From Candidatus Aquabacterium excrementipullorum (GTDB taxonomy: Bacteria > Pseudomonadota > Gammaproteobacteria > Burkholderiales > Burkholderiaceae_C), in contig DXIO01000014.1 of the NCBI GenBank assembly GCA_019112875.1, forward strand, positions 69,301-133,300: DNA of 64,000 bases, written 5' to 3'. Below are positions 1 through 64,000 of this stretch, in pieces. How positions within the stretch are numbered: the stretch's first letter is position 1; each line of letters opens with the position of its first letter. The position numbers were made by a program, and so were the translations under genes. The notes below the pieces were generated by a model. The model searched no databases. It had not been told where the DNA came from and was given only the letters and a program-made list of their open reading frames with translations.

Positions 1-15
1 GAGGAGAGCTTCTGA
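1..15 (+). CDS. Last codons (EESF-stop) of an upstream gene, probably ftsI by dcw synteny
   Basis: gag gag agc ttc tga; the TGA overlaps the murE ATG at 15. Identity comes from gene order only. Confidence 0.4.
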   Translation, partial: EESF

Positions 16-1568
16 TGAGCACCCTGCCCACCTCGATCACCGCGTTGGACGATGTGCCCGCGATCCTGGCCTGGTTGGCCGCGCAGGGCGTTGACCAGTT
101 GACGGTCGACAGCCGCGAGATCGCGCCGCGCGTGGCGAAAGGCCAGGCGCCGGGCTTCATCGCCTGGCCCGGTGCCGCGCGCGATGGCCGTGCCTTCGTG
201 GCCCAGGCCCTGCAGGCCGGCGCGCGTGCGTGCCTGGTGGAGGCCGAGGGCGCCGAGGCGTTTGCCTTCAGCGACGCGCGCATCGCCGCCGTGCCCGATC
301 TGAAGGCCCGCCTGGCCGGCATCGCCCATGCCTTCTACGGCAACCCCAGCGAGCAACTGGCCGTGGTGGCCGTGACCGGCACCAACGGCAAGACCTCGAC
401 CTCGTGGTGGACGGCGCAGGCGCTGAGCGCGCTGGGCCGCCCCTGCGGCGTGATCGGCACGCTGGGCGTGGGCCAACCGGGCGCGGGCGATTTCGAGCCC
501 ACCGGCCTGACCACGCCCGATCCCGTCACCCTGCACGCCACCTTCCGCCGTTTCCTGGACCAGGGCCTGTCCGCCGTGGCCATCGAGGCCTCGTCCATCG
601 GCATCGAAGAGCGCCGCCTGGACGCCACGCGCATCCGCGTCGCGCAGTTCACCAACTTCACGCAGGACCACCTCGATTACCACCTGACGATGGAGGCCTA
701 CTGGCGCGCCAAGCAGGCCTTGTTCGAGTGGGGTGGTCTGCAGGCCGCCGTGGTCAATGTGGACGATCCGCAGGGCGACGAGCTGGTGCCGCTGTGCCGT
801 CAGCGCGGCGTGCCGCTGTGGACCACCGCCGTGCGCGAGCCGGCACGCCTGTGCGCCGAGGATATCGTCACCCAGGCCGATGGCCTGCGCGCCCGCATCG
901 TCGAGCGTGACGAATCGCTGGCCCGCGTGATCGACCAGGCCGAGCTGCAGGCCTCGCTGGTGGGTGATTTCAACGTGTCCAATCTGCTGGCCGTGATCGG
1001 CGCCCTGCGTGCGCTCGATGTGCCGCTGGCCGATGCGGTGAAAGCCTGCGCCGGCCTGAGCGCCGTGCCTGGCCGCATGCAGCAGGTGCGCCTGCCCGAA
1101 GCCGATGCGCTGGCGCTGCCGCTGGCCGTGGTTGATTACGCCCACACGCCCGACGCCTTGCTCAAGGCCCTGTGCGCCCTGAAGCCGCTGGCCAAGGCCC
1201 GTGGCGGCCGCCTGTGGTGCGTGTTCGGCTGCGGCGGTGACCGCGATCCGATCAAGCGCCCGCTGATGGGCGCGATGGCCGACCAGCACGCCGACGAGAT
1301 CGTGCTGACCAGCGACAACCCGCGCAGCGAAGCACCCGGCTACATCCTGTGCCAGATCCTGGGTGGCATGGTGCGCAGCGAACCTGCCGCCGTGATCGAG
1401 AACCGCCACGAAGCCATCGTCCACGCCATCACCCATGCCGATCCGCGCGACGTGGTGCTGATCGCCGGCAAGGGCCACGAAACCACGCAAGAGGTGGCCG
1501 GCGTCAAGACGCCGTTCTCCGACGTGGACGAAGCACTGAGCGCCCTGCGCGCACGGAGGGCCGCATGA
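15..1568 (+). CDS. murE: UDP-MurNAc-tripeptide synthetase (meso-DAP-adding)
   Basis: GTNGKTS P-loop, LTTPDP, FTNFTQDHLDYH, DYAHTPD, GCGGDRD, DNPR DAP-recognition motif, AGKGHE. Confidence 0.97.
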   Translation: MSTLPTSITALDDVPAILAWLAAQGVDQLTVDSREIAPRVAKGQAPGFIAWPGAARDGRAFVAQALQAGARACLVEAEGAEAFAFSDARIAAVPDLKARLAGIAHAFYGNPSEQLAVVAVTGTNGKTSTSWWTAQALSALGRPCGVIGTLGVGQPGAGDFEPTGLTTPDPVTLHATFRRFLDQGLSAVAIEASSIGIEERRLDATRIRVAQFTNFTQDHLDYHLTMEAYWRAKQALFEWGGLQAAVVNVDDPQGDELVPLCRQRGVPLWTTAVREPARLCAEDIVTQADGLRARIVERDESLARVIDQAELQASLVGDFNVSNLLAVIGALRALDVPLADAVKACAGLSAVPGRMQQVRLPEADALALPLAVVDYAHTPDALLKALCALKPLAKARGGRLWCVFGCGGDRDPIKRPLMGAMADQHADEIVLTSDNPRSEAPGYILCQILGGMVRSEPAAVIENRHEAIVHAITHADPRDVVLIAGKGHETTQEVAGVKTPFSDVDEALSALRARRAA

Positions 1569-3010
1569 CGGGCACCCCGATGATGACCCTGGGCCTGGCC
1601 CACCAGCTGCTGCCCGGCTCCGTGCTGACGGGCGATCCGGCCACGCCGCTGCTGCGCGTGCACACCGACACCCGCAGCCTGCAGGCCGGCGACTTCTTCG
1701 TGGCCTTGCGCGGCGAGCGCTTCGATGCGCACGACTTCCTGCCGCAGGCCGCGCAATCGGGCGCGGCGGCCGTGCTGGTGCAGCGCGGCATCGATGCGGC
1801 CGGCCTGCCGGGCCTGGTCGTGCCGGACACGCGCGCGGCCCTGGGTTGGCTGGCCTCGGCCTGGCGCGCCCGCTTCGACATCCCGCTCGTGGCCGTGACC
1901 GGCAGCAACGGCAAGACCACCGTCACGCAGATGGTGGCCAGTATCCTGAGCGCGTGGGTGGCATTGGAAGGCCGCCCCGAAGGCGCGCTGGCCACGCAGG
2001 GCAACTTCAACAACGACATCGGCGTGCCGCTGACCCTGCTGCGCCTGCGCGAAGCACAGCACCAGTGTGCCGTGGTCGAGCTGGGCATGAACCACCCCGG
2101 CGAGATCGAGCAGCTGGCCGCGCTGGCCGCACCCACCGTGGCGCTGGTCAACAACGCGCAGCGCGAGCACCAGGAGTTCATGCACACGGTCGAGGCGGTG
2201 GCACGCGAGAACGGCAGTGTGCTGGCCTCGCTGCCGCGCGATGGCGTGGCCGTGTTTCCGGCCGACGATGCCGAGCACACCCCGATCTGGCGCGCGTTGT
2301 CCGCCGGCCGCCGCGTGGTCGATTTCGCCTTGCAAGGCGATGCCGCCGTGACATGCGCCAGCCGCTGGGTCGATGCACCGGCCGATGGCTCGGGGCCTCA
2401 CTGGCTGATCAATGTCGATACACCGGCTGGCCAGGCCGAGGTGCACCTGCACATGGCCGGCGAGCACAACGTGCGCAACGCGCTGGCCGCCACGGCCGCC
2501 GCGCTGGGTGCCGGCGCACCGCTGCAGGCCGTGGTGCAAGGCCTGACGGGTTTCGTGCCCGTGAAGGGCCGCTCGGCGTTGCGCACCATCCAGCGCGCCG
2601 GCCGCACCGTGACCCTGATCGACGACAGCTACAACGCCAACCCCGATTCCGTGCGCGCCGCCATCGACATGCTGGCCGCGCTGCCTGGCCCGCACTGGCT
2701 GGTGCTGGGCGACATGGGCGAGGTCGGCAACCAGGGGCCCGCCTTCCACGAGGAGGTCGGCCTTCACGCCCGCGCGAAGGGCATCGAGCAGTTGTGGACG
2801 GCCGGCACCCTGTGCCGTCACACCGCGCAGGCCTATGGCCCCACCGCTCGGCATTTCGAATCGGCCGCCGAGATCGTCGCGGCCTTGAACACCCCTCACA
2901 ACGAACCTGGGGGCGTGCCAGACGTGGCCGCCATCCTGGTCAAAGGATCCCGTTTCATGAAGATGGAAACCGTCGTCGCCCAACTGGCTGGAGGTGAGCA
3001 TGCTGCTTAG
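1565..3010 (+). CDS. murF: UDP-MurNAc-tripeptide--D-Ala-D-Ala ligase
   Basis: [47 protein letters not shown]; ATG 1565 overlaps the murE stop (ATGA). Confidence 0.96.
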
Positions 3011-4178
3011 CCTGGCCCTGTGGCTGCAGGACCTGCACCCCGAATGGGGCTTCCTGCGCGTCTTCCAGTACCTGACCTTCCGCTCCGTGATGGCCGCCAT
3101 CACCGCGCTGCTGATCGGCCTGGCGCTGGGGCCATGGCTGATCCGCAAGCTCACCGAACTCAAGATCGGCCAGCCCATCCGCGAATACGCGATTCAAGAT
3201 CACCTGAGCAAGCGCGGCACGCCCACGATGGGCGGTGCGCTGATCCTGCTGGCCATCGGCCTGTCGACCCTGCTGTGGTTCGACTGGGGCAACCGCTTCG
3301 TGTGGATCGTGATGATCGTGACCACGGGCTTCGGCGCCATCGGCTGGGCCGACGACTGGCGCAAGGTGGTCAACAAGAACCCCGAGGGCATGCCCTCGCG
3401 CGAGAAGTACTTCTGGCAATCGATCATCGGGTTGGTGGCCGCCATCTACCTGGCCTTCAGCGTGTCCGAGACCAACAACCTGCGCGTGATCGAACTGTTC
3501 ATCCGCTGGGTGGCCTCGGGCTTCTCGAACGACCTGCCGCCGAAGGCCGACCTGATCGTGCCCTTCTTCAAGACCGTGAGCTACCCGCTCGGCGTGTGGG
3601 GCTTCATGGTGCTGACCTACATCGTGATCGTGGGCACCAGCAACGCCGTGAACCTGACGGACGGCCTCGATGGCCTGGCCATCATGCCGGTGGTGATGGT
3701 CGGCTCGGCCCTGGGCATCTTCTGCTACGTGACGGGCAACTCGGTCTACGCCAAGTACCTGCTGCTGCCTCACATCCCGGGCGCGGGCGAACTGCTCGTG
3801 TTCTGCGCGGCGATGGCCGGGGCGGGGCTGGCCTTCCTGTGGTTCAACGCGTATCCGGCGCAGGTGTTCATGGGCGACGTGGGCGCGCTGGCGCTGGGCG
3901 GCGCTTTGGGCACCATCGCTGTGATCGTGCGCCAGGAGATCGTGCTGGCCGTGATGGGCGGTGTCTTCGTGCTCGAAGCCCTGTCCGTCATGATCCAGGT
4001 CAGCTACTTCAAGTACACCAAGAAGAAGTACGGCGAGGGCCGCCGCATCCTGCTGATGGCGCCGCTGCACCACCACTTCGAGAAGTCCGGCTGGAAGGAA
4101 ACGCAGGTCGTGGTCCGCTTCTGGATCATCACCATGCTGTTGTGCCTGGCCGGCCTGACCACCTTGAAACTGCGTTGA
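3000..4178 (+). CDS. mraY: Phospho-MurNAc-pentapeptide transferase
   Basis: [35 protein letters not shown]; multiple TM helices; GGAGG upstream of ATG 3000. Confidence 0.97.
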
Positions 4179-4202
4179 TCGCTGCCGAGTAAGAACATCA
4201 AG

Positions 4203-6134
4203 ATGCGCTACCTGAGCGAACTCACCGTGCTGATCCTGGGTCTTGGGGACTCGGGCCTGGCCATGGCGCGCTGGTGCGCCCGGTGCGGCGCCAGCGTGCG
4301 CGTGGCCGACACGCGCGCGAACCCGCCGCAGGCCGCCACCTTGATGACCGAGGTTCCGGCTGCCACCGTGCACCATGGGCTGGACGCAGCCCTGCTGGAC
4401 GGTGTGCAGCTGGTGCTCAAGAGCCCGGGCCTGGCGCCCAACGCGCCCGATGTCGAGCGCCTGCTGGCCCGCGCCGACGAGCTGGGCATCCCGGTGCGCG
4501 GCGAGTTGTCGCTGTTCGCCTCGGCCCTGGCCGATCTGAAGACCGAGCGCGGCTACGCGCCCAAGGTGCTGGCCATCACCGGCACCAACGGCAAGACCAC
4601 GACCACCTCGCTCACGGCCAAGCTGGTCGAGCGCGCGGGCAAGCGCGTGGGCATGGCCGGCAACATCGGCCCGACCTTGCTGGACACGCTGGCGCAGGCG
4701 CTGGATGCGGAGCCGGAAGCGGTGATTGATGAGACCGTGGCTGCCGAGGCGCACCCTGGCGATGAAAGCCAGGCTGCAAGCGACGCCTCCAATGTAGATG
4801 CCGGCACTGCTGAGCAAGCCTTGGACGCGCAGGATTCCGATGCGGTGTCGGTGTCGGTGTCGGTGCCCGTGCCCGTGCCTGTCTCCGATGTTGCCGACAC
4901 CACCGAGCCTGCCGATGATGCTGAATCGGTCTCATCGGCCGAAGCACAGGCATCCGACGCTGACGCCGAGTCCGACGCGACCGAGCTTGTTGCGGACGCC
5001 TCCGCCACAACCCCGCTGCCCGACGACGCCGATGCCCCTCTGGTGCAACTGGCCCCGCCGCCCCCGGCCGAGCCCGTGTTCCAGGTGCTGCCCGACGTGT
5101 GGGTGCTCGAACTCTCCAGCTTCCAGCTGGATGGCGTCAGCAACTTCGAGCCCAGCGCCGCCACGGTGCTCAACATCACACAGGATCACTTGGACTGGCA
5201 CGGCACGATGGCCGCCTACGCAGGCGCCAAGGCCCGCATCTTCGGCAAGCAGGGCTTGATGGTGATCAACCGCGACGACCCGGCCGTGGCCGCCATGGTG
5301 CCGCCGCCCGAGGTGATCAAGTCCGGCGTGAAGGGCCGCCCCTCGCGCACCGTGCACCGCAACGTCGTGCGCTTCGGGCTCGATGCGCCGCGCCAGCCCG
5401 GCGATTTCGGCCTGGTGACCGAGGCTGGCATGGCCTGGCTGGTCCGCGCCCGCGAGGCCGATCCCACGCTCAAGCGCAAGAAGGGCGATCCGGAAGAAGA
5501 GATCATCCTGCAGCGCCTCATGCCCGCCGACGCGCTGCGCATCCGTGGCCGCCACAACGCCTCCAACGCCCTGGCCGCGCTGGCCCTGACCACCGCCATC
5601 GGCCTGCCGCTGGCGCCGATGCTGCACGGCCTGCGCGAATACCGTGGCGAGCCGCATCGCGTCGAGGTCGTGGCCAACGTGGCCGGCGTCGATGCGATCG
5701 ACGACAGCAAGGGCACCAACGTGGGCGCCACCGTGGCCGCGCTGCTGGGCCTGGGCTCGGACCTGGGCAGCGGCAAGCTGGTCGTGATCCTGGGGGGCGA
5801 CGGCAAGGGGCAGGACTTCGCCCCGCTGGCCGACCCGGTGGGCCGCTTCGCGCGTGCCGTGGCCCTGATTGGCCGTGACGCCGAGGCCATTGGCCAGGCG
5901 TTAGCCACCGGCGACGTGCTGCGTGATCCGCTGGGCGAACCGCTGCCCGTGCAGCGCCACGACACGCTGGAGCAGGCCACGCGTTGGTCCTTCGAACAGG
6001 CCCGTGCGGGCGATGCCGTGCTGCTGAGCCCGGCCTGCGCCAGCCTGGACATGTTCCGCAACTACGCCCACCGCGCCGAGGTCTTCATCGACACCGTGCG
6101 CGAGATCGCGGCCGACCGAGGGGAGCTGGTATGA
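4203..6134 (+). CDS. murD: UDP-MurNAc-L-Ala--D-Glu ligase with a ~126-aa acidic low-complexity insertion
   Basis: [59 protein letters not shown]. Confidence 0.95.
4845..4886 (+). repeat. Seven imperfect 6-bp units (GTGTCG x3, GTGCCY x3, GTCTCC) encoding [14 protein letters not shown] inside the MurD insertion
   Basis: Read directly from the sequence. Confidence 0.85.
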
Positions 6135-7393
6135 CCGATACGAGCCTCGACGACACCCCCGGCCTGTTCGCCCGCCTCAAGGCCCGCCTGCTGCAACGCG
6201 GCGAGGGCGGCAGCCTGCCCGTGCGCGACTGGGTCAGCGTGTCCAGCCAGCCCACGCGCGTGATGGGCTTCGACCAGGGCCTGGTCTGGGTGACGATGGC
6301 CTTGCTGCTGCTGGGCCTGGTGATGGTCTACTCGGCCTCGATCGCGCTGCCTGACAGCCCCAAGTTCGCCAACTACGCGGCCACGCATTTCTTCAGCCGT
6401 CACCTGTTCTCGCTGTCGCTGTCGCTGGCCACGGCCTGCATCGTCGTGCAGATCCCGCTGTCGGTGTGGGAGCGTGCCGCGCCCTGGCTGTTCGTGGCCT
6501 CGCTGGTGCTGCTGATGCTGGTGCTGATCCCGCACGTGGGCAAGGGCGTGAACGGTGCGCGCCGCTGGCTGCCGCTGGGCGTGATGAACTTCCAGCCTTC
6601 CGAACTGGCCAAGCTGGCCATCACCCTCTACGCCGCCGACTACATGGTGCGCAAGATGGACGTGAAGGAGCACTTCTTCCGCGCGGTGGCCCCGATGGCC
6701 GTCGCCGTGGGCGTGGTGGGCCTGCTGCTGCTGGCCGAGCCCGACATGGGCGCCTTCATGGTGATCGCGGCCATCGCGATGGCCATCCTGTTCCTGGGCG
6801 GCGTCAACGGCCGCATGTTCTTCCTGATCACCTCGGTGCTGGTCGGCGCCTTCGTGCTGATGGTGTCGCTGAGCCCGTGGCGGCGCGAGCGCATCTTCGC
6901 CTACCTGGACCCGTGGGACGAGAAGAACGCCCTAGGCAAGGCCTACCAGCTCACGCACTCGCTGATCGCCTTCGGCCGTGGCGAGATCTTCGGCGAAGGC
7001 CTGGGCTCCAGCCTGGAGAAGCTGCACTACCTGCCCGAGGCCCACACCGACTTCCTGCTGGCCGTGATCGGCGAGGAGCTGGGCTTCATCGGCGTGGCCA
7101 TCGTGATCTTCGCGTTCTTTTGGCTGGTGCGCCGCCTGTTCCACATCGGCCGCCAGGCCATCGCACTCGACCGCGTCTTCTCGGGCCTGGTGGCCCAAGG
7201 CGTGGGCGTGTGGATGGGCGGCCAGGCCTTCATCAACATGGGCGTGAACCTGGGCGTGCTGCCCACCAAGGGCCTGACGCTGCCGTTGATGAGCTATGGC
7301 GGCTCGGGCATCTTGCTGAACTGCGTGGCCCTGGCCATCTGCCTTCGTGTGGACATTGAGAACCGCCAGTTGATGCGAGGGGGCCGCGCATGA
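6131..7393 (+). CDS. ftsW: Cell division SEDS glycosyltransferase FtsW
   Basis: [40 protein letters not shown]; ATGA overlap with murD. Confidence 0.96.
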
Positions 7394-8517
7394 GCACCGG
7401 CAAGCACCTCGTCATCATGGCCGCCGGCACCGGCGGCCACGTCATGCCCGGCCTGGCCGTGGCGCGCGAAATGCAGCAGCGCGGCTGGGCCGTGAGCTGG
7501 CTGGGCACGCGCACCGGCATGGAAAACCGCCTGGTGCCGCCCAGCGGCATCCCGATGGACACCATCGGCTTCAACGGCCTGCGCGGCAAGGGCCTGCTGC
7601 ACACGCTCACCGGCGGCCTGCGCCTGGTCAAGGCCTTCGGCGAATGCTTCGGCATCCTGGGCAAGCGCAAGGCCGATGCCGTGCTGGGCATGGGTGGCTA
7701 CGTGTGCTTCCCCGGTGGCCTGATGGCCTCGGCGCGCGGCCTGCCGCTGGTGCTGGTCAATGCCGACGCGTCCCTGTTGATGAGCAACAAGGCGCTGCTG
7801 CCCGTGGCCGATGCCGTCGCCTTCGGCTTCGACAGCGACGATGTCGCCAAGGTGGGCACGCGCCACCGCGCCGCCCGCGTCACCGGCAACCCCGTGCGCG
7901 CCGAGATCGAGGCCATCGCCCCGCCGGCCATGCGTTTCGCCGGCCGCCTGGGCCCGCTGCGCGTGCTGGTGGTGGGCGGCAGCCTGGGCGCCAAGGTGCT
8001 CAACGACACGCTGCCCCGTGCGCTGGCCCTGCTGGCCCCCGAAGAGCGCCCCCGCATCACGCACCAGACGGGCATCGCCCAGTACGAGGCCGTCAAGGCC
8101 ACCTACGGCCAGCACGGCATCAGCATGCCGGCCGAGGTCGAGGTGCTGCCCTTCATCAACGACATGGCGCAGCGCCTGTCCGACTGCGACGTGATCATCT
8201 GCCGCGCCGGTGCCATCACCGTGAGCGAGCTGTGTGTGGCCGGTGTGCCCAGCATCCTGGTGCCGCTGGTGGTGTCGACCACCGCCCATCAGCGCGACAA
8301 TGCCGCCTACATGGCGCAGCACGGCGCGGCCGTGCACCTGCCGCAAGGCGAACTGACCCCCGAGTCGCTGGCCGAGCGCCTGCGCACGCTGCACCGCGAC
8401 GACCTGCGCGCCATGGCCGACAAGGCCCATGCGCTGGCCCGCCGTGGCGCCGCCGCCGCCGTGGCCGACGACATCGAACGACTGACCTCTTCTTCCCGAA
8501 AGGGGGCCGCAGCATGA
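7390..8517 (+). CDS. murG: Lipid I GlcNAc transferase
   Basis: [25 protein letters not shown]. Confidence 0.96.
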
Positions 8518-9917
8518 AACACGCGGTCAAGCACATCCATTTCGTGGGCATCGGTGGCGCCGGCATGAGCGGCATCGCCGAGATCCTGCACAACCTGGGC
8601 TTCACGGTCTCCGGCTCCGACCAGTCCGACAGCGCCACCGCGCGCCGCCTGGCCTCGCTGGGCATCCAGGTGTTCATCGGGCATGAGGCCGCGCACATCG
8701 AGGGCGCCGAGGCCGTGGTCACGTCCACCGCCGTGAAGGGCGACAACCCCGAGGTGATCGCCGCGCGCGCCAAGCGCGTGCCCGTGGTGCCGCGCGCCGT
8801 GATGCTGGCCGAGCTGATGCGCCTGAAGAAGGGCATCGCCATCGCCGGCACGCACGGCAAGACGACGACCACCTCGCTGGTCACCTGCATCCTGGCCGAG
8901 GCCGGTGTCGACCCGACCTTCGTGATCGGCGGCAAGCTCAACAGCGCGGGCGCCAACTCGGCGCTGGGCAAGGGTGAGTACATCGTCGTCGAGGCCGATG
9001 AATCCGATGCTTCGTTCCTGAACCTGCTGCCCATCCTGTCGGTCGTCACGAACATCGATGCCGACCACATGGACACCTACGGGCACGATTTCGCGAAGCT
9101 CAAGCAGGCCTTCGTCGATTTCCTGCACCGCATGCCCTTCTACGGCTCGGCCATCCTGTGCGCGGACGACCCGGGCGTGCGCTCCATCATCCCGCTGATC
9201 TCGCGCCCCGTGATCACCTACGGTTTCGGCGAGGACGCGCAGGTGCGCGCCGTCAACGTCGAGGCGCTGGCCGGCGGCCAGATGCGCTTCGTCGTGCAGC
9301 GCCGCAATGGTGTCGTGATGCCCGAGATCACCGTCACGTTGAACCTGCCCGGCGTGCACAATGTGCTCAACGCGCTGGCCGCCATCGCCGTGGCCACCGA
9401 GATCGAACTGCCCGATGAGCCGCTGATCAAGGCCCTGGGCGAGTTCACCGGCGTCGGCCGCCGCTTCCAGCGCTATGGTGATTTCAAGACCAGCGACGAC
9501 GGCACCTTCACGCTGATCGACGACTACGGCCACCACCCGGTGGAGATGGCCGCCGTGATCAGCGCCGCGCGTGGCGCTTTCCCTGGCCAGCGCATCGTGC
9601 TGGCCTTCCAGCCGCACCGCTTCACCCGCACGCGCGATTGCTTCGAGGATTTCGTCAAGGTGCTGGGCACGGCTGATGCCGTGCTGCTGACCGAGGTCTA
9701 TGCGGCGGGCGAGCAACCCATCGTGGCCGCCGACGGCCGCGCGCTGACCCGTGCCGTGCGCGTGTCCGGCAAGGTCGAGCCCGTGTTCGTCGATGAGATC
9801 GTCGACCTGCCGCAGACCATCGCCGACACCGTCCGCGCGGGCGATGTGGTGATCTGCATGGGCGCCGGCTCCATTGGCGGCGTGCCCGCCAAGGTCGTTG
9901 AACTGTTGAAAGATTGA
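8514..9917 (+). CDS. murC: UDP-MurNAc--L-Ala ligase
   Basis: [43 protein letters not shown]; ATGA overlap with murG. Confidence 0.97.
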
Positions 9918-9933
9918 GACGAGGACCGATGCC

Positions 9934-10953
9934 ATGAGCGCTCCCCTCCAGATTGCCCCGCCCACCGTGGACCCGAAGTCCCTGGGCAAGGTCGCCGTGC
10001 TGTTCGGCGGCACCTCCGCCGAGCGCGAGGTGTCCATCATGTCCGGCACCGGCGTGCTCAAGGCCCTGCAATCGCAGGGTGTGGACGCGCACGCGTTCGA
10101 TCCGTCCGAGCGCCCGCTCGAAGACCTGCGCAAGGAAGGCTTCACCCGCTGCTTCATCGCCCTGCATGGCCGTGGCGGCGAGGACGGCACCCTGCAGCGC
10201 GAGCTGGAATGGCTGCAGCTGCCCTACACCGGCTCGGGCGTGAAGGCCTCCAGCCAGGCCATGGACAAGGACGTGACCAAGCTGCTGTGGCGCTACCAGG
10301 GCATCCCCACGCCTGGCTGGCGCACCGTCAAGAGCGCGGCCGAGTGCGAAGAGGCCTTCGATTACCTGGGCGGTGGCACCATGTTCGTCAAGCCCGCGCG
10401 CGAAGGCTCGTCCATCGGCCTGACCAAGGTGACGGCGCGCAGCCAGGCCGCGGCCGCCTACGCCCTGGCCGCCCAGCACGACGACGAAGTCATGTGCGAG
10501 GAGTTCGTCGATGGCGACGAGACCACCTGCCCGGTGCTGGAGATCAATGGCGAGCCCGTGGCCCTGCCCGTGATCCGCATCGCCGCGCCCAACGGCAACT
10601 ACGACTACCAGAACAAGTACTTCACCGACGACACCAAGTACCACTGCCCGTCCGGCCTGCCGGCCGACGAGGAAGAGCGCATCCAGCAGCTGGTGGTCAA
10701 GTCCTTCAAGTCATTGCAGTGCCGTGGCTGGGCCCGTGTCGACGTGATGATCGACAAGGCCACCCGCGAGCCCTACCTGCTGGAGATCAACACCTCGCCC
10801 GGCATGACCTCGCACTCGCTGGTGCCCATGTCCGCCCGCGTGGCCGGCCTGAGCTACGAGCAGCTGTGTGTGCACCTGCTGACCACGGCCGCGCTGGACC
10901 GCGAGATCCCCGGCATGTACGAGGCCATGAGCGGCCAGCAGCCCACCGCCTGA
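9934..10953 (+). CDS. ddl: D-Ala--D-Ala ligase
   Basis: [42 protein letters not shown]. Confidence 0.96.
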
Positions 10954-10983
10954 TCCACCCACCGCACAACGACACCCACCACC

Positions 10984-11817
10984 ATGCTCACCGCCCAGGC
11001 CCTGCAGTCACCCAGCGAGATGCCGCAAGACATCCGCTGGATGAATGCCGCCACCATCGCGCTGGCGGTGCTGGGCGTGCTGCTGGTGCTGGCCGGCTGC
11101 TTCACGGTGCTGATGCGCCAGCCTTACTTCGTGATCCACAAGCTCAGCATCGACGGCGAGATGCAGCGCAACAACCTGGCCACCGTGCGGGCCAACGTGG
11201 TGCCGCGCGTGGATGGCAGCTTCTTCATGGTCGACCTGGGCCGCGCGCGCGCGGTGTTCGAATCCGTGCCCTGGGTGCGCCGCGCGCTGGTGCGCCGCGT
11301 GTGGCCCAACGAGTTGCGCGTGACGCTCGAAGAGCACAAGCCCGCCGCCTATTGGCGCCACGAAGACCGCGATGACCAGTTGGTGAACCAGCAGGGCGAG
11401 GTCTTCGATGCCAACCTGGGCGATGTCGAGGACGAGCCGCTGCCCGCGCTGCAAGGCCCCGTGCATGCCACCGCCGACCAGGCCCGCCTGATGCTGACCA
11501 TGCTGCGCAAGCTGCAACCCGCGCTCGCGCCGCTGGAGTCCGACATCGACACCGTGCAGCTCACCGACCGTGGCTCGTGGACCGTCAAGCTCGAGAACGA
11601 CGCCGTGATCGAACTCGGCCGTGGCGAGACCGATGAACTCGTGGCGCGCGCCGAACGCTTCGTGCGCACGCTGCCGCAATTGCGCCAACAGTACAGCGCG
11701 CCGCTGGCCTATGCCGACCTGCGCTACCCGCAAGGCTATGCCGTGCGGCTCAAGGGCCTGAGCACCGTTCAGAACATTCAGAAGGGGCGTGTGGCCAACG
11801 CTCCTCAAACGCCTTAA
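10984..11817 (+). CDS. ftsQ: Cell division protein FtsQ
   Basis: Single N-terminal TM, POTRA-like PWVRRALVRRVWP, C-terminal DLRYPQGYAV; position between ddl and ftsA. Confidence 0.92.
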   Translation: MLTAQALQSPSEMPQDIRWMNAATIALAVLGVLLVLAGCFTVLMRQPYFVIHKLSIDGEMQRNNLATVRANVVPRVDGSFFMVDLGRARAVFESVPWVRRALVRRVWPNELRVTLEEHKPAAYWRHEDRDDQLVNQQGEVFDANLGDVEDEPLPALQGPVHATADQARLMLTMLRKLQPALAPLESDIDTVQLTDRGSWTVKLENDAVIELGRGETDELVARAERFVRTLPQLRQQYSAPLAYADLRYPQGYAVRLKGLSTVQNIQKGRVANAPQTP

Positions 11818-11838
11818 ACTCGTCAAAACCCGCACACC

Positions 11839-13068
11839 ATGCCCAAGGATTACAAGGACCTTGTCGTCGGACTGGACATCGGCACCGCCAAAGTGATGGC
11901 GGTTGTCGCGGAAGTCCTGCCGGGTGGCGATCTCCGACTCGCCGGCCTCGGTGTCGCCCCCAGCCATGGGCTCAAGCGCGGTGTGGTCGTCAACATCGAC
12001 GCCACCGTGCAATCCATCCAGCAGGCCCTCAAAGAGGCTGAGCTGATGGCCGACTGCAAGATCAGCCGCGTGTGGACCGGCATCACCGGCAGCCACATCC
12101 GCGGCCAGAACAGCACCGGCATGGTCATCGTGCGCGACAAGGAAGTCGCGCCCATCGACGTGCAGCGCGTGGTCGAGACGGCCAAGGCCATCAACATCCC
12201 GAACGACCAGCGCCTGCTGCTGGTCGAGCCTCAGGAGTTCATCATCGATGGGCACGAGGTGAAGGAGCCCATCGGCATGAGCGGTGGCCGCCTCGAGGTG
12301 AAGGTGCACATCGTGACCGGCGCGCAGAGCGCGGCCGAGAACATCGTCAAGTGCGTGCGCCGCTGCGGGCTTGAGGCCGAGCAACTGGTGCTCAACCCCA
12401 GCGCATCGAGTGCCTCGGTGTTGACCGATGACGAGAAGGACCTGGGCGTGGCCCTGGTCGACATCGGCGCGGGCACGACGGATGTGGCCATCTTCGCCGA
12501 CGGCGCCATCCGCCACACGGCCGTGATCCCCATCGCCGGCGACCTGATCACCAGCGACATCGCGATGGCCCTGCGTACGCCCACCAAGGATGCCGAGGAC
12601 ATCAAGGTGGACCACGGCGTGGCCAAGCAACTGCTGGCCGACCCCAACGAGCAGGTCGAGGTGCCGGGCCTGGGCGACCGCGCCCCGCGCATGCTCTCGC
12701 GCCAGGCTTTGGCCGGCGTGATCGAGCCGCGCGTTGAAGAGATCTTCTCGCTGGTCCACCAGGTGATCCGCGAGTCTGGTTACGAAGAATTGCTGTCCTC
12801 GGGCATCGTGCTCACCGGCGGCTCGGCGGTGATGCCGGGCATGGTCGAGCTGGCCGAGGACATCTTCCTGAAACCGGTGCGCAAGGGCGTGCCGCTGTAT
12901 TCAGGCGCTCTCCACGACATGGTGGCCAGCCCTCGGTCGGCCACCGTCATGGGCTTGCTCGAAGAAGCAAGGTTGTCCCGCACCCGCGGCATGAAGGCCG
13001 CTCAGAAGGCCGGGTCCGTGCAGACCCTGTTCGGACGGGTGAAGGACTGGTTCATTGGTAATTTCTAA
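11839..13068 (+). CDS. ftsA: Cell division protein FtsA
   Basis: GLDIGTAKV, VDIGAGTTD, GIVLTGG, C-terminal amphipathic helix VKDWFIGNF. Confidence 0.97.
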   Translation: MPKDYKDLVVGLDIGTAKVMAVVAEVLPGGDLRLAGLGVAPSHGLKRGVVVNIDATVQSIQQALKEAELMADCKISRVWTGITGSHIRGQNSTGMVIVRDKEVAPIDVQRVVETAKAINIPNDQRLLLVEPQEFIIDGHEVKEPIGMSGGRLEVKVHIVTGAQSAAENIVKCVRRCGLEAEQLVLNPSASSASVLTDDEKDLGVALVDIGAGTTDVAIFADGAIRHTAVIPIAGDLITSDIAMALRTPTKDAEDIKVDHGVAKQLLADPNEQVEVPGLGDRAPRMLSRQALAGVIEPRVEEIFSLVHQVIRESGYEELLSSGIVLTGGSAVMPGMVELAEDIFLKPVRKGVPLYSGALHDMVASPRSATVMGLLEEARLSRTRGMKAAQKAGSVQTLFGRVKDWFIGNF

Positions 13069-13124
13069 AACGTTTCTTCCCAATTCACTGGCAACTGCTG
13101 ATTGAGACTACTAGGAGGTATGAC

Positions 13125-14348
13125 ATGCCTATCGAGATGATTGAAAACTTCGACCTGGGTACGCAAATCAAGGTGATCGGCGTGGGCGGCGGTGGCGGCA
13201 ACGCCGTCGACCACATGATCGCCCAGGGTGTGCAGGGCGTGCAGTTCATCAACGCCAACACCGACGCGCAGGCCCTGAGCCGTTCGACGGCCGAGCAGAA
13301 CCTGCAACTGGGCACCAGCGGCCTGGGTGCGGGTTCCAAGCCTGAAGCCGGCCGCCAGTCGGCCGAAGAAGCCACGGAGCAGATCCGCACGGCCCTGGAT
13401 GGCGCGCACATGGTGTTCATCACCGCCGGCATGGGCGGCGGCACCGGCACGGGCGCTGCGCCCGTGATCGCCCGCGTGGCCAAGGAGATGGGCATCCTGA
13501 CCGTCGGCGTGGTCACCAAGCCTTTCGAGTTCGAAGGCAACCGTCGCCTGAAGCAGGCCGAAGCCGGCCTGGCCGAGCTGGAAGCCAACGTCGACTCGCT
13601 GATCGTGGTGCTCAACGAGAAGCTGCTGGAAGTGCTGGGCGACGACATCACCCAGGAAGAAGCCTTCAAGCAAGCCAACGACGTGCTGAAGAACGCCGTC
13701 GGCGGCATCAGCGACATCATCCACATCCCGGGCCTGGTGAACGTCGACTTCGAAGACGTCAAGACCGTGATGAGCGAGCCGGGCAAGGCCATGATGGGCA
13801 CGGCCACCGCGTCGGGTCCGGACCGCGCCACCAAGGCCGCCGAGGCCGCCGTGGCCTGCCCGCTGCTGGAAGGCATCGACCTGTCCGGCGCGCGTGGCGT
13901 GCTGGTGCTGATCGCCGCGAGCAAGGCGACCTTCAAGCTGAGCGAGTCGCGCAACGCGATGAACACCATCCGCCGTTACGCCGCCGAAGACGCGCACGTG
14001 ATCTACGGCACGGCCTACGACGAAAGCCTGGGCGACCAGCTGCGCGTGACCGTGATCGCCACCGGCCTGAGCGCCGCCAAGCGCATGACCGTGGTGCACA
14101 GCGCCCCGCAGGCCCATTCGCAGATCTTCGCGCGCACCGGCACCGACAACCTGCCCATCCTGAACAACCCGGTGCACCCGGGCGGTCACCAGATGGCCCA
14201 CGGCCACGGCAATGACTTCAGCGGCCTGAACACCCCCAGCGTGTGGCGCAGCGGCCGCACGCAGGCGGCCCAGAAGGTGGATGCCCTGGCCAGCAATGGC
14301 ATGGACGAGCTGGAGATCCCGGCCTTCCTGCGCAAGCAGGCGGACTGA
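13125..14348 (+). CDS. ftsZ: Cell division GTPase FtsZ
   Basis: GVGGGGGNA, GMGGGTGTG tubulin signature, NVDFEDV, C-terminal IPAFLRKQAD. Confidence 0.98.
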   Translation: MPIEMIENFDLGTQIKVIGVGGGGGNAVDHMIAQGVQGVQFINANTDAQALSRSTAEQNLQLGTSGLGAGSKPEAGRQSAEEATEQIRTALDGAHMVFITAGMGGGTGTGAAPVIARVAKEMGILTVGVVTKPFEFEGNRRLKQAEAGLAELEANVDSLIVVLNEKLLEVLGDDITQEEAFKQANDVLKNAVGGISDIIHIPGLVNVDFEDVKTVMSEPGKAMMGTATASGPDRATKAAEAAVACPLLEGIDLSGARGVLVLIAASKATFKLSESRNAMNTIRRYAAEDAHVIYGTAYDESLGDQLRVTVIATGLSAAKRMTVVHSAPQAHSQIFARTGTDNLPILNNPVHPGGHQMAHGHGNDFSGLNTPSVWRSGRTQAAQKVDALASNGMDELEIPAFLRKQAD

Positions 14349-14443
14349 GCGCCCGCGCGCGGGGCAGGCGTGCTGCCCCGGCATGTCATGACCGTTGACC
14401 AGTGAACCGCAGGCCCCGGCTGTGCCGGCCGGGGTCGGGATTT

Positions 14444-14481
14444 GCGCCCTCCGCGTGCTTTCGCAGGCGGGGGCGCTTTTT
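14444..14481 (+). terminator. Likely intrinsic terminator of the dcw operon
   Basis: GCGCCCTCCGCGTGC-TTTC-GCAGGCGGGGGCGC hairpin (one bulge, one mismatch) followed by TTTTT. Confidence 0.7.
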
Positions 14482-14530
14482 CATGCCCGCTTGTTTGGCG
14501 GGGTGAAGAATCGGGCGAAAGCTCGAAGGC

Positions 14531-14740
14531 TCAGAGCCGCCACGCGCGCTCCAGCCAGACCAGGCAGGCCAGGCCCACCACGATCAGCAGGGGGGCGAAG
14601 GCGTCGAGCAATGTGGCCGCGCTGGCAGAGCCGGCCGCCAGCAGCAGCATCAGCACTTTCCAGCCCAGGGGCGCCCAGGTGACGGCAGGAGTGGGCAGGC
14701 TGGAGTCGGGTGCGTTGGACATCGTGCGGACGGCATTCAT
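14531..14740 (-). CDS. Small hydrophobic protein (63-69 aa, two predicted TM segments), hypothetical
   Basis: WKVLMLLLAAG and LLIVVGLACLVWL hydrophobic runs; no clear RBS; alternative start 14722. Confidence 0.4.
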   Translation of the reverse strand: MNAVRTMSNAPDSSLPTPAVTWAPLGWKVLMLLLAAGSASAATLLDAFAPLLIVVGLACLVWLERAWRL

Positions 14741-14815
14741 GGACTGAAGAGGCCTGATTGGATGTCAGGCAGCCATTCCGAGTCCATAACCCGCAGGGGT
14801 TACATCAAGGCGCCA

Positions 14816-16720
14816 TCAAGGGGACGGGGCCAATGTGCCGTTCGATGCGTCGGTGAGCGCCGCCAGCGCCTGGCCCAATTCCGCCTGCGACAAGGGCTTG
14901 CGCCTGAGCGCCACCTTGGCATCGCGCGCGCGGGCATCGATCGCCGGATCCAGATCGCCGGTGAGCAGCAGCACGGGCAGATCAAGGCCGAACTCATGGC
15001 GAGCGGCCTGCGCCACGGCCAGGCCGTCGGTACCGGGGCCCAGCCGCAGGTCGGTCACCAGGGCCTGGGGCCAGGCATCGGCCTGCGCCAGGGCCTCGAT
15101 GGCCTGGGCCAGGGTGGCGCCGTCGAAGCAGCGCCAGCCCTGGGCGCGCAGCACCGTGGCGGTGGTGTCGCGCACGTCATCGTCGTCTTCCACCAGCAGC
15201 ACGGCGCGGGCAGGGATGAGTTGTGCTGGGGGCAGATCTGCTGTGGTGGCTTGTGCCGATGCGGCCGATGCCGGATCTGCGCCCGGGTTTGGCGCGCGTT
15301 CCGGCGCCATCGGCACCCACAGCGAGAACACCGATCCACGCCCAGTCCGCGAGTGCACCGTCATCCGGTAGCCGCCCGCCTGCACCAGGCGCCGCACCAG
15401 CCCCAGGCCCAGGCCCAGCCCTTCGCGCAGGTGGCGCGCCGGGTTGTGCAGCTGCACGTAGTCCTCGAAGATGCGGGCGCGGTCGGTGGGCGCGACGCCT
15501 GGGCCGTTGTCCCACACCTGCACGGCCACCCAGGTGCCTCGCTGGCGCGTGCGCAGGCGCACAGTGCCGCCCGATGGGGTGTAGCGCAGGGCGTTCTCCA
15601 GCAGGTTGCGCAAAATGCGCTGCATGAACAGCGGGTCGGCCAGCACGTCGATCGTGTCGTCGGGCCTGTCGTTGGCCATGTCGCGGGAGGCCGATGGCCG
15701 CGCGGTGGTGATCGCGGTGGTGATCGACCAATGCAGGCCCTTCTCCGCGCACAGCAGCTCGAACTCGTCGGCCAGGTGCCCCAGCAGCGCCGGCAGCGCG
15801 AACGCGCGCGGCTGGTGCACCAGCTTCTGCGAATCCACCCGGGCGATGTCGAAGAGCTGCTCGAAGATGCCACGCAGGCCATCGACCGCTGCGCTGATCT
15901 TGCCGGCCAGCCCGCGCGATTCGGGCTCCTGCAGGCGCGCTGCCAGCAGGCCGGACAGTAGCGTCAGGCTGTGCAGCGGCTGGCGCACGTCGTGGCTGGC
16001 CGTGGCGATGAACTCGCTCTTGTGGCGGTTGGCCTGCTCGGCGGCTTCCTTGGCCTGGCGCACCTTGTCGACCTCGTCGGCCAGCTCGGCCACCAGCTGC
16101 TCGTTGCGGATGCGCAGGCGCTCGGCGTCCAGCAGGCGCACTTCGATCAGGCGGCCCACGCCCAGGCAGGTCACCATCGACAGCGTGAGGATCAGCGCGA
16201 TGGTGGCCGTGCCTTCGGCCGGGTCGACCAGCAGGCGCGCCAGCACGATCACCAGGATGGGCAGGTTGGCCGCGGTCGCCACGCCCGAGTCGTGCGTGCT
16301 GAAGAACATGGCCGTGTAGCCGAAGATGATCAGCGCCGTGAGGATCAGCAGGTGCCACTGCGGCGGCAATGCGCCCCACAGCATGGCGGCCAGCAGCGCC
16401 CAGCCGGTGGCCTGGGTTACCTCGCGCATCAAGGTGATCACGCGCCAGCGCGGGTAGTTGCCGGCATCGAGCACCACGCGGCGCAGGCGCCAGATGGACA
16501 GGCTGCCCCAGCCCCAGGTGGCCAGCAGCAGGAAGATGGGCGGACCCCACTGCCAGGGCGTGAGGCCGCTGCGGCGCACCACGGGGATCAGGGCCAGCAG
16601 CGCGATGAACTGGCCGGGGATGGCCCACACATCCAGCCGCCAGTGGTCGCGCAGCTGTTCCAGGTAGATGGCCCGGTCGGTGGGGGAGAGGCCAGCCAAG
16701 CCCAGGCGCAGGAATTTCAT
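14816..16720 (-). CDS. Membrane-bound hybrid sensor histidine kinase (TM-HisKA-HATPase-REC)
   Basis: About 5-6 TM, H-box ASHDVRQPL, NLLENALRY, DNGPG, GLGLGLGLV, C-terminal receiver VLLVEDD...TDLRLG; start MKFLRL at 16720. Confidence 0.9.
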   Translation of the reverse strand: MKFLRLGLAGLSPTDRAIYLEQLRDHWRLDVWAIPGQFIALLALIPVVRRSGLTPWQWGPPIFLLLATWGWGSLSIWRLRRVVLDAGNYPRWRVITLMREVTQATGWALLAAMLWGALPPQWHLLILTALIIFGYTAMFFSTHDSGVATAANLPILVIVLARLLVDPAEGTATIALILTLSMVTCLGVGRLIEVRLLDAERLRIRNEQLVAELADEVDKVRQAKEAAEQANRHKSEFIATASHDVRQPLHSLTLLSGLLAARLQEPESRGLAGKISAAVDGLRGIFEQLFDIARVDSQKLVHQPRAFALPALLGHLADEFELLCAEKGLHWSITTAITTARPSASRDMANDRPDDTIDVLADPLFMQRILRNLLENALRYTPSGGTVRLRTRQRGTWVAVQVWDNGPGVAPTDRARIFEDYVQLHNPARHLREGLGLGLGLVRRLVQAGGYRMTVHSRTGRGSVFSLWVPMAPERAPNPGADPASAASAQATTADLPPAQLIPARAVLLVEDDDDVRDTTATVLRAQGWRCFDGATLAQAIEALAQADAWPQALVTDLRLGPGTDGLAVAQAARHEFGLDLPVLLLTGDLDPAIDARARDAKVALRRKPLSQAELGQALAALTDASNGTLAPSP

Positions 16721-16724
16721 GCGC

Positions 16725-17405
16725 TCAGGACGGCAGCGGCTCGGTGAGGCCGTCGCGCGCGCAGTTGAGCAGCAGCTGCACGCGGTTGTGGGCGCCATGG
16801 GCGCGCAGCACGGCACGCACGTGCAGCTTGACGGTCTCTTCGCTGATGCCCAGCTGGTCGGCGATCAGGGCGTTGGCCAGGCCGTGCAGCAACAAGGCAC
16901 GCACTTCGAGCTGGCGTGGCGTGAGGCGGGTGGATGCCGTGCGGGCGGCCGTGTCGCCGGCCGGCGTGTCGTCCGGGTAGACCGCCGCCGCGTGGGCCTG
17001 GGCCAGCAGTTCGCGCGGGAAGTAGATGCCGCCATGGGCCAGCGTGCGCAGCCCCTCGGTGAAGTGCGCCAGGCTGCCGGCCTTGGGCACGAAGGCGCAG
17101 GCCCCTTCGCGCAGACAGCCCAGCGCCAGGGCCAGGTCGTTGCTGCCCGACACCACACCGATGCGCGCCAGCGGCGCATGGGCACGCAGCTGCACCAGGG
17201 TGTCCAGGCCCTGGGCGTCGGGCAGGTTCAGGTCGGTGATGACGACGTCGATGCCGGGCGGCGTGGCGGCCTCCAGGCAGCGCAGCGCACTGGCCAGGTC
17301 GGCCGCCTGGTGCACGGTGAGGTCCGGCCAGCGCGAGGTCACCACCTTGAGGATGCCCTCGCTGACCAGGGCATGGTCTTCCACCACCAACAGCGTTCGG
17401 GCCAC
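16725..17405 (-). CDS. NarL/LuxR-family response regulator
   Basis: LVVEDH, ITDLNLPD, FVPK; C-terminal LTPRQLEV...GISEETVKLHV HTH. Confidence 0.92.
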   Translation of the reverse strand: MARTLLVVEDHALVSEGILKVVTSRWPDLTVHQAADLASALRCLEAATPPGIDVVITDLNLPDAQGLDTLVQLRAHAPLARIGVVSGSNDLALALGCLREGACAFVPKAGSLAHFTEGLRTLAHGGIYFPRELLAQAHAAAVYPDDTPAGDTAARTASTRLTPRQLEVRALLLHGLANALIADQLGISEETVKLHVRAVLRAHGAHNRVQLLLNCARDGLTEPLPS

Positions 17406-17534
17406 TGCGCTTGTTTCCTCTTCACTGCGTTGTCGTTCGGGCCTGGCGCGTCGGGCGGCCGAGGCGTTGCTGCAGCAGTGTAGGCCGAGGGGCAGGGGGC
17501 GGCAGCCCCTGTTTCGGTGGTCCTTCGCCGCGAT

Positions 17535-18770
17535 TCAGTCCTCGGCGGCCGGGCGCAGGGGCTTGAGCGCCTCGATGCGCGCCTGCTGGATCACCTGGGC
17601 GATGGCCGGGCCGCGCAGCCCCTTGTCGATGGCCTGGGCGGCCAGCGCCGCCGTGTCCACGGCCAGGCAGGCGTGCAAGGCCTCCGGCAACTGCGTGGCG
17701 GGCAGGTAGGCGCGTTCCTCGAAGCCCAGCCGGCCGCGCGCATCGCATTCGCAGGCTTGCAGGATGTCGGGCACGCGGACGGGCTTGCGGAAGGCGTCCA
17801 GGCGCTCCAGCAGGCGCACGGTCGCGGCGGCCGAGAGGTCTTCGCTGCGGTGGATGTTGCCGTGCTCGCGCGCGACCACGTCGGCCAGTTCGCGGCATTC
17901 GTTGGGCACGCGCAGGCGCTCGCAGACGTCCTTGAGCAGCTTGGCGCTGCGGCCTTCATGGCCCAGGTGGCGCGGCAGCACGTCGGCCGGGGTGGTGCCC
18001 TTGCCCAGGTCGTGGCACAGGCAGGCGAAGCGCACGGGCAGCGAGGCCTGCAGGCGCGCGCTCATGTCCAGCACCATCATCAGGTGCACGCCGGTGTCCA
18101 CCTCGGGGTGGTAATCGGCACGCTGGGGCACGCCCCACAGGCGTTCGACCTCGGGCAGCAGGCGGGCCAGCGCACCGCAGTCGCGCAGCACCTCGAACAT
18201 GCGCGAGGGGCGCGCCTCCATCAGGCCGCGGGCCAGCTCCTGCCACACGCGTTCGGCCACCAGGTGGTCGGCCTCGCCCTCGTCGACCATGCGACGCATC
18301 AGCGCGGCGGTCTCGGGCGCCACGGTGAAATCGGGCAGGCGGGCGGCGAAGCGGGCCAGGCGCAGGATGCGCACGGGGTCTTCGCCGAAGGCGGGCGAGA
18401 CGTGGCGCAGCACGCGGGCCTGGATGTCCGCCTGGCCACCGTAGGGGTCGACCAAAGCGCCGTCCTCGGCCTGGGCCATGGCGTTGATGGTCAGGTCGCG
18501 GCGGGCCAGGTCTTCTTCCAGCGTGACCTCGGGCGTGGCCTGGAAGACGAAGCCGTGGTAGCCCCGGCCCGATTTGCGCTCGGTGCGGGCCAGCGCGTAT
18601 TCCTCCTTCGTCTGCGGGTGCAGGAAGACGGGGAAATCGCGGCCCACGGGCAGGAAGCCCTTGGCGACCATGCCTTCGGGCGAACCGCCGACGACCACCC
18701 AGTCATGGTCCTGCGTGGGGCGGCCCAGCAATCGGTCGCGGACGGCGCCGCCGACGAGGAAGGTTTTCAT
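17535..18770 (-). CDS. cca: Multifunctional CCA tRNA nucleotidyltransferase with HD domain
   Basis: FLVGGAVRDRLLG, DHDWVV, LEEDLARRDLTINAMA, EDPVRILR, HPEVDTGVH, CHDLGK. Confidence 0.95.
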   Translation of the reverse strand: MKTFLVGGAVRDRLLGRPTQDHDWVVVGGSPEGMVAKGFLPVGRDFPVFLHPQTKEEYALARTERKSGRGYHGFVFQATPEVTLEEDLARRDLTINAMAQAEDGALVDPYGGQADIQARVLRHVSPAFGEDPVRILRLARFAARLPDFTVAPETAALMRRMVDEGEADHLVAERVWQELARGLMEARPSRMFEVLRDCGALARLLPEVERLWGVPQRADYHPEVDTGVHLMMVLDMSARLQASLPVRFACLCHDLGKGTTPADVLPRHLGHEGRSAKLLKDVCERLRVPNECRELADVVAREHGNIHRSEDLSAAATVRLLERLDAFRKPVRVPDILQACECDARGRLGFEERAYLPATQLPEALHACLAVDTAALAAQAIDKGLRGPAIAQVIQQARIEALKPLRPAAED

Positions 18771-18846
18771 GGTGCAGAACGGGCGATGCGGTGCGCAACG
18801 AAGGGGCGCGCCCTGATTGTGCATTGCACCATGCCGGCGAGCACTG

Positions 18847-18860
18847 GTGTTGCAAAACAC
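18847..18860. promoter_or_regulatory. Inverted repeat GTGTT-GCAA-AACAC, candidate enhancer upstream of the sigma-54 promoter
   Basis: Perfect 5-bp arms about 55 bp upstream of the -24 element; function is inferred. Confidence 0.35.
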
Positions 18861-18912
18861 GTCAAAGGCGCACCAGCAGCATGCAAACGGGGCGCTGAAT
18901 GGGCTGTGACGT

Positions 18913-18928
18913 CTGGCACGGAGTATGC
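18913..18928 (+). promoter_or_regulatory. Sigma-54 (-24/-12) promoter of the PEP-CTERM gene
   Basis: CTGGCACGGAGTATGC: TGGCACG plus exact GG-N10-GC spacing, 50 bp before ATG 18979. Confidence 0.75.
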
Positions 18929-18978
18929 GTCGCCCACGCTGGGTTTGTGTCTCTGTCCCCTACCAGTGGGAGGCTCCC

Positions 18979-19455
18979 ATGAACGTGCCCATGAAGTGTT
19001 TGGCGTCGGCTGCGGCCGGCTTGGTGATGTCCCTGTCCGGTGGCGCCGCCAGTGCCCTGACCGTGTCCGGGACCTTCGATTCCCTCGGCTATCCCTACAC
19101 GGGTGGATCCTCGGTGACCTTCGAGCTGCTGTCGGGCGGTGGGCTCACCACGGTGATCTCCGGCACGGGACCGACCTTCGGCGGGCTGTACGGCCCCGCA
19201 CCGATCGCCCCTGGCGTCGCCATCCCGACGACGGCCTTCCAGACGATCTACACCTTCACCGGCTTGGCCGCCGGCATCTACACCTTCGAGTTCTTCGGGC
19301 CCGTCGGTTCGGGCTACACCCTCGACCTTGTCCCGGGCTATGGCGCGTCCGTGACCCTGGTGCCCGAACCGGCATCCCTGGCCCTGGCCCTGGGGGGGTT
19401 GGGGGTGCTGGGTCTGCTGGGACGGCGCCGCCTGCCCAGCAGCTCATCGGTCTGA
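18979..19455 (+). CDS. Small secreted PEP-CTERM sorting-domain protein
   Basis: Signal peptide ending AASA; C-terminal VPEPASLALALGGLGVLGLLGRRR; GGAGG RBS. Confidence 0.9.
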   Translation: MNVPMKCLASAAAGLVMSLSGGAASALTVSGTFDSLGYPYTGGSSVTFELLSGGGLTTVISGTGPTFGGLYGPAPIAPGVAIPTTAFQTIYTFTGLAAGIYTFEFFGPVGSGYTLDLVPGYGASVTLVPEPASLALALGGLGVLGLLGRRRLPSSSSV

Positions 19456-19486
19456 GCGGGCTGTCGGCGGGTACCCCGGTGCTGGC

Positions 19487-20299
19487 TCAGGGGCCGGGCG
19501 TGGCCAGGCGTGTCAAGGCCAGGTAGTCGTCCACGGGCACTTCCTCGGCACGGCGCTGCAGGTCGAAATCGGTTTGCACGCCGCGTTCGGTGATCCACCG
19601 GCCCAGCGTGTTGCGCAGGATCTTGCGCCGCTGGGAGAACGCCACGGTGACGATCTCGCCGAGCAGGTCCACGTCCAGTCCCGCCTGGGCCGAACCTGGG
19701 TAGGGCACCATGCGCACCACGGCCGAATCCACCTTGGGCGGCGGATCGAAGGCTTCGGGCGGCACGTCGACGATGGACTCCATCTCGTAGCGCCACTGCA
19801 GCATCACGCTCAGGCGGCCATAGTCCTTGCTGCCCGGCCTGGCGACCATGCGGTCGACCACTTCCTTCTGAAGCATGAAGTGCTGGTCCTCCACGCGGCT
19901 GGCGAAGGGCAGCAGGTGGAACAGGATGGGCGTGGAGATGTTGTAGGGCAGGTTGCCGATCACGCGCAGCGGCTGACCGGCCTGGTCGGCCAGGGCCGCG
20001 AAATCCACCTTGAGCACGTCGGACTCGACCACGGCGAGCTCGGGGCGCTTGCGCAGGCGCGCGGCCAGATCGCGGTCCAGCTCGATCACGGTGAGCTGGC
20101 CGCTGCGGTGCACGACGGGGTTCGTCAGGGCGCCCAGGCCGGGGCCGATCTCGACCAGGGGCTGGCCGGGGCGCGGATCGATGCCCCGCACGATCTCGTC
20201 GATGACGCCGGGGTCGGCCAGGAAGTGCTGGCCGAAACGCTTGCGGGCACGGTGGCTGTCGCCAGCACCGGCGCCGCGGTCAGGGCGCTCAGGGCGCAT
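19487..20299 (-). CDS. rsmA: 16S rRNA dimethyladenosine transferase KsgA
   Basis: [47 protein letters not shown]. Confidence 0.95.
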
Positions 20300-21713
20300 C
20301 GCGCATTTCCACGAAGGCGGCACTGCGCAGTTCGCGGGCCCAGTCGTCGTAGGTGGATTCGAAGCGCTGCTCGCGCAGCACGCTGCGGGCGGCTTCGCGC
20401 TTTTGCTGGTCGGTGAGCTGCACTTCGCGGCGCTCGATGAGCTGGATCAGGTGCACGCCGAAACGCGTGACCACGGGCTCGGACACCTGGCCCGGTTGCA
20501 GGGCCAGCAGCGCCTGCTCGAACTCGGGCACGAACTGGCCAGGCGCGGCCCAGCCGAGGTCGCCGCCCTTGGTGGCGCTGCCGTCCTCGGAGTACTGGCG
20601 TGCCATCTGGGCGAAGCTGGCCTGGCCGCCGACGATCTCCTTGCGGATCTCGGCCATGCGGTCGCGCGCCGCCTTGATGCTCAGCTGCGGCGTGGTGCGC
20701 AGCAGGATGTGGCGGGCGCGTTGCTGGGTGTAGGTGGCCTTGCTGGCGTTCTCGCGCTCGATCAGCTTGAGCACGTGAAAGCCCGCGCCGGAACGCACGA
20801 CTTTGGCCACCTGGCCCACCTGCAGGTCCTTGACCGCATCGGTGAACAGCTCGGGCAGGCGGCTGGCCGGGCGCATGCCGAAGTTGCCGCCGCTGTCCTT
20901 GGTGCCGGCGTCGTCGGAGTTCGCCTTGACCAGCTGGGCGAAGTTGGCGCCGGCGGCTGCGCGCTCGCGCAGGGACTCGGCCTTGGCGGCCAGTTCGCGC
21001 ACCTTCTGCTCGCTGGTGCCTTCGGGCACGGCGATGAGGATGTGCGCCAGGTTCAGATCGGTGTCGCGCCCCGAGGCGGCGGCCTGGGCGTTGAAGGTGT
21101 CGAGTTCGGTGTCGGAGATCTGGATGCGGGCGTTCACCTCGCGGGCCCGCACGCGCTCGAGCACCATCTGCTCGCGCAGGCTGTTGCGGTAGCGGTCGTA
21201 GTCCAGGCCGTCGGACTTCATGCGCGAGCGCAGTTCCTGCAGCGAGATCTGGTTCTGCGAGGCGATGTTGGCGATGGCATCGTCCACCTCGGCATCGCTC
21301 ACGTTCAGGCCGGCGTTCTTGGCGTACTGCAGCTGCACCTTTTCGTCGATCAGGGCGTCCAGCACCTGGGCGCGCAGGCTGTCGGCGGGAGGCAGGCGGG
21401 CATTGGGGTTGCGGCTGGCCGCCTCCATGATGCGGCCCACGCGCTTGTCGACATCGGTGTGGGTGATGGGCTCCTGGTTGACCACGGCGACGATGAAGTC
21501 GGCGGTGGTCTGCTGGCCCTGCAGCTTGAGCTCGGTGCTCAGGCTGGGCACGCCCGGGATGCGGGGCGACACGTTCGGCGCGTCGCCCAGGCTGAACTGG
21601 GCCAGCGCGGGGGCGGTCAGCACGGCCGCGCAGGCGGCCAGCAGCAATCGCGGCCACAGGGGCGCGGGGCGCGGGAGGCGGTCCTGGCGGACGGACATCA
21701 GGTCATTCATCAT
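20289..21713 (-). CDS. surA: Periplasmic chaperone/PPIase SurA
   Basis: [12 protein letters not shown]-domain, two parvulin domains (LAHILI, ARHILL, GGDLGW, FGVHLI); downstream of lptD. Confidence 0.93.
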
Positions 21714-24297
21714 TCAGGTAGGCTGAGGGCGGCACGGGAGGGGCCGTGAGCAGGCCGGTGTCCTCGCGCAGCAGGCGGTAACCGGGGATATTGTCCTTCA
21801 AGGTGCGCAGCGGGCTCGATCCCAGTCGGGACAGCCCCACCAGCTCCAGCTGGAACATCAGGCGGGTGGCCGCTTCGGCCTTGCCGATCGAGGTGCGTGC
21901 CGCGACGACGCGGGCGATCCAGCAGCCGCCGTCGTACTCGATGCCGGCCAGCGCATCGCTCAGGCGGCTGTCCTTGAGGCTGTAGTTCAGGCGGCCGACG
22001 CTGTACCAGGTGCCGCCACAGCCGGCCCCGCCGGACGTGGGTTTCACGCCTGCCGCCTGCGCCAGCGCCTGGGCCACGGCCTCGGCGGCCGGCGAGCGCC
22101 CGGCGATGGGCCACTGCCAGCCCACGTCGATCTGCTCGCTGCTGTCGCGCGTGTAGCGGTAGTTGGCGCTGATGGTGCGGAAGTCGCTGGGGTTGTAGCG
22201 GATGCCCAGCAGCGAGCGTTCGATGCGGCGGTCGCGCGCGCTGTACTGCGCGGTGCTGTCGAAGTACCAGTGCGGGATCACCGAGGTGGAGCCCAGCAGC
22301 AGCAGGTCGGACCAGCGTTCGGTGTTGGGCGGGCCATCGTCGGCGGTGATGCGCTGGTCGGCGAACTGCACCTTCTGCACCACGCCCAGGCGCATGATCT
22401 CGCCACCGTTGCCGGCATCGAGGATGCGCGTGGTCACGCCCAGCGTGAGCTGGTTGGCGTCGGACACGCGATCGACGCCGGTGAAGGCGTTCTCGCTGAA
22501 GATGCTGTACTGGTTGAAGTCGCGGATGGCGCTGTCGAACTGCGGCAGGCCGGACTGTTCCTTGTACGGCGTGTAGACATACTGCACGCGTGGCTCCAGC
22601 GTCTGGATCAGGCTGCGGCCGAACCAGCCCACCGGGCGCTCGTAGACCAGGCCGCCGTCCAGGCTGGTGGTCGGGATGATGCGCGACTGGTTGAGCTTCA
22701 TGCCCAGGCTGGCATCGTTGCGGTCCAGCGCGTAGCTGGCGGCGTTCAGGCTGATCTTGGGCGTGAAGTTCCAGCCCGCATCGCCGAAGGGCCGCGAGAT
22801 GGTGCCCAGGGCGTGGACGCGGTCGCCGGTGACACGGGTGGAATCTTCGTTGCCGAAGCGGTTGACCTCGGTCTCGAAGTTCCAGATCAGGCCCGAATCG
22901 GAGGTGCTGCGGCTGCGCAGGCCGATCTGCGGTTCACGCCGGTAGGGCGAGATGATCTTCGCGTCTGCGCCGGCATCCGGATCGAGGTCCTGCAGCGTCT
23001 GCCAGGTCTGCACGCGGGCGTACAGCGAGGTCTGGCTGGCGCCCAGCCCCCAGGCGCGGGTGTTGATCTGGCGCTCGATGCCGGCGTGGCTGTCGTACAG
23101 GCGCGGTGTGATCGTGTCGCGCGTGCGCGTGAAGTCCTTCCAGTAGTCGTCGTCGGAGACGCGCAGCCACTGGAACTCGTAGTTGGTCAGGCTGGGAGAG
23201 CCGGCCTGCGTGAGTTCACCCTTGTGCTGGGCATTGACCATGCCGCGGTCACGGCCCGCGACCTGGTCGTTGGGCAGGGCCATGACCTGGATGCTGCCCT
23301 GGTCGCTGTTCTCCAGGTAGCGGAACTCGGCCTGCAGGCCGGCACCGCGGCGCGTGGACAGCGTCGGCGTGATCGTGGCATCGCGGTTGGGCGCGATGTT
23401 CCAGTAATACGGCTGCGACAGCTCGAAGCCACTCTTGCTGTCGACGTCGAAGCTGGGCGGCAGGAAGCCGGACTTGCGCTCGTCGCTCAGCGGGAAGGTG
23501 AGCACCGGCGCGGCCAGGATGGGCACGCCCTTGAAGCGGATGACGGCGTTCTCGGCCCGGCCCTCGTTGGACTCGAAGTCCATGTAGACGCTGCTGGTGG
23601 TCAGCACCCAGTCCAGGTCGGTCGGGTCGGCGGTGTTTTCGGGCGTGCAGCTGCTGTAGGTGGCGCGGATGGCGCGCAGCTTGTTGTTGCCCAGGAACTC
23701 GACCTTGTCGGCCTGGCCGCCGGCGCCGGTGCGGGCGAAGCGGTAGGTGGGGTTGGTGAACTCGCCTTCCAGCGTGTCCAGCTGAAGCGTCAGCGCCGGG
23801 CCGCTGAAGATGTCGCCGCGCTTGAGGATGCGCACGTGGCCCAGGGCCTCGGCGGTGTTGATGTCGGCCGTGTGCGTGACCTCGTCGGCGCGCATGAGCA
23901 TGTCGCCGCGCTTGAGGCGCACGTCGCCGCTGGCGTGGGTCTTGATGCCGGGGGTGCCGTCCAGTCGGTCGGCCTCGAAGTAGATGGGCAGGTCTTTCGC
24001 GTCGGTGCCGCCCACGGGGGCGGCCAGCGAGGACGAGATGCGCAGCGGTGCGGCCAGGGTGGCTTCGGGATCGGTCTCGGCCTGGGGCGCCTGGGCAGGG
24101 GGCTGCACGGCCGGCGTGGCCTGGGCCATCTGGACAGCGGCCTGCTGGGCGGCATCCCCGTCGGCGGCCGCCACCATCATCGGGTTCCACAGTGCCAGCG
24201 CGGCTGCACAGGCCACGGGCGTGGGGCTGGGCAAGGGCAGGCGCCAGGCGCGGTGGCGCGGGCCGGCGTGGCGGTGGGGCGGGGCGGAAGGCGGCAC
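21703..24297 (-). CDS. lptD: LPS assembly outer-membrane protein LptD (start uncertain)
   Basis: YSSCTP, SGFLPP, PYYWNIAPNRDAT, TLEPR, EYDGGCW, FQLELVGL. Confidence 0.93.
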   Translation of the reverse strand: MPPSAPPHRHAGPRHRAWRLPLPSPTPVACAAALALWNPMMVAAADGDAAQQAAVQMAQATPAVQPPAQAPQAETDPEATLAAPLRISSSLAAPVGGTDAKDLPIYFEADRLDGTPGIKTHASGDVRLKRGDMLMRADEVTHTADINTAEALGHVRILKRGDIFSGPALTLQLDTLEGEFTNPTYRFARTGAGGQADKVEFLGNNKLRAIRATYSSCTPENTADPTDLDWVLTTSSVYMDFESNEGRAENAVIRFKGVPILAAPVLTFPLSDERKSGFLPPSFDVDSKSGFELSQPYYWNIAPNRDATITPTLSTRRGAGLQAEFRYLENSDQGSIQVMALPNDQVAGRDRGMVNAQHKGELTQAGSPSLTNYEFQWLRVSDDDYWKDFTRTRDTITPRLYDSHAGIERQINTRAWGLGASQTSLYARVQTWQTLQDLDPDAGADAKIISPYRREPQIGLRSRSTSDSGLIWNFETEVNRFGNEDSTRVTGDRVHALGTISRPFGDAGWNFTPKISLNAASYALDRNDASLGMKLNQSRIIPTTSLDGGLVYERPVGWFGRSLIQTLEPRVQYVYTPYKEQSGLPQFDSAIRDFNQYSIFSENAFTGVDRVSDANQLTLGVTTRILDAGNGGEIMRLGVVQKVQFADQRITADDGPPNTERWSDLLLLGSTSVIPHWYFDSTAQYSARDRRIERSLLGIRYNPSDFRTISANYRYTRDSSEQIDVGWQWPIAGRSPAAEAVAQALAQAAGVKPTSGGAGCGGTWYSVGRLNYSLKDSRLSDALAGIEYDGGCWIARVVAARTSIGKAEAATRLMFQLELVGLSRLGSSPLRTLKDNIPGYRLLREDTGLLTAPPVPPSAYLNDE

Positions 24298-24394
24298 GAA
24301 AAAGGCGAGGTGTCGAAATGGCCCGTCGAGGCCGGAGGTGGGGCGACTAAAATTGGGCGATTATTCCATGCGCACCCGCGCGTTTCCTGTCGCC

Positions 24395-25504
24395 ATGTCC
24401 CAGTCTTCCGATTCTTTGTCTGCCGCCTCGACCGTGGCTTGGGCCGATCCGGCGCGCCGGGCGGCTTTCGAGGCCTGGCTGGCGGGTGTGGCCGGCCGTC
24501 ATGGCCTGCAGCCCGGCAGCGTCCGTGCCGCCAGCGCGGATGCGAGCTTCCGCCGTTATCTGCGCGTGGACACCGACGGTGGCCGCTCCGCCATCGTGAT
24601 GGACGCCCCGCCCGACAAGGAAGACAGCCGGCCCTTCGTGAAGGTGGCCCGGCTGTTGCAAGCCGGTGGCGTGGGCGCTCCCGCCATCCTCGAGTGGGAC
24701 GAGGCCCAGGGCTTCATGCTGCTGAGCGATCTGGGCGATCACACCCTGCTGTCCACCCTGCAGCCGCAGGCTGAACCCTTCTCCCAGCCCGACCGCGACA
24801 ACCGGGCCCGCTATGCCGCAGCGCTGGACGAGCTGTTGCTGCTGCAGCGCATCGACGCCCAGGCCGAGGTGCCGCCCTACGACGATGCCCTGCTGCAGCG
24901 CGAACTCGATCTGCTGCCCCAGTGGTACCTCACGCAGCTGCGCGGCCTGACGCTGACGGACGTCCAGCAGGCCGTGCTCCAGCGCAGCTTCGGTCTCATC
25001 AAGGCCCAGGTGCTGGGCCAGCGCCACGTGCTGGTGCACCGCGATTACCACTCGCGCAACCTGATGGTCGACCCCGCCGATCCCCGCGCCAGGCCGGGGG
25101 TGATCGATTTTCAGGATGCGGTATGGGGCCCCGTCACGTATGATCTCGTGTCCTTGCTGCGTGATGCCTATGTGGTGTGGGACGAAGAACTGCAGATCGA
25201 CCACGCGATTCGCTACTGGGAAAAGGCCCGCAAGGCCGCCCTGCCGGTGCCCCATGATTTCGGGGATTTCTGGCGCGACACGGAGTGGATGGGCCTGCAG
25301 CGCCACCTGAAGGTGCTGGGGATTTTTGCGCGTCTGGCGCTGCGCGATGGCAAGCAGCAGTACCTGGACGACATCCCGCGCGTTTGGCAGTACGCCCACC
25401 GGGTCTGTACGCGCTACAACGGGCTGGGTCCCCTGGCGGCGCTTCTCGAGGCCGCAGAGGCCGGTACGCTGGGCATCCAGCGTCAGACCGGCTACACCTT
25501 CTGA
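24395..25504 (+). CDS. amgK: Aminoglycoside-phosphotransferase-family kinase, probably MurNAc/GlcNAc kinase AmgK
   Basis: ADASFRRYLRV, MDAPP, LSDLGD, HRDYHSRNLM, DFQDA, YDLVSLLRD, LQRHLKVLGIFARL; divergent from lptD; alternative start 24368. Confidence 0.85.
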   Translation: MSQSSDSLSAASTVAWADPARRAAFEAWLAGVAGRHGLQPGSVRAASADASFRRYLRVDTDGGRSAIVMDAPPDKEDSRPFVKVARLLQAGGVGAPAILEWDEAQGFMLLSDLGDHTLLSTLQPQAEPFSQPDRDNRARYAAALDELLLLQRIDAQAEVPPYDDALLQRELDLLPQWYLTQLRGLTLTDVQQAVLQRSFGLIKAQVLGQRHVLVHRDYHSRNLMVDPADPRARPGVIDFQDAVWGPVTYDLVSLLRDAYVVWDEELQIDHAIRYWEKARKAALPVPHDFGDFWRDTEWMGLQRHLKVLGIFARLALRDGKQQYLDDIPRVWQYAHRVCTRYNGLGPLAALLEAAEAGTLGIQRQTGYTF

Positions 25505-25539
25505 CCAGGCAGACAGCCTGGCCGCAACCTTGAGGTTCT

Positions 25540-27105
<1,566 letters not shown>

Positions 27106-27158
27106 TCGGGCGCTGCTTGTTCTTCGGCTGAGGCCTCTGTGAAGGCATTCGGCGCATG

Positions 27159-27187
27159 AAGGCCCTGGCGGATCGCCGGGGCTTTTT
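27159..27187. terminator. Probable bidirectional terminator between the helicase and the AraC gene
   Basis: AAGGCCCTGGCG-GAT-CGCCGGGGCTTTTT. Confidence 0.7.
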
Positions 27188-27297
27188 CATGTGTGCTTGG
27201 GCTTGGGCTGGTTGGCGGTGCGGATGGTTGGGCGCGTTGTCACGACAAAGCGCTCAAACCGCCCCAGAGCAAGGCCAAGGCGCCAGACCCGACAAGA

Positions 27298-28257
27298 TCA
27301 AGCCGCAGCCTCTACCTCAGCCGCATTCCCGCCACCGCGAGCCGCCTGCGTCTGCCGCCAGGCCGACGGCGAATGCCCGTACTCGCGCTTGAACGCCTGG
27401 CTGAACGCCGCCTCGGAGGCATAGCCCACCTGATCGGCCACCCGGCTGATCGGCGCATTACTGCCCGCCAACTGCCGTGCGGCCAAGCGCATGCGATGCC
27501 GTGTCAGGTAGGTCAGGGGCGGCTCACCCAGAGTCTGCGTGAAACGGTCCGCGAAAGCCGAGCGCGACAGACAGGCCTGCTGCGCCAACTCGGGCACCGT
27601 CCAGTTGTGCGCCGGCGTGCGGTGCATGCACGCCAGCGCCGTCGACAAGGCCCGGTCCTTCAGCGCGGCCAGCCAGTTGCCCGATTCTTCCGTGAGCGAA
27701 CTGACGTAATCGCGCAGGCATTCCATGAAGAGGATGTCGCCCAGGCGGTTGATGATGGCCTGCTGGCCGGGGCGCGGGCTCATCAGCTCCTGCGCCAGGA
27801 ACTGCAGGCCGATGGCCAGCCAGGGCGGCGGGGCCTCGCCCAGCCCATGGATGTGCATCAGGCCTGGCAGGGCCGACACCAGCGGCGCGGCCATGTGCAC
27901 GTCGAAGCGGGCGTGGCCGCTGATCATCTGGGCCTGCGTGCCGCCGCTGCCCAGGCGCAGGGGCACCAGATCGGGCCGCTGCAGGTGCGAAGACAGGTCG
28001 TGCGGGTTGGCGGCTGGCGTGGGGCGGTCCTGCACCCGGTGCGGCACGCCGGCGGGCAGCACCACCAGGTCACCCGTCTGCAGGGCCACCGGCTCGTGGT
28101 CGTCGCGCAGCAGCCAGGCCTGTCCTTCGGTGAGGATGTGGAACGCCGCCAGGCCGGGGGTGTGCAACTGCAGGGACCAGGGCGCGCTCAGTTCGGTGGC
28201 CACGAACACGACGCCGTCGAAGCGCATGTCGTCGATGATGAGACTCAAGGGGTCCAT
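27298..28257 (-). CDS. AraC-family regulator (cupin + HTH), likely alkB regulator
   Basis: N-terminal cupin (PWSL...AFHILTEG, GDLVVLPAGVPH); C-terminal WTVPELA...LSRSAFADRF...VGYASEAAFSQAFKR. Confidence 0.9.
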   Translation of the reverse strand: MDPLSLIIDDMRFDGVVFVATELSAPWSLQLHTPGLAAFHILTEGQAWLLRDDHEPVALQTGDLVVLPAGVPHRVQDRPTPAANPHDLSSHLQRPDLVPLRLGSGGTQAQMISGHARFDVHMAAPLVSALPGLMHIHGLGEAPPPWLAIGLQFLAQELMSPRPGQQAIINRLGDILFMECLRDYVSSLTEESGNWLAALKDRALSTALACMHRTPAHNWTVPELAQQACLSRSAFADRFTQTLGEPPLTYLTRHRMRLAARQLAGSNAPISRVADQVGYASEAAFSQAFKREYGHSPSAWRQTQAARGGGNAAEVEAAA

Positions 28258-28486
28258 GGTGCGGCAGGATGCCATGCCTGGGGGCTGCTGTCATCGTGGA
28301 AACGCCGACACCCGAGCGAAATCCGCCGAAACTGCCGTCCGCCCGGCCCGTTGAGGGTTTTTCCGGGGCGTTGGCCGGCGTATGACTGAACTGTGACGGC
28401 TTTGCGGGGATTCAGTTCGAACAGCGGTCTGCGCACACTGCTGGTCATCGGCGCAACAGCGCGCCCCTCGCACAAGGAGTACAACG

Positions 28487-29656
28487 ATGGCACAAGCGGC
28501 CGTGGCCCAGGCCCCCTGGGTGGATCACAAGCGATACCTTTGGCTGCTGGGCCCGGGTGTGCCCGTCATCGGCCTGGTCGCCTTGGCCCTGTTCCAGCAA
28601 CTGCACTGGCACTGGGTGGTGTGGATGCCCATGCTCATCGTGCATGGGGCGCTGCCCCTGATGGACTGGATCGTCGGCGAGGACCGCGAGAACCCGCCCG
28701 ACAGCGCCATCGCCGCGCTGGAGGCCGATCCCTATTACCGCTGGCTGCTGTTCGCCTTCGTGCCGCTGCAGTGGGCCGTCACGCTGTGGGGCGCCTGGCT
28801 CTTCGTCAACGTGGACATGGCCTGGTACAGCCAGCTCGGCCTGGGCCTGAGCGTGGGCCTGGTCAGCGGCATCGCCATCAATACCGGCCATGAGCTGGGC
28901 CACAAGAAGAACACGCTGGACCAGTGGCTGGCCCGCATCGCGCTGGCGCCCTCGTGGTATGGCCACTTCTATGTGGAGCACAACCGCGGCCACCACAAGA
29001 ACGTGGCCACGCCGGAGGATCCGGCCAGCTCGCGCATGGGCGAAACCTTCTGGGCCTTCCTGCCGCGCACGGTGATGGGCAGCCTGAAGTCGGCCTGGCA
29101 CCTGGAGGCCGAGCGCCTGGCCAAGCAGGGCAAGGGCGCCTGGAGCGTGCACAACCAGAACCTGCAATCGTGGGCGATCTCGTTCGTGATGTTCGCGGCC
29201 GTGGTGGCCTGGCTGGGCTGGGCCGTGCTGCCCTTCCTGATCATCCAGGCGGTGTACGGCTTCTCGCTGCTGGAAGTGGTGAACTACCTGGAGCACTATG
29301 GCCTGCTGCGCCAGAAAGGCGCCGACGGCCGCTATGAGCGCTGCCAGCCACGCCATTCCTGGAACAGCAACCACATCGTGACCAACCTGTTCCTGTACCA
29401 CCTGCAGCGCCACTCGGATCACCACGCCTTCCCGGCGCGGCGTTTCCAGGCCCTGCGCCACTTCGACGAAGGCCCCCAACTGCCCTCGGGCTATGCGGCC
29501 ATGCTGATGGTGGCCTACATCCCGCCGCTGTGGTTCGCGTTGATGGACAAGAAGGTGCTGGCGCACTACAACGGCGACATCTCCCAGGCCAATCTGCATC
29601 CCTCCAAGCGCGCTGCCTTGCTGGCACGGTATGGCCGCACGGCGGCCCGCGCCTGA
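28487..29656 (+). CDS. alkB: Alkane 1-monooxygenase
   Basis: All four AlkB motifs: HELGHK, EHNRGHH, NYLEHYGL, LQRHSDHHA; TM helices. Confidence 0.93.
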   Translation: MAQAAVAQAPWVDHKRYLWLLGPGVPVIGLVALALFQQLHWHWVVWMPMLIVHGALPLMDWIVGEDRENPPDSAIAALEADPYYRWLLFAFVPLQWAVTLWGAWLFVNVDMAWYSQLGLGLSVGLVSGIAINTGHELGHKKNTLDQWLARIALAPSWYGHFYVEHNRGHHKNVATPEDPASSRMGETFWAFLPRTVMGSLKSAWHLEAERLAKQGKGAWSVHNQNLQSWAISFVMFAAVVAWLGWAVLPFLIIQAVYGFSLLEVVNYLEHYGLLRQKGADGRYERCQPRHSWNSNHIVTNLFLYHLQRHSDHHAFPARRFQALRHFDEGPQLPSGYAAMLMVAYIPPLWFALMDKKVLAHYNGDISQANLHPSKRAALLARYGRTAARA

Positions 29657-29673
29657 AGAACACGGCAGGCATG

Positions 29674-29696
29674 AAAAAGCCGCCTCTGGGGCGGCT
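29674..29696 (-). terminator. Intrinsic terminator for the minus-strand PA2169-family gene
   Basis: AAAAAGCCGCC-TCTGG-GGCGGCT; the A-run reads as a U-tract on the minus strand. Confidence 0.65.
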
Positions 29697-29732
29697 GCAT
29701 CGACGAGAAGGGCGCCGATCGACGGCGCCACA

Positions 29733-29752
29733 GGGGCCGCAAGGCCCTTTTT
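29733..29752 (+). terminator. Intrinsic terminator downstream of alkB
   Basis: GGGGCC-GCAA-GGCCCTTTTT with a GNRA loop. Confidence 0.7.
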
Positions 29753-29756
29753 CTCA

Positions 29757-30218
29757 TCAATGGTGGGCGGCGGCACGGGCCTGGTCGCGCAGCGAACGCA
29801 CCAGGTCGTGGTTGCGTTGCACGCCAGCGCGCTGCGATACCAGCACCGAGCGAATCTCGTCGGGCAGATCCTTCTTCAGGGCCTTGTCGTAGCGGGCCAG
29901 GGCACGGTCTTCGCCGCGCTCGCATTCTTCCAGCACGGCCTTGTCATCCGACAGCGACAGCGCTGCCTTGATGTTCAGCCAGCCGCGGTGCAGGGCGCCG
30001 GAGGCGGTGCCGCCAGTGGCGGGTTGCTCCTGGTTGGCGTACACGATGCGCTGCAGTTCGGTGGCGGCGGCCTGGCATTCCGTGGCGCGGCGCTCGAACA
30101 TGGTCTTCAGGGTGGGAGAGTCGGCGTGTTCGGCACATTCCTTGAAGCCGTACTCGCCGTCCTTGCAGTTCTCGATGATGTCATTGACCGTGTCGATCAC
30201 TTCGGTTGCGTAGCTCAT
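29757..30218 (-). CDS. PA2169/DUF2383-family four-helix-bundle (ferritin-like) stress protein
   Basis: LNDIIENCKDGEYGF, GTASGALHRGWLNIK, ECERGED pattern typical of the family. Confidence 0.85.
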   Translation of the reverse strand: MSYATEVIDTVNDIIENCKDGEYGFKECAEHADSPTLKTMFERRATECQAAATELQRIVYANQEQPATGGTASGALHRGWLNIKAALSLSDDKAVLEECERGEDRALARYDKALKKDLPDEIRSVLVSQRAGVQRNHDLVRSLRDQARAAAHH

Positions 30219-30314
30219 GGGGTCTCCTTTCTGAGATCCGGGCCAGCCTTTTCATGCGGTGAAGGCGGCTGGCAAAACCGAGACTCCAGCGTAGGGGGCG
30301 GTCCGGCCGGGGGC

Positions 30315-30410
30315 AGTCAGTCGGCCCTGAAGTGCGGGTCAGCCATGCCTGACGGGCTGGCAAGGCCGATGTCAGCGCTTCTTGACACGCCCTGTCGGCA
30401 GGCGCCGATA
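30315..30410. promoter_or_regulatory. Four tandem palindromic boxes between the divergent PA2169-family and cls genes
   Basis: AGTCAG-N6-CTGAAG 30315, GGTCAG-N6-CTGACG 30337, TGTCAG-N6-TTGACA 30370, TGTCGG-N6-CCGATA 30393; -10-like TACGCT (minus, 30288-30293) and CACAAT (plus, 30432-30437). Confidence 0.7.
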
Positions 30411-30470
30411 GCCCGGCGGCCGGGCGCTGTACACAATAGGCCATCTGGATTGCGCGGACCGAGGTGTGGC

Positions 30471-31979
30471 GTGAGCCCTCAATCACAACAAGGACGAGTG
30501 CCGAGGAGACCCCATGAGCGATGCGACACCGAAGGTGCCCCACGCCCCCGTGCGCGGCCTGCTGCCCACATGCTGAGCTGCACGCTGGGTCTGGCCGCCC
30601 TGCTGGCGGGCTGTGGCTCGCTGGAGCCGCGGCGCCAGCCGGTCGTCGCCGACACCGTGGTGAGCAACGTACAGCTGGCGAGCCGGCTGCAGGTGGCCAC
30701 GGCCAACGACGACCTGCGGCGCCGCGAGCGCACCAACCTGATCGGGCAGCTGCAGTCCGAAGGGCGGCCTGACCTGGTCAAGCGCCACCTGGCCGCGATG
30801 ACCGCGCAGGAGCGTGTCCGGCTGGTGGCCGACAACGAGGTGCATCTGCTGGTGGACGGCCCCCAGACCTTCGCGGCCATGTTCAAGTCGCTGGAGGCGG
30901 CGCGGCGCTCGATCTGGCTGGAGAGCTACATCATCGAGGACGCCGACATCGCCGTGCGCCTGCGCGACCTGCTGATCCGCAAGCGCGCGCAGGGCGTGGA
31001 TGTGCGGGTGATCTACGACGCCGTGGGCTCCATCGGCACCTCGCGGGATTTCTTCCAGAGCCTGCGCGATGCCGGCGTGCACACCTGCGCCTTCAACCCC
31101 ATCAACCCGTTGAGCCGGCCCGGCTACTGGGGCATCAACCACCGGGACCATCGCAAGATCCTGGCCGTCGACGAGCAGCAGGCCTTCACGGGGGGCATCA
31201 ACATCTCCAAGGTCTACTCCTCGGGCTCGTCCTTCTTCAAGAAGCACAAGCCGCCCGAGGGCGAGGGCAAGGACAACGGCTGGCGCGACACGCAGGTGCA
31301 GATGGATGGCCCCGCGGCGGCCGAGATGGCCCGCATCGTGCGCCAGACCTGGGACGCGCAGGGCTGCAAGCCGGCCGTGGACCCGTCCATCGCGACGGGC
31401 AGCGATCCCAAGGGGGGCAAGAAGCGCGGTGACAAGGTCATGCAGGTGATCCCCAGCGGCCCCGATGAAAAGGGCATGGACACCTATGTGTCCCTGCTGA
31501 CGGCGCTGGACGCGGCGCAGCAGAGCATCCACATCACCATGGCCTACTTTTCGCCTGGCGAGGACATGGTGCAGGCCCTGTGCGATGCCGCGCAGCGGGG
31601 CGTGCAGGTGCAGCTGATCCTGCCGTCCATCAGCGATTTCAGCCCGGTGCTCTACGCCGGGCGCTCTTACTACGAGCGCCTGTTGCAGGCCGGCGTGAAG
31701 CTGTACGAACTGGACAGCGCCGTGCTCCATGCCAAGACGGCGGTGGTCGACGGGGTGTGGTCCACCGTGGGCTCCAGCAACATGGACTGGCGCAGCTTCG
31801 TGAGCAACAACGAGATCAACGTGGTGGTGCTGGGGCGCGACTTCGGGCAGGCGATGGAGGCGCAGTTTTCGCGTGACCTGGCCTCGTCCACCCCGATCGA
31901 GCCTGCGCAGTGGCCCAAGCGGCCGTTGATGGAAAAGCTCAAGGAGAAAGGCGCCCGCCTGTTCGAGCGCCTGATGTGA
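30471..31979 (+). CDS. Phospholipase D / cardiolipin synthase (ClsB-like)
   Basis: Two HKD motifs (HRKILAVD, HAKTAVVD), GSSNMD; LAGC lipobox-like segment; start is GTG 30471 (GAGG RBS) or ATG 30570. Confidence 0.88.
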   Translation: MSPQSQQGRVPRRPHERCDTEGAPRPRARPAAHMLSCTLGLAALLAGCGSLEPRRQPVVADTVVSNVQLASRLQVATANDDLRRRERTNLIGQLQSEGRPDLVKRHLAAMTAQERVRLVADNEVHLLVDGPQTFAAMFKSLEAARRSIWLESYIIEDADIAVRLRDLLIRKRAQGVDVRVIYDAVGSIGTSRDFFQSLRDAGVHTCAFNPINPLSRPGYWGINHRDHRKILAVDEQQAFTGGINISKVYSSGSSFFKKHKPPEGEGKDNGWRDTQVQMDGPAAAEMARIVRQTWDAQGCKPAVDPSIATGSDPKGGKKRGDKVMQVIPSGPDEKGMDTYVSLLTALDAAQQSIHITMAYFSPGEDMVQALCDAAQRGVQVQLILPSISDFSPVLYAGRSYYERLLQAGVKLYELDSAVLHAKTAVVDGVWSTVGSSNMDWRSFVSNNEINVVVLGRDFGQAMEAQFSRDLASSTPIEPAQWPKRPLMEKLKEKGARLFERLM

Positions 31980-32028
31980 TGAGTCGGTGAGGGGCAGGGC
32001 GCCGCGACGGCGTCCGCCCGTCCATGCC

Positions 32029-33159
32029 TCAGGCCATGATGGCCGAGTCGTGCACCGTGTCGTGCACGAAGCGCAGTTTCTGGCGCACCACCTCCGACAG
32101 GGCGAAGGGGTAGATGTCGTCCATGCCCATGCTGCGGTTCAGTGCATTGAGCGCCAGGCTCAGCGGCACCCAGCGCAGGATCAGCTGGTCGAAGTCGGGG
32201 CGCGTGTCACGCAGGATCTCTTCGCGCCGTGCCTTGCGGGCGGCTTTGCGGTCCTGGCCCGGCAGGCGCACGGAATCGGCGAAGTCATCGGCTGTTTCGA
32301 TCATGGCGCGCATGTGCATGTAGTGCGCCCAGGTCTCTGCCCAGCTCTCCCAGGGATGGGAGCTGGCGTAGGCGGAGATGTGTTCCTCGGCCCAGTCGGC
32401 CTGGGGCTGCTCGTAGTGGCGTTTGAGTGCCTCGCCATAGTCCTCGCGCTCGTCGCCGAAGAGTTCGCGGAAGGCATTGAGCCGCGCCTCCTGGGGCGCG
32501 ATGAGTTCGTCCCAGTAGAAGTGGCCGATCTCGTGGCGAAAGTGGCCAAGCACCGTGCGGTAGGGCTCGCCCAGTTGCTGGCGCGAGCGCACGCGTTCCA
32601 CATCGTCGGCTTCCGCCAGGTTGATCGTGATGTGACCGTGGTCGTGCCCGGTCATCACCTTGCAGCCCTGGTCAGGCAGGTTCTCCAGGAAGGAGAAGCG
32701 CAGCGGGTTGATGGTTTCGTGCTCGAACAGGGGCAGCCCCAGTTCACGCAGGTTGAACACCAGGCGGCGCTTGGCCGATTCCATCTTGTAGAGGGCGACG
32801 TGGCGCCCCTCCAAGGACAGGTTCGGAATGTCCCTTGTCAGCCGGCAGGATGCGCACAGCTCGTTGGGGTCACTGGCCTCGACGGCCCAGTTGCAGGTGT
32901 CTGTGCTCACGTAGTGGTGGCACAGGCGGTAGGCCGGGGCTTCCTCCTGGGGCAGGTCCGATGCGGCGGTGGCCTCGGGATCGATCGTGGCATCGGGCGA
33001 GGAGGGCGCCGCCACGCGCCACAGGCCATCGTCGCTGCGTTCCAGCGCGGCGACGCGGAACTGGTCGGGCAGAAAGGCCAGGGTATGGCCGCAGCCGACG
33101 CAGCGGGGGTTTTCGAAAAATACGGGGCTGTCGCAGTGGTCGCAGCGGAAAGTCCTCAT
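32029..33159 (-). CDS. Putative zinc-binding metallopeptidase with N-terminal zinc ribbon (DUF2248-like)
   Basis: CDHC...CVGC ribbon, CASC, TGHDHGHITI, GHFRHEIGHFYW (HExxH), SHPWESWAETWAHY. Confidence 0.82.
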   Translation of the reverse strand: MRTFRCDHCDSPVFFENPRCVGCGHTLAFLPDQFRVAALERSDDGLWRVAAPSSPDATIDPEATAASDLPQEEAPAYRLCHHYVSTDTCNWAVEASDPNELCASCRLTRDIPNLSLEGRHVALYKMESAKRRLVFNLRELGLPLFEHETINPLRFSFLENLPDQGCKVMTGHDHGHITINLAEADDVERVRSRQQLGEPYRTVLGHFRHEIGHFYWDELIAPQEARLNAFRELFGDEREDYGEALKRHYEQPQADWAEEHISAYASSHPWESWAETWAHYMHMRAMIETADDFADSVRLPGQDRKAARKARREEILRDTRPDFDQLILRWVPLSLALNALNRSMGMDDIYPFALSEVVRQKLRFVHDTVHDSAIMA

Positions 33160-33201
33160 GGGGTCCTCTTGTCGGGCGCCTCCACGGCCGGGCTCCTGCT
33201 G

Positions 33202-33555
33202 TCAGGCGGCGGGTGTCAACCCGGCCAGGAGCTTCTGAAGTTCATCCACATCGAAAGGTTTGGACAGGATGTGCACGCGCTCGGGCAGGTGAGGGCGGTA
33301 CATCTCGGCGCGGTGGCCCGTCAGCAGCAGGCCGTGCAACTGGGTGTTGTGCGCCATCACCTGGCGCATCAGTTCCAGGCCCGACATGCCGGGCAGTTCC
33401 AGGTCACTGATGAGCAGGTCGACGTTGTCGGCCTGCAGGGCCTCGCTTCCAGCTTCCGCGCTGTCGAATGCCCGCACATCGTGCCCCCACGATTGCAGCA
33501 GCAGTTCCACCATGTCCCTCACGTCGGGCGCGTCTTCGATGTAAATGATGTTCAT
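33202..33555 (-). CDS. Single-domain response regulator (REC only)
   Basis: IYIEDAPD, LISDLELPGMSG, LLTG, SKPF; no output domain. Confidence 0.88.
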   Translation of the reverse strand: MNIIYIEDAPDVRDMVELLLQSWGHDVRAFDSAEAGSEALQADNVDLLISDLELPGMSGLELMRQVMAHNTQLHGLLLTGHRAEMYRPHLPERVHILSKPFDVDELQKLLAGLTPAA

Positions 33556-33699
33556 CCGGTGTGGTTCAGGGCAGCAAAGAAAGCCAGAAATTCGGGAGCC
33601 AGCCACGGCGGCCGAGGGGGCGCCAGGCGTGCGAGGCGGTCATGGTATCCCATGCACCCCGCGCGTGGCAGACCGCCATGGCGAGTCCCCGGCGTTGGG

Positions 33700-34212
33700 T
33701 CAGGCCATCGCCGCCTGGTAGGCGTGATGGCGCGACAAGTCGTGGTCGGCGAAGCGCGTGGAAGTCGGCAGGGAACGTTCCAGCGAGCGGCGCAGCCGGT
33801 GCAGCATGGTCTCGCGCTGCTCCAGGTAGAACTCGCAGGCCAGGGCTTCGGCCTGCGGCGAAACACGCCACAGCGGCACCAGCATCTCCTCGGCCATCAA
33901 GGCGGCCTCGACTTTGGCGTGGACCACGTCGAACATCATGGCCCAGCTGTCATCGCTGGGGTTCATGGCGACCAGGCGGGGCAGGATGGCGTGGTAGCAC
34001 TCGCGTTCGGTGAAGCCGTGGTCCTCGGTCATGCTGCGGCCGCCCACCTCGGTGCGGCCCAGCGCGCTGTCGCGCGCCATCAGGAAGCACATCAGTTCGG
34101 CCAGGGCCTCGCGGCGCAGGTCAGGGTTGAGTTCGCCCATGCGCTTGATCGCATCCATGTACAGCCGCACGGTCGTGTGGTCGTCGGTCATCAGTCTGTG
34201 GAACTCACCCAT
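33700..34212 (-). CDS. Hemerythrin-like helical protein with degenerate metal ligands
   Basis: LMTDDH start, helical pattern and later AEE resemble HHE-type domains; GGAG RBS; family call is an inference. Confidence 0.55.
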   Translation of the reverse strand: MGEFHRLMTDDHTTVRLYMDAIKRMGELNPDLRREALAELMCFLMARDSALGRTEVGGRSMTEDHGFTERECYHAILPRLVAMNPSDDSWAMMFDVVHAKVEAALMAEEMLVPLWRVSPQAEALACEFYLEQRETMLHRLRRSLERSLPTSTRFADHDLSRHHAYQAAMA

Positions 34213-34232
34213 GTCGCACTCCAAGCTCTAGG

Positions 34233-34439
34233 TCAGGGGCGCTGGCCGCGCCCGGGTTTCTTGATCTGGTCCAAGCCGCGCATGCCGCGCAGATCGGTGT
34301 CTTGCTGGCCGGACTCGATGTCCTGGCGGGCCTGTTCGATGACGCCTTCCTGATCGGGTCCGACGTCGTGGTGGTCCTGATCGCGTTCATGGGGCAGCCG
34401 GGCTTCGGACGCGGAATGAGGGGCTTTGTTCTGCTTCAT
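34233..34439 (-). CDS. Small hydrophilic hypothetical protein (68 aa)
   Basis: GGAG RBS; fills the gap between BON and hemerythrin-like genes on the same strand; QARQDIESGQQDTDLRG. Confidence 0.6.
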   Translation of the reverse strand: MKQNKAPHSASEARLPHERDQDHHDVGPDQEGVIEQARQDIESGQQDTDLRGMRGLDQIKKPGRGQRP

Positions 34440-34557
34440 GGTGGTGTCTCTCCATGCAATGTTCGATCCTCATTCCGCGTCCGACGTCGCCATCTGGCCA
34501 AGGGAGTCGGCACGGGCCGCTTGGATCTCCCCTGCCAGGTGGATCCTGGCGTGCGCG

Positions 34558-35070
34558 TCAGGAGGTCTTGTCGACCGTCAGACGGTTGACCACATTGGTC
34601 ACGCCACTGACGGCCTGGGCCAGCTCGGAGGCGCGGCCCAGCGATTGGACGTCGGGGGCCACGCCGGTCAGGGTGACCTGGCCATCCTTCGTGTCCACGT
34701 TGATCTTGGTGGCCTTGAGCTTGTCGTCGGCGGCCAGCGCGGCGTTCACCTTGGTGGTGATGGTGGCGTCGGACACACCGGACTTGATCTTCTGGCCCAA
34801 CGCGTCCGCCTTGGCGCTGGCGCTGGCCGAGGCATCGGCCGACGCGTTCTTGGCGTCGTTCAAGGCGACCTGGGTGTCGGCCTTCAACTCGGCGGCGTCC
34901 TTGCGGGCCTCGGTGGCGGCGTTGTCGGCGGCGCTGGAAGCACTGGCGATGGCGCTGTCGAGTTGCTGGCCGGCCGTGCGTTCGTCGTGGCGGTTGCAGC
35001 CGCTCAGGGCCACGGTGCCCAGGAGGGCCAGGGTGGCGGGAACGATCAGGCGTTGTTTGAAGGTGTTCAT
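34558..35070 (-). CDS. BON-domain (OsmY-like) lipoprotein
   Basis: Lipobox ALSGC, Ala-rich helical linker, SDATITTKVNAAL...INVDTKDGQVTLTG...VTNVVNRL; AGGAG RBS. Confidence 0.9.
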   Translation of the reverse strand: MNTFKQRLIVPATLALLGTVALSGCNRHDERTAGQQLDSAIASASSAADNAATEARKDAAELKADTQVALNDAKNASADASASASAKADALGQKIKSGVSDATITTKVNAALAADDKLKATKINVDTKDGQVTLTGVAPDVQSLGRASELAQAVSGVTNVVNRLTVDKTS

Positions 35071-35164
35071 TGCTGTTCTCCTGTTCTGTCGGGATCCGGA
35101 GGCAAGCCAGACCGGCCTCCGCATGGGTTGAACGATAAGAGCAGGGACCGCGGCCAACCAGTCA

Positions 35165-36670
35165 TCACAGGCCGATTCCCATGTCGGCGCATGCTGACAA
35201 TGGGGACGCAGGACGCATCGTGGCCTGCCCGGCCAACTGGGCGCGGGCATGGCCCAGGGCCGTGCGCACGGCCTCTTCGACCACGGGGTGGTAGATGGGA
35301 CAGTCCAGCAGGGTGTCCAGCGTCTGGCCCTGGTGCACGGCCCAGGCGAGCAGGTGGGCCAGGTGCTCGGCGCACGGGCCGATCATTTCCGCGCCGAGCA
35401 CCACGCGCCGTTGGCGGCACACGTAGACGCGAAGCGCGCCGCGGTTCATGTCCTTGATGCGGCTGCGTCCCTGGTCGGTGAAATCCGCCACGCCCACCAC
35501 GAAGGGATGAGCGACCTTGCTCAGATCTTCGTGTGAACGACCGAGCGCCGCGATCTGCGGATCACAGAACACGATGCGCAGGGGCGTGCGCCGCCCGCCT
35601 TCGAGGGGCGCTTCGGGCAGGTGGCTGGGGGGGCCGGGTTGCGCCACGGCCTGCGTGGCCGCGCGGCGGCCATCGAGCACGGCCTCGTGCAGCAGCGGGT
35701 GCGCGCCGCTGACATCGCCCGCGAGGAAGACGCAGCTGTCGCCCACGCGGGTGCTGCGATCCTGGTAGCCGGTGAGCTGTCCTTTGTCCAGCGTCAGGCC
35801 GCCCTGGGACAGGTCCAGGCCATCGAGCACGGGTTCGCGGCCGATGCACACCAGCACTCGTTCGACCACGGTGCTGCCGCGCTCGCCACCCACGTCGAAA
35901 TCCACGCGGGCCTGGCCGCCGTCGACCTCGGTCATGCCGCGCACATTGGCTCGCGTGATCAAGGTGATGCCTTCGGACAGCAGGGGAATCGCCAGCGGTC
36001 GCAGGGCAGGATCCTTCAGCCCGCCAGGCGCCTCTTCGCGCATGAGCCACACCACGCGAACGCCCAGCCGGTTGAGGGCCTGGGCCATCTCCGTGCCGAT
36101 GGCGCCCCCGCCGATCACGGCGATGGAGCGGGGCAGGGTGGGCAATTCGAACAGGGTGTCGGTGGTGAGCAGTTGACCCCCGAGTGCAGCCCGCCAGGCC
36201 TCGGGCACGACGGGACGTGATCCCGTGGCCAGCACGATGCTGCGGGCTTTCACGGTCGCATGCTCGTCCACCTGCAGCATGCAAGGCCCGATGAAGCGGG
36301 CCCGGCCTGCCAGCCGGTGCGCGGCGGGCCAGGCTTCGGCCTCGCGCACGACGCTGTCGACGAAATCGTCGCGCAATTCGCGCAGGCGGGCCATCACGGC
36401 GGCACCGTCGACCTGCGCACCCACGGCCTTGATGCCCAGGCGGTGAGCCTGGCGGATCGCGTGGGCACGGCTGGCTGCCTCGATCAGCAATTTGCTGGGC
36501 ATGCAGCCCGCGCGTGCGCACAGCGTGCCGTAGCCGCTGGACTCGATGAGCACCAGGCGCGACGTCTGTCGCGCAGCGGCCTTGTAAGCCGCCATGCCGG
36601 CCGATCCCGCCCCCACGATGGCCAGGTCGACATCCAGATGCTTGAGCCCTTGCTTGAGGGCGGCGGCCAC
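35165..36670 (-). CDS. Class I pyridine nucleotide-disulfide oxidoreductase (dihydrolipoyl dehydrogenase-like)
   Basis: IVGAGSAG FAD site, redox-active CARAGC, IGGGAIGTE, FLAGDV, YHPVVEE; GTG start just after the DUF3309 stop. Confidence 0.85.
   Translation of the reverse strand: MAAALKQGLKHLDVDLAIVGAGSAGMAAYKAAARQTSRLVLIESSGYGTLCARAGCMPSKLLIEAASRAHAIRQAHRLGIKAVGAQVDGAAVMARLRELRDDFVDSVVREAEAWPAAHRLAGRARFIGPCMLQVDEHATVKARSIVLATGSRPVVPEAWRAALGGQLLTTDTLFELPTLPRSIAVIGGGAIGTEMAQALNRLGVRVVWLMREEAPGGLKDPALRPLAIPLLSEGITLITRANVRGMTEVDGGQARVDFDVGGERGSTVVERVLVCIGREPVLDGLDLSQGGLTLDKGQLTGYQDRSTRVGDSCVFLAGDVSGAHPLLHEAVLDGRRAATQAVAQPGPPSHLPEAPLEGGRRTPLRIVFCDPQIAALGRSHEDLSKVAHPFVVGVADFTDQGRSRIKDMNRGALRVYVCRQRRVVLGAEMIGPCAEHLAHLLAWAVHQGQTLDTLLDCPIYHPVVEEAVRTALGHARAQLAGQATMRPASPLSACADMGIGL
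35182..35199. promoter_or_regulatory. Palindromic box upstream of the BON gene, embedded in the 3' end of the flavoprotein CDS
   Basis: TGTCGG-CGCATG-CTGACA; -10-like TATCGT on the minus strand (35132-35137) starts 45 nt away. Confidence 0.75.
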
Positions 36671-36672
36671 CG

Positions 36673-36831
36673 TCAGATGTGGCCCATCAGGACCAGGATC
36701 ACCAGGATCACCACCACCAGGCCCAGCCCGCCGGTCGGGCCGTAGCCCCAGTTTCGGCTGTGAGGCCAGGTGGGCAGGGCGCCGATGAGCATCAGCAGCA
36801 GCACGATCAGAAGGATGGTTCCCAGTGTCAT
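36673..36831 (-). CDS. DUF3309-family small membrane protein (52 aa, not in the ORF track)
   Basis: MTLGTILLIVLLLMLIGALPTWPHSRNWGYGPTGGLGLVVVILVILVLMGHI; GGAG RBS. Confidence 0.9.
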   Translation of the reverse strand: MTLGTILLIVLLLMLIGALPTWPHSRNWGYGPTGGLGLVVVILVILVLMGHI

Positions 36832-36911
36832 GGTGTTCTCCTCGTTGTCTTCGATGAGGCCACTGTAGGGAGTCGGTCACAGCGCTGGCATCAGCGGACA
36901 GCGCGATCGGA

Positions 36912-36959
36912 TGTAGGCCCTGACCTACCCGACAAAACACTTGTCGGCATCGGCCTACA
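36912..36959. promoter_or_regulatory. Tandem palindromic boxes (30-bp period) between the divergent DUF3309 and secreted-protein genes
   Basis: TGTAGG-CCCTGA-CCTACC 36912 and TGTCGG-CATCGG-CCTACA 36942; -10-like TACAGT on the minus strand (36862-36867) 45 nt away. Confidence 0.78.
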
Positions 36960-37116
36960 GACCTATCAGCGGATGCTGCCGCCAATGTCGGCGTGCGCCC
37001 CCATGCAGCGCTGTGGGGCGGCGGCGAAACTGCATGGCGTCACTTCAACGGCCTCGTCGCTGAGAGGCCACTGCCTGAAGTGCCTTGTTTGCGAAACGAA
37101 CCACACGGAGAACTCC

Positions 37117-37692
37117 ATGAAAAAGACCCCCCACATCGCCCGCACCGCCATCCAAGCCCTGGCCTTCGCCGCTGGTGGCCTGTTCCTGGCTGCCGCCACG
37201 CACGCCGCGGACACCCACAAGGGCAGCAAGGAAGCGTACGAGCACACCAAGTCCGAAGCCAAGGCCAAGTACGACGCGGACACGGAAAAGTGCAAGTCGC
37301 TCAGCGGCAACGCCGCCGATGTGTGCAAGGCCGAAGCCAAGGTTCAGCGCGTGACGGCCGTGTCCACCGCCGAAGCGCAGTACAAGAACACGCCGAAGGC
37401 TGCTTACGAAGCCCGCAAGGACATCGCTGGCGCCCAGTACGACCTGGCCAAGGAAAAGTGCGACGACAAGACCGGCAACGACAAGGACGTGTGCAAGAAG
37501 GAGGCCGAAGCCGCCCACACCGCCGCCAAGGCCGATGCCGAAGTCAAGCTCAAGACCCGCAAGGCCATCAACGATGCCACGGAAGACAAGGCCGATGCGC
37601 AGTATGCTGCTGCCAAGGAAAAGTGTGACTCGCTGGCCGGTGACGCCAAGGACGCCTGCCAGGCCAAGGCCAAGGCTGACTTCGCCAAGTAA
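37117..37692 (+). CDS. Secreted Ala/Lys-rich helical protein with three C-x10-C repeats
   Basis: Signal peptide ending ATHA; EKCKSLSGNAADVC, EKCDDKTGNDKDVC, EKCDSLAGDAKDAC; GGAG RBS. Confidence 0.85.
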   Translation: MKKTPHIARTAIQALAFAAGGLFLAAATHAADTHKGSKEAYEHTKSEAKAKYDADTEKCKSLSGNAADVCKAEAKVQRVTAVSTAEAQYKNTPKAAYEARKDIAGAQYDLAKEKCDDKTGNDKDVCKKEAEAAHTAAKADAEVKLKTRKAINDATEDKADAQYAAAKEKCDSLAGDAKDACQAKAKADFAK

Positions 37693-37733
37693 GCTGACGC
37701 GACACTGCTCTTCGCTCTTTGGATTTTGAACGT

Positions 37734-37764
37734 GGGCGGCAGGCCTTTGGGGCCTGTCGCCCTT
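37734..37764 (+). terminator. Terminator-like hairpin after the secreted protein gene
   Basis: GGGCGGCAGGCC-TTTGG-GGCCTGTCGCCC 12-bp stem; weak U-tract. Confidence 0.55.
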
Positions 37765-37772
37765 GTCCGTCG

Positions 37773-38522
37773 ATGAACCTGGATGGCTGGTGGTACGCCG
37801 TGAGTGTTCCGTTGTCTTCCCTGCCCTTAGTTCAGCGCCCTGTCGAGGCCGCCTTGCCGAACCCTGATTCGGTGAGGCTGGAGGTGCTACAGCGCGTGGT
37901 GCCCTCGATGCGCCACGATCTGATGAACCAGCTGATGGTGATCGAACTGCGCACCACGCTGCTCAAGGCCTCACTGAGCCAGCAGGGCGATACGCCCATG
38001 GCCACGACAGAAGCCGTCGGCGCCTTGTGCGACGACATCCGCGAGGCCATCGATGTGGGGCGCGGGCTGGCGCGCTGGATGCACAGCCTGGAGCCCGTCG
38101 GGCTGGACCGCGTGGTGGAGGCCTGCCATGGCTGGGTCGGGCTGGCGTTCAAATGCCGCGAGTTGTCGCTGGACGTGCTGGCGCCCATCCCCGGCGAGAA
38201 CGGCGAGCCGCCCGTGTGGCCGTCGGCCGCCTCGGTGGAGGCCTACTTCGGCTTGCTGGCCGTGCTGTGGTACTGGTTCGACCATGACGAATCGGTCGGT
38301 GCGCGCCTGAGCGTGCAGGCCGAAGGTGGGCGTGGCTGTCGCTGGCACCTGCATGTGCCCGAGACCCTGGGCGACCTCGATCCCGCGCAGGGGTGGGAGA
38401 TGGCGCACCGCATGCGACTGGACCAGGAAGCCTTGCGCGGCCTGCTGCAGGCGCAGGGATGGGAATGTCGTTTCGACGGCCCGACGAGCCTGTGGATGGG
38501 CAGCCCCGCCTCAGGGGTGTGA
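37773..38522 (+). CDS. Degenerate histidine-kinase-like protein, possible phosphotransferase (start uncertain)
   Basis: H-box-like MRHDLMNQL in a helical hairpin; no recognisable N/G1/G2 ATP boxes; alternative start GTG 37800. Confidence 0.6.
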   Translation: MNLDGWWYAVSVPLSSLPLVQRPVEAALPNPDSVRLEVLQRVVPSMRHDLMNQLMVIELRTTLLKASLSQQGDTPMATTEAVGALCDDIREAIDVGRGLARWMHSLEPVGLDRVVEACHGWVGLAFKCRELSLDVLAPIPGENGEPPVWPSAASVEAYFGLLAVLWYWFDHDESVGARLSVQAEGGRGCRWHLHVPETLGDLDPAQGWEMAHRMRLDQEALRGLLQAQGWECRFDGPTSLWMGSPASGV

Positions 38523-38918
38523 GGCCACGCCAGCCACGGGCCCCCGCGAGAACTCCCGGAACAGCATCAGCACCTCGACCAGATCGCTGCGGTCGGTGCC
38601 TTTGTGGATGAACACATCGGCCCCCAGCGACAGGCATTGCTGGCGCAGCTTGGGCGAGCGCGATTGTGTGTACACCACCCGCATTGCATCCGGCTGACGC
38701 CGGGCCAGATCGTGCAGCACGTGCAGCCCCGAGCCCTCCTCCAGGCCCAGATCGACGATGGCCAGGTCCACTTTCTGGCGATCGATGATGCGAATGGCCT
38801 GGTCCTGGTTGCTGGCCATCGCGATGTCGAAATCGGTGTCCACCAGGCCGAGCAGCACGGTGAGCGATTCCATCGCCTTGGGCTGATCTTCGACCAACAG
38901 CACGTTCTTGCCTGTCAT
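38511..38918 (-). CDS. Single-domain response regulator (REC only)
   Basis: VLLVEDQP, AIVDLGLEEGSG, VVYT, FIHKG. Confidence 0.9.
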   Translation of the reverse strand: MTGKNVLLVEDQPKAMESLTVLLGLVDTDFDIAMASNQDQAIRIIDRQKVDLAIVDLGLEEGSGLHVLHDLARRQPDAMRVVYTQSRSPKLRQQCLSLGADVFIHKGTDRSDLVEVLMLFREFSRGPVAGVASHP

Positions 38919-38999
38919 GGGAGGGCCTCCCGGAAGTCAAGGGTGCCCCAGTGTCCTGCGGGGGCGACACAGGGGATGTCGGTCGGGTGCGCGATGTGG

Positions 39000-39017
39000 T
39001 GTCAGGGCTGCCTGACA
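39000..39017. promoter_or_regulatory. Perfect palindromic box upstream of the REC gene, overlapping the kinase stop codon
   Basis: TGTCAG-GGCTGC-CTGACA; -10-like GACACT on the minus strand (38950-38955) 45 nt away. Confidence 0.78.
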
Positions 39018-40168
39018 AGCTGTGCGGCCGCGCTCAGCGCATCGGGGCGCTCGCTGACGGGCGCGCGCGGCAGGCGCACGACGAAGGCGGTGGTGTCCTC
39101 GGCCTCTGAAACGTTCACGTCGATGGTGCCTTCATGGGCACGCACGAACTGATGGACGATGTACAGGCCGAGTCCCAGGCCCTTGGCACGCGGCTTGGCC
39201 GGCGCATCGAGGCAGGGCTTGAAGGGCTGGAACAGCTCCGGCAGCTTGTCGGCCGGGATGGTGCCCCGGTTGCTGACCTCCAGCGTGATCATGTGCGCGG
39301 ACCGGCCGTCCAGCGTGACCTTGATGGGGCTGCCGGGCTGGCCGTGCGTCATCGCATTGCCCAGCAGGTTGGTGAGCACCTGCTGCCAGCGGTCCAGGTC
39401 GATGCGGGCATTGGTGTCCCCCAGGGAGGACACCACCAGCCGGCCGGTGTCGCCCGGATCCAGCTCCTGCACCGCCTGCTGGGCCGCCGACGCGAGGTCG
39501 TGGCTGCGCAGCGCCAGGGTGAGCTGCCCGCTGCGGATGCGTGAGAGATCCAGCAACTGGTCGATCATGCGCGCCATGCGGCTGGTGCTGCCCTCCAGCC
39601 GATCGAGCAGTGCGGGGGCGGGCGGCACATGGCCTGCGTCGCGCAGCAGGCGCACGCCGAGCGACATGGCGGTCAGGGGCACGCGCAGATCGTGCGCCAG
39701 CACGGCGACGAACATCTCGTTGAGTTGCAGCGTTTCGCTCAGGCGCGCGTTCTGCAGCCGGATCTGGCGCTGCTGGCGGTACAGGTCGATGAACACATTG
39801 ACCTTGCTGAGCAGCACATGGCTCTCGACCGGCTTGTGCAGGAAATCGACCGCGCCATATTCGTAGCCCTGGAACTGGCGCTGCTGGTCGGCGGCCGCGG
39901 CGGTCACGAACATCAGGGGAATGTGGCGCGTGCTGTCGCGGCCCCGGATCAACTCGGCCAACTCGAAGCCGTCCATCTCGGGCATGTGGACGTCCAGCAA
40001 GGCCACGGCCACCTCGTGCAGCAGCAGCAGTTCCAGGGCCTCGACCCCGGAGGCGGCCTTGATCACGCGCACGCCCGGGCGGGCCAGCAGGGCCTCCATG
40101 GCGAGCAGGTTCTGGACGAGGTCGTCCACCACGAGGACATTGACGTCCAGTTCAGTGTCCGTGTTCAT
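39002..40168 (-). CDS. Cytoplasmic hybrid histidine kinase (REC-HisKA-HATPase)
   Basis: VLVVDD...LLDVHMPEMDG receiver, AHDLRVPL H-box, NLLGNA, GLGLGLYIV. Confidence 0.92.
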   Translation of the reverse strand: MNTDTELDVNVLVVDDLVQNLLAMEALLARPGVRVIKAASGVEALELLLLHEVAVALLDVHMPEMDGFELAELIRGRDSTRHIPLMFVTAAAADQQRQFQGYEYGAVDFLHKPVESHVLLSKVNVFIDLYRQQRQIRLQNARLSETLQLNEMFVAVLAHDLRVPLTAMSLGVRLLRDAGHVPPAPALLDRLEGSTSRMARMIDQLLDLSRIRSGQLTLALRSHDLASAAQQAVQELDPGDTGRLVVSSLGDTNARIDLDRWQQVLTNLLGNAMTHGQPGSPIKVTLDGRSAHMITLEVSNRGTIPADKLPELFQPFKPCLDAPAKPRAKGLGLGLYIVHQFVRAHEGTIDVNVSEAEDTTAFVVRLPRAPVSERPDALSAAAQLVRQP

Positions 40169-40838
40169 CGTGCTTCCTTGTTGCTCGCTCGACCTCAAAA
40201 ATCCGGCACAACGCCGGCGCCATCCGTTCCAGTGGCAGCAGGCGGCTGCCGGGCACCTCGCTGGCCACGGCCGAGGGCATCATGCGCGCCTCGGCGGAGA
40301 CCGGATCTTGCACCCAGACCTGCGCGCCCGCAAGCGCCAGGCCACGGGCCCCGCGCGCGCCATCGCGGCTGGCGCCCGACAAGACCACGCCCACCAGCGA
40401 CCAGTGCGGCAAGGCCGCGGCGGCCGATTCGAACAGCACGTCGATGGAGGGCCGCGAGAAGTTCACGGCCTCGTCCACCGACAGCGCGAAGTGGGCATTG
40501 GCGGCCTCGTCGGCCTCGACCATCAGGTGGTAGTTGGGGGGCGCCATGTAGATGGTGCCGGCCTGCAGGGTTTCCTTGTCGTCGGGTTCGCGAACCGGCA
40601 AGGCGCACAGCGGCGCAAAGAGTTCCACCAGCAGGCTGGGCTTGTCGGGCGGCAGGTGCAGCACCACGACCACGGCCGCAGGCAGGCCGGCTGGCAGCTG
40701 AGGCAACACCGCCATCAGGGCCTGCACACCGCCGGTGGAGGCGCCGATCATCACCAGGCCGGGCCGTGCCGATGCGGGCGGTGTGGACACGGTCCCTTCG
40801 TGCGACGCCTGGGCGTGCAGGGTGGTCGCGGCGCTCAT
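40152..40838 (-). CDS. cheB: Stand-alone CheB-type methylesterase (no receiver domain)
   Basis: IGASTGG (Ser), VLHLP (His), SRPSIDVLFES, LSGASRDG (Asp). Confidence 0.9.
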   Translation of the reverse strand: MSAATTLHAQASHEGTVSTPPASARPGLVMIGASTGGVQALMAVLPQLPAGLPAAVVVVLHLPPDKPSLLVELFAPLCALPVREPDDKETLQAGTIYMAPPNYHLMVEADEAANAHFALSVDEAVNFSRPSIDVLFESAAAALPHWSLVGVVLSGASRDGARGARGLALAGAQVWVQDPVSAEARMMPSAVASEVPGSRLLPLERMAPALCRIFEVERATRKHDEHGH

Positions 40839-41674
40839 GCCCGCCTCCGGTAGATGCGCTCGTCGGCGCGCCAGGGTTCGAAGGCATGTTCATGCGCGCC
40901 GAAACGCAGCGTCTCCTTGCTGCCCAGGCCCAGGAAGCCGCGCGGCACCAGCGCGTCGCGGAACAGGCCGACGGCGCGGTCCTGCAGGCCGCGGTCGAAG
41001 TAGATCAGCACGTTGCGGCAGGACACCAGGTGCATCTCGGAGAACACGTGGTCGGTGGCCAGGCTGTGGTCGGCGAAGACGATGTGCTGCTTGAGGGCGC
41101 GGTCGAACACGATGGCCTCGTAGCCAGCCGTGTAGTAGTCGGACAGCGAGGCCGTGCCCCCGGCCTGCAGGTAGTTGCGGCTGAACCGTGCCGCCCGCTC
41201 GATGGGGTAGATGCCGGCCTCGGCCGCCTTGAGCGACTGGGCGTTGATGTCGGTGGCGTAGACCAGGCTGCGATCGAGCAGGCCGGCCTCGTGCAGCAGG
41301 ATGGCCAGCGACCAGACCTCTTCGCCGGTGCTGCAGCCGGCCACCCACACCTTGATGGAGGGGTAGGTCTGCAGCATGGGCACCACCGCGTCGCGCAGCG
41401 CGCGGAAGTAGCCCGGATCGCGGAACATGTCGCTGACCTGCACCGTGAAGTACTGCAGCATCTGCGCGAACAAGGCCGGCTCGCGCAGCACCCGCGACTG
41501 CAGCACCGACAGCGTCTCGCAGCCATGGCGCTCCATGGCCAGTGTCATGCGCCGCCGCAGGGAAGCCATGGAGTACTGGCGGAAGTCGTAGTGGTACTGC
41601 TGGAACACGCCTTCCAGGAACAACCGGATTTCGATGTCCAGCAACGGGGTGGGCGTGCAGGCGGTGTCGTGCAT
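40835..41674 (-). CDS. cheR: CheR-type glutamate O-methyltransferase
   Basis: YDFRQY...SLRRR, VSDMFRD, WVAGCSTGEE, ATDIN, SCRNVLIYF, FLGLGSKE. Confidence 0.92.
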   Translation of the reverse strand: MHDTACTPTPLLDIEIRLFLEGVFQQYHYDFRQYSMASLRRRMTLAMERHGCETLSVLQSRVLREPALFAQMLQYFTVQVSDMFRDPGYFRALRDAVVPMLQTYPSIKVWVAGCSTGEEVWSLAILLHEAGLLDRSLVYATDINAQSLKAAEAGIYPIERAARFSRNYLQAGGTASLSDYYTAGYEAIVFDRALKQHIVFADHSLATDHVFSEMHLVSCRNVLIYFDRGLQDRAVGLFRDALVPRGFLGLGSKETLRFGAHEHAFEPWRADERIYRRRA

Positions 41675-41678
41675 CGCC

Positions 41679-44849
<3,171 letters not shown>

Positions 44850-45001
44850 GGGCATTCCGGATGGCGCGATGGCCTTGAAGGGGGACAAGCGGCCGATCGA
44901 AACCAACCGTTGGATCTTCGAACGGATGTTTGATCGGGCAGGAGCGGGGCGATGTTACCGAGCGGACTCCTGCCCACCTCGTCAGGCTCGGCGGATTGTG
45001 G

Positions 45002-45049
45002 TGTAGGGGGATGCTGACACGGCGTGCCGTTTGTCAGCAGCAGCCGACA
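45002..45049. promoter_or_regulatory. Tandem palindromic boxes (30-bp period) between the divergent kinase operon and the YbhP-like gene
   Basis: TGTAGG-GGGATG-CTGACA 45002 and TGTCAG-CAGCAG-CCGACA 45032; -10-like TAACAT (minus, 44952-44957) and TAAGGT (plus, 45094-45099), each 45 nt from the nearer box. Confidence 0.8.
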
Positions 45050-45139
45050 GGGGGTTCAGGCGCGGACGACAGCCCGCCCGCAGGGGGCTCGCTTAAGGTG
45101 ATGACGACTTGTTTCACGGCCCTCCGTGCCCCGTACGCC

Positions 45140-45937
45140 ATGTACCGAGACCCTTCCAGTGAACCGGTGACCCACCCGCGCGTCACAGGCGATGCGAGCG
45201 CCCCGCTCACCGTCCTGACCTTGAACCTGCACAAGGGCTTCACGGCCATGAACCGGCATTTCGTGCTGCCGGCGCTCAAGGCGGCTGTGCAGCAGTGCGA
45301 TGCCGACATCGTCTTCCTGCAGGAGGTGCTGGGCCAGCATGACACGCATGCGCAGCGCATTCGTGGCTGGCCCGCCCAATCGCAGTACGAATACCTGGCC
45401 GACAGCATCTGGCGCGATTTCGCCTACGGGCGCAACGCCGTCTACCCGCATGGCCACCATGGCAACGCAGTGCTGTCCAAATTTCCCATCGTGGCCTGGC
45501 GCAACCAGGACGTGTCAGTGCACACCATCGAGAAGCGGGGCCTGCTCCACGGCGAACTGGACTGGAAGACGCGCGGCAAGACGCTGCACGTGATCTGTGC
45601 CCACCTGGGCCTGCTGGAAAGCCAGCGCCAGGAACAGATCCGCCGACTGGTCAACCTGATCAACGATCAGGTGCCGCCCGATGCGCCGCTGATCATCGCG
45701 GGCGATCTGAACGACTGGCGCCAGCGCGGCCACCCGGCCCTGCTCAAGGCCGGCCTGCGCGAGGTGCACCACAGCCTGCGCGGCCGCCTGGCCAAGACCT
45801 TCCCGGCGCGCATGCCCGTGCTGCCGCTGGACCGCGTCTACGTCCGCAACCTGGAGCCCGTGTCCGTACGGGTGTTGTCGCAGGCGCCATGGAACCGCCT
45901 GTCCGATCACGCAGCCGTGCTGGCGGAGGTGGCCTGA
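45140..45937 (+). CDS. Endonuclease/exonuclease/phosphatase-family protein (YbhP-like)
   Basis: LTLNLHKG, DIVFLQEV, YGRNAVYPHGHHGNAVLSKFPI, AGDLNDW, LDRVY, LSDH. Confidence 0.9.
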   Translation: MYRDPSSEPVTHPRVTGDASAPLTVLTLNLHKGFTAMNRHFVLPALKAAVQQCDADIVFLQEVLGQHDTHAQRIRGWPAQSQYEYLADSIWRDFAYGRNAVYPHGHHGNAVLSKFPIVAWRNQDVSVHTIEKRGLLHGELDWKTRGKTLHVICAHLGLLESQRQEQIRRLVNLINDQVPPDAPLIIAGDLNDWRQRGHPALLKAGLREVHHSLRGRLAKTFPARMPVLPLDRVYVRNLEPVSVRVLSQAPWNRLSDHAAVLAEVA

Positions 45938-46005
45938 TGTGCAAGGGAGCTTGTCAAAACCTGTGCGGGCCAGGCCCGAACGCCGTGGCCGTGGCCGTGG
46001 GCCTG

Positions 46006-46737
46006 TCAGGGCCGCAACAGCGAGGCGCCGATGTTCACCGTCAGTGCCAGCAAGGTGGTGTTGAACAGGAAGGACACCATGCCATGCAGCAGCACCAGCC
46101 CTCGCATGCGTGTGGTGGCCACGCCCACGTCGGAGGTCTGCGAGGTGGCGCCGATGGTGAAGGAAAAGTACAGAAAATCCAGATACACCGGCGTCTGCCG
46201 GCCGGGGAAATCCAGCGGGGCGCCGTGGCTGTTGTGCCGGCCGTGCGCGATCAGGTAATAGCGGTGGGCGTAGTGCAGCGCGAAGGCGGTGTGGATCAGC
46301 AGCCAGGCCGTGGCGATGCTGGCACCGGCCAGTGCCATGACCGGCCCATCGGGGTGGCTGCCGTTGCGGGCACCGCCGCCAGCCAGTTCCATCACCACGG
46401 CGCCGATGCTGGCGCCGGCGGCCAGCACGATCAGCAGCAGGATCACGCCGGCGCCTTCATCCTCATGCCGGGCGCGCTGCTCGATCGAACCGTCGTCGGC
46501 GGTGAGCATCAGGGCCACGCCCTGCAGCAGGTAGACCAGGCCGAAGGCGCACCAGGCCGTCAGCAGGCGGTTCACGCTGTCGGTGTGGCTTGGCAGAGCG
46601 CACCAGATGGCGCTGGCCAGGGCCACCGAGAGCCACAGCCGGCGGCGGGTCCACAGTAGGCGGCCCGCGGCATGACCGGACAGCCAGCGCGGCGTGGGAG
46701 TGTAGGAATGGAAGAGCTTGCGAATCGTGGTCTTCAT
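46006..46737 (-). CDS. DUF1345-family membrane protein
   Basis: ARHEDEG, HTAFALHYAHRYY, FPG...YLDFLYFSFTIGATSQTSDV, HGMVSFLFNT. Confidence 0.88.
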   Translation of the reverse strand: MKTTIRKLFHSYTPTPRWLSGHAAGRLLWTRRRLWLSVALASAIWCALPSHTDSVNRLLTAWCAFGLVYLLQGVALMLTADDGSIEQRARHEDEGAGVILLLIVLAAGASIGAVVMELAGGGARNGSHPDGPVMALAGASIATAWLLIHTAFALHYAHRYYLIAHGRHNSHGAPLDFPGRQTPVYLDFLYFSFTIGATSQTSDVGVATTRMRGLVLLHGMVSFLFNTTLLALTVNIGASLLRP

Positions 46738-47628
46738 GCCGCTGAGCCGGTGCAGGACGTGCAGGCCGAACGCCTGCCTCAGCCCTCAGTATGGATCGTT
46801 CTGCGCGATGCGGCGCTGGCCTGGATCGATCACCGCAACATTGGCACCGCCGCCGCGCTGGCCTACTACGCGGCCTTCTCGCTGGCGCCGGTGCTGGTGA
46901 TCGCGGTGACGCTGTCGGGCGTGTTCTACGGTCGAGCCAGCGTGGAAGGCCATGTGGTGGCGCAGTTCCAGGACCTTCTGGGCAGCTCGGGGGCCGAACT
47001 GCTGCAGAAGATGATCCAGGCCAGCTATCTGTCGCCCAAGAGCTGGCAGGCAGGCCTGATCGGTTTCGTGGGCATCCTGGTGGGGGCCACCGCCCTGTTC
47101 GGTGAACTGTCGGCGGCCTTTGGGCGCATCTTCGGCACGCAGCGCACCTACCGCTATGCCTGGCTCAGCGCCGTGATGGAGCGCCTGAAGGGCCTGACAC
47201 TGGTGGTGGGCATCGGCTTCTTGCTGGTGGCGTCCTTGCTGGCGAGCGCCGGCCTGGTGGCGGTGGGCGAATGGGTGGCCCGCTGGTCACGGGCCGAGGC
47301 GGTGCTGCTGAGCCTGCTGCAGGCCGGCGTGTCGCTGCTGATGCTGTCGCTGCTGTTCGGGATGATGCTGCGGCTGATGGCGCCCGTGAAGCTCAAGCCT
47401 CTGACGGTGGCGGCCGGTGCGCTGACCACCTCGGTGCTCTTCGAGTTGGGCAAGTGGGCGCTGGGCCTGTACCTGGGGCAGGGCGTGGTCGGTTCGGTGT
47501 TCGGTGCGGCCGGCACGCTGGCCGTGCTGCTGGTGTGGCTGAACTATGTGTCGATGGTGATCCTGTTCGGCGTGGAGATCACCTACCAGCTCTACCGCTA
47601 CCAGGACAAGCTGGTGCACGGGCATTGA
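46708..47628 (+). CDS. YihY/BrkB-family inner membrane protein
   Basis: AAALAYYAAFSLAP, GALTTSVLFELGK, YGAAG-like FGAAGTLAVLLVWLNY; GGGAG RBS before ATG 46708. Confidence 0.88.
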   Translation: MEELANRGLHAAEPVQDVQAERLPQPSVWIVLRDAALAWIDHRNIGTAAALAYYAAFSLAPVLVIAVTLSGVFYGRASVEGHVVAQFQDLLGSSGAELLQKMIQASYLSPKSWQAGLIGFVGILVGATALFGELSAAFGRIFGTQRTYRYAWLSAVMERLKGLTLVVGIGFLLVASLLASAGLVAVGEWVARWSRAEAVLLSLLQAGVSLLMLSLLFGMMLRLMAPVKLKPLTVAAGALTTSVLFELGKWALGLYLGQGVVGSVFGAAGTLAVLLVWLNYVSMVILFGVEITYQLYRYQDKLVHGH

Positions 47629-47719
47629 GCTCTGGGCCACTACGCCATCATGGGAGCAGGCGTTAGCGCTGGTCGCTGAGCTCGCCTGATGCCGCCGGTC
47701 GTGACAGCCAGGGATGGCA

Positions 47720-47737
47720 TGTCAGTCCATGCTGACG
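47720..47737. promoter_or_regulatory. Palindromic box upstream of the GSP26-AsmA operon
   Basis: TGTCAG-TCCATG-CTGACG; -10-like CAATCT (47782-47787) 45 nt away. Confidence 0.75.
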
Positions 47738-47821
47738 CGCACACGCGCCATGCGCTGATGGCAACGCCGCCCCGACTGGCGCAATCTGGCCCCATCTTTT
47801 TTCCATACCCCAGGAGATGCC

Positions 47822-48319
47822 ATGAAAGTGCATGACCAGACCCATCCCGCCATGAAGAAGGTCGCGGACCTGATCGAGGACATGTCCGTGTGCATGATCA
47901 CCGCCGTTGATGACCATCACCTGGCGAGCCGCCCGATGAGCCCGATCCTGCTGGACAAGGACGGCGCCCTGTGGTTCCTGACCAGTGCCTCTGCCATGCA
48001 GGGCGTGCGCCTCGAATCCCTCACGGCCGCCTTCTCGAAAGAATCCGATGCCAGCTATGTGTCGATGGAAGGCAGCGCCTACCTGATCGACGACACCCCC
48101 ACGAAGGAGCACCTGTGGTCGTCCTTCGCCAAGCCCTGGTTCCCCGATGGCCCCGAAAGCCCTGATCTGCGCGCCCTGAAGTTCGTGCCGCGCAGCGTGG
48201 ACTACTGGGATTCGCCGTCGAGCAAGGTGGTGCGCCTGTTCGCCATCGCCGCCTCGGTGATCGCCGGCAAGCCGGTGGGTCTGGGCGAACACGAGCACCT
48301 GGCCCTGGGCGGACGATGA
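47822..48319 (+). CDS. General stress protein 26 / pyridoxamine 5'-phosphate oxidase-like protein
   Basis: SRPMS, LWFLT, YVSMEG, WFPDGPESP, DYWDSPSS; AGGAG RBS. Confidence 0.88.
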   Translation: MKVHDQTHPAMKKVADLIEDMSVCMITAVDDHHLASRPMSPILLDKDGALWFLTSASAMQGVRLESLTAAFSKESDASYVSMEGSAYLIDDTPTKEHLWSSFAKPWFPDGPESPDLRALKFVPRSVDYWDSPSSKVVRLFAIAASVIAGKPVGLGEHEHLALGGR

Positions 48320-50406
48320 GTGCGCAGCCGGCCCGTGTGCCGCCCAACGAGCCGGCCTCCGTGGCCGAGGAACTGACATCGCCGCCACCCGCAGCCCCGC
48401 CCCCTCGTCGGCGCCGTCTGCGCGCGGCTTGGTGGGTGCCGGGTTTGCTGGTGGTGGCCGTGGTGGGTGGTGTCGCCTACGGCGAATACCGCGCATGGCC
48501 TTGGCTGTCCGCACCGGCCGAACGATTCCTGTCGAATTCCCTGCACCGTCAGGTGAGTTTCGGCGAGGCGCCAAGCCAGGCCCAGGCGCGCGTTCGCCTG
48601 CTGGGCGGCATCCGCATCTGGGCCGATCAGTTGCGCATTGGATCGCCCGAATGGAGCAAGGCGCCCTTCATGGTGATGGCCGATGGGGCCTACCTGCAGC
48701 TGGCCTACCATGACCTGTGGCGTGCGTACCGTGGCAAGCCGGTGCTGGTCGAGCAATTGCGCGCGCGCCAGCTCACGGCCTGGCTGGAACGCACGGCCGA
48801 CAACCGTGCCTCGTGGCAATTCGGCCCACCGAGGCAGGAAAAGCCCGAAGCCAAATCCCTGCTGGACGGCCTGCACTTCGATGTGCTGGAACTGGCGCAA
48901 GGGCAGATCAACTACAAGGATGCACCGCTCGCCCTGGATTCGCGCACCGAGGTGTCTCTCAGCGTGCGCGACGCCCGCCGGGCTGGCCCTCTCAAGGATG
49001 GTGAGGTACCGGAAGGCGTGCGCGCCAGGAGCCAGGGCAGTTACCAGCGCTTTCCGCTGCGTGCTGCGCTCACTTCCGGGCAACTGGCGCCTTGGCTGCT
49101 GGGGGGCGAGGGACGCATGGCCTGGCCGATCGACTTCCACCTCAACGTGGGGCAGGCACGGGTGGACTTCACCGGCTCGGTGGACCAGTTGAGCGCCGAG
49201 GCCGATGTGCTGGGCAACTTCCAGGCGAAGGGCCCCTCCCTCGCGGCCATGGGTGAGCCCCTGGGCGTGACCCTGCCCACCACCGGCGCCTTCGCCATGC
49301 GTGGTGCCGTGCGGCACCAGGGGCTGCGCACCTCCGTGGTCGTGAAGGGCGCGGAAATCGGATCGAGCCGTCTGCGGGGCGAGTTCGTCTACGACCGCCG
49401 GCCGGAGGTGCCCATGCTCGCCGGGCGGCTGGGCGGTACCCGCCTGGCGCTGGCCGATCTGGGCCCGGCCATCGGCGTGCCCACCAGTGGTCAGCCCGCC
49501 TCCAGCCGCAAGGAGGACGCACGCGTGCTGCCCGATCGCCATTTCGATCTGCCCTCGCTGGCCATGATGAACGCCAACGTGCTGATCGACATTGCCCAGC
49601 TGGACCTGAGTTCCGAGGTGCTTGAGCCCTTGCAGCCCCTCAAGGGCCACCTGGTGCTCGATTCCTCCGTGCTGACCATCAGCGACCTGCAGGCCCGCAC
49701 GGCGCAGGGCGAACTCACGGGCCGCCTGGCCCTGGACGGCACCCAAAAGAACAAGGCCTTGTGGAACGCTGACCTGGCGGTCAACAACGTGGTGATCGAG
49801 AACTGGATCAAGGCGCTCAAGCCCGAGGGGCGAGCGCCTTACCTGACCGGCCGCGTCACCGGCCGGGCCATGGTGAAGGGCGAAGGCCAGTCCACCGCCG
49901 CCATCCTGGGCTCGCTGACCGGGCCGGTGCAGGTGCGCCTGCGTGACGGCACGATCTCGCACCTGGCCGTGGAAGGCGCGGGCATCGACGTGGCGCAGGT
50001 GCTGGGTGTGCTGATCCGCGGCGACGATTCCCTGGCCGTGCCTTGCGCGCGGGCCGACATCAAGGCCTTCAACGGCACGCTCACACCGGAACTGTTCGTC
50101 ATCAACACCAAGGATTCCAGCGTGTGGGTGCAGGGCTCGCTGTCGCTCAAGGATGAGCGCATGGCCCTGCAGGCGCGCGTGGCACCCAAGGACTTCAGCG
50201 TGCTGACGCTGCGCACCCCGGTGCAGGTCAACGGCCCGTTGAACGATCCGCACGTGTCCATCAAGGCTTCGGCCTTGTTGCCGCGCGTGGCCGGGGCCGT
50301 GGCGCTTGGATTCCTGAATCCGGTGGCCGCGATCGTGCCGCTGATCGACCCGGGCAACAAGGACATCGCACGTCAGGCCGACCAGGCCTGCGACGCGGGC
50401 CAATGA
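48316..50406 (+). CDS. AsmA-family protein (YhjG-like)
   Basis: N-terminal TM, repeating beta segments, LADLGPAIG, C-terminal LRTPVQVNGP...NPVAAIVPLIDPG; ATGA overlap with the upstream gene. Confidence 0.85.
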   Translation: MSAQPARVPPNEPASVAEELTSPPPAAPPPRRRRLRAAWWVPGLLVVAVVGGVAYGEYRAWPWLSAPAERFLSNSLHRQVSFGEAPSQAQARVRLLGGIRIWADQLRIGSPEWSKAPFMVMADGAYLQLAYHDLWRAYRGKPVLVEQLRARQLTAWLERTADNRASWQFGPPRQEKPEAKSLLDGLHFDVLELAQGQINYKDAPLALDSRTEVSLSVRDARRAGPLKDGEVPEGVRARSQGSYQRFPLRAALTSGQLAPWLLGGEGRMAWPIDFHLNVGQARVDFTGSVDQLSAEADVLGNFQAKGPSLAAMGEPLGVTLPTTGAFAMRGAVRHQGLRTSVVVKGAEIGSSRLRGEFVYDRRPEVPMLAGRLGGTRLALADLGPAIGVPTSGQPASSRKEDARVLPDRHFDLPSLAMMNANVLIDIAQLDLSSEVLEPLQPLKGHLVLDSSVLTISDLQARTAQGELTGRLALDGTQKNKALWNADLAVNNVVIENWIKALKPEGRAPYLTGRVTGRAMVKGEGQSTAAILGSLTGPVQVRLRDGTISHLAVEGAGIDVAQVLGVLIRGDDSLAVPCARADIKAFNGTLTPELFVINTKDSSVWVQGSLSLKDERMALQARVAPKDFSVLTLRTPVQVNGPLNDPHVSIKASALLPRVAGAVALGFLNPVAAIVPLIDPGNKDIARQADQACDAGQ

Positions 50407-50433
50407 AAAGGCCGCCCAACCGGGCGGCCTTTT
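50406..50433. terminator. Perfect bidirectional intrinsic terminator
   Basis: AAAAGGCCGCCC-AACC-GGGCGGCCTTTT. Confidence 0.9.
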
Positions 50434-50473
50434 CATTTCTTCTTTCCTCGTCCTCGTCCTTGCCCGGCGCCCT

Positions 50474-50818
50474 TCAGGCCGTGTGCACGCGCATCAGCGG
50501 GGTCAGCACACCGTTGATGCGGGTGCGCACTTCCAGCCAGGGGTGCTTGCGATGGGCAAGGTGGCGACGCACCGCCTCGGCGGCGGCATGCATCAGGCCG
50601 CGGCGGGTGGGCTGGCCGCCGCGGCACAGGCCGCGCGGGATCACCAGGGCGATTTCCTGCGGCCGCTGGGGGCGATCGGCCACGGCCAGCATGCAGGGCA
50701 CCACCACCACCTTGTGATTGGCCAGGCTCACTTCCACATCATGGGTCTGTTCGTGGGGCTCCTCGGTATCGTCGGCGCTCAGGACATCGTCCAGCTCCTT
50801 GATGGTCACGATCTTCAT
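50474..50818 (-). CDS. Hypothetical protein (~114 aa)
   Basis: MKIVTIKELDDVL...; GAGG RBS; preceded by a palindromic box and -10-like TAGCAT. Confidence 0.6.
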   Translation of the reverse strand: MKIVTIKELDDVLSADDTEEPHEQTHDVEVSLANHKVVVVPCMLAVADRPQRPQEIALVIPRGLCRGGQPTRRGLMHAAAEAVRRHLAHRKHPWLEVRTRINGVLTPLMRVHTA

Positions 50819-50913
50819 GGCTTGTACCTCGTTATCGTTGTCGCGCTCTTTCAGCATGGGTCTCATGCTAGGCAGAGGCATGGAGCGCGTCTGTCGTCAA
50901 GGACTGTTTGCCA

Positions 50914-50992
50914 TGTAGGCATGGACCGACCCTGCTCGAGGGGTGCGGGGCATGGACTTTTCGGTCAACCAAGGCGTCGGCTCCGGCTGACA
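50914..50992. promoter_or_regulatory. Two palindromic boxes between the divergent hypothetical and DUF1328 genes
   Basis: TGTAGG-CATGGA-CCGACC 50914 and CGTCGG-CTCCGG-CTGACA 50975; -10-like TAGCAT (minus, 50865-50870) 44 nt from 50914. Confidence 0.75.
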
Positions 50993-51113
50993 CGGGGATC
51001 AGCCGCTGCTGGCGCTGGCCGGCGTTGGTCGCCGACTGCCGCGGTGCCTGGTGGGCGGCAGCATCCTTGCATGGCCGCCGGTCTTCGTGGCGACCCCAAG
51101 AAAGGACCTGATC

Positions 51114-51290
51114 ATGTTGAAATGGGCTCTGATATTCGCGCTGATCGCCGTCGTGGCCGGTCTGCTGGGCTTCACGGGCGTGGCGGCGGGCGCAGCCTCG
51201 ATCGCCAAGGTGCTGTTCGGGATCTTCCTGGTGCTGGCCCTGGTCGTGCTGCTACTGGGCGTTCTTGGCGTCAAGGCGTTCAGCCGCTGA
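51114..51290 (+). CDS. DUF1328 (YtjA-like) small membrane protein
   Basis: [38 protein letters not shown]; AAGGA RBS. Confidence 0.9.
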
Positions 51291-51941
51291 CGATGCCGCC
51301 GCCGCTGCGGCCGCCCGCCGGGTGGGCAGCAGCGGCACCTCGCGGGACACGATGCCCGCGAGATCCTTCATCAAACCGGCCATGGCGTCGGTCTGGGCAG
51401 CGGCTCCCGAGCCGCTGCCCTTGCTTTGCAGAGGCTGGCTGCTGGTGCGAAGCACCTGGCCATCTTCACCCAGCAAGGTCCACTGTGCCCAGGCCGTGAG
51501 GTTCTGCGAAGCACGGTCGTAATCCAGGGGCGAGAGGCTCACCAGCAGCCGTACGGGCCGGCGCGACGCGCCTTCGCAGCGCAGCGGGCACAGCTGCCAC
51601 GGCGTCGGCAGCGCATGTTCCAGCTCAATGGACAGGTTGCGCGTGAGCCCCACCTCCACGCGTTCAGCCCACACCGTGTCCTCCCAGGATTTGAGTTCGC
51701 TGCCCTCGCGGTAACGCACCGAGCGCGATTGCCAGTATTCCGGAATGTCCAGCCGGCCCAGCTGCAGCCAGCGCGTGCCGGCATTGCCAGCGCTGGCGGA
51801 GGCCTGCGGCAGGGAAGGCGTGGGCAGCGCGAGCACGGTCTGGGGCGGCGGGCTGCTCGCGCAGCCAGCAAGCAGTGCGGCCAGCGTGAGTGTCAAGGTG
51901 CCGGCCCAGCAGGCGGGGCGGGTGATCTGGCGGATGGGCAT
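51252..51941 (-). CDS. PqiC-like ABC-transport auxiliary lipoprotein
   Basis: Lipobox LLAGC, IPEYW, WAERV; last gene of the MCE operon. Confidence 0.78.
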
Positions 51942-51952
51942 GGGGTGTCTCC

Positions 51953-52912
51953 TCAGCGGCGCCCGAAGATCAGGGCGTTGGGCTGGTTCTCCAGCAGTTC
52001 GGCCACCTGGCGCAGGCTGCGCGCCGTCAGCGACAGATCGCGCAGGGTGGATTCCAGGTCTTCACGCGGGGCAGAGCCCGGCGCCGACAGTTCGGCGAAG
52101 GATTGCATGCTCACCTCGACAGAGCGCGCGGCGTCCCGGGCGGATGCCAGGGTGAGCGCCACGTCTGGCTGGGTGGCTGCCACCAGGTTGTTGGTCGTGT
52201 CCGACAGGCGCTGCACGGATTGCAGCGTGCCATTGGCCTGCTGTCCCACCGATTGCAGCGTGCGGTCGGTGTTGCGCATGATCTCCTGCGCGGCCAGCGA
52301 GGCCTGGCGCCAGTCTTCACCGGCCTGCTTCATCACTTTCTGCGCGGCCACGGAGGTCTGCTGCAGTTCACCCAGCGTGCGGCGCAGGTCGCCCACCGTG
52401 TCCTTGAGCGGCAGCTCGCTGATTTGGGCCACCAGGTCGTCGAACGCCCCCTTGACCACGGGAATCTCCACGCTGCGGCTTTCCGGATCGCCATGCAGGG
52501 CCAGCGGTGACTTGGGATCGAAATCCAGGTCGATCAGGGCCTGGCCCGTGACCAGGCTCTGCTGCGCCAGCCGGGCTCGCAGGCCGCGCTGCACCAGCTG
52601 GCGAAGGTCCATGTTGTCCTGGCCTCCGCTCATCTGCAGCAGCTTGGAGGTGATGAACAGTTGCACCGGCACGCGTGTGACCAAGTTGTTCGGATCGACC
52701 TCGATGCCGATGGCGTCCACCTGGCCGATGGGCACGCCCCGGAAGGTGACGGGGGCGCCCACGTACAGGCCCTTGACGCTGTTGGTGAAGTAGACGACCG
52801 CGCGCACGCGCTGTTCGAACAGGCGGTTGCCGCCCAGGAAGGTGATGGCCGCGGCCGCCAGGGCCAGCGCCGTCAGCACGAACAGGCCGATCAGCAGGGC
52901 ATTGCGTTTCAT
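51953..52912 (-). CDS. MCE-domain (MlaD-family) protein with helical C-terminus
   Basis: N-terminal TM, YFTNSVKGLYVGAPVTFRGVPIGQV, GLRARLAQQSLVTG, LENQPNALIFGR. Confidence 0.9.
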   Translation of the reverse strand: MKRNALLIGLFVLTALALAAAAITFLGGNRLFEQRVRAVVYFTNSVKGLYVGAPVTFRGVPIGQVDAIGIEVDPNNLVTRVPVQLFITSKLLQMSGGQDNMDLRQLVQRGLRARLAQQSLVTGQALIDLDFDPKSPLALHGDPESRSVEIPVVKGAFDDLVAQISELPLKDTVGDLRRTLGELQQTSVAAQKVMKQAGEDWRQASLAAQEIMRNTDRTLQSVGQQANGTLQSVQRLSDTTNNLVAATQPDVALTLASARDAARSVEVSMQSFAELSAPGSAPREDLESTLRDLSLTARSLRQVAELLENQPNALIFGRR

Positions 52913-53664
52913 GACGAAGGCTCCTGTCGCGCCAGGAAGGCGCGCACGGTGGGATGGGTGTCGGTGGCGCTTTTGAGATCAGCGGGTTTGCCGCGCGCGA
53001 TGGGGCGCTTGCTCTCGGCGTCCAGGAAGATGCCGTCGTCGGCGATGGACAGCAGGCTTTCGAGCTCGTGGCTCACGATCAGCACGGCGGCACCGGTGCG
53101 GTCGCGCAGGTCGGTGATGAGCTTGTCCAGCCGCACGGAACTGATCGGGTCCAGACCGGCGGAGGGCTCGTCGAAGAACAGGAAATCGGGCTCGCCGGCG
53201 ATGGCGCGGGCCAGGCCGGCGCGCTTCTTCATGCCGCCGCTGAGGTCAGAGGGGCGCTTGTCGGCAGCGTCTTCCATGCCCACCCATGAGAGCAGCTCCA
53301 GCGCGCGGTCGCGGCGTTCGGCCTTGGCCATGTCGGGCGATTTGAGCTCCAGCGGCACGATCACGTTGTCGAGCACGCTCATCGAGGTCCACAGCGCGGC
53401 ACTCTGGAACAGCACGCCGAAGCGCTGGCGGATCTGGCGCTGCTGCGCTTCGTTCGCGGCCCAGTAGTCCTCGTCGTCGATCAGCACCTGGCCTTCGTAA
53501 GGGCACAGCAGGCCGATCATGTGCTTGAGCAGGGTGCTCTTGCCGCAGCCACTGCCGCCCATGATGGCGAACACGGTGCCCGATTCCACCGAGAAGTCGA
53601 TGCCTTCCTGGATCAGCCTGTCGCCGAAGCGCATCGTGAGGTTCTTGACGTCCAGGCGGCTCAT
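52909..53664 (-). CDS. ABC transporter ATPase (MlaF-like)
   Basis: GGSGCGKST, LSGGMKKRAGLARA, FFDEPSAGLDP, VSHEL. Confidence 0.92.
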   Translation of the reverse strand: MSRLDVKNLTMRFGDRLIQEGIDFSVESGTVFAIMGGSGCGKSTLLKHMIGLLCPYEGQVLIDDEDYWAANEAQQRQIRQRFGVLFQSAALWTSMSVLDNVIVPLELKSPDMAKAERRDRALELLSWVGMEDAADKRPSDLSGGMKKRAGLARAIAGEPDFLFFDEPSAGLDPISSVRLDKLITDLRDRTGAAVLIVSHELESLLSIADDGIFLDAESKRPIARGKPADLKSATDTHPTVRAFLARQEPSS

Positions 53665-53668
53665 GGGC

Positions 53669-54469
53669 TCAGATGTCCAGTGCGTTGGCGCACACGGCGA
53701 AGATGGCGTCCAGCGCGATCACGCCCACGATGCCGGCCACCACGGCCTTGGTGGTGGCGCGGCCCACGCCAGCGGCGTCCCGGCTGGCTGTCATGCCGGC
53801 GTAGCAGCCGCCGATGGCGATCAGCACGCCGAAGACGACCGTCTTGCTCATGCCCAGGCCCACGTAGCTCAGCGGGCTGGCCAGCAGCGCACGGTCGAAA
53901 TAGGCCTGGGGGTTCAGATCGAGCATGGTGGTGCCCACGGCCATGCCGCCCAGCAGCGCGGCCACGCACCCGTACACGTAGAGCAAGGGCATCATCACCA
54001 GCAGGGCCAGCACGCGCGGCAGCACCAGGTAGCCGATGGGGTCGAGCCCGAGCACGCGCAGCGCGTCGATCTCTTCATTGGCCTGCATGGTGGCCAACTC
54101 GGCGGCGAAGGAGGCCGCGGTGCGCCCGGAGATCACCACGGCCGTGATGACGGCGGCCATCTCGCGCGTGACGGCGATGCTGACCAGGTCGGCCACGTAG
54201 ATGCCCGCGCCGAACTTCACCAGCTGCACCGCCCCCACGAAGGCCAGGATGGCCCCCACCAGCGCGTTGACCACCAGCACGATGGGCAGGGCCTGGGCGC
54301 TGGCCTCGTTGAGCACCCTGAGCAGGTCGGGCCGGCGAAACTGCCAGCCCTTGAGCGCCCGGCCACTGGCCAGCAGCACCTCTCCCAGGAAGGCCACGGG
54401 CAGCAGCCACGCGCTCAGGCGTGACTGCAGGCGAAGCTTGGTGGAAGAAGGGGCCGCCGGTTTGGGCAT
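53669..54469 (-). CDS. MlaE-family permease
   Basis: REMAAVITAVVISGRTAASFAAELATMQANEEIDALRVLGLDP, VLPR, GVGRATT. Confidence 0.92.
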   Translation of the reverse strand: MPKPAAPSSTKLRLQSRLSAWLLPVAFLGEVLLASGRALKGWQFRRPDLLRVLNEASAQALPIVLVVNALVGAILAFVGAVQLVKFGAGIYVADLVSIAVTREMAAVITAVVISGRTAASFAAELATMQANEEIDALRVLGLDPIGYLVLPRVLALLVMMPLLYVYGCVAALLGGMAVGTTMLDLNPQAYFDRALLASPLSYVGLGMSKTVVFGVLIAIGGCYAGMTASRDAAGVGRATTKAVVAGIVGVIALDAIFAVCANALDI

Positions 54470-54478
54470 GGCCCTATT

Positions 54479-55321
54479 TTAGAAGCGCAGGCGCAGGTAG
54501 ACGGCCGGGCCGTCGAGTTCCAGCCGCACACGGGCCGTGGCGGCGTCGTCCTTCTGCTTCAGGCGGATGCGGGTGGAGGCGTACTCCGCGCCGATACCGA
54601 CGTTCTTCCAGGGGAACCATTCGGCGCCGATGGCGGCGTTGGTGATGGTGCCCGACAGGTCGCTGCCGTTCTTGCGCACGCCCGACAGGTCGGCGTAGAG
54701 GCGCACCTGCTCGGACACCTTGGCACGCCAGCCCAGGGTCACCAGAGGGGCCCAGCCGGACTCGTCGTAGCGCTGGATGGTGTTGTAGCCGATGGGGCCC
54801 ACGCCCACCGATGCGCGCAGGGTGGCGTCGAGCTTGTAGTACGCCGCGCCCAGGCCCAGGCCGAACACGTTGTTGTTGCTCTGGTCACCGAACCACCAGC
54901 GGTACGAGAAGTTGCCGATGTCCAGCGTGGTGTCGGAGGCCACGCGGCCGGCGGCGGTGTAGTTCACGCCACCGAAGGTGAAGGGCTGCTCGATGCTGCG
55001 GGCGCTGTCGTCGTGGATGCGGAAGTAATCCACCGAGAAGCCCTGGCTGTCCATGATCAGCCAGTCGAGGCGGGCGCGCTCGACGGTCTTCTTGCCCGAC
55101 AGGAACTGTTGGTCCCCCGTGTCGATGTTGTTGGACGGGTCACGCACGGAGGCGAAACCGTCGATGTCGGCGCGGTAGCCGCCCAGCCAGATGCTGACAC
55201 GGTCCAGCGCCGGCGAGGGCTCGGCCCGCGCGACGCGCGGTGCCAGGCTCCACACGGCCGTGGCGGCGATGACAGCGGTGGTGAAGATGAATTTCTGATT
55301 TTTGTTCACGATAGGCCTCAT
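54479..55321 (-). CDS. Predicted outer-membrane beta-barrel protein of unknown family
   Basis: Signal peptide ending ARA, amphipathic beta strands, C-terminal YLRLRF beta-signal; ATG overlaps the ferritin-like stop (ATGA). Confidence 0.8.
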   Translation of the reverse strand: MRPIVNKNQKFIFTTAVIAATAVWSLAPRVARAEPSPALDRVSIWLGGYRADIDGFASVRDPSNNIDTGDQQFLSGKKTVERARLDWLIMDSQGFSVDYFRIHDDSARSIEQPFTFGGVNYTAAGRVASDTTLDIGNFSYRWWFGDQSNNNVFGLGLGAAYYKLDATLRASVGVGPIGYNTIQRYDESGWAPLVTLGWRAKVSEQVRLYADLSGVRKNGSDLSGTITNAAIGAEWFPWKNVGIGAEYASTRIRLKQKDDAATARVRLELDGPAVYLRLRF

Positions 55322-55896
55322 TCGAGCATGTCCTTGAGTTCGTCGGCGTGTTCCTCCTCGACGCTGAGGATGGACTCCAGCATGCGTCGGGTGGTCGGGT
55401 CTTTGTCGCCGATCAGGGCGACCATCTGTCGGTAACTTTCGATGGCCACGCGTTCGGCCACCAGGTTGGCACGCACCATGGCCTTGAGGTCCGTGGAGGT
55501 GTCGTAGTCGGCATGGCTGCGTTCCAGGATGCCGACCGGGTTGAAGTCCGGCTCGCCGCCCAGCTGGATGATGCGTTCGGCGATCTGGTCGGCATGGGCC
55601 GCTTCTTCGTTGGCGTGCACCATGAACTCTTCGGCGATCTTGGGCGAGGCCAGGCCGTGTGCCGTGAAGTGATGGCGCTTGTAGCGCAGCACGCACACCA
55701 GTTCGGTGGCCAGCGCGCCATTGAGCAGGCGCACGATCTCGTCGCGCCAGGGACCGTAGCTGGGCGTCACGGCACCTTCGTCGATGCCTTGGCGGGCCGC
55801 TTCGATGGCGTCCTCATCCAGGGTCAGCGAGTGGATGGCGTCGTTGGCCTGCGGTCGACCGCGCGGTGTGGACGGTTGGGTGGCTGGGTGAGACAT
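55318..55896 (-). CDS. Bacterioferritin-like / ferritin-like protein
   Basis: LATELVCVLRY, EEAAHADQIAERIIQLGGEP, AERVAI, EEEHADEL diiron ligands; AGGAG RBS. Confidence 0.88.
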   Translation of the reverse strand: MSHPATQPSTPRGRPQANDAIHSLTLDEDAIEAARQGIDEGAVTPSYGPWRDEIVRLLNGALATELVCVLRYKRHHFTAHGLASPKIAEEFMVHANEEAAHADQIAERIIQLGGEPDFNPVGILERSHADYDTSTDLKAMVRANLVAERVAIESYRQMVALIGDKDPTTRRMLESILSVEEEHADELKDMLE

Positions 55897-55999
55897 CTCA
55901 CGCTCCTGAAGGGCTGCTTGTCAGTGCCGGCAGGCCGGCGAAGTGCGGGATGGCGCGTCCGTGGGGACGGAAGGGTCGCGCCACCCCGCCGCTCATGTG

Positions 56000-56197
56000 T
56001 CAGTGGGTGGAGGTCCAGCTGTCCACTTGACGCTCGGCCTCATCCTTGGCGATGCCATAGCGTTCCTGGATGCGGCCGACCAGTTGCTCACGGCGGCCTT
56101 CGATCTTGTCGAAGTCGTCGTCGGTCAGCTCGCCCCACTGCTCCTGCACCTTGCCCTTGAGTTGCTTCCAATTGCCTTGCACGCGATCCCAGTTCAT
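56000..56197 (-). CDS. csbD: CsbD-family general stress protein
   Basis: MNWDRVQGNWKQLKGKVQEQWGELTDDD...GRIQERYG. Confidence 0.92.
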   Translation of the reverse strand: MNWDRVQGNWKQLKGKVQEQWGELTDDDFDKIEGRREQLVGRIQERYGIAKDEAERQVDSWTSTH

Positions 56198-56314
56198 GGC
56201 CTTGTCCTTTCGGTGGTGATTCGAGGGAAATTGCCCGCTGTGTGTCAGTTCGGGCAGTCGAATGCACTGTAGGAACGCGCCGTCGGGCCGTCTGTAGTCA
56301 AGTGATGAAGCTGG

Positions 56315-56360
56315 CGTCAGCAAGCGCTGACGTCTCGTTACGCGTCAGATGCGGCTGACA
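56315..56360. promoter_or_regulatory. Tandem palindromic boxes (28-bp period) between the divergent csbD and hypothetical genes
   Basis: CGTCAG-CAAGCG-CTGACG 56315 and CGTCAG-ATGCGG-CTGACA 56343; -10-like TACAGT (minus, 56266-56271) 44 nt from 56315. Confidence 0.78.
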
Positions 56361-56462
56361 CAGCTTTCGGCGCCCGCCGCCTGCGCAAACCCGGCGGATT
56401 GCGGGAGCATTCGGTCCATGCCCTGAACCCGATCGCCGCCACCTGTTGTGAAGGACACCACC

Positions 56463-56792
56463 ATGAGCGTTGCACCCACCTGGAGCCTGAAGACGGCCGC
56501 CAAGCACGACGATGATGCATCGCTCATGCCCTACCTGTTCTACACGCTGTTGCTGGCCTTGTGGATCACGCTGCTGGCGGTGTTCTACGGCGTGATGTCG
56601 GACACCGTGAACCGCGCCGAGAAGCACCAGCGCGATTCGGCCGACCGTGCACTGGCCTTCAGCCGCTGCGACTGGAAGATCAGCAGCGAAGCGCGCAGCC
56701 AGTGCCGTGCCGAACTGGCCGGCCCGCAGCAGTCGGAACTGCCCAGCCTGTCGTCGGACATCGAGCCTTCGCTGAACCTGGCCTACCGCTGA
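56463..56792 (+). CDS. Hypothetical single-pass membrane protein with a Cys pair
   Basis: TM YLFYTLLLALWITLLAVFYGVM; CDWKISSEARSQC; AAGGA RBS. Confidence 0.65.
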   Translation: MSVAPTWSLKTAAKHDDDASLMPYLFYTLLLALWITLLAVFYGVMSDTVNRAEKHQRDSADRALAFSRCDWKISSEARSQCRAELAGPQQSELPSLSSDIEPSLNLAYR

Positions 56793-56819
56793 GCGGCGGC
56801 CGGCCGTTTCAGTGCGCGT

Positions 56820-57632
56820 TCAGGGCAGTTCGACCGCGCGCAGGCGGGCGGCGATCATGCCGGAGCGGCGCATCAGGTAATCGGAGCCCGGTTTCTGCTC
56901 GAAGCGCTTGGGCGCCGGCAGCATCACCGCCAGACGCGCGGCCTGCATCGGGCTCAGTTGCGAAGCAGGGATGTGGAAGTAGTGCCGTGAGGCCGCTTCG
57001 ATGCCGAATACGCCTTCGCCCCATTCCACGTTGTTCAGGTAGATGGTCAGGATGCGCTCCTTGCCCAGCAGGCCTTCGAGCATGAAGGTGAGCGCGAACT
57101 CCTGGCCCTTGCGCAGGAAGCTGCGCTCGCTGGACAGGAACAGGTTCTTGGCCAGTTGCTGCGTGATGGTCGAGCCTCCGATCACCTTGGGCGTGGCGTT
57201 CAGTGCCGACGGCATCTCGGGCGCCGGGCGCCCGCGCGCCTGGGCGCGGCTGGCGGCACGCTGGTAGCGCTCCAATGCCTTCTGCTTCTGGTTGTCCAGC
57301 CGCTGCTGCGCCTTGCTGTTCTTCTGCCAGGCCTTCTCCAGCGCATCCCATTCCACACCGTTGTGATCGACGAAGCCGGCATCTTCCGAGGCGATCACGG
57401 CACGCTTGATGGACGGGCTGATCTGCGTGGAGGGCGCCCACGATTGCGACCACAGCAACCGGCCTTGCGTGCGCACGATGCGCGCCATCTCGCTGCGCTG
57501 GAAGCTGGTGGATTGCGGATCGACCACGATCATCAAAGCGATGCGCAGCGCGAAGAACAGCTGCAGGCACACGCCCGACAGCACCACCAGGGCCAGGACG
57601 CGCCAGGCTTGCTTGCCGAAGCCGCTTTTCAC
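56820..57632 (-). CDS. mtgA: Monofunctional peptidoglycan transglycosylase
   Basis: [46 protein letters not shown]. Confidence 0.93.
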
Positions 57633-58528
57633 CGGGGGGCCTCGGGCGTGGTGCCATCGACCTCGGTGCGCAGCAGGGCCAGTACCGGTGCGGTATCAGG
57701 GCGCACGCCGCGCCACAGGGTGAAGCTCTCGGCCGCCTGCTCGACCAGCATGCCCAATCCATCGCGGGCGGTGGCGCCTTGCGCGCGGGCCCAATCCAGG
57801 AAGGGGCGGGCGGCCGGGCCGTACATCATGTCCAGGGCCAGCGCGTGCGGCTTGAGGGCCTGCGCGCCCACGGGGACCTCGCCACCCCCCAGGCTGGCGG
57901 CCGTGCCGTTGATCAGCACGTCGAAGGCTTCCCCCACGTCGGCCAGGGCACGCGCATGCAGCGTGACGCCATGCTGCGCAGCCCATGCCTGGTGGCGCTC
58001 GACCAGCGCCCGGGCCTTGTCCAGCGTGCGGTTGGCCAGCACCAGCTCCGATGGGCGCTGCTCGATCAGCGGGCCGAGCACGCCGGCGCTGGCGCCACCG
58101 GCGCCCAGCAGCAGCACGCGGCGGCCTTGAATCGGCACACCGGCGTTGACCGTGATGTCGCGCACCAGGCCGACGCCATCGGTGTTGTCGGCCAGCCACC
58201 CGCCCTCGGCCTGGGCATCGAAGCGCAGGGTGTTGGCGGCCTGGGCCAGCACGGCGCGGGGCGTGTGGCGCGCCGCCATCTCGAAGGCCTCGAACTTGAA
58301 GGGCACGGTGATGTTGCAACCGCGCGCGCCCTGCTGCACGAACCCGGTCAGCGTGGCCTTGAAGGCGTCCAGCGGGCACAGCAGGCGGCCGTAGTCGACG
58401 GCCTGGCCGGTCTGCGCTGCGAACAGCGCGTGGATGCGGGGCGAGCGGCTGTGGGCCACGGGGTTGCCGGCCACGGCGTAGCGGTCCGCGCCGATGGCGC
58501 CGGACAGGGTGTCAGGGATGGAGTTCAT
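57629..58528 (-). CDS. aroE: Shikimate dehydrogenase
   Basis: [57 protein letters not shown]. Confidence 0.95.
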
Positions 58529-59418
58529 GGCCCGGTGGCAGGTGGGGGGAGTCCGGTCGTGACGGTTTCCAGGGCGGCATCGCGCGTGAACTTGAAACGC
58601 GAGGAGATGAGCAGCTGCTGGTGCCCCGCCATCACCTCCTGGGGCACGACCCCGAAGGAGCCCAGCTTCTTGACGATGCTGATGGCGCGCTTGTCCAGTC
58701 GGCTGTCGCCGGAACTCTGCGTGACCGTGGCGTCGAGGATGCGGCCAGTCTCGTCGATGGCGACCTCCATCACGAGTTCGCCATACAGCTTGCGCCCGTT
58801 GATGGTGGGGAAGTTGGTGGTGCCCGCCCGCTCGACCACCGTCCGGAAATTGCTGTAGTACAGCGCGTCCGCGACTTTCAGGGTGGACGGGCTGATGTAG
58901 CGCTTCTTGGGCCGGGCGTTCTCGGTGACGATGCGTTTTTCGATCTGGCTGAACTGGTCGAGATCCTGGCGCCGGGTTTCACGCTCGGAGCGATGCTCGT
59001 TGCTTCTGTCAGGCGCTTGAGGCTGTGGCACGGGCAAGGCCGACATGGTGCCCTTGAGCTCGGCCAGCAGGCGCCGCTGCTCGGCTTCCATGTCCTCGAT
59101 CATCCGGCGTGTCGCGTCCAGCGAATCGCCCAGCTCGCTCTGCGGCGAGGGCGGCAGCGGCGAGGTGGCCCGGCCCTTGTCGGCATCGCCGCCACCGGCC
59201 AGGTTGGCCTGGGCCAGTGCCTGGGCCTTGTCGGGCTTCTGCTCGCTGGCGGCGTTCACCAGGATCACCTCCAGCGGCGTGTCCTTGAAGGCGCGGTTGA
59301 AACCTTCCGGGTCCACGAAGCGCACCGTCAGCAGGCCGGCGTGCAGGGCGACCGACACGGCGAGTGTCTTTTGCAGCAGGCTGAACTGGCCGAAGGCAGA
59401 CAGAAGCTTGTTGGGCAT
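58525..59418 (-). CDS. TonB-family protein
   Basis: N-terminal TM with SVALH, LEVILVN, C-terminal TonB_C-like domain ([12 protein letters not shown]); sits in rnb-tonB-aroE-mtgA order. Confidence 0.8.
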
Positions 59419-59454
59419 GGTGTCCGGAAAAGGTGTGCCGGGCGTTATGGGGGA

Positions 59455-61524
59455 TCAGGCCGATGGCGCGGGCGCATCACCGGCGGGTGCGTCGGCATCC
59501 GTCACGTCGATGGCCAGGGTCAGCGGTCCTGCATTGTCCAGCACCTCGTCCTCGCCTTCGCCTTCGGGATCACCCTGGGCCGGGGCGGCGGCATCGTCCA
59601 GTCGGGCCAGCAGGCTGGCGTGCACATCGAGCGTGAGCTCGTCGATGCCGGTGACGCGCACGCGCACCTTGGCGTGGCGTGGCAGGCCTTCGCAGCCCAG
59701 GGCCTTGAAGACCAGGGGCAGGGCATCGGCGCGCACCAGGCCGTTCATCATCACGGCGCAGTCGAGCTCGGTGATGGCGTTCTGCTGCAGGTACTTGAGC
59801 GTCCAGTAGCGTTCCAGGCTGGACTGGAAGCCGTTGTAGGCGCTGTAGGCCGCATCGAAGTTGGAGATGATGGCGAAGAGTTCGGCGTCCTTCGGCTTGA
59901 AGGGCGCAGCCAGCGCGGCAGTGCGGCCGTGCCTGGCCACGGCCACGATCTGCCACTGGTTGACCAGGTCCACATAGCGGCGCAGTGGCGAGGTGGCCCA
60001 GGTGTACTGCGCCACGCCCATGCCGGCGTGCGGCAGGGCCTTGGTGCCCATGCGCACCTTGATGCCGGGCTGCAGGCTGGCCTGGCTGCGGTAGATGCCG
60101 GGCACGCCGTGCTCGTGCAGCCAGCCGCCCCATGTGCTGTTGGCCAGGATCATGGCCTCGGCCACGATCAGGTCCAGTGGTGAACCGCGCTTGCGTGTGC
60201 CGATCACCACGTGCTCGCGGCCGGTGGGCTCCAGGCGGTCTTCCGTGGTGTTCTCGCTGCCGTCGGGTTCGACCAGCTTGAAGGTGTAATCCGGGCGGTT
60301 GAAGGTCTCTGGCTTGCCGCGCACCACCTCGCGCTGGGCCTTCAAGTGTTTGGCCAGGCGGAAGGCAAAGGCCAGCTCGGGCGCGAAACGGTAGTCGGCC
60401 GGGGCCTCGCCGGTCAGGGTGGCCTCGGTGATGGTCTCGTCGAGCTGGTCGTGGCGCAGGTTGGCGGCGATGGGCACGCGCTCCAGTTTGGTCTCGCTGC
60501 CCTTGCGCTCCAGCGTGGCTTCGTCGTACGTGACGTACAGCGACACGGCGGGGCAGTCGCGCCCTTCCTGCAGGGTGTAGGTCTGCACGACCTCGTCGGG
60601 CAGCATCGTGATCTTGTGGCCCGGCATGTACACGGTGGACAGCCGGCCGCGTGCCACGCCGTCGACCGGCGTGCCGGGCGCGATGGCCAGGCTGGGCGCG
60701 GCGATGTGGATGCCGTAGGTGACGGTGCCGGTGCCCAGGCCCTGCACGGACAGGGCGTCGTCGATCTCGGTGGTGTTGGAGTCGTCGATGGAGAAGGCTT
60801 GCACGGGCGCCAGGGGCAGCTCGTCCTTGATCGGGGGGGCTTCGAGCGCCGGGAAGCCCGTGCCCTTGGGGAAGTGCTCGAACAGGAAGCGCTTCCAGTG
60901 GAACTGGTAGGGGCTGTCGATGGCGCCGGCGTCTTTCAGCAAGTCGAGCGGGGCGCGTTGCGTGGCCTTGGCGGCGTCGACCACGGCCTTGTACTCGGGG
61001 CCGTTCTTGTCGGGCTTGAACAGGATCTTGTAGAGCTGATCCTTGATGGCGGGTGGGCAGGTGCCCTCGCCCAGCTCGCGGGCCCACTGTTCGATCTGCA
61101 AGGCCTGCTGCTTCTTGCGCTCGATGGCGACCAGTGCCTGCTTGAGGATGTCCTCAGGCGCCTTGCGGAAGCGGCCCTTGCCCCGGCGGTGGAAGTAATG
61201 CGGGGTGTCGAACAGGCGCATCAGCATGGCGGCCTGCTGCACGGGCGTGGCGGTGTCGCCGAAGTACTCGCTGGCCAGCTCGTCGAAGGCGAAGTCCTCC
61301 TCGGGGGCCACCTCCCAGATCAGGTCCAGGTCGATCTCGGTCGCCAGGGCAGGCGCCTGCCCCAGCACCTCGGCGGGCGAGGGCTTGGCGAACTTGATCA
61401 GCACGTTGGCGGTTTTCACCTTGACGCGCTTGCCCGAATCCAGTTCGATCTGCATCGAACTGTCGGCTTCGGACATCACGCGGCCGGCGAGGAACTTGCC
61501 AGCGTCATCGAATAGGGCAAACAT
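59455..61524 (-). CDS. RNase II/RNB-domain ribonuclease
   Basis: FSIDDSNTTEIDDALS catalytic motif, HIAAP, STVYMPG, TSPLRRYVDL. Confidence 0.9.
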   Translation of the reverse strand: MFALFDDAGKFLAGRVMSEADSSMQIELDSGKRVKVKTANVLIKFAKPSPAEVLGQAPALATEIDLDLIWEVAPEEDFAFDELASEYFGDTATPVQQAAMLMRLFDTPHYFHRRGKGRFRKAPEDILKQALVAIERKKQQALQIEQWARELGEGTCPPAIKDQLYKILFKPDKNGPEYKAVVDAAKATQRAPLDLLKDAGAIDSPYQFHWKRFLFEHFPKGTGFPALEAPPIKDELPLAPVQAFSIDDSNTTEIDDALSVQGLGTGTVTYGIHIAAPSLAIAPGTPVDGVARGRLSTVYMPGHKITMLPDEVVQTYTLQEGRDCPAVSLYVTYDEATLERKGSETKLERVPIAANLRHDQLDETITEATLTGEAPADYRFAPELAFAFRLAKHLKAQREVVRGKPETFNRPDYTFKLVEPDGSENTTEDRLEPTGREHVVIGTRKRGSPLDLIVAEAMILANSTWGGWLHEHGVPGIYRSQASLQPGIKVRMGTKALPHAGMGVAQYTWATSPLRRYVDLVNQWQIVAVARHGRTAALAAPFKPKDAELFAIISNFDAAYSAYNGFQSSLERYWTLKYLQQNAITELDCAVMMNGLVRADALPLVFKALGCEGLPRHAKVRVRVTGIDELTLDVHASLLARLDDAAAPAQGDPEGEGEDEVLDNAGPLTLAIDVTDADAPAGDAPAPSA

Positions 61525-61649
61525 CAAACTGGGAGCTTGTTCTGGTCAGAACGTGATTGTCCCATTTTGGTGAGGCCCTGAGTCGCGGGCCGGGGTGGAA
61601 GTGGCTGAGGGTCGTTTGACGCGGCCCGTGGCGCCGGTGCGGACCCGAG

Positions 61650-61672
61650 AAAAGCGCCTGGCCAGGGGGCGC
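61650..61672 (-). terminator. Possible terminator of the large PEP-CTERM gene
   Basis: Minus strand GCGCC-CCCTGGCCA-GGCGC-TTTT. Confidence 0.45.
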
Positions 61673-61686
61673 CTCCCGGGGGGGCT

Positions 61687-64000
61687 TCAGGCGGGCTGCG
61701 CCTCGGCCTCCCGGCGGCGCCACGCCGAGGTGGCGCCCACCACGGCGATGCCGGCCAGCAGCAGCGCCCAGCTTTCTGGCTCGGGCACGGCCGCTGTCAG
61801 CGTGACGGACACGCTGTGGTCGGTGTAGGTGGTCGTCACGTCCCAGCCCGTGGCATGGATCTGGTCGAAGGCCCCGGACACCAGGCCGCCCGCGGTCAGG
61901 AACGTGAAGGTGGTGCCGTCCGCCGGGGTGAAGCCCACATCCAGGTACAGGTCGCCGGCCAGGGAGGCATTGCCGGTGATGGCCAGCCAGTCGAAGCTCA
62001 CGCCCTGTTGTTCGCCGTTGAGCTCGATGGTGAGGCCGCCGCCGCTGCCCTGGGCATAGTCGCCGGAGATGGTCAGCGTGCCGGGCGAGGCGCCGGGGGC
62101 GAGCAGCCCGCCGGTGTTGCTCACGTTGCCGATGACGAGGCCGGTGCCCGACAGGCGCCCGGTCTGCAACTGGATGTTGGGCGCGATCAAGGTGCCATTG
62201 ACGACGGTGCTGGCCGCCGTGGCGTCCTGTGCATAGGAGGCGTAGTTCACCGCCAGGGTGCTGGCGCCATCCACCTGGACCAGCCCGCGGTTGGTGAACA
62301 CCGTGGCGTTGTAGACCTGCAGCTGCCCGCCGTTGGCCTGCAGGGTGCCTTCGTTGATCAAAGAGGCGGATTGACCGTAGTAGCCGCCCAGGTAGCCGTA
62401 GCCCTTGACGGTCTGGCCGTGGCCGATGGTCAGGGTGCTGCTGGCGGTGCCGTCGATGTAGCCCCCGTTGAGATTGACCCGGCCGTTGCCGCCCAGGGTG
62501 GTGTTGCCGTCGAAGGCCAGCACGTTGCCTCCGCCGACATTGAGCGTGCCCTGGTTGTCGATGGTGCCGGCCACGGTGAGGCCACCGACGTTGAGCTGGT
62601 TCCTGAGCGTGAGGTTCTTGTAGGTGCCGCCCGAGAGCGTGGCCAGGCCGAGGCCCGTGGTGCCTTGCACCGTGCCGCCGGTGATGGCGCCGTTGGCGGC
62701 ATGCAACGTGGCGCCTTCATCGACCTGGATCACGCCCGCGCTGTTGTCCAGCGAGGATGCGTAGGCGTAGAGCGTGCCGCCAGAGGCCTGGATGAGGCCC
62801 TTGTTGATGATGGCGGGGTAGGTGTTGTAGTAGCCGCCACCCAGGTAACCATAGCCCTTGATGGTCTGGCTGGTGTCGATGGTCAGGGTGTTGCCACTGC
62901 CGTTGCTGTCGATGTAGCCATTGGCCAGGTTGATCTGGCCAGCCCCTGCCACGGTGACATCGCCTTCGATGATCAGGGCTTGCCCACTGCCGACATTGAG
63001 CCCGCCCTTGTTGGTGAGCGTGCCCACGATGGTGGCCACGCCTGACAAGGTGTTGTCGTCCTGCAGGGTGACGTTGCTGAAGCGCGTGCCCGACAAGGTC
63101 GTGCCGCCCTTGATCGTCAGGTCGGCGAAGGTGCCGCTGCCGGAGATGGCGGTGTTGCCCAGGCTTTCGATGATGCCGCCGGTGATGGTGCCGTTGGACG
63201 CGTAGAAGGTTGCACCATCGGCGATCTGGATCAGGCCGGTGCTGTTGTTGAGCGACGCGCCGTAGAAGTACAGGGTGCCGCCATCGGCCTGGATGAGCCC
63301 CTGGTTGATGAAGGCCGGGTACTGGTTGTAGTAGCCCCCTCCGAGGTAGCCGTGGCCCTTGAGCGTCTGGCCGCTGCCGATCGTCAGTGTGGCGCTGCCT
63401 TCGGTGCTGTCGATGTAGCCGTTGGCCAGGTTGATCTGGCCTTGGCCACCCACGGTGGTGTTGCCGGTGAATGCCAGCACGGTGCCATTGTTGACGGTGA
63501 GTGTGCCCTGGTTGGTGATGGTGCCGGCGATGGTGAGACCGTAGGCGCTGATCTGATCCTTGAGCGTGAGGTTCTTGTAGCTGCCGCCCGAGAGGGTGGC
63601 CACCCCGTTGCCGGAGGTGCCTTGCACCGTGCCGCCCGACACCGTGCCGTTCGAGGCATACAAGGCGGCGCCATCGTCGACCTTGATCAGGCCCGCGCTG
63701 TTGTCCAGTCCGGCGCCGTAGAAGTACAGCGTGCCGCCGGAGGCCTGGATGAGCCCCTTGTTGGCGATGGAGACGTAGTTGTTGTAGTAGCCGCCCCCGA
63801 GATAGCCATAGCCCGTGATGGCCTGTGCGGCATCGATGGTCAGCGTGTTGCCGCTGCCATTGCTGTCGATGTAGCCGTTGGCCAGGCTGATCTGGCCGGC
63901 GCCCGCCAGGGTGACGTCGCCTTCGACGATCAGGGCCTGGCCGCTGCCGACGGTGAGCGTGCCCTTGTTGGTGAGTGTGCCGGCGATGATGGCTGTCCCG
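61687..64000 (-). CDS. Large repetitive PEP-CTERM surface protein, 5' truncated by the window edge (at least 770 aa)
   Basis: Frame stays open from 63663 to the window end (no stop; simply no start codon there); Gly/Thr/Asn-rich beta-helix-like repeats, APGASPG motif, C-terminal AVPEPESWALLLAGIAVVGATSAWRRR. Confidence 0.9.
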   Translation of the reverse strand, partial: GTAIIAGTLTNKGTLTVGSGQALIVEGDVTLAGAGQISLANGYIDSNGSGNTLTIDAAQAITGYGYLGGGYYNNYVSIANKGLIQASGGTLYFYGAGLDNSAGLIKVDDGAALYASNGTVSGGTVQGTSGNGVATLSGGSYKNLTLKDQISAYGLTIAGTITNQGTLTVNNGTVLAFTGNTTVGGQGQINLANGYIDSTEGSATLTIGSGQTLKGHGYLGGGYYNQYPAFINQGLIQADGGTLYFYGASLNNSTGLIQIADGATFYASNGTITGGIIESLGNTAISGSGTFADLTIKGGTTLSGTRFSNVTLQDDNTLSGVATIVGTLTNKGGLNVGSGQALIIEGDVTVAGAGQINLANGYIDSNGSGNTLTIDTSQTIKGYGYLGGGYYNTYPAIINKGLIQASGGTLYAYASSLDNSAGVIQVDEGATLHAANGAITGGTVQGTTGLGLATLSGGTYKNLTLRNQLNVGGLTVAGTIDNQGTLNVGGGNVLAFDGNTTLGGNGRVNLNGGYIDGTASSTLTIGHGQTVKGYGYLGGYYGQSASLINEGTLQANGGQLQVYNATVFTNRGLVQVDGASTLAVNYASYAQDATAASTVVNGTLIAPNIQLQTGRLSGTGLVIGNVSNTGGLLAPGASPGTLTISGDYAQGSGGGLTIELNGEQQGVSFDWLAITGNASLAGDLYLDVGFTPADGTTFTFLTAGGLVSGAFDQIHATGWDVTTTYTDHSVSVTLTAAVPEPESWALLLAGIAVVGATSAWRRREAEAQPA
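62380..63999 (-). repeat. Alternating A/B internal repeats (152 and 167 aa; 957-nt higher-order period)
   Basis: GYYN anchors (gttgtagtag) at 63781, 63325 and 62824 (spacings 456 and 501 nt); gcccttgttggtgag at 63961 and 63004. Confidence 0.85.

What the first reader, a model, noticed from the sequence alone, without database searches (positions are those of the whole stretch)
29757..56792. 27-kb general-stress and desiccation gene cluster
Seen: between alkB and mtgA nearly every gene is a stress or envelope family member: PA2169, PLD/cls, BON, DUF3309, C-x10-C secreted protein, YbhP, YihY, GSP26, AsmA, DUF1328, MCE transporter, ferritin-like, CsbD, plus a phosphorelay. Known: CsbD, OsmY/BON, YtjA (DUF1328) and ybhP-clsB are members of general-stress regulons (RpoS or SigB) in model bacteria, where they are scattered. 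Inference: here a general-stress response is physically clustered with its own signalling module. No sigma factor gene is present in the cluster.
Basis: partly seen in the sequence, partly recalled or inferred. Interest (0 to 1): 0.68.

Follow-up and report, generated by a model that had tools for sequence, protein, structure and literature searches.

The report
Stress-gene island sharing one operator
A 27-kb block of about 31 stress-protection and envelope genes is real. Nearly all its promoters carry the same 18-bp palindrome, so it is probably one co-regulated regulon in a bacterium that lacks RpoS. Its likely switch is a two-component regulator encoded elsewhere in the genome.

Summary
Most are single-copy in the genome.

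The clustering is not chance. The palindrome GTCAG-N6-CTGAC has 10 exact copies in the 4.75-Mb genome, and 5 lie in this 27 kb. Counting near-matches, 11 of about 13 transcription units have a site. Eight of 11 gene-facing sites sit 44-45 nt upstream of a -10-like hexamer.

The island and its sites are collinear in three other species of the genus, and part of it in a fourth, incomplete genome. Four further species have alkB directly next to mtgA (an empty site).

Outside the island, the same operator precedes katE, a BON-DUF883-DUF1328 operon, glgX, DUF3606 and a ybhP-clsB-ybhN operon. No RpoS gene is found in this genome or in 24 of 25 genus genomes.

The island's own phosphorelay resembles P. 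putida cfcABCDE. It has no DNA-binding output and is missing from two of the four island-bearing species.

The best regulator candidate lies on another contig: a CHASE3 kinase plus a NarL-type response regulator. This pair sits next to BON and DUF1328 genes in 40 of 40 related genomes and carries the operator upstream of its own gene.

No expression data could be obtained. The desiccation role is untested.

The parts
29757..30218 (-). DUF2383 (PA2169-family) protein, 153 aa
   Evidence: Pfam PF09537, E 6e-39. The same 153-aa gene is called on metagenome contigs.
30570..31979 (+). PLD-type cardiolipin synthase, 469 aa
   Evidence: PLDc_2 x2. TIGR04265 scores 286.6 bits, just under its cut-off of 290; ClsB model 211 bits.
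32029..33159 (-). Zn-ribbon + Peptidase_Mx metallopeptidase-like protein
   Evidence: PF15887 E 2e-94 and PF10005. Homologs lie next to the NarL two-component system in many genera.
33202..33555 (-). REC-only response regulator RR1
   Evidence: PF00072. Conserved in all four island-bearing genomes.
33700..34439 (-). Two ORFs with no family hit: hyp174 (33700-34224) and the hydrophilic hyp68 (34233-34439)
   Evidence: No Pfam or NCBIfam hit. Conserved at 81-91% in G064, G071 and G021.
34558..35070 (-). BON-domain lipoprotein (OsmY-like)
   Evidence: PF04972 E 1e-18.
35165..36831 (-). DUF3309 small membrane protein (36673-36831) followed by an Lpd-like flavoprotein disulfide reductase (35165-36670)
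   Evidence: PF11752; Pyr_redox_2/dim; NF004939 at 531 bits.
37117..37692 (+). Secreted protein with three C-x10-C repeats (hyp191)
   Evidence: Sequence read directly. No family hit. Homologs lie next to the NarL two-component system in other species.
37773..38522 (+). Stand-alone kinase-core-like protein with an invariant His in MRHDLMNQL. It may be a pseudo-kinase or a phosphotransferase.
   Evidence: No Pfam hit. AlphaFold model pLDDT 66. It matches the DHp+CA cores of HK853, DesK, DivL and RetS at E about 1e-4, but TM-scores are only 0.30-0.39. Only 13 close homologs found.
38511..44906 (-). cfcABCDE-like phosphorelay: GAF hybrid kinase with 3 REC (41679-44906), CheR (40835-41674), CheB without REC (40152-40838), REC-HisKA-HATPase (39002-40168), REC-only RR2 (38511-38918)
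   Evidence: Pfam. The same cassette occurs in many phyla without the stress genes. cfcABCDE is described in PMC4951495.
45098..45937 (+). Endonuclease/exonuclease/phosphatase protein (YbhP-like); start codon uncertain
   Evidence: PF03372. A conserved TAAGGT -10-like hexamer abuts the called start.
46006..47628 (.). Divergent pair: DUF1345 (46006-46737, -) and YihY/BrkB (46750-47628, +). No operator found.
   Evidence: PF07077, PF03631. No site with 0-1 mismatch in or near the 12-bp gap.
47822..50406 (+). GSP26-type Pyrid_ox_like protein (47822-48319) and AsmA-family protein (48316-50406)
   Evidence: PF16242, PF05170.
50474..51290 (.). Divergent pair: hyp127 (50474-50857, -) and DUF1328/YtjA-like (51051-51290, +)
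   Evidence: PF07043. Operator at 50976.
51252..56197 (-). Tight seven-gene unit: CsbD (56000-56197), ferritin/Dps-like (55318-55896), barrel-like outer-membrane protein (54479-55309), MlaE (53669-54469), ABC ATPase (52909-53664), MlaD (51953-52912), auxiliary lipoprotein (51252-51941)
   Evidence: Pfam. Collinear in G064, G071 and G021. Sub-clusters occur in G001, G068 and G070.
56448..56792 (+). hyp114, a small membrane protein
   Evidence: No family hit. Conserved at 76-78%.
30316..30386 (.). Three operator copies in the DUF2383|cls divergent promoter region: 30316 (1 mismatch), 30338 (exact), 30371 (1 mismatch)
   Evidence: Conserved in position, with variable spacers, in G064, G071 and G021.
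35183..35198 (.). Operator upstream of BON (TGTCGGCGCATGCTGACA)
   Evidence: Conserved. TATCGT lies 45 nt downstream.
36942..36959 (.). Operator variant TGTCGG-N6-CCTACA in the DUF3309|hyp191 divergent region
   Evidence: Orthologous sites in G064 and G071.
39001..39016 (.). Exact operator upstream of RR2
   Evidence: Conserved in G064.
45002..45048 (.). Two operators in the kinase|EEP divergent region: TGTAGGGGGATGCTGACA and TGTCAGCAGCAGCCGACA
   Evidence: Conserved in all four genomes.
47721..47736 (.). Exact operator upstream of GSP26-AsmA
   Evidence: Conserved.
50976..50991 (.). Operator (1 mismatch) between hyp127 and DUF1328
   Evidence: Conserved.
56316..56359 (.). Two exact operators between CsbD and hyp114
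   Evidence: Conserved in all four genomes. TACAGT lies 44 nt from the CsbD-facing site.

Best explanation
The block is a regulon island. About 31 general-stress, redox and envelope-maintenance genes in about 13 transcription units have been gathered between the convergent genes alkB and mtgA in one subclade of the genus.

Most units are driven by activator-dependent promoters. These lack a -35 element and carry an 18-bp palindrome, TGT[C/A][A/G]G-N6-C[C/T][T/G]ACA (core GTCAG-N6-CTGAC). Its end lies 44-45 nt upstream of a -10-like hexamer, so its centre would be near -65.

Shown here: gene content, operator enrichment, operator conservation, the empty site in relatives, and the absence of RpoS.

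Inferred: a dimeric helix-turn-helix activator binds the palindrome under stress and recruits the housekeeping RNA polymerase. The island is then switched on together with unlinked operator-bearing genes: katE, BON-DUF883-DUF1328, the glgX glycogen/trehalose cluster, DUF3606, ybhP-clsB-ybhN and an OmpA-like lipoprotein.

Inferred with about 50-55% confidence: the activator is the NarL-family response regulator at C130:26322-26990. It would be phosphorylated by the adjacent CHASE3-HisKA_3 kinase.

The island's own cfcABCDE-like phosphorelay, its two REC-only proteins and the kinase-core-like protein would be a regulated, dispensable input or feedback branch rather than the output.
For: Gene content.

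Operator enrichment:
- 10 exact palindromes in the genome, 5 in the island. Spacer 6 is the only spacing with hits in the island.
- The generalised 18-mer has 17 genome hits at spacer 6, against 0-6 at other spacings.
- G064 has 15 and G071 has 16, against 5 and 2 for the reversed control pattern.
- TGTCAG enrichment P = 1e-11.

Operator position and conservation:
- Sites are conserved in position in G064, G071 and G021 while the spacers vary.
- The 44-45 nt spacing statistic ranks 1 of 98, z about 3.5.
- No canonical sigma-70 promoter was found in 29.5-49.4 kb.

Sites outside the island lie upstream of catalase HPII, BON-DUF883-DUF1328, DUF3606, an OmpA/Gly-zipper lipoprotein, glgX and a clsB-ybhN operon.

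Sigma factors found: RpoD, RpoH, FliA and ECFs only. No RpoS reaches the cut-off in 25 of 25 genus genomes; one of them, G015, has a hit just under the cut-off. RpoS is present in 8 of 16 other families of the order.

Regulator candidate:
- The triad REC-only | NarL response regulator | CHASE3 kinase lies next to DUF1328, BON, ferritin, DUF883 or Peptidase_Mx genes in 20 of 20 genus genomes and in 20 of 20 genomes from other genera.
- G015 and G042 hold the system inside 17-20 kb clusters together with 13-15 homologs of island or regulon genes.
- An operator lies 59-103 bp upstream of the regulator gene in 11 of 13 genomes of the group with at least 66% identity: 9 exact and 2 with one mismatch. 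About 0.001 exact sites per 300 bp are expected by chance.
- The recognition helix KTVSTYR is nearly invariant.
- The best family match is UvrY/GacA. From memory, the GacA box TGTAAG-N6-CTTACA has the same architecture.
Against: - There are no expression data.
- The regulator assignment rests on guilt by association. Two paralogous NarL-type regulators (C28, C120) have near-identical recognition helices and similar GacA-model scores.
- In most other genera whose regulator is about 50% identical, the exact palindrome is rare near the system. A CCTACA-type variant appears instead.
- Several genera have both RpoS and this two-component system, so the system is not simply a replacement for RpoS.
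- Three promoters (kinase operon, hyp127, DUF1328) lack the 44-45 nt hexamer.
- DUF1345/YihY have no site.
- CCTACA in the '-10' position could be a half-site rather than a -10 element.
Confidence: 0.7

Rival explanations
1. The island is a self-contained general-stress module, and its own phosphorelay (GAF hybrid kinase, CheR, CheB, REC-kinase, REC-only proteins) senses stress and switches on the neighbouring genes.
For: The phosphorelay lies in the middle of the island and carries operators at 39001 and 45002-45048. RR1, the REC-kinase and the kinase-core-like protein are kept in all four island-bearing genomes. [quoted passage not shown]
Against: None of its proteins has a DNA-binding domain. 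RR2-CheB-CheR-GAF kinase are absent from G071 and G021, yet all stress genes and operators are retained there. The same cassette occurs in many phyla and in other genus members with no stress genes nearby. The genome has paralogous cassettes on C94 and C106.
Confidence: 0.12
2. The palindrome is real, but it is bound by a transcription factor other than the C130 NarL regulator. Candidates are the paralogs on C28 or C120, or a factor from an unrelated family. On this view the two-component system is only a member of the regulon.
For: Three NarL-type regulators share nearly the same recognition helix and similar GacA-model scores of 187, 170 and 167 bits. In the group with about 50% identity, most loci have no operator upstream of the regulator gene.
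Against: Only the C130-type regulator is syntenic with operator-bearing stress genes, in 40 of 40 genomes. An operator sits upstream of it in 11 of 13 genomes of its closer ortholog group.
Confidence: 0.3
3. The block is a horizontally acquired mobile genomic island, and its genes are together only because they arrived together.
For: It is present in only 4-5 of 61 sampled species of the genus. There is a clean empty site, alkB next to mtgA, in G070, G009, G048 and G043.
Against: No tRNA gene in the window. No integrase or transposase family among the called genes. G+C is 0.65-0.69, the same as the flanks, and codon scores are typical of the genome. Homologs of the same genes, with the same operator, occur in other arrangements in the same genus. 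Flanking direct repeats were not searched for.
Confidence: 0.07
4. The clustering has no regulatory meaning. The palindromes are REP-like repeats, terminators or leftover RpoS- or ECF-type promoter elements.
For: The -10-like CTACAGT / CTACGCT resembles the RpoS-type -10 with C at -13 (my memory of the E. coli consensus). RpoS is present in 56 of 150 genera of the family. An ECF sigma gene occupies the empty site in G009, G048 and G043.
Against: The sites lie in promoter regions, not after genes. The arms are conserved while the spacers vary. The distance to the -10-like hexamer is fixed. The stem would be only 5 bp. No RpoS is encoded.
Confidence: 0.04

Closest known systems
Pseudomonas aeruginosa PA2134-PA2192 stress locus, linked to the QS and RpoS regulons
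   Same: It is a large chromosomal cluster of mostly hypothetical stress genes that are induced together: 31 genes go up under oxidative stress, and the locus includes trehalose genes (PMC3224232). By gene number it should contain PA2169, the DUF2383 namesake. From memory, it also holds PLD, EEP and CsbD-like genes.
   Different: In Pseudomonas the locus is tied to RpoS and quorum sensing. Here there is no RpoS, and a palindromic operator is shared instead. The glycogen/trehalose and katE genes lie outside the island in this genome. Gene order is unrelated.
E. coli / Salmonella RpoS general-stress regulon
   Same: The family content overlaps. In Salmonella, yjbJ (CsbD-like) and ytjA (DUF1328) are tightly sigma-S controlled (PMC5437024).
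   Different: Control there is by a sigma factor and the genes are scattered. Here there is an activator-type operator centred near -65 and the genes are clustered.
GacS/GacA (BarA/UvrY) two-component system and its GacA box
   Same: A NarL-family regulator. The candidate's best model match is UvrY/SirA/GacA. The 18-bp palindrome has the form TGTxxG-N6-CxxACA, like TGTAAG-N6-CTTACA (from memory).
   Different: The score of 170 bits is below the 280-bit cut-off, so it is not an ortholog. The partner kinase is CHASE3-HisKA_3, not a BarA-type hybrid kinase. The predicted targets are many protein-coding stress operons, not small RNA genes.
Pseudomonas putida cfcABCDE (CfcA hybrid kinase with CheR/CheB-like genes)
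   Same: A five-gene unit: hybrid kinase, CheR, CheB, a REC-containing protein and a fifth gene, with no chemoreceptor (PMC4951495). Pseudomonas loci match the GAF kinase at 45-48% identity with the same gene order.
   Different: CfcA is described as a CHASE3/GAF kinase feeding the diguanylate cyclase CfcR (PMC6849547). Pfam detects only GAF here. No CfcR-like partner lies in the island, and the cassette sits among operator-bearing stress genes.
Alphaproteobacterial general stress response (PhyR-NepR-EcfG)
   Same: A general stress regulon in bacteria without RpoS, fed by kinases and REC-only proteins. From memory, its targets include CsbD, BON, Dps and DUF-family small proteins.
   Different: The output there is an ECF sigma factor released by partner switching. 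Here there is no ECF or PhyR in the island or in the C130 locus, and the cis element is a palindrome rather than a -35/-10 pair.

Membership tests
RpoS (sigma-S) regulon | The genome encodes RpoS | tested here: not met
   Sigma70_r4 hits are RpoD, RpoH, FliA and ECFs only. The best TIGR02394 hit in G000 is RpoD at 279.8 bits, against a cut-off of 378.7. None of 25 genus genomes is over the cut-off.
RpoS (sigma-S) regulon | Promoters have a -10 with C at -13 (CTAYRCT) and no fixed activator site | tested here: inconclusive
   CTACAGT, CTACGCT and CTACACC occur. However, they sit at a fixed 44-45 nt from a palindrome.
Regulon defined by a shared operator | The same cis element is over-represented upstream of member operons | tested here: met
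   5 of 10 exact genome sites lie in the island. 11 of about 13 units have a site with 0-1 mismatch or a generalised match.
Regulon defined by a shared operator | The element is conserved at orthologous promoters in other species | tested here: met
   G064, G071 and G021 keep the arms while the spacers vary. Sites also occur at dispersed sub-clusters in G001, G068 and G070.
Regulon defined by a shared operator | Members are co-expressed | not testable with these tools
UvrY/SirA/GacA response regulators | Score over the NF007018 equivalog cut-off | tested here: not met
   170.4 bits against a cut-off of 280. Paralogs score 186.6 and 167.1 bits.
cfcABCDE-type kinase-CheR-CheB cassette | Hybrid kinase, then CheR, CheB, REC-kinase and REC in one unit, with no MCP, CheA or CheW | tested here: met
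   Pfam architecture. The same order occurs in Pseudomonas, Rhodocyclales, Stenotrophomonas and other loci. Described in PMC4951495.
Mobile genomic island | Integrase or transposase, tRNA target, direct repeats, deviant composition | tested here: not met
   No tRNA gene. No such Pfam families. G+C matches the flanks. Direct repeats were not searched.
MCE (Mla/Pqi-like) transporter | MlaE permease, ABC ATPase, MCE protein and auxiliary lipoprotein | tested here: met
   PF02405, PF00005, PF02470 and PF03886 in consecutive genes. MlaA, MlaB and MlaC were not looked for elsewhere in the genome.
PhyR-NepR-EcfG general stress response | PhyR anti-anti-sigma regulator and an ECF sigma at the locus | tested here: not met
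   No ECF or PhyR in the island. The REC-only protein next to the NarL regulator scores 27.9 bits against a PhyR cut-off of 240.

The most novel reading that the evidence does not exclude
[quoted passage not shown] It acts directly on about 20 operons through a GacA-box-like 18-bp operator centred near -65. Its regulon has repeatedly condensed into 17-30 kb islands. The pair's core neighbourhood (REC | regulator | kinase - DUF1328 - ferritin - BON - Peptidase_Mx) is conserved across about half the genera of the family.
Probability: 0.4. Interest if true: 0.8.

Novelty: new variant of a known kind. Interest (0 to 1): 0.62.

Why it matters
General stress responses are understood mainly through alternative sigma factors: RpoS, SigB and EcfG. 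How bacteria without any of these coordinate the same protective genes is largely unknown.

This locus offers a concrete, testable model:
- a defined 18-bp operator;
- a short list of about 20 predicted target operons;
- a named candidate two-component system with a family-wide conserved neighbourhood.

It also puts many widespread proteins of unknown function into one predicted regulon, which helps in assigning their roles. These include DUF2383, DUF3309, DUF1328, DUF1345, CsbD, the C-x10-C protein and Peptidase_Mx.

Finally, the four island-bearing species and the empty-site species form a natural series for studying how a dispersed regulon becomes a gene cluster.

Tried and rejected
1. Synteny search with the GAF kinase as anchor. 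It found only the widespread kinase-CheR-CheB cassette with no stress genes nearby. This showed that the cassette is not the conserved core.
I split it in two.
3. Autoregulation test with the strict GTCAG core found few sites upstream of the regulator gene. The generalised TGTMRG-N6-CYKACA pattern did find them.
4. 'GacA-likeness' as a specific argument for the C130 regulator was dropped, because two paralogs score the same.
5. 'RpoS replaced by the two-component system across the family' was rejected. RpoS is present in 56 of 150 genera, including some that have this system.
6. Rfam search of the window and five related loci gave no hit.
7. Literature searches for this system or regulon, or for RpoS loss in Comamonadaceae, found nothing relevant.
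9. The organism could not be named. Metagenome records carry no taxon name.

Full report
**Observation**

The window has 68% G+C, so raw ORF lists are noisy. I called genes with a codon log-likelihood model trained on long ORFs of the organism's own genome. Four of these calls (DUF2383 153 aa, PLD 469 aa, Peptidase_Mx 376 aa, REC 117 aa) match independent calls on metagenome contigs that carry the identical protein.

- DUF2383
- PLD cardiolipin synthase
- BON
- DUF3309
- a secreted protein with three C-x10-C repeats
- EEP (YbhP-like)
- YihY/BrkB
- Pyrid_ox_like (GSP26)
- AsmA
- DUF1328
- MlaE, ABC ATPase, MlaD and an auxiliary lipoprotein
- a ferritin/Dps-like protein
- CsbD
- a phosphorelay

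The searches add further genes: Zn-ribbon + Peptidase_Mx, an Lpd-like flavoprotein, DUF1345, a barrel-like outer-membrane protein, two REC-only proteins and several ORFs with no family hit.

The flanks are AraC and a FA_desaturase/AlkB-type gene on the left, and mtgA, aroE, a TonB-like gene and RNase II on the right. alkB and mtgA converge on the block. There is no sigma factor gene in it.

**More than chance**

By tblastn against the whole genome, CsbD, DUF2383, DUF3309, GSP26, the ferritin-like gene, YihY, DUF1345 and Peptidase_Mx have no second copy. So the only copies of many classic stress families sit together here.

Reading the upstream regions showed a recurring palindrome, GTCAG-N6-CTGAC.
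- It has 10 exact copies in 4.75 Mb, and 5 are in the island. No other spacer length gives any hit in the island. By my arithmetic the binomial P is about 1.5e-9.
- With one mismatch allowed, six more sites appear, five of them in promoter regions.
- TGTCAG is the most over-represented hexamer in the island's 2.2 kb of intergenic DNA, 11 observed against 0.53 expected.
- A generalised 18-mer, TGT[C/A][A/G]G-N6-C[C/T][T/G]ACA, has 17 genome hits at spacer 6, against 0-6 at other spacings.
- Eleven of about 13 transcription units carry a site. The DUF1345/YihY pair does not.
- In 8 of 11 gene-facing sites a -10-like hexamer (TACGCT, CACAAT, TATCGT, GACACT, TAAGGT, CAATCT, TACAGT, GAGCAT) lies 44-45 nt from the palindrome. 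That spacing ranks first of 98 tested, z about 3.5.
- No canonical -35/-10 promoter is found in 29.5-49.4 kb.

This is the anatomy of activator-dependent promoters with the activator centred near -65. An earlier first-reader note had flagged the operator and the spacing. I found the palindrome independently and then tested the spacing myself.

**Relatives**

Among 61 species representatives of the genus:
- G064 carries the whole island collinear at 80-88% nucleotide identity.
- G071 and G021 carry all stress genes, RR1, the REC-kinase and the kinase-core-like gene. They lack RR2, CheB, CheR and the GAF kinase.
- G045, an incomplete genome, has parts of the island.
- In all of these the operators are at the same places, with conserved arms and variable spacers.
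- G070, G009, G048 and G043 have AraC-alkB directly next to mtgA-aroE. The gap is 0.25-2.5 kb and in three of them holds an ECF sigma gene and a DoxX-like gene.

So the block was inserted or assembled at this site in one subclade. There is no tRNA gene, integrase or compositional deviation.

The same families, with the same operator, occur in other arrangements within the genus:
- AsmA-[site]-MlaEFD-lipoprotein-DUF1328-CsbD in G001 and G068.
- [site]-DUF1328-ferritin-BON-CsbD-REC in G070.

I therefore favour assembly within the lineage over foreign acquisition.

**The wider regulon and RpoS**

A weight-matrix scan and the generalised pattern place further sites upstream of:
- a catalase HPII gene;
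- a BON-DUF883-DUF1328 operon;
- DUF3606;
- an OmpA/Gly-zipper lipoprotein;
- glgX, at the head of a glgB-glgC cluster with trehalose-type genes;
- a circularly permuted ATP-grasp operon;
- a second BON gene;
- a paralogous operon with EEP, ClsB and a YbhN-like gene;
- an RsbR/S/T-like stressosome unit.

This is essentially the content of the enterobacterial RpoS regulon. In Salmonella, yjbJ (CsbD) and ytjA (DUF1328) are tightly sigma-S controlled (PMC5437024).

Yet the genome, which is 99.99% complete, encodes only RpoD, RpoH, FliA and ECF sigmas. None of 25 genus genomes reaches the RpoS model's cut-off; one, G015, is just under it on a small contig. Eight of 16 other families of the order do have RpoS.

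Within the family RpoS is patchy, present in 56 of 150 genera. Its absence here is therefore a lineage loss, not a family trait.

**The signalling genes inside the island**

The five-gene unit is a GAF hybrid kinase with 3 REC domains, CheR, CheB without REC, REC-HisKA-HATPase and a REC-only protein. It matches the P. putida cfcABCDE type. That cluster has a kinase with CheR/CheB-like genes that play no role in chemotaxis, and the kinase CfcA is needed for the activity of the response regulator CfcR, whose expression depends on RpoS (PMC4951495, PMC6849547).

The cassette occurs in many phyla and in other members of the genus without any of the stress genes beside it. The genome has paralogous cassettes.

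None of the cassette's proteins has a DNA-binding domain, and the cassette itself carries operators.

The adjacent ORF 37773-38522 has only 13 close homologs in 5.8 billion proteins. It has an invariant His in MRHDLMNQL. A moderate-confidence model (pLDDT 66) matches the DHp+CA cores of histidine kinases, including the pseudo-kinases DivL and RetS, though TM-scores are only 0.30-0.39. It is probably a kinase-core-like protein and could act as a phosphotransferase; this is not shown.

**Candidate regulator**

One exact operator outside the island lies on contig C130. On one side is a BON-DUF883-DUF1328 operon followed by a CHASE3-HisKA_3 kinase, and beyond that a REC-only gene and a NarL-family regulator gene. 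On the other side is a large hybrid kinase.

- The same triad lies inside the stress cluster of G070.
- I fetched 17-kb contexts of the regulator's orthologs. In 20 of 20 genus genomes and in 20 of 20 genomes from other genera of the family, the triad is next to DUF1328, BON, ferritin-like, DUF883 or Peptidase_Mx genes.
- In G015 and G042 it sits inside 17-20 kb clusters with 13-15 homologs of island or regulon genes.
- In the closer ortholog group (at least 66% identity), 11 of 13 genomes have an operator 59-103 bp upstream of the regulator's start codon: 9 exact and 2 with one mismatch. About 0.001 exact matches per 300 bp are expected by chance.
- The recognition helix is almost invariant.
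- The regulator's best family match is UvrY/GacA, below the cut-off. From memory, the GacA box has the same TGTxxG-N6-CxxACA design.

Caveats on the candidate:
- Two paralogs look equally GacA-like.
- The exact palindrome is rare next to the 50%-identity orthologs in other genera. There a TGTCGG-N6-CCTACA-type element and a proximal CCTACAGT appear instead.
- All of this evidence is association.

I put the regulator assignment at about 50-55%, and the 'co-regulated regulon island' reading at about 75-80%.

**Comparison and novelty**

A clustered, co-induced stress locus is not new in itself. The P. aeruginosa PA2134-PA2192 locus is one: 31 genes are induced together, it is linked to the QS and RpoS regulons, it includes trehalose genes, and most of its genes are hypothetical (PMC3224232). 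A small CsbD-DUF1328-BON cluster is co-induced in Achromobacter (PMC11719878).

What is different here:
- there is no RpoS;
- a palindromic activator-type operator is shared by nearly all units;
- there is a candidate two-component master regulator with a family-wide conserved neighbourhood.

I found no paper describing this. I class it as a new variant of a known kind.

'Desiccation' remains conjecture. It is suggested only by the gene families and by the operator upstream of the glycogen/trehalose cluster.

**Limits**

- Gene starts are model-based.
- The weight matrix was trained on island sites, so the island's own scores are circular. The exact-pattern counts are not.

Noticed in passing
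L189-L195 and L199, upstream of the BON gene next to the NarL two-component system in other genera: A conserved element that looks structured lies in the 5' leader: GGAGGGTGCAACAGRCCG ... CAGCACCCGYGTT. A GGGTGC/GCACCC stem seems possible. It is present in at least 7 genera. None of the five of these loci that I searched (L189, L190, L192, L193, L199) has an Rfam match. It could be an unknown cis-regulatory RNA.
   Followed up: partly
genome contig C119:46373-48872: An RsbR/RsbS/RsbT-like stressosome unit (296, 132, 139 and 224 aa) has an exact generalised operator (TGTAGGGGCCCCCTTACA) just upstream. The proteins were identified by eye only, not by an HMM search.
   Followed up: no
L128, L129 and L130 (G009, G048, G043), between alkB and mtgA: In species without the island, the same site holds an ECF sigma factor gene (206 aa) and a DoxX-like gene (156 aa). 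G070 has nothing there. The alkB|mtgA gap appears to be a hotspot for variable gene content.
   Followed up: partly
window 45085-45110: The conserved -10-like TAAGGT of the EEP promoter overlaps the called GTG/ATG start. The true start is therefore further downstream or the mRNA is leaderless.
   Followed up: no
genome contig C106:34492-37526: A site (score 17.9) precedes a 180-aa membrane protein next to genes that look like egtD and egtB (ergothioneine synthesis). A paralogous kinase-CheR-CheB cassette is on the same contig at 44.6-47.3 kb.
   Followed up: no
window 34667-34682, inside the BON gene: An operator-like site (1 mismatch here, exact in G064) is conserved inside the BON coding region in all four genomes. 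It could be an internal promoter for the hyp68-hyp174-RR1-Peptidase_Mx genes, or it could simply reflect coding constraint.
   Followed up: no
window 36880-36960: A second palindrome type, TGTAGG-N6-CCTACC, and several CCTACA repeats are conserved in the DUF3309|hyp191 region. CCTACA may act as a half-site variant as well as part of a -10 element.
   Followed up: partly
G015:C284:118-957: This is the only genus genome with an RpoS-like hit (362.7 bits, just under the cut-off of 378.7). The hit is on a very small contig, so it could be retained, re-acquired or contamination.
   Followed up: no
genome contig C104:4405-9211: An exact palindrome lies between a TolC-like outer-membrane gene and a gene pair that looks like LapG/LapD. 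This hints at a link to adhesin release or biofilm. Identified by eye only.
   Followed up: no

Follow-up and report, generated by a model that had tools for sequence, protein, structure and literature searches.

The window, a 64,000-nucleotide stretch of the Candidatus Aquabacterium excrementipullorum genome, contains thirteen oriented promoters in which a strong 18-bp inverted repeat with the consensus TGT(C/A)(A/G)G-N6-C(T/C)(G/T)ACA (box 1) is followed, 4-5 bp downstream, by a degenerate second 18-bp box (box 2) and then by a -10-like hexamer. The offset given for each promoter is the coordinate difference between the last base of the box and the first base of the hexamer. For the DUF2383 (PA2169-like) gene, the promoter (30288..30354, minus strand) has box 1 at 30337-54 (CGTCAGGCATGGCTGACC), box 2 at 30315-32 (CTTCAGGGCCGACTGACT) and TACGCT at 30293-30288, an offset of 44, and is kept in loci L002 and L003. 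The cls promoter (30370..30437, plus strand) carries TGTCAGCGCTTCTTGACA at 30370-87 and TGTCGGCAGGCGCCGATA at 30393-410 as its two boxes, with CACAAT at 30432-37 placed at an offset of 45 (44 in L002 and L003). The BON-domain gene is preceded on the minus strand by a promoter (35132..35199) with box 1 at 35182-99, box 2 at 35160-77 (AATCGGCCTGTGATGACT) and TATCGT at 35137-32 (offset 45), all three elements being invariant in L001-L003. In the DUF3309 promoter (36862..36929, minus strand), box 1 at 36912-29 (GGTAGGTCAGGGCCTACA) is a TAGG/CCTAC variant, box 2 ends in CTGATG, and TACAGT lies at 36867-62 (offset 45).

The lone receiver (REC) gene has a perfect box 1 at 39000-17 in its promoter (38950..39017, minus strand), together with a box 2 at 38977-94 that ends in CCGACA and the hexamer GACACT at 38955-50 (offset 45). 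Also on the minus strand, the kinase-operon promoter (44952..45019) consists of box 1 at 45002-19 (minus-strand sequence TGTCAGCATCCCCCTACA), box 2 at 44980-97, ending in CTGACG, and TAACAT at 44957-52, with an offset of 45 that becomes 46 in L002-L004. The promoter of the YbhP-like (EEP family) gene (45032..45099, plus strand) has box 1 at 45032-49, box 2 at 45054-71 (GTTCAGGCGCGGACGACA) and TAAGGT at 45094-99, offset 45 here and 44 in L001-L004, and the gene has a conserved start codon at 45140. Upstream of the GSP26 / pyridoxamine-oxidase-like gene (47720..47787, plus strand), box 1 at 47720-37, box 2 at 47743-60 (end CTGATG) and CAATCT at 47782-87 (offset 45) are found, and the block CTGACGCGCACxxGCGCCATGxGCTGATGG is invariant across five genomes. 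The orf50818 promoter (50865..50931, minus strand) has box 1 at 50914-31 (GGTCGGTCCATGCCTACA), which like that of DUF3309 is of a weaker, TGTAGG/CCTACA type, a box 2 ending in ACGACA, and TAGCAT at 50870-65 (offset 44). For csbD (56266..56332, minus strand), the boxes lie at 56315-32 and 56293-310, and TACAGT at 56271-66 has an offset of 44.

Up to this point, coordinates, letters and offsets of the ten box-hexamer pairs are as an earlier note on this DNA had given them, as are the fit of seven of the ten hexamers to TANNNT and the CC that precedes four of the ten. The note had also held that the rule fails or is weak at orf37117, DUF1328 and orf56463, which proved mistaken, as all three obey it when the offset is taken from the right box, a weaker one that is in phase. 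The orf37117 promoter (36942..37031, plus strand) has three in-phase boxes, at 36942-59 (TGTCGGCATCGGCCTACA), 36964-81 (TATCAGCGGATGCTGCCG) and 36986-37003, and GAAACT at 37026-31 is at offset 45 from the middle one; CACACT occupies that place in L001-L003. In the DUF1328 promoter (50975..51064, plus strand), a strong box at 50975-92 lies exactly 22 bp upstream of a weak in-phase box at 50997-51014 (GATCAGCCGCTGCTGGCG), a third box at 51020-37 ends in CCGACT, and CAGCAT at 51059-64 is at offset 45 from the weak middle box. The orf56463 promoter (56343..56410, plus strand) has box 1 at 56343-60, box 2 at 56365-82 and GAGCAT at 56405-10, offset 45.

When the 13 oriented promoters were scanned over 1-94 nt, NANNNT was found at offset 45 in ten and at offset 44 in three, and each remaining offset was occupied in at most three promoters (mean 0.24). 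The fixed spacing of 44-45 nt is real, and it applies more widely than first reported: to all 13 promoters of the window, to those of relatives and to others in the genome. As both members of a divergent promoter pair are served by a box of their own, the spacing represents a genuine constraint. In four other Aquabacterium genomes, the hexamers and a spacing of 44-46 are kept while the sequence from box to hexamer has diverged; among these relatives, NANNNT falls at offset 44 in 13 sites, at 45 in 14 and at 46 in three, with no more than six at any other offset. Footprints across five genomes show conserved box half-sites around a variable N6, with conservation running from the box through the third half-site, lapsing over the next 15-20 nt, and returning at the hexamer, which behaves as the conserved -10 element of an activator-dependent promoter, as had been proposed. 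Outside the window, NANNNT lies at 44/45 in 20 of 180 oriented matches (at least 10/12), where 9.2 would be expected (binomial P about 0.001). The test is crude, since matches at this threshold arise mostly by chance, and 20 were also reached by one control pair of offsets. The rule extends to about 20 further promoters in other parts of the genome, including those of catalase, GlgX, OsmC, CsbD, BON, OmpA-like and DUF3606 genes.

If transcription starts about 7 nt after the hexamer, box 1 spans about -74 to -57, as the note had it, with its centre near -65.5, and box 2 is centred near -43. Scoring for a second box gives a peak of 6.22 at +5, where the background is 3.99 +/- 0.51, and a start at +5 or +6 gives 22-23 bp from centre to centre. 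Box 2 is the weaker site, with a mean degenerate score of about 8/12 compared to 11.0/12 for box 1. The half-site of box 2 that faces the promoter, CYGAC(A/T), is shared by relatives and, under the same assumption, ends at about -35, 21-22 nt before the hexamer. No -35 consensus was found, the match to TTGACA at spacers of 16-18 being 2.65/6 versus 2.24 for random sequence. A third box exactly 22 bp upstream is present in the orf37117 and DUF1328 promoters, and in two promoters on another contig (C130), those of a response regulator and of a BON-kinase gene pair. The presence of a second downstream box with a conserved half-site points to dimers arranged in tandem as far as the -35 region.

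This arrangement bears on the note's class I model, which can be spelled out as one dimeric activator that binds only at -74 to -57 and brings in holoenzyme with RpoS or RpoD by way of the alpha C-terminal domain, the conserved downstream block being left unbound. The box centre near -65.5 and the CC before four hexamers would suit such a model. However, a class I (CRP-like) promoter has a lone activator site clear of -35, centred near -61.5, -71.5 and so on, whereas here +5/+6 is enriched for a further box-like element whose proximal half-site persists from genome to genome, and the three-box promoters hold the 22-bp phase. The RpoS version of the model meets a further difficulty, in that rpoS is absent from this genome and from the 24 sampled genomes of the genus, and the model as a whole is very unlikely.

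For the sigma factor, the note had left RpoD and RpoS open. A search for rpoS with TIGR02394 found no match above the cut-off of 378.7 bits in this genome, which is 99.99% complete; the best match (279.8 bits) is RpoD, the second is RpoH and the third FliA. The 24 sampled genomes of the genus likewise gave no matches above the cut-off. RpoS thus drops out and RpoD stands, since the absence of rpoS from genome and genus implies that the promoters are RpoD-type. A C at -13, next to the hexamer, is typical of RpoS promoters; a C directly precedes the hexamer in 4 of the 13 window promoters, where about one third would be expected by chance at 67% G+C.

Taken together, the layout is probably that of rigid, activator-dependent RpoD promoters, not RpoS promoters, bound by tandem dimers of a NarL/FixJ-family regulator, most likely a GacA-like one encoded on contig C130. 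Dimers of one transcription factor would line up on a single helical face, site after site, with binding beginning at the strong upstream site and spreading cooperatively to the weak proximal site. The dimer on the proximal site may then contact RNA polymerase where the -35 element is missing, with RpoD, the housekeeping sigma factor, presumably reading the promoter. A requirement for the proximal dimer to touch RNA polymerase would explain why the box-to-hexamer distance is fixed and why divergent promoters each need their own box.

The opposite possibility is that the boxes are repressor operators, with cooperative occupancy of boxes 1 and 2 blocking the -35 region until stress relieves it. 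Palindromes of the PpsR type work in this way, and occlusion is geometrically possible because box 2 ends at about -35. Yet promoters with no -35 consensus, and with many -10 hexamers unlike TATAAT, would be expected to be weak unaided; the polymerase footprint begins only downstream of the strongest site; and a fixed phase to the -10 over about 35 promoters is what activation, not occlusion, would be expected to produce. Repression is thus a highly improbable function for the boxes.

With activation as the preferred reading, the most likely regulator judging from sequence is a GacA-like NarL/FixJ-family response regulator (G000 C130:26355-26990) with REC and GerE domains. Among NCBIfam families it matches UvrY/SirA/GacA (NF007018) best, but its 170.7 bits fall short of the cut-off (280), so that it does not count as an orthologue of GacA; the nearest solved structures are DevR, VraR and EvgA. 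Its own promoter has three boxes, with a perfect TGTAGG-N6-CCTACA followed by GATCAG-N6-CTCACA and then TAAGGT at offset 44, and this arrangement is conserved in four relatives. A CHASE3-HisKA_3 kinase gene lies nearby, although the two genes are convergent and do not share an operon, which counts against the assignment, and a perfect box at C130:30228 precedes the neighbouring BON gene, and the kinase gene if the two are co-transcribed. As regulator and kinase genes both appear to stand behind three-box promoters of the same type, positive feedback may operate.

The distribution of the regulator agrees in part with this assignment. Orthologues in four box-bearing Aquabacterium genomes are 98-99% identical, and G112, where the orthologue is 85% identical, also has rule-obeying promoters; in 14 other genomes the best match is at most 51%. 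None of 40 oriented pattern matches obeys the rule in G127 and G178, which have no orthologue. Against the assignment, only 1-2 of 14 oriented sites do so in G139 (orthologue 83% identical), and no box was found upstream of the regulator gene in G139 or in G126 (66% identical). Shared ancestry alone could explain this co-occurrence, as other lineage-specific genes would show the same pattern.

The same layout could also be used by a factor of another family, such as a PpsR/TyrR-like Fis-type HTH protein, a LysR-type tetramer with an RBS at -65 and an ABS at -35, or a CRP-family protein, with the C130 regulator merely one of its targets. LysR-type regulators usually bind near -65 and -35, and the genome encodes 11 HTH_8 proteins and one CRP-like protein. 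A different helix-turn-helix family is also suggested by the PpsR/CrtJ consensus TGTcaN8tgACA, with sites that are often paired (PMC2654016), as the boxes have the same letters and the same 18-bp length. However, PpsR pairs are 7-8 nt apart, compared to 4-5 nt between the boxes, and they overlap the -35/-10 core of photosynthesis genes and repress them, whereas the boxes lie upstream of the core promoters of stress genes. PpsR itself is absent (TIGR02040 best match 26.9 bits, cut-off 275.4), LysR sites have an odd symmetry (T-N11-A) in place of the 6-6-6 box, and no rule-obeying box lies upstream of any HTH_8 or other GerE gene. A NarL-family protein would suit both the phase of 22 bp between dimers and the 6-6-6 box with its likeness to that of GacA, and a factor of another family is unlikely.

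The regulon comprises about 35 promoters as predicted from sequence, covering catalase, OsmC, CsbD, BON/OsmY-like, OmpA-like, GlgX, cls, YbhP, GSP26, DUF3606 and a phosphorelay, and it has the look of a general stress response, in a genus that has no RpoS. These stress-gene promoters would share one rigid layout in a genome that lacks RpoS. RpoS is missing from the genus and from much of its family, and the literature searched gave no description of the way in which bacteria of this kind organise their protection in stationary phase and under osmotic and oxidative stress. The outcome is a sharply defined, testable regulon: its motif, its geometry and its genes are specified, and a candidate can be named for both regulator and kinase. 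For annotation, the geometric rule tells real sites apart from chance ones: the pattern by itself is noisy, with G127 and G178 giving 12-14 matches and no real sites, but box, second box and hexamer at 44-46 are specific. A tentative scenario, for which the odds are somewhat less than even, is that a GacA-like regulator with a CHASE3 kinase took over the role of RpoS in the Aquabacterium lineage, directly activating about 35 RpoD-type stress promoters through BvgA-style dimer arrays, and also switching on its own gene, the kinase and a CheR/CheB-modified phosphorelay. If true, such a takeover would represent a third route to a bacterial general stress response, beside alternative sigma factors and partner switching.

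In gene content, the regulon matches the RpoS (gamma- and beta-proteobacteria), SigB and EcfG regulons, sharing catalase E, OsmC, CsbD, OsmY/BON, glycogen genes, cls/YbhP, Dps-like and small membrane proteins. Those regulons are set by an alternative sigma factor with its own -35/-10, whereas here an upstream palindrome, a putative protein site, precedes RpoD-type promoters. The box resembles the GacA upstream activating sequence, TGTAAG-N6-CTTACA, an 18-bp element at about -75 of rsmY (PMC4950607); both are 6-6-6 inverted repeats, a single symmetric position sets them apart, and variants of the TGTAGG/CCTACA type are nearer still. GacA, however, acts on a few small-RNA genes from a variable distance, in contrast to the fixed geometry and second site of some 35 protein-gene promoters. 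In layout, the closest parallel is BvgA, which binds as head-to-head dimers every 22 bp, centre to centre, along one helical face, from a strong upstream site to a proximal site that abuts the -35 (PMC7250471). As at the Bordetella Pfha and Pptx promoters, the inverted-repeat sites described here are about 22 bp apart, the strongest is farthest upstream and, given the assumed start site, the weakest abuts the -35 region; BvgA and the Aquabacterium candidate are both NarL/FixJ-family proteins, and BvgA too is from a Burkholderiales bacterium. The half-sites differ (TTTCCTA heptads for BvgA, TGTCAG/CTGACA here), as do the numbers of sites per promoter (three to six versus two or three), and the BvgA regulon serves virulence, whereas that of Aquabacterium would serve stress protection.

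The fixed spacing between the palindromic box and a -10-like hexamer is real, is conserved among relatives, and applies more widely than the earlier note reported. The box, TGTCAG-N6-CTGACA, is an 18-bp palindrome for which the half-sites CCGACA and CCTACA are also frequent. Allowing one mismatch, TGTCA-N8-TGACA is found at 7 sites in the window versus 1.35 expected, and 6 of the 16 matches to at least 11 of 12 positions in the 4.75-Mb genome (67% G+C) lie inside a 26-kb block of stress-type genes. The gene block, spanning 29.7-56.8 kb of the window, encodes DUF2383, Cls, BON, DUF3309, DUF1328 and CsbD proteins, a YbhP-like EEP protein, the pyridoxamine-oxidase-like 'GSP26', and a ferritin-like gene with an MCE transporter. 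It also encodes a phosphorelay comprising a GAF-HisKA-HATPase-3xREC hybrid kinase, CheR, CheB, a REC-HK protein and a lone REC protein.

Every box, hexamer and offset listed in the earlier note was reproduced. When NANNNT was counted at each offset from 1 to 94, from the last base of the box to the first base of the hexamer, in 13 box-oriented promoters, it was present at offset 45 in ten promoters and at offset 44 in the remaining three, whereas all other offsets yielded it in at most 3 of 13 promoters (mean 0.24). The three genes previously considered exceptions obey the rule once the correct box is taken. For instance, the 37117 gene has a box at 36964-81 with GAAACT at offset 45 (CACACT in relatives), and the 56463 gene a box at 56343-60 with GAGCAT at offset 45. 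In the case of DUF1328, the strong box used as reference in the earlier note (50975-92) lies exactly 22 bp upstream of a weak box (50997-51014) that has CAGCAT at offset 45. A single palindrome could, in theory, work for both directions; at the divergent gene pairs there is a separate box per promoter (30337/30370, 45002/45032 and 56315/56343), as a strict distance rule would predict.

The genome has Aquabacterium soli and Aquabacterium or Burkholderiales MAGs as close relatives. Among 80 YbhP loci fetched, boxes are confined to the four closest. Alignment of the window with four relatives' loci (L001-L004) reveals the same footprint at every promoter: the half-sites of the box do not vary but the N6 spacer does, about 25 nt 3' of the box are conserved, the next 15-20 nt or so vary freely, and a conserved hexamer follows (TAAGGT/TAACGT, TAACAT/TACCAT/TAATAT, GCAATCT, TACGCT, CACAAT, TATCGT, TACAGT/TAGAGT, GACACT, or TAGCAT/TAACAT/TAAGAT). 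In the relatives, NANNNT is found at offset 44 at 13 sites, 45 at 14 and 46 at 3, with no other offset exceeding 6. One-base shifts between orthologous promoters (ybhP and cls from 45 to 44, the kinase promoter from 45 to 46) indicate that the spacing tolerance is about plus or minus 1. An RNA hairpin or terminator was rejected as an explanation: the half-sites vary independently (as in TGTCAG...CCGACA) and are not followed by a T-run, the boxes are located 5' of the predicted starts, and Rfam gives no match.

Several features of individual promoters were also noted. The predicted 5' UTR belonging to the kinase-operon promoter contains a block, AACATC(C/T)GTTCGAA, at about 44919-44940 (minus strand), that all five genomes share. 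The gene that comes first behind this promoter differs among the five; only the present genome and A. soli have the hybrid GAF kinase, CheR and CheB, and in the other three relatives the promoter drives the REC-HK gene directly. Adjoining REC-HK, and conserved with it in three of the relatives' loci (L001-L003), is a gene for a 249-aa protein (37773-38522, plus strand) with an H-box-like helix, MRHDLMNQL, and no Pfam or NCBIfam match; it probably lies downstream of the orf37117 promoter, which has three boxes. Upstream of cls, a 20-codon ORF (MSDATPKVPHAPVRGLLPTC; 30514-30576, plus strand) has a strong Shine-Dalgarno sequence, and its last bases, ATGCTGA, overlap the start of cls at 30570, an arrangement that suggests translational coupling of the two; the ORF is not conserved in the two relatives' loci L002 and L003.

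The conserved block 3' of the box is itself a degenerate copy of the box, starting at +5 or +6, with a left half (A/T)TC(A/G)G and a right half CYGAC(A/T). When each downstream 18-mer in 27 promoters was scored against the degenerate box, the start at +5 alone stood out (6.22 versus 3.99 +/- 0.51, with 5.11 at +6), placing the box centres 22-23 bp apart. A tandem-site layout thus replaces the single class I activator site previously proposed. With a transcription start about 7 nt 3' of the hexamer, the centres would lie near -65.5 and -43 and the second box would end at about -35; these positions, like the -74 and -57 assigned earlier to the edges of the first box, all depend on the assumed -10-to-start distance. 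A third box is found 22 bp further upstream in four promoters, two of them on contig C130 and the others belonging to orf37117 and DUF1328. Where a canonical -35 element would sit, the sequence matches TTGACA at 2.65 of 6 positions on average, versus 2.24 for random sequence. The missing -35 consensus, together with the strongest site being upstream, argues for activation over repression. Were the third half-site to act as a -35 element, the spacer would have to be 21-22 bp, and this reading was rejected. Likewise, sigma-54 or ECF promoters were set aside, as neither GG-N10-GC nor AAC/CGT is apparent by eye at the conserved blocks.

With regard to RpoS, which the earlier note had offered as an option beside RpoD, no rpoS gene was found in the genome by a TIGR02394 profile search, the matches being RpoD (279.8 bits, cut-off 378.7), RpoH (confirmed by TIGR02392, 383.9 bits, cut-off 323.1) and FliA. 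Within the genus, no genome among the 24 sampled reaches the TIGR02394 cut-off; of 16 other families in the order, 8 have rpoS. The argument from a C at -13 would therefore be left without footing. In another genome, G139, a sub-threshold rpoS match (362.7 bits) starts 118 bases from a contig end, and may represent contamination. Judged from sequence, the spacing rule would reflect an RpoD promoter of the BvgA/GacA type that carries tandem sites and depends on an activator.

The regulon extends beyond the window. With a position-weight model built from box, flank and hexamer, scores of 24 or more were obtained at about 27 sites when the true offset was used and at 7 with a control offset. Outside the window, the downstream genes encode a KatE-like catalase, GlgX, CsbD, two BON proteins, OsmC, cyanase, two OmpA-like lipoproteins, DUF3606 proteins, small membrane proteins and a sensor kinase. 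Bare pattern counts proved too noisy to gauge the regulon across family and genus. In most of the family's genomes, G127 and G178 among them, TGTCAG-N6-CTGACA with at most one mismatch is commoner than its reversed control, even where promoter-type sites are lacking and the sites resemble coding sequence; this excess may be a codon or composition effect.

No DNA-binding gene of the island carries a box, and no DNA-binding protein was found among its unannotated ORFs. One model match, C130:26147, precedes a NarL/FixJ response regulator gene (C130:26355-26990) whose product has REC and GerE domains and the recognition helix LSSKTVSTYRSRLLEKMG. Its promoter consists of a perfect TGTAGGGCATGACCTACA, 4 bp, GATCAGGATGACCTCACA, ATGACCGAC, and TAAGGT at 44 from the second box, with all elements kept in four relatives. 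The best family match of this candidate regulator is UvrY/SirA/GacA (170.7 bits, below the cut-off of 280), and among solved structures those of DevR, VraR and EvgA are closest. None of the other 22 GerE and 10 HTH_8 genes checked showed signs of autoregulation. The regulator lies in a second regulon locus (C130:25293-33792) with two three-box promoters. Here, an OmpA-like gene with a box of its own adjoins the regulator, a BON lipoprotein gene and then a same-strand CHASE3-HisKA_3 kinase gene lie downstream of a perfect box at C130:30228 in a three-box promoter, and a further gene encodes a 1152-aa dCache-PAS hybrid kinase with two receivers.

The four box-bearing Aquabacterium genomes have orthologues of the regulator with 98-99% identity. 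In a genome of a different genus (G112) the orthologue is 85% identical, the rule holds fully for 2 of 10 pattern matches, and both boxes precede the regulator gene, with TACAAG one base further, at offset 46, and without the final T. In 14 other genomes the best match is at most 51%. G127 and G178 have 12-14 pattern matches and no regulator orthologue (41-42%), and not one of the 40 oriented sites in these two genomes follows the rule. In G139 (regulator 83%) only one or two sites obey it, and the regulator gene has no box. The co-occurrence of regulator and regulon may stem from shared ancestry. The LuxR-type regulator in the window (16725-17405) was rejected as a candidate, having no box and no orthologue in G112.

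Among known systems, the letters of the PpsR/CrtJ site are those of the Aquabacterium box, but PpsR/CrtJ sites overlap core promoters with a spacing of 7-8 nt (PMC2654016), and the PpsR gene is absent from the genome. A SpdR/RegA-type regulator was also rejected, as the published SpdR site, CTGCGAC-N5-GTCGCAG, is unlike the box. GacA recognises TGTAAG-N6-CTTACA, an 18-bp repeat with a 6-6-6 arrangement that is located at about -75 of rsmY (PMC4950607); this site differs from the box at one symmetric position. BvgA binds as head-to-head dimers spaced 22 bp apart, with its strong site on the upstream side and its last site next to the -35 (PMC7250471), a geometry that is the same as that of the Aquabacterium promoters. 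The regulon is new and well-defined; the mechanistic kind to which it would belong is already known.

What the first reader, a model, noticed from the sequence alone, without database searches (positions are those of the whole stretch)
30315..56360. Shared 18-bp palindromic operator defines a candidate new regulon
Seen: 12 sites match the core GT[AC][AG]G-N6-C[CT][GT]AC: 30337 GGTCAG/CTGACG, 35182 TGTCGG/CTGACA, 36912 TGTAGG/CCTACC, 36942 TGTCGG/CCTACA, 39000 TGTCAG/CTGACA, 45002 TGTAGG/CTGACA, 45032 TGTCAG/CCGACA, 47720 TGTCAG/CTGACG, 50914 TGTAGG/CCGACC, 50975 CGTCGG/CTGACA, 56315 CGTCAG/CTGACG, 56343 CGTCAG/CTGACA. One-mismatch copies lie at 30315, 30370 and 30393. All sit roughly 80-180 bp upstream of cluster genes, often as pairs 28-30 bp apart between divergent genes. 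My hand estimate, assuming about 68% GC and independent bases, is 1-2 chance hits per 64 kb. I saw none in intergenic regions of the flanks, but could not scan coding DNA exhaustively. Known: the 6-6-6 geometry matches the Pseudomonas GacA box TGTAAG-N6-CTTACA. Inference: a dimeric NarL/GacA-like activator controls the cluster. I do not recognise this motif as described for a betaproteobacterial stress regulon.
Basis: partly seen in the sequence, partly recalled or inferred. Interest (0 to 1): 0.92.

Follow-up and report, generated by a model that had tools for sequence, protein, structure and literature searches.

The report
Conserved stress-regulon operator with GacA-like regulator
The repeated 18-bp palindrome is a genuine activator-binding site placed at a fixed distance from the promoters of about a dozen stress-protection operons, and its probable binder is a GacA-like two-component regulator encoded elsewhere in the genome and conserved with the same site across many Burkholderiales.

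Summary
There are 12 exact GT[AC][AG]G-N6-C[CT][GT]AC sites in 26 kb, against 0.68 expected per 64 kb, and only 48 more in the other 4.7 Mb.

The sites are promoter elements. A TAnnnT (often CTAnnnT) hexamer starts 44-45 nt after the palindrome (12 of 120 oriented sites, 0.17 expected, P~4e-19). A degenerate second copy of the operator lies 23 bp downstream. The inferred centres are about -65.5 and -42.5, an activator layout.

More sites lie upstream of a catalase, a BON-DUF883-DUF1328-kinase operon, an OmpA-like gene and two sensor kinases.

The island has no DNA-binding gene. Of the genome's 23 LuxR/GerE-type genes, only one has operators in its own promoter: a NarL-family regulator on contig C130, next to a CHASE3-HisKA_3 kinase. 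Its closest curated family is UvrY/GacA, below the cut-off.

Around its orthologues in 80 named genomes (Cupriavidus, Ralstonia, Variovorax, Acidovorax and others), core sites number 91 against 19 in the control. 39 carry the -10 at the same offset, mostly upstream of the same gene families.

The genome lacks RpoS.

Binding itself is untested. I rate this a new member of a known kind, possibly orthologous to Ralstonia VsrAD.

The parts
30337..30354 (.). Operator (exact core). Distal site of the DUF2383 promoter, which reads leftward.
30315..30332 (.). One-mismatch operator. Proximal (about -42) site of the DUF2383 promoter, 22 bp from the 30337 site.
30288..30293 (-). -10 hexamer cTACGCT of the DUF2383 (29757-30218, -) promoter, 44 nt after the operator.
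   Evidence: gene
30370..30387 (.). One-mismatch operator. Distal site of the cardiolipin-synthase (cls) promoter, which reads rightward.
30393..30410 (.). One-mismatch operator. Proximal site of the cls promoter, 23 bp from the 30370 site.
30432..30437 (+). -10-like hexamer CACAAT of the cls (30515-31979, +) promoter at d45.
   Evidence: gene
35182..35199 (.). Operator upstream of the BON-domain gene (34558-35070, -). It overlaps the 3' end of the Pyr_redox gene. The -10 tTATCGT is at 35132-35137.
36912..36929 (.). Operator for the DUF3309 (36677-36831, -) / Pyr_redox operon. The -10 cTACAGT is at 36862-36867 and the proximal half-site CTGATG at 36889-36894.
36942..36959 (.). Operator facing the secreted Cys-repeat protein gene (about 37117-37692, +). 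No clear -10 at the canonical offset.
39000..39017 (.). Operator upstream of the lone receiver gene (38511-38918, -). It overlaps the stop codon of the REC-HK gene. The -10-like GACACT is at 38950-38955 and the proximal half-site CCGACA at 38977-38982.
45002..45019 (.). Operator for the GAF-HisKA-HATPase-3xREC hybrid kinase / CheR / CheB / REC-HK operon (leftward). The -10 TAACAT is at 44952-44957.
45032..45049 (.). Operator for the endonuclease/exonuclease/phosphatase-family gene (rightward). The -10 tTAAGGT is at 45094-45099.
47720..47737 (.). Operator for the PNPOx-like (general stress protein 26-like) and AsmA genes (47822-50406, +). The -10-like CAATCT is at 47782-47787 and the proximal half-site CTGATG at 47755-47760.
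50914..50931 (.). Operator for an unknown small gene (50474 to about 50818, -). The -10 cTAGCAT is at 50865-50870, which implies the ORF starts at the Met near 50818.
50975..50992 (.). Operator facing the DUF1328 gene (about 51129-51290, +). No canonical -10 at d44/45. A sigma54-like GGCAG-N5-TTGCA lies at 51056-51071.
56315..56332 (.). Operator for CsbD (56000-56198, -) and, probably, the downstream Dps / OMP / Mla-like transporter genes. The -10 cTACAGT is at 56266-56271 and the proximal half-site ACTACA at 56293-56298.
56343..56360 (.). Operator facing a single-TM protein gene (56463-56792, +). No canonical -10 at the standard offset.
29757..56792 (.). 27-kb stress/envelope island controlled by the operators. 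It encodes DUF2383, cardiolipin synthase, Peptidase_Mx, BON, Pyr_redox, DUF3309, two lone receivers, REC-HK, CheB, CheR, a GAF hybrid kinase, EEP, DUF1345, BrkB, PNPOx-like, AsmA, DUF1328, an Mla/PqiC-like transporter, Dps and CsbD. It contains no DNA-binding gene.

Best explanation
The palindrome TGT[C/A][A/G]G-N6-C[C/T][G/T]ACA is the high-affinity operator of a transcriptional activator that drives a general-stress-like regulon.

In the canonical promoter, the consensus operator is centred about 65 bp upstream of the inferred transcription start. A degenerate second copy (aTC[AG]G-N6-C[CT]GAt) is centred 23 bp downstream, at about -42.5, in place of a -35 box. A (C)TAnnnT -10 hexamer follows 21 nt later.

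The most likely binder is the NarL/FixJ-family, GacA-like response regulator encoded at G000:C130:26358-26990. Two dimers would bind in tandem, and the proximal one would recruit the RpoD holoenzyme. The genome has no RpoS.

The regulator is probably phosphorylated by the adjacent CHASE3-HisKA_3 kinase. The operator-controlled hybrid kinases, the CheR/CheB module and the lone receivers may also feed in, giving positive feedback.

Shown: the sites, their enrichment, the fixed promoter geometry, extension of the regulon to other loci, and conserved linkage of operator, regulator, kinase and the same stress gene families across the order.

Inferred: the identity of the binding protein, activation rather than repression, tandem-dimer binding, transcription start positions, and the signalling inputs.
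For: Enrichment: 12 sites against 0.68 expected, and 12 of 60 genome-wide sites within 26 kb.

Fixed geometry: TAnnnT starts at d44/45 in 12 of 120 oriented genome sites against 0.17 expected, P=4e-19, with an echo at d66-68. In 9 of 19 promoters it is the only TAnnnT in 70 nt. The proximal half-site coordinates were verified.

Regulon beyond the island: high-scoring sites with the same layout lie upstream of a catalase (C104), a BON-DUF883-DUF1328-CHASE3 kinase operon and a divergent Cache-PAS hybrid kinase (C130), an OmpA-like gene, and a PAS kinase (C80).

Regulator: there is no HTH gene in the island. Of 23 GerE genes, only the C130 regulator has operators in its promoter, a perfect palindrome at 26215 and a second site at 26147. 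Its best NCBIfam match is UvrY/SirA/GacA. It is 35% identical to E. coli UvrY and has a similar recognition helix. UvrY binds TGTAAG-N6-CTTACA (PMC4682653).

Conservation: in 20 loci from 5 families, the regulator is syntenic with the CHASE3 kinase in 20/20, together with Dps, DUF1328, BON, CsbD, the Cys-repeat protein and a lone REC. Strong sites lie nearby in 17/20. In 80 named genomes chosen only by regulator similarity, there were 91 core sites against 19 in the reversed control, 60/80 loci had at least one site, and 39 had a -10 at d44/45 against 2.0 at control offsets. 47 of 60 composites lie directly upstream of homologues of this genome's regulon genes. The recognition helix is invariant across families.

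There is no RpoS in the genome.
Against: No binding, expression or transcription-start data exist.

Linkage of the regulator with the operator would also arise if the regulator were only a regulon member controlled by another protein.

The regulator scores below the GacA equivalog cut-off, so specificity cannot be transferred by orthology.

Four window promoters (Cys-repeat, DUF1328, the TM protein, and partly cls) lack a good -10 at the canonical offset.

Genome-wide composite counts did not separate genomes with high- and low-scoring regulator homologues.

The 27-kb island itself is not syntenic in the two same-genus genomes that share its kinase module, so strict orthologous-promoter footprinting was not possible.
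Confidence: 0.72

Rival explanations
1. The operator is real, but it is bound by a different transcription factor: another of the 22 GerE-type proteins, or an uncharacterised protein such as the 174-aa or 267-aa island ORFs. On this reading the C130 regulator/kinase pair is only a conserved member of the regulon.
For: The regulator's own promoter carries the operator, which is equally expected for a target gene. Several island ORFs have no family assignment.
Against: None of the other 22 GerE genes has a nearby operator. The unknown island ORFs are not conserved next to the operator in other genomes, whereas the regulator is present in all 20 fetched loci, with strong sites near it in 17 of them. 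The regulator's helix resembles UvrY's, and UvrY's known site has the same geometry and the same outer bases. No other HTH gene recurs in the conserved neighbourhood.
Confidence: 0.15
2. The palindrome is a repressor operator. The stress genes would be derepressed when the protein leaves the DNA.
For: Palindromic operators are typical of repressors. Sites lie between divergent genes, where a single repressor could silence both.
Against: The sites lie upstream of the -10 element, not over it, at a constant 44-45 nt. The proximal copy sits where a -35 would be, and no canonical -35 is present. That is the layout of activator-dependent promoters. NarL-family regulators at about -42 typically activate (from general knowledge).
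Confidence: 0.08
3. The sites are enhancer (UAS) elements for a sigma54-dependent activator.
For: The sites occur in pairs about 30 bp apart, 80-180 bp upstream of genes. One good GG-N10-GC promoter (CGGCAGCATCCTTGCA at 51056) lies downstream of site 50975.
Against: Only one of eight site-bearing regions has a sigma54-like promoter. No sigma54 activator gene is in the island or the conserved neighbourhood. A sigma70-type -10 is fixed at 44-45 nt.
Confidence: 0.03
4. The pattern is a chance or compositional artefact, or a mobile or structural repeat with no regulatory role.
For: The genome has high GC content, and GTCGGC/GCCGAC-like words are common.
Against: Zero of 100 shuffles reached 12 matches. 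The rest of the genome shows only the background density. The spacing to the -10 is fixed at P~4e-19. The element is conserved beside the same genes in distant genera whose spacer sequences are unrelated.
Confidence: 0.01

Closest known systems
UvrY/SirA/GacA response regulators and their 18-bp box TGTAAG-N6-CTTACA
   Same: The protein architecture is the same NarL-family REC+GerE. UvrY/SirA/GacA is the best-scoring curated family for the candidate regulator. It is 35% identical to E. coli UvrY and has a similar recognition helix, KTV(S/N)(T/S)YR. The operator has the same 6-6-6 inverted-repeat geometry and the same outer TGT...ACA.
   Different: The score is below the equivalog cut-off (170 against 280 bits). 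The partner kinase is CHASE3-HisKA_3, not a BarA/GacS hybrid. The inner half-site bases differ (C/A, A/G in place of A, A). The sites are promoter-proximal (about -65 and -42), not the far-upstream site (about -180) of csrB. The targets are protein-coding stress genes, and no Csr/Rsm sRNA was detected in the window.
DosR/DevR dormancy regulon of Mycobacterium tuberculosis (NarL-family regulator, 20-bp palindromic box, about 50 stress/dormancy genes)
   Same: It works the same way: one NarL-family regulator activates a dispersed set of stress-survival operons through a palindromic box, often in tandem copies, and regulates itself. DevR is among the best PDB matches (3c3w).
   Different: The box sequence, sensor kinases, phylum and gene content are all unrelated. 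The comparison rests on my general knowledge of DosR and was not tested here beyond the PDB hit.
BvgA-activated promoters of Bordetella (a high-affinity inverted repeat upstream, with lower-affinity dimers stepping about 22 bp toward the -35)
   Same: Both have tandem sites 22-23 bp apart, a consensus distal palindrome, and a degenerate proximal copy abutting the -35 region.
   Different: The heptad sequence is different and the regulator is a different paralogue.
VsrA/VsrD two-component system of Ralstonia solanacearum
   Same: Ralstonia species carry an orthologue of the regulator/kinase pair (L036, L066, L067, L072). VsrAD is reported as needed for hydrogen peroxide and cold tolerance, and VsrA's phospho-His is residue 258 (PMC11960443). 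The H-box His of the Ralstonia CHASE3 kinase orthologues is residue 256, and 258 in Cupriavidus. vsrD has an orthologue in Cupriavidus taiwanensis (PMC5995829).
   Different: Identity is not demonstrated, because no VsrA or VsrD sequence was available. The 1998 xpsR promoter paper (PMC107228) is not held. VsrAD is described as a virulence/EPS regulator, not as a general-stress regulator with a defined operator.
RpoS (sigma S) general stress regulon of gamma- and some beta-proteobacteria
   Same: The gene content overlaps: catalase HPII type, Dps, OsmY/BON, CsbD, ElaB/DUF883, YqaE/DUF1328-like small proteins. Many of the -10 hexamers have a C at -13.
   Different: This genome has no RpoS. Control is through an activator-binding site, not an alternative sigma factor. 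The system also occurs in RpoS-positive relatives such as G330.

Membership tests
NarL/FixJ (LuxR-type HTH) response regulators | N-terminal receiver domain plus C-terminal GerE/LuxR-type helix-turn-helix | tested here: met
   There is a GerE hit at C130:26802-26966. Homologues carry PF00072+PF00196. Full-length matches to VraR, DevR, NarL and EvgA structures were found.
NarL/FixJ (LuxR-type HTH) response regulators | Cognate kinase with a HisKA_3 (NarX/DesK-type) dimerisation/phosphoacceptor domain | tested here: met
   The adjacent kinase is CHASE3 + HisKA_3 + HATPase_c. It is syntenic with the regulator in 20/20 loci.
UvrY/SirA/GacA orthologue group (NF007018) | Score at or above the curated equivalog cut-off (280 bits) | tested here: not met
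   170.4 bits. It is a paralogue, not a GacA orthologue.
UvrY/SirA/GacA orthologue group (NF007018) | Partner is a BarA/GacS-type tripartite hybrid kinase (HisKA-HATPase-REC-Hpt) | tested here: not met
   The conserved partner is a CHASE3-HisKA_3 kinase with no REC or Hpt domain.
UvrY/SirA/GacA orthologue group (NF007018) | Main direct targets are Csr/Rsm-family sRNA genes, with a far-upstream 18-bp box | tested here: not met
   No Rfam family was detected in the window. The boxes sit at a fixed 44-45 nt from the -10 of protein-coding genes.
UvrY/SirA/GacA orthologue group (NF007018) | 18-bp inverted repeat with 6-6-6 geometry, TGTAAG-N6-CTTACA | tested here: inconclusive
   The geometry and the outer TGT/ACA are shared. 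The inner bases differ: only 1 of 60 genome sites is GTAAG/CTTAC.
Activator-dependent (class II-like) sigma70 promoters | Activator site at a fixed position overlapping or abutting the -35 region, a weak or absent -35, and a recognisable -10 | tested here: met
   There is a fixed 44-45 nt offset to TAnnnT (P=4e-19). The proximal degenerate site ends 21 nt before the -10. Transcription starts themselves are not mapped.
Ralstonia VsrA/VsrD | Sequence orthology to the published VsrA and VsrD proteins | not testable with these tools
   No VsrA or VsrD sequence or locus tag could be retrieved. There are only indirect agreements: the His position (256/258 against 258), the phenotypes, and the Cupriavidus orthologue.
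RpoS-dependent promoters | An rpoS gene is present in the genome | tested here: not met
   The best TIGR02394 hit is RpoD, at 279.8 bits against a 378.7-bit cut-off. The same holds for another genome of the genus (G461).
Sigma54 enhancer-dependent promoters | A GG-N10-GC -24/-12 promoter downstream of each upstream activating sequence | tested here: not met
   Only 1 of 8 regions has one, at 51056.

The most novel reading that the evidence does not exclude
The CHASE3 kinase, the GacA-like regulator and this operator together form the master switch of a transcription-factor-based general stress response. It would be conserved across Burkholderiales and reach some Gammaproteobacteria, standing in for RpoS in lineages that lack it, such as this Aquabacterium-like genus. 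It would also integrate several hybrid kinases and a receptor-less CheR/CheB methylation module. That would make it a further paradigm of bacterial general stress control alongside sigma S, sigma B and EcfG/PhyR.
Probability: 0.35. Interest if true: 0.8.

Novelty: new member of a known kind. Interest (0 to 1): 0.6.

Why it matters
What controls general stress and desiccation genes in betaproteobacteria that lack RpoS is poorly defined.

This analysis gives a concrete, testable answer. It names an operator sequence, a promoter grammar (consensus site at about -65, weak site at about -42, -10 at a fixed offset), a candidate regulator/kinase pair, and a core regulon: catalase, Dps, BON/OsmY-like, CsbD, DUF883, DUF1328, DUF3309, cardiolipin synthase, an Mla-like transporter and lone receivers. 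All of these recur from Cupriavidus and Ralstonia to Acidovorax and Variovorax.

The motif can be used at once to annotate regulons in hundreds of environmental, biotechnological and plant-associated Burkholderiales. If the VsrAD link holds, it would give a long-known Ralstonia regulator its DNA site and direct targets.

Tried and rejected
1. Sigma54 enhancer hypothesis. A scan for TGGCAC-N5-TTGCA found one plausible promoter near the sites (51056) and none in the other seven regions. Rejected.

2. RpoS-type promoters. The CTAnnnT hexamers suggested sigma S, but the genome has no rpoS. RpoS is patchy in the family.

3. A regulator inside the island. Pfam and NCBIfam on all island ORFs found no DNA-binding domain. 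The AraC/RclR-like gene at 27298-28275 lies outside the site-bearing region and has no operator.

4. Phylogenetic profile from genome-wide composite counts against regulator score over 401 genomes. This was uninformative, because the reversed-pattern control is compositionally mismatched and often higher than the signal. I relied on local enrichment instead.

5. Footprinting of strictly orthologous island promoters in same-genus genomes. Only the GAF-HK/CheR/CheB/REC-HK module is shared, in G008 and G009, and the island is not syntenic.

6. Literature. Searches for the motif words, for CHASE3/Dps/general stress, for DUF1328/CsbD/DUF883 regulons and for RpoS-less betaproteobacteria found no description. 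The Vogesella TciKR paper is unrelated, since it concerns a REC-RsbW regulator.

7. VsrD identity. The PLSDB protein search returned only paralogues below 60% identity. The Dps paper (PMC2976212) and the xpsR paper (PMC107228, PubMed 9573161) are not held.

9. My first GC3-based ORF calls had wrong frames or starts for several genes (36993-37628, 45889-46659, 50474-50881). I corrected these.

Full report
OBSERVATION. The degenerate core GT[AC][AG]G-N6-C[CT][GT]AC occurs 12 times in the window, all between 30338 and 56359. Dinucleotide-preserving shuffles give 0.68 on average and never more than 3. I laid the whole assembly (4.75 Mb, 147 contigs; the window is C98:69301-133300) and counted 60 matches. 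48 lie outside this 26-kb stretch, about 0.65 per 64 kb, so the island is enriched roughly 45-fold. The three one-mismatch copies at 30315, 30370 and 30393 are present.

GENE CONTEXT. GC3-guided ORF calling followed by Pfam and NCBIfam shows a stress/envelope island. It encodes DUF2383, cardiolipin synthase, Peptidase_Mx, a lone receiver, a BON protein, a pyridine-nucleotide disulphide oxidoreductase, DUF3309, a secreted Cys-repeat protein, an H-box-containing 267-aa protein and a second lone receiver. It continues with REC-HisKA-HATPase, CheB, CheR, a GAF-HisKA-HATPase-3xREC hybrid kinase, an EEP-family enzyme, DUF1345, BrkB, a PNPOx-like protein, AsmA, DUF1328, an MlaEFD/PqiC-like transporter with an OMP, Dps and CsbD. 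No ORF in the island has a DNA-binding domain. The sites lie between divergent genes (three pairs 28-30 bp apart) or upstream of single operons. Two of them (35182, 39000) overlap the 3' end of the preceding gene.

PROMOTER GRAMMAR. An earlier first-reader note from this scan (e1-5232162) claimed a fixed 44-45 nt spacing to a -10-like hexamer. I tested that claim independently. I oriented each site toward its gene. In 9 of 19 promoters the only TAnnnT within 70 nt downstream starts exactly 44 or 45 nt after the 18-bp site, and four more have a near-match at that position. Over all 120 oriented core sites of the genome, 12 have TAnnnT at d44/45 against 0.17 expected (binomial P=4e-19). There is a smaller cluster at d66-68, one 22-23-bp register further out. 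Many of the hexamers are preceded by C (CTACAGT, CTACGCT, CTACGAT).

Between the operator and the -10 there is a degenerate second copy of the operator, aTC[AG]G-N6-C[CT]GA[TC]. Its right half (CTGATG, CCGACA, CTGACT, ACTACA and similar) ends 21 nt before the -10.

If the hexamer occupies -12 to -7, the consensus operator is centred near -65.5 and the weak copy near -42.5, and no canonical -35 is present. That is the layout of an activator-dependent promoter with two tandem dimers. In the divergent pairs, each site serves one of the two promoters.

REGULON BEYOND THE ISLAND. A symmetrised PWM scan of the genome, followed by local gene calls, found further high-scoring intergenic sites. These have the same third half-site and, except at the BON operon (see below), the same -10 offset:
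- 116 bp upstream of a catalase (C104).
- Upstream of a BON-DUF883-DUF1328-CHASE3/HisKA_3 kinase operon and its divergent Cache-PAS hybrid kinase (C130:30228). At the BON operon the consensus site lies one register further out.
- Upstream of an OmpA-like gene (C130:26147).
- Upstream of a PAS kinase (C80).
- Upstream of a membrane protein next to ergothioneine genes (C106), where the layout is shifted.
- At C3, C137, C103 and C65.
The regulon is therefore genome-wide and has a general-stress character.

THE REGULATOR. The genome has 23 GerE/LuxR-type HTH genes. I scanned 4 kb on each side of each one. Only C130:26358-26990 has operators in its own upstream region: a perfect palindrome TGTAGGGCATGACCTACA at 26215 and a second site at 26147. 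It is a REC+GerE response regulator. Its best curated family is UvrY/SirA/GacA, at 170 bits against a 280-bit equivalog cut-off. It is 35% identical to E. coli UvrY over its full length, and its recognition helix SKTVSTYRSR compares with UvrY's PKTVNSYRYR. ChIP-exo and footprinting showed that UvrY binds an 18-nt inverted repeat summarised as TGTAAGNNNNNNCTTACA (PMC4682653). That is the same 6-6-6 geometry with the same outer TGT/ACA. The adjacent kinase is CHASE3 + HisKA_3 + HATPase_c, the kinase class that pairs with NarL-type regulators.

CONSERVATION. The composite pattern (core plus TAnnnT at the fixed distance) turned up in several other families of the order with the same third half-site. 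The regulator's best homologue (46-56% identity) lay 0.5-3.5 kb from such hits in at least ten genomes.

I fetched 20-kb regions around it in 20 genomes of five families. The CHASE3 kinase is adjacent in 20/20. Dps, DUF1328, BON, CsbD, the Cys-repeat protein, Peptidase_Mx, AsmA and a lone receiver recur around it. Strong operator sites are present in 17/20. One example is G372: kinase(-), operator, Dps, regulator, lone REC. The recognition helix is invariant across these families.

As a test unbiased by the motif, I retrieved 80 named genomes by regulator similarity only. They include Cupriavidus, Ralstonia, Pandoraea, Variovorax, Acidovorax, Comamonas, Usitatibacter, Casimicrobiaceae and gammaproteobacterial Steroidobacteraceae. 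In 887 kb there are 91 core sites against 19 in the reversed-sequence control, and 60/80 loci have at least one. 39 oriented sites have TAnnnT at d44/45 against 2.0 at control offsets.

Across the 100 foreign loci, 47 of 60 composites lie directly upstream of a homologue of this genome's regulon or two-component genes: lone REC 17, DUF1328 12, BON 6, CHASE3 kinase 5, the regulator itself 3, Dps 2, Cys-repeat 2. The 27-kb island itself is not syntenic in relatives. Only its kinase/CheR/CheB module is shared with two same-genus genomes.

SIGMA FACTOR CONTEXT. The best hit to the rpoS model is RpoD, well below the cut-off. In a sample of the family, roughly 23 of 61 genomes have an RpoS-like gene, and this genus does not. 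The regulator/operator system also exists in RpoS-positive genomes such as G330. It is therefore not simply a replacement for RpoS, but in this organism it may be the main general-stress switch.

RELATION TO VsrAD. Ralstonia species carry the regulator/kinase pair next to Dps. The literature describes VsrAD as a sensor kinase/response regulator pair needed for hydrogen peroxide and cold tolerance, with VsrA's phospho-His at residue 258 (PMC11960443). vsrD has an orthologue in Cupriavidus taiwanensis (PMC5995829). The H-box His of the Ralstonia orthologues in my loci is residue 256 from the likely start, and 258 in Cupriavidus. This is suggestive only. I could not obtain VsrA or VsrD sequences or the xpsR promoter paper. 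I estimate about 0.6 that VsrAD is the Ralstonia member of this system.

MECHANISM. Under an envelope or stress signal sensed by the periplasmic CHASE3 domain, the kinase would phosphorylate the regulator. A dimer would occupy the consensus operator at about -65 and help a second dimer onto the weak copy at about -42. That second dimer would contact RNA polymerase carrying RpoD at promoters that lack a -35. Operators upstream of the regulator, its kinase, two hybrid kinases, the REC-HK and the lone receivers predict positive feedback and signal integration. What the CheR/CheB pair, the GAF hybrid kinase and the H-box protein do remains open. The sites, the geometry and the conservation are shown. 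Binding, the direction of regulation, transcription starts and phosphotransfer are inferred.

COMPARISON AND NOVELTY. The system works like other NarL-family stress regulons. DosR is the closest analogy in logic, BvgA in tandem-site geometry (both from memory), and UvrY/GacA in half-site and helix. It fails the membership tests for a GacA orthologue on score, partner kinase, target type and site position. I found no description of the motif or regulon in the searchable library, which is incomplete. I rate it a new member of a known kind. The regulator/operator class is ordinary. The specific operator, its promoter grammar and a stress regulon conserved across the order appear undescribed.

LIMITS. 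There are no expression or binding data. Gene calls are my own, not curated. Four island promoters do not fit the canonical -10 offset.

Noticed in passing
window 51056-51071 (+): There is a good sigma54-type promoter match (CGGCAGCATCCTTGCA, i.e. GG-N10-GC) about 65 bp downstream of operator 50975 and upstream of the DUF1328 gene. It is the only such match near any operator, so this promoter may be controlled differently.
   Followed up: partly
window 37719-38522 (+), convergent with the lone receiver at 38511-38918: A 267-aa ORF has no Pfam or NCBIfam hit but carries an H-box-like MRHDLMNQL. It may be a ChpT-like phosphotransferase linking the hybrid kinases to the receivers.
   Followed up: no
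window 40152-44906 (-): CheR and a receiver-less CheB sit in an operon with a GAF-HisKA-HATPase-3xREC kinase and a REC-HK. There is no MCP, CheA or CheW. A paralogous CheR module (62% identity) is at G000:C67:658-1473, and the module alone is shared with G008 and G009.
   Followed up: partly
G008:C5 (97,854 bp), both contig ends: In this same-genus genome the regulator orthologue is split across the two ends of the contig: residues 12-116 at 6-320 and residues 119-221 at 97545-97853, on the same strand. The contig may therefore be a circular element of about 98 kb, carrying the regulator, the CHASE3 kinase, DUF1328 and the CheR/CheB kinase module.
   Followed up: no
window 50474-50881 (-): The predicted -10 at 50865-50870 lies inside the longest ORF. 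The real start is therefore probably the Met near 50818 (MKIVTIKEL...), giving a protein of about 114 aa with no family assignment.
   Followed up: partly
window 27298-29656: The left flank holds a Cupin_6/AraC (RclR-like) regulator divergent from a fatty-acid desaturase. It has no operator, so it marks the island's left boundary.
   Followed up: no
G000 genome-wide, d66-68 after core sites: There is a secondary peak of TAnnnT at 66-68 nt after the operator (6 cases). This fits promoters in which the consensus site sits one 22-23-bp register further upstream (about -88), as at C106:35182 and C130:30228.
   Followed up: partly
L065, L074, L075, L082, L086, L095, L120: Regulator orthologues (51-55% identity) occur in Steroidobacteraceae MAGs (Gammaproteobacteria). 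At least L075 and L120 have the operator/-10 composites, so the system is not confined to Burkholderiales.
   Followed up: partly
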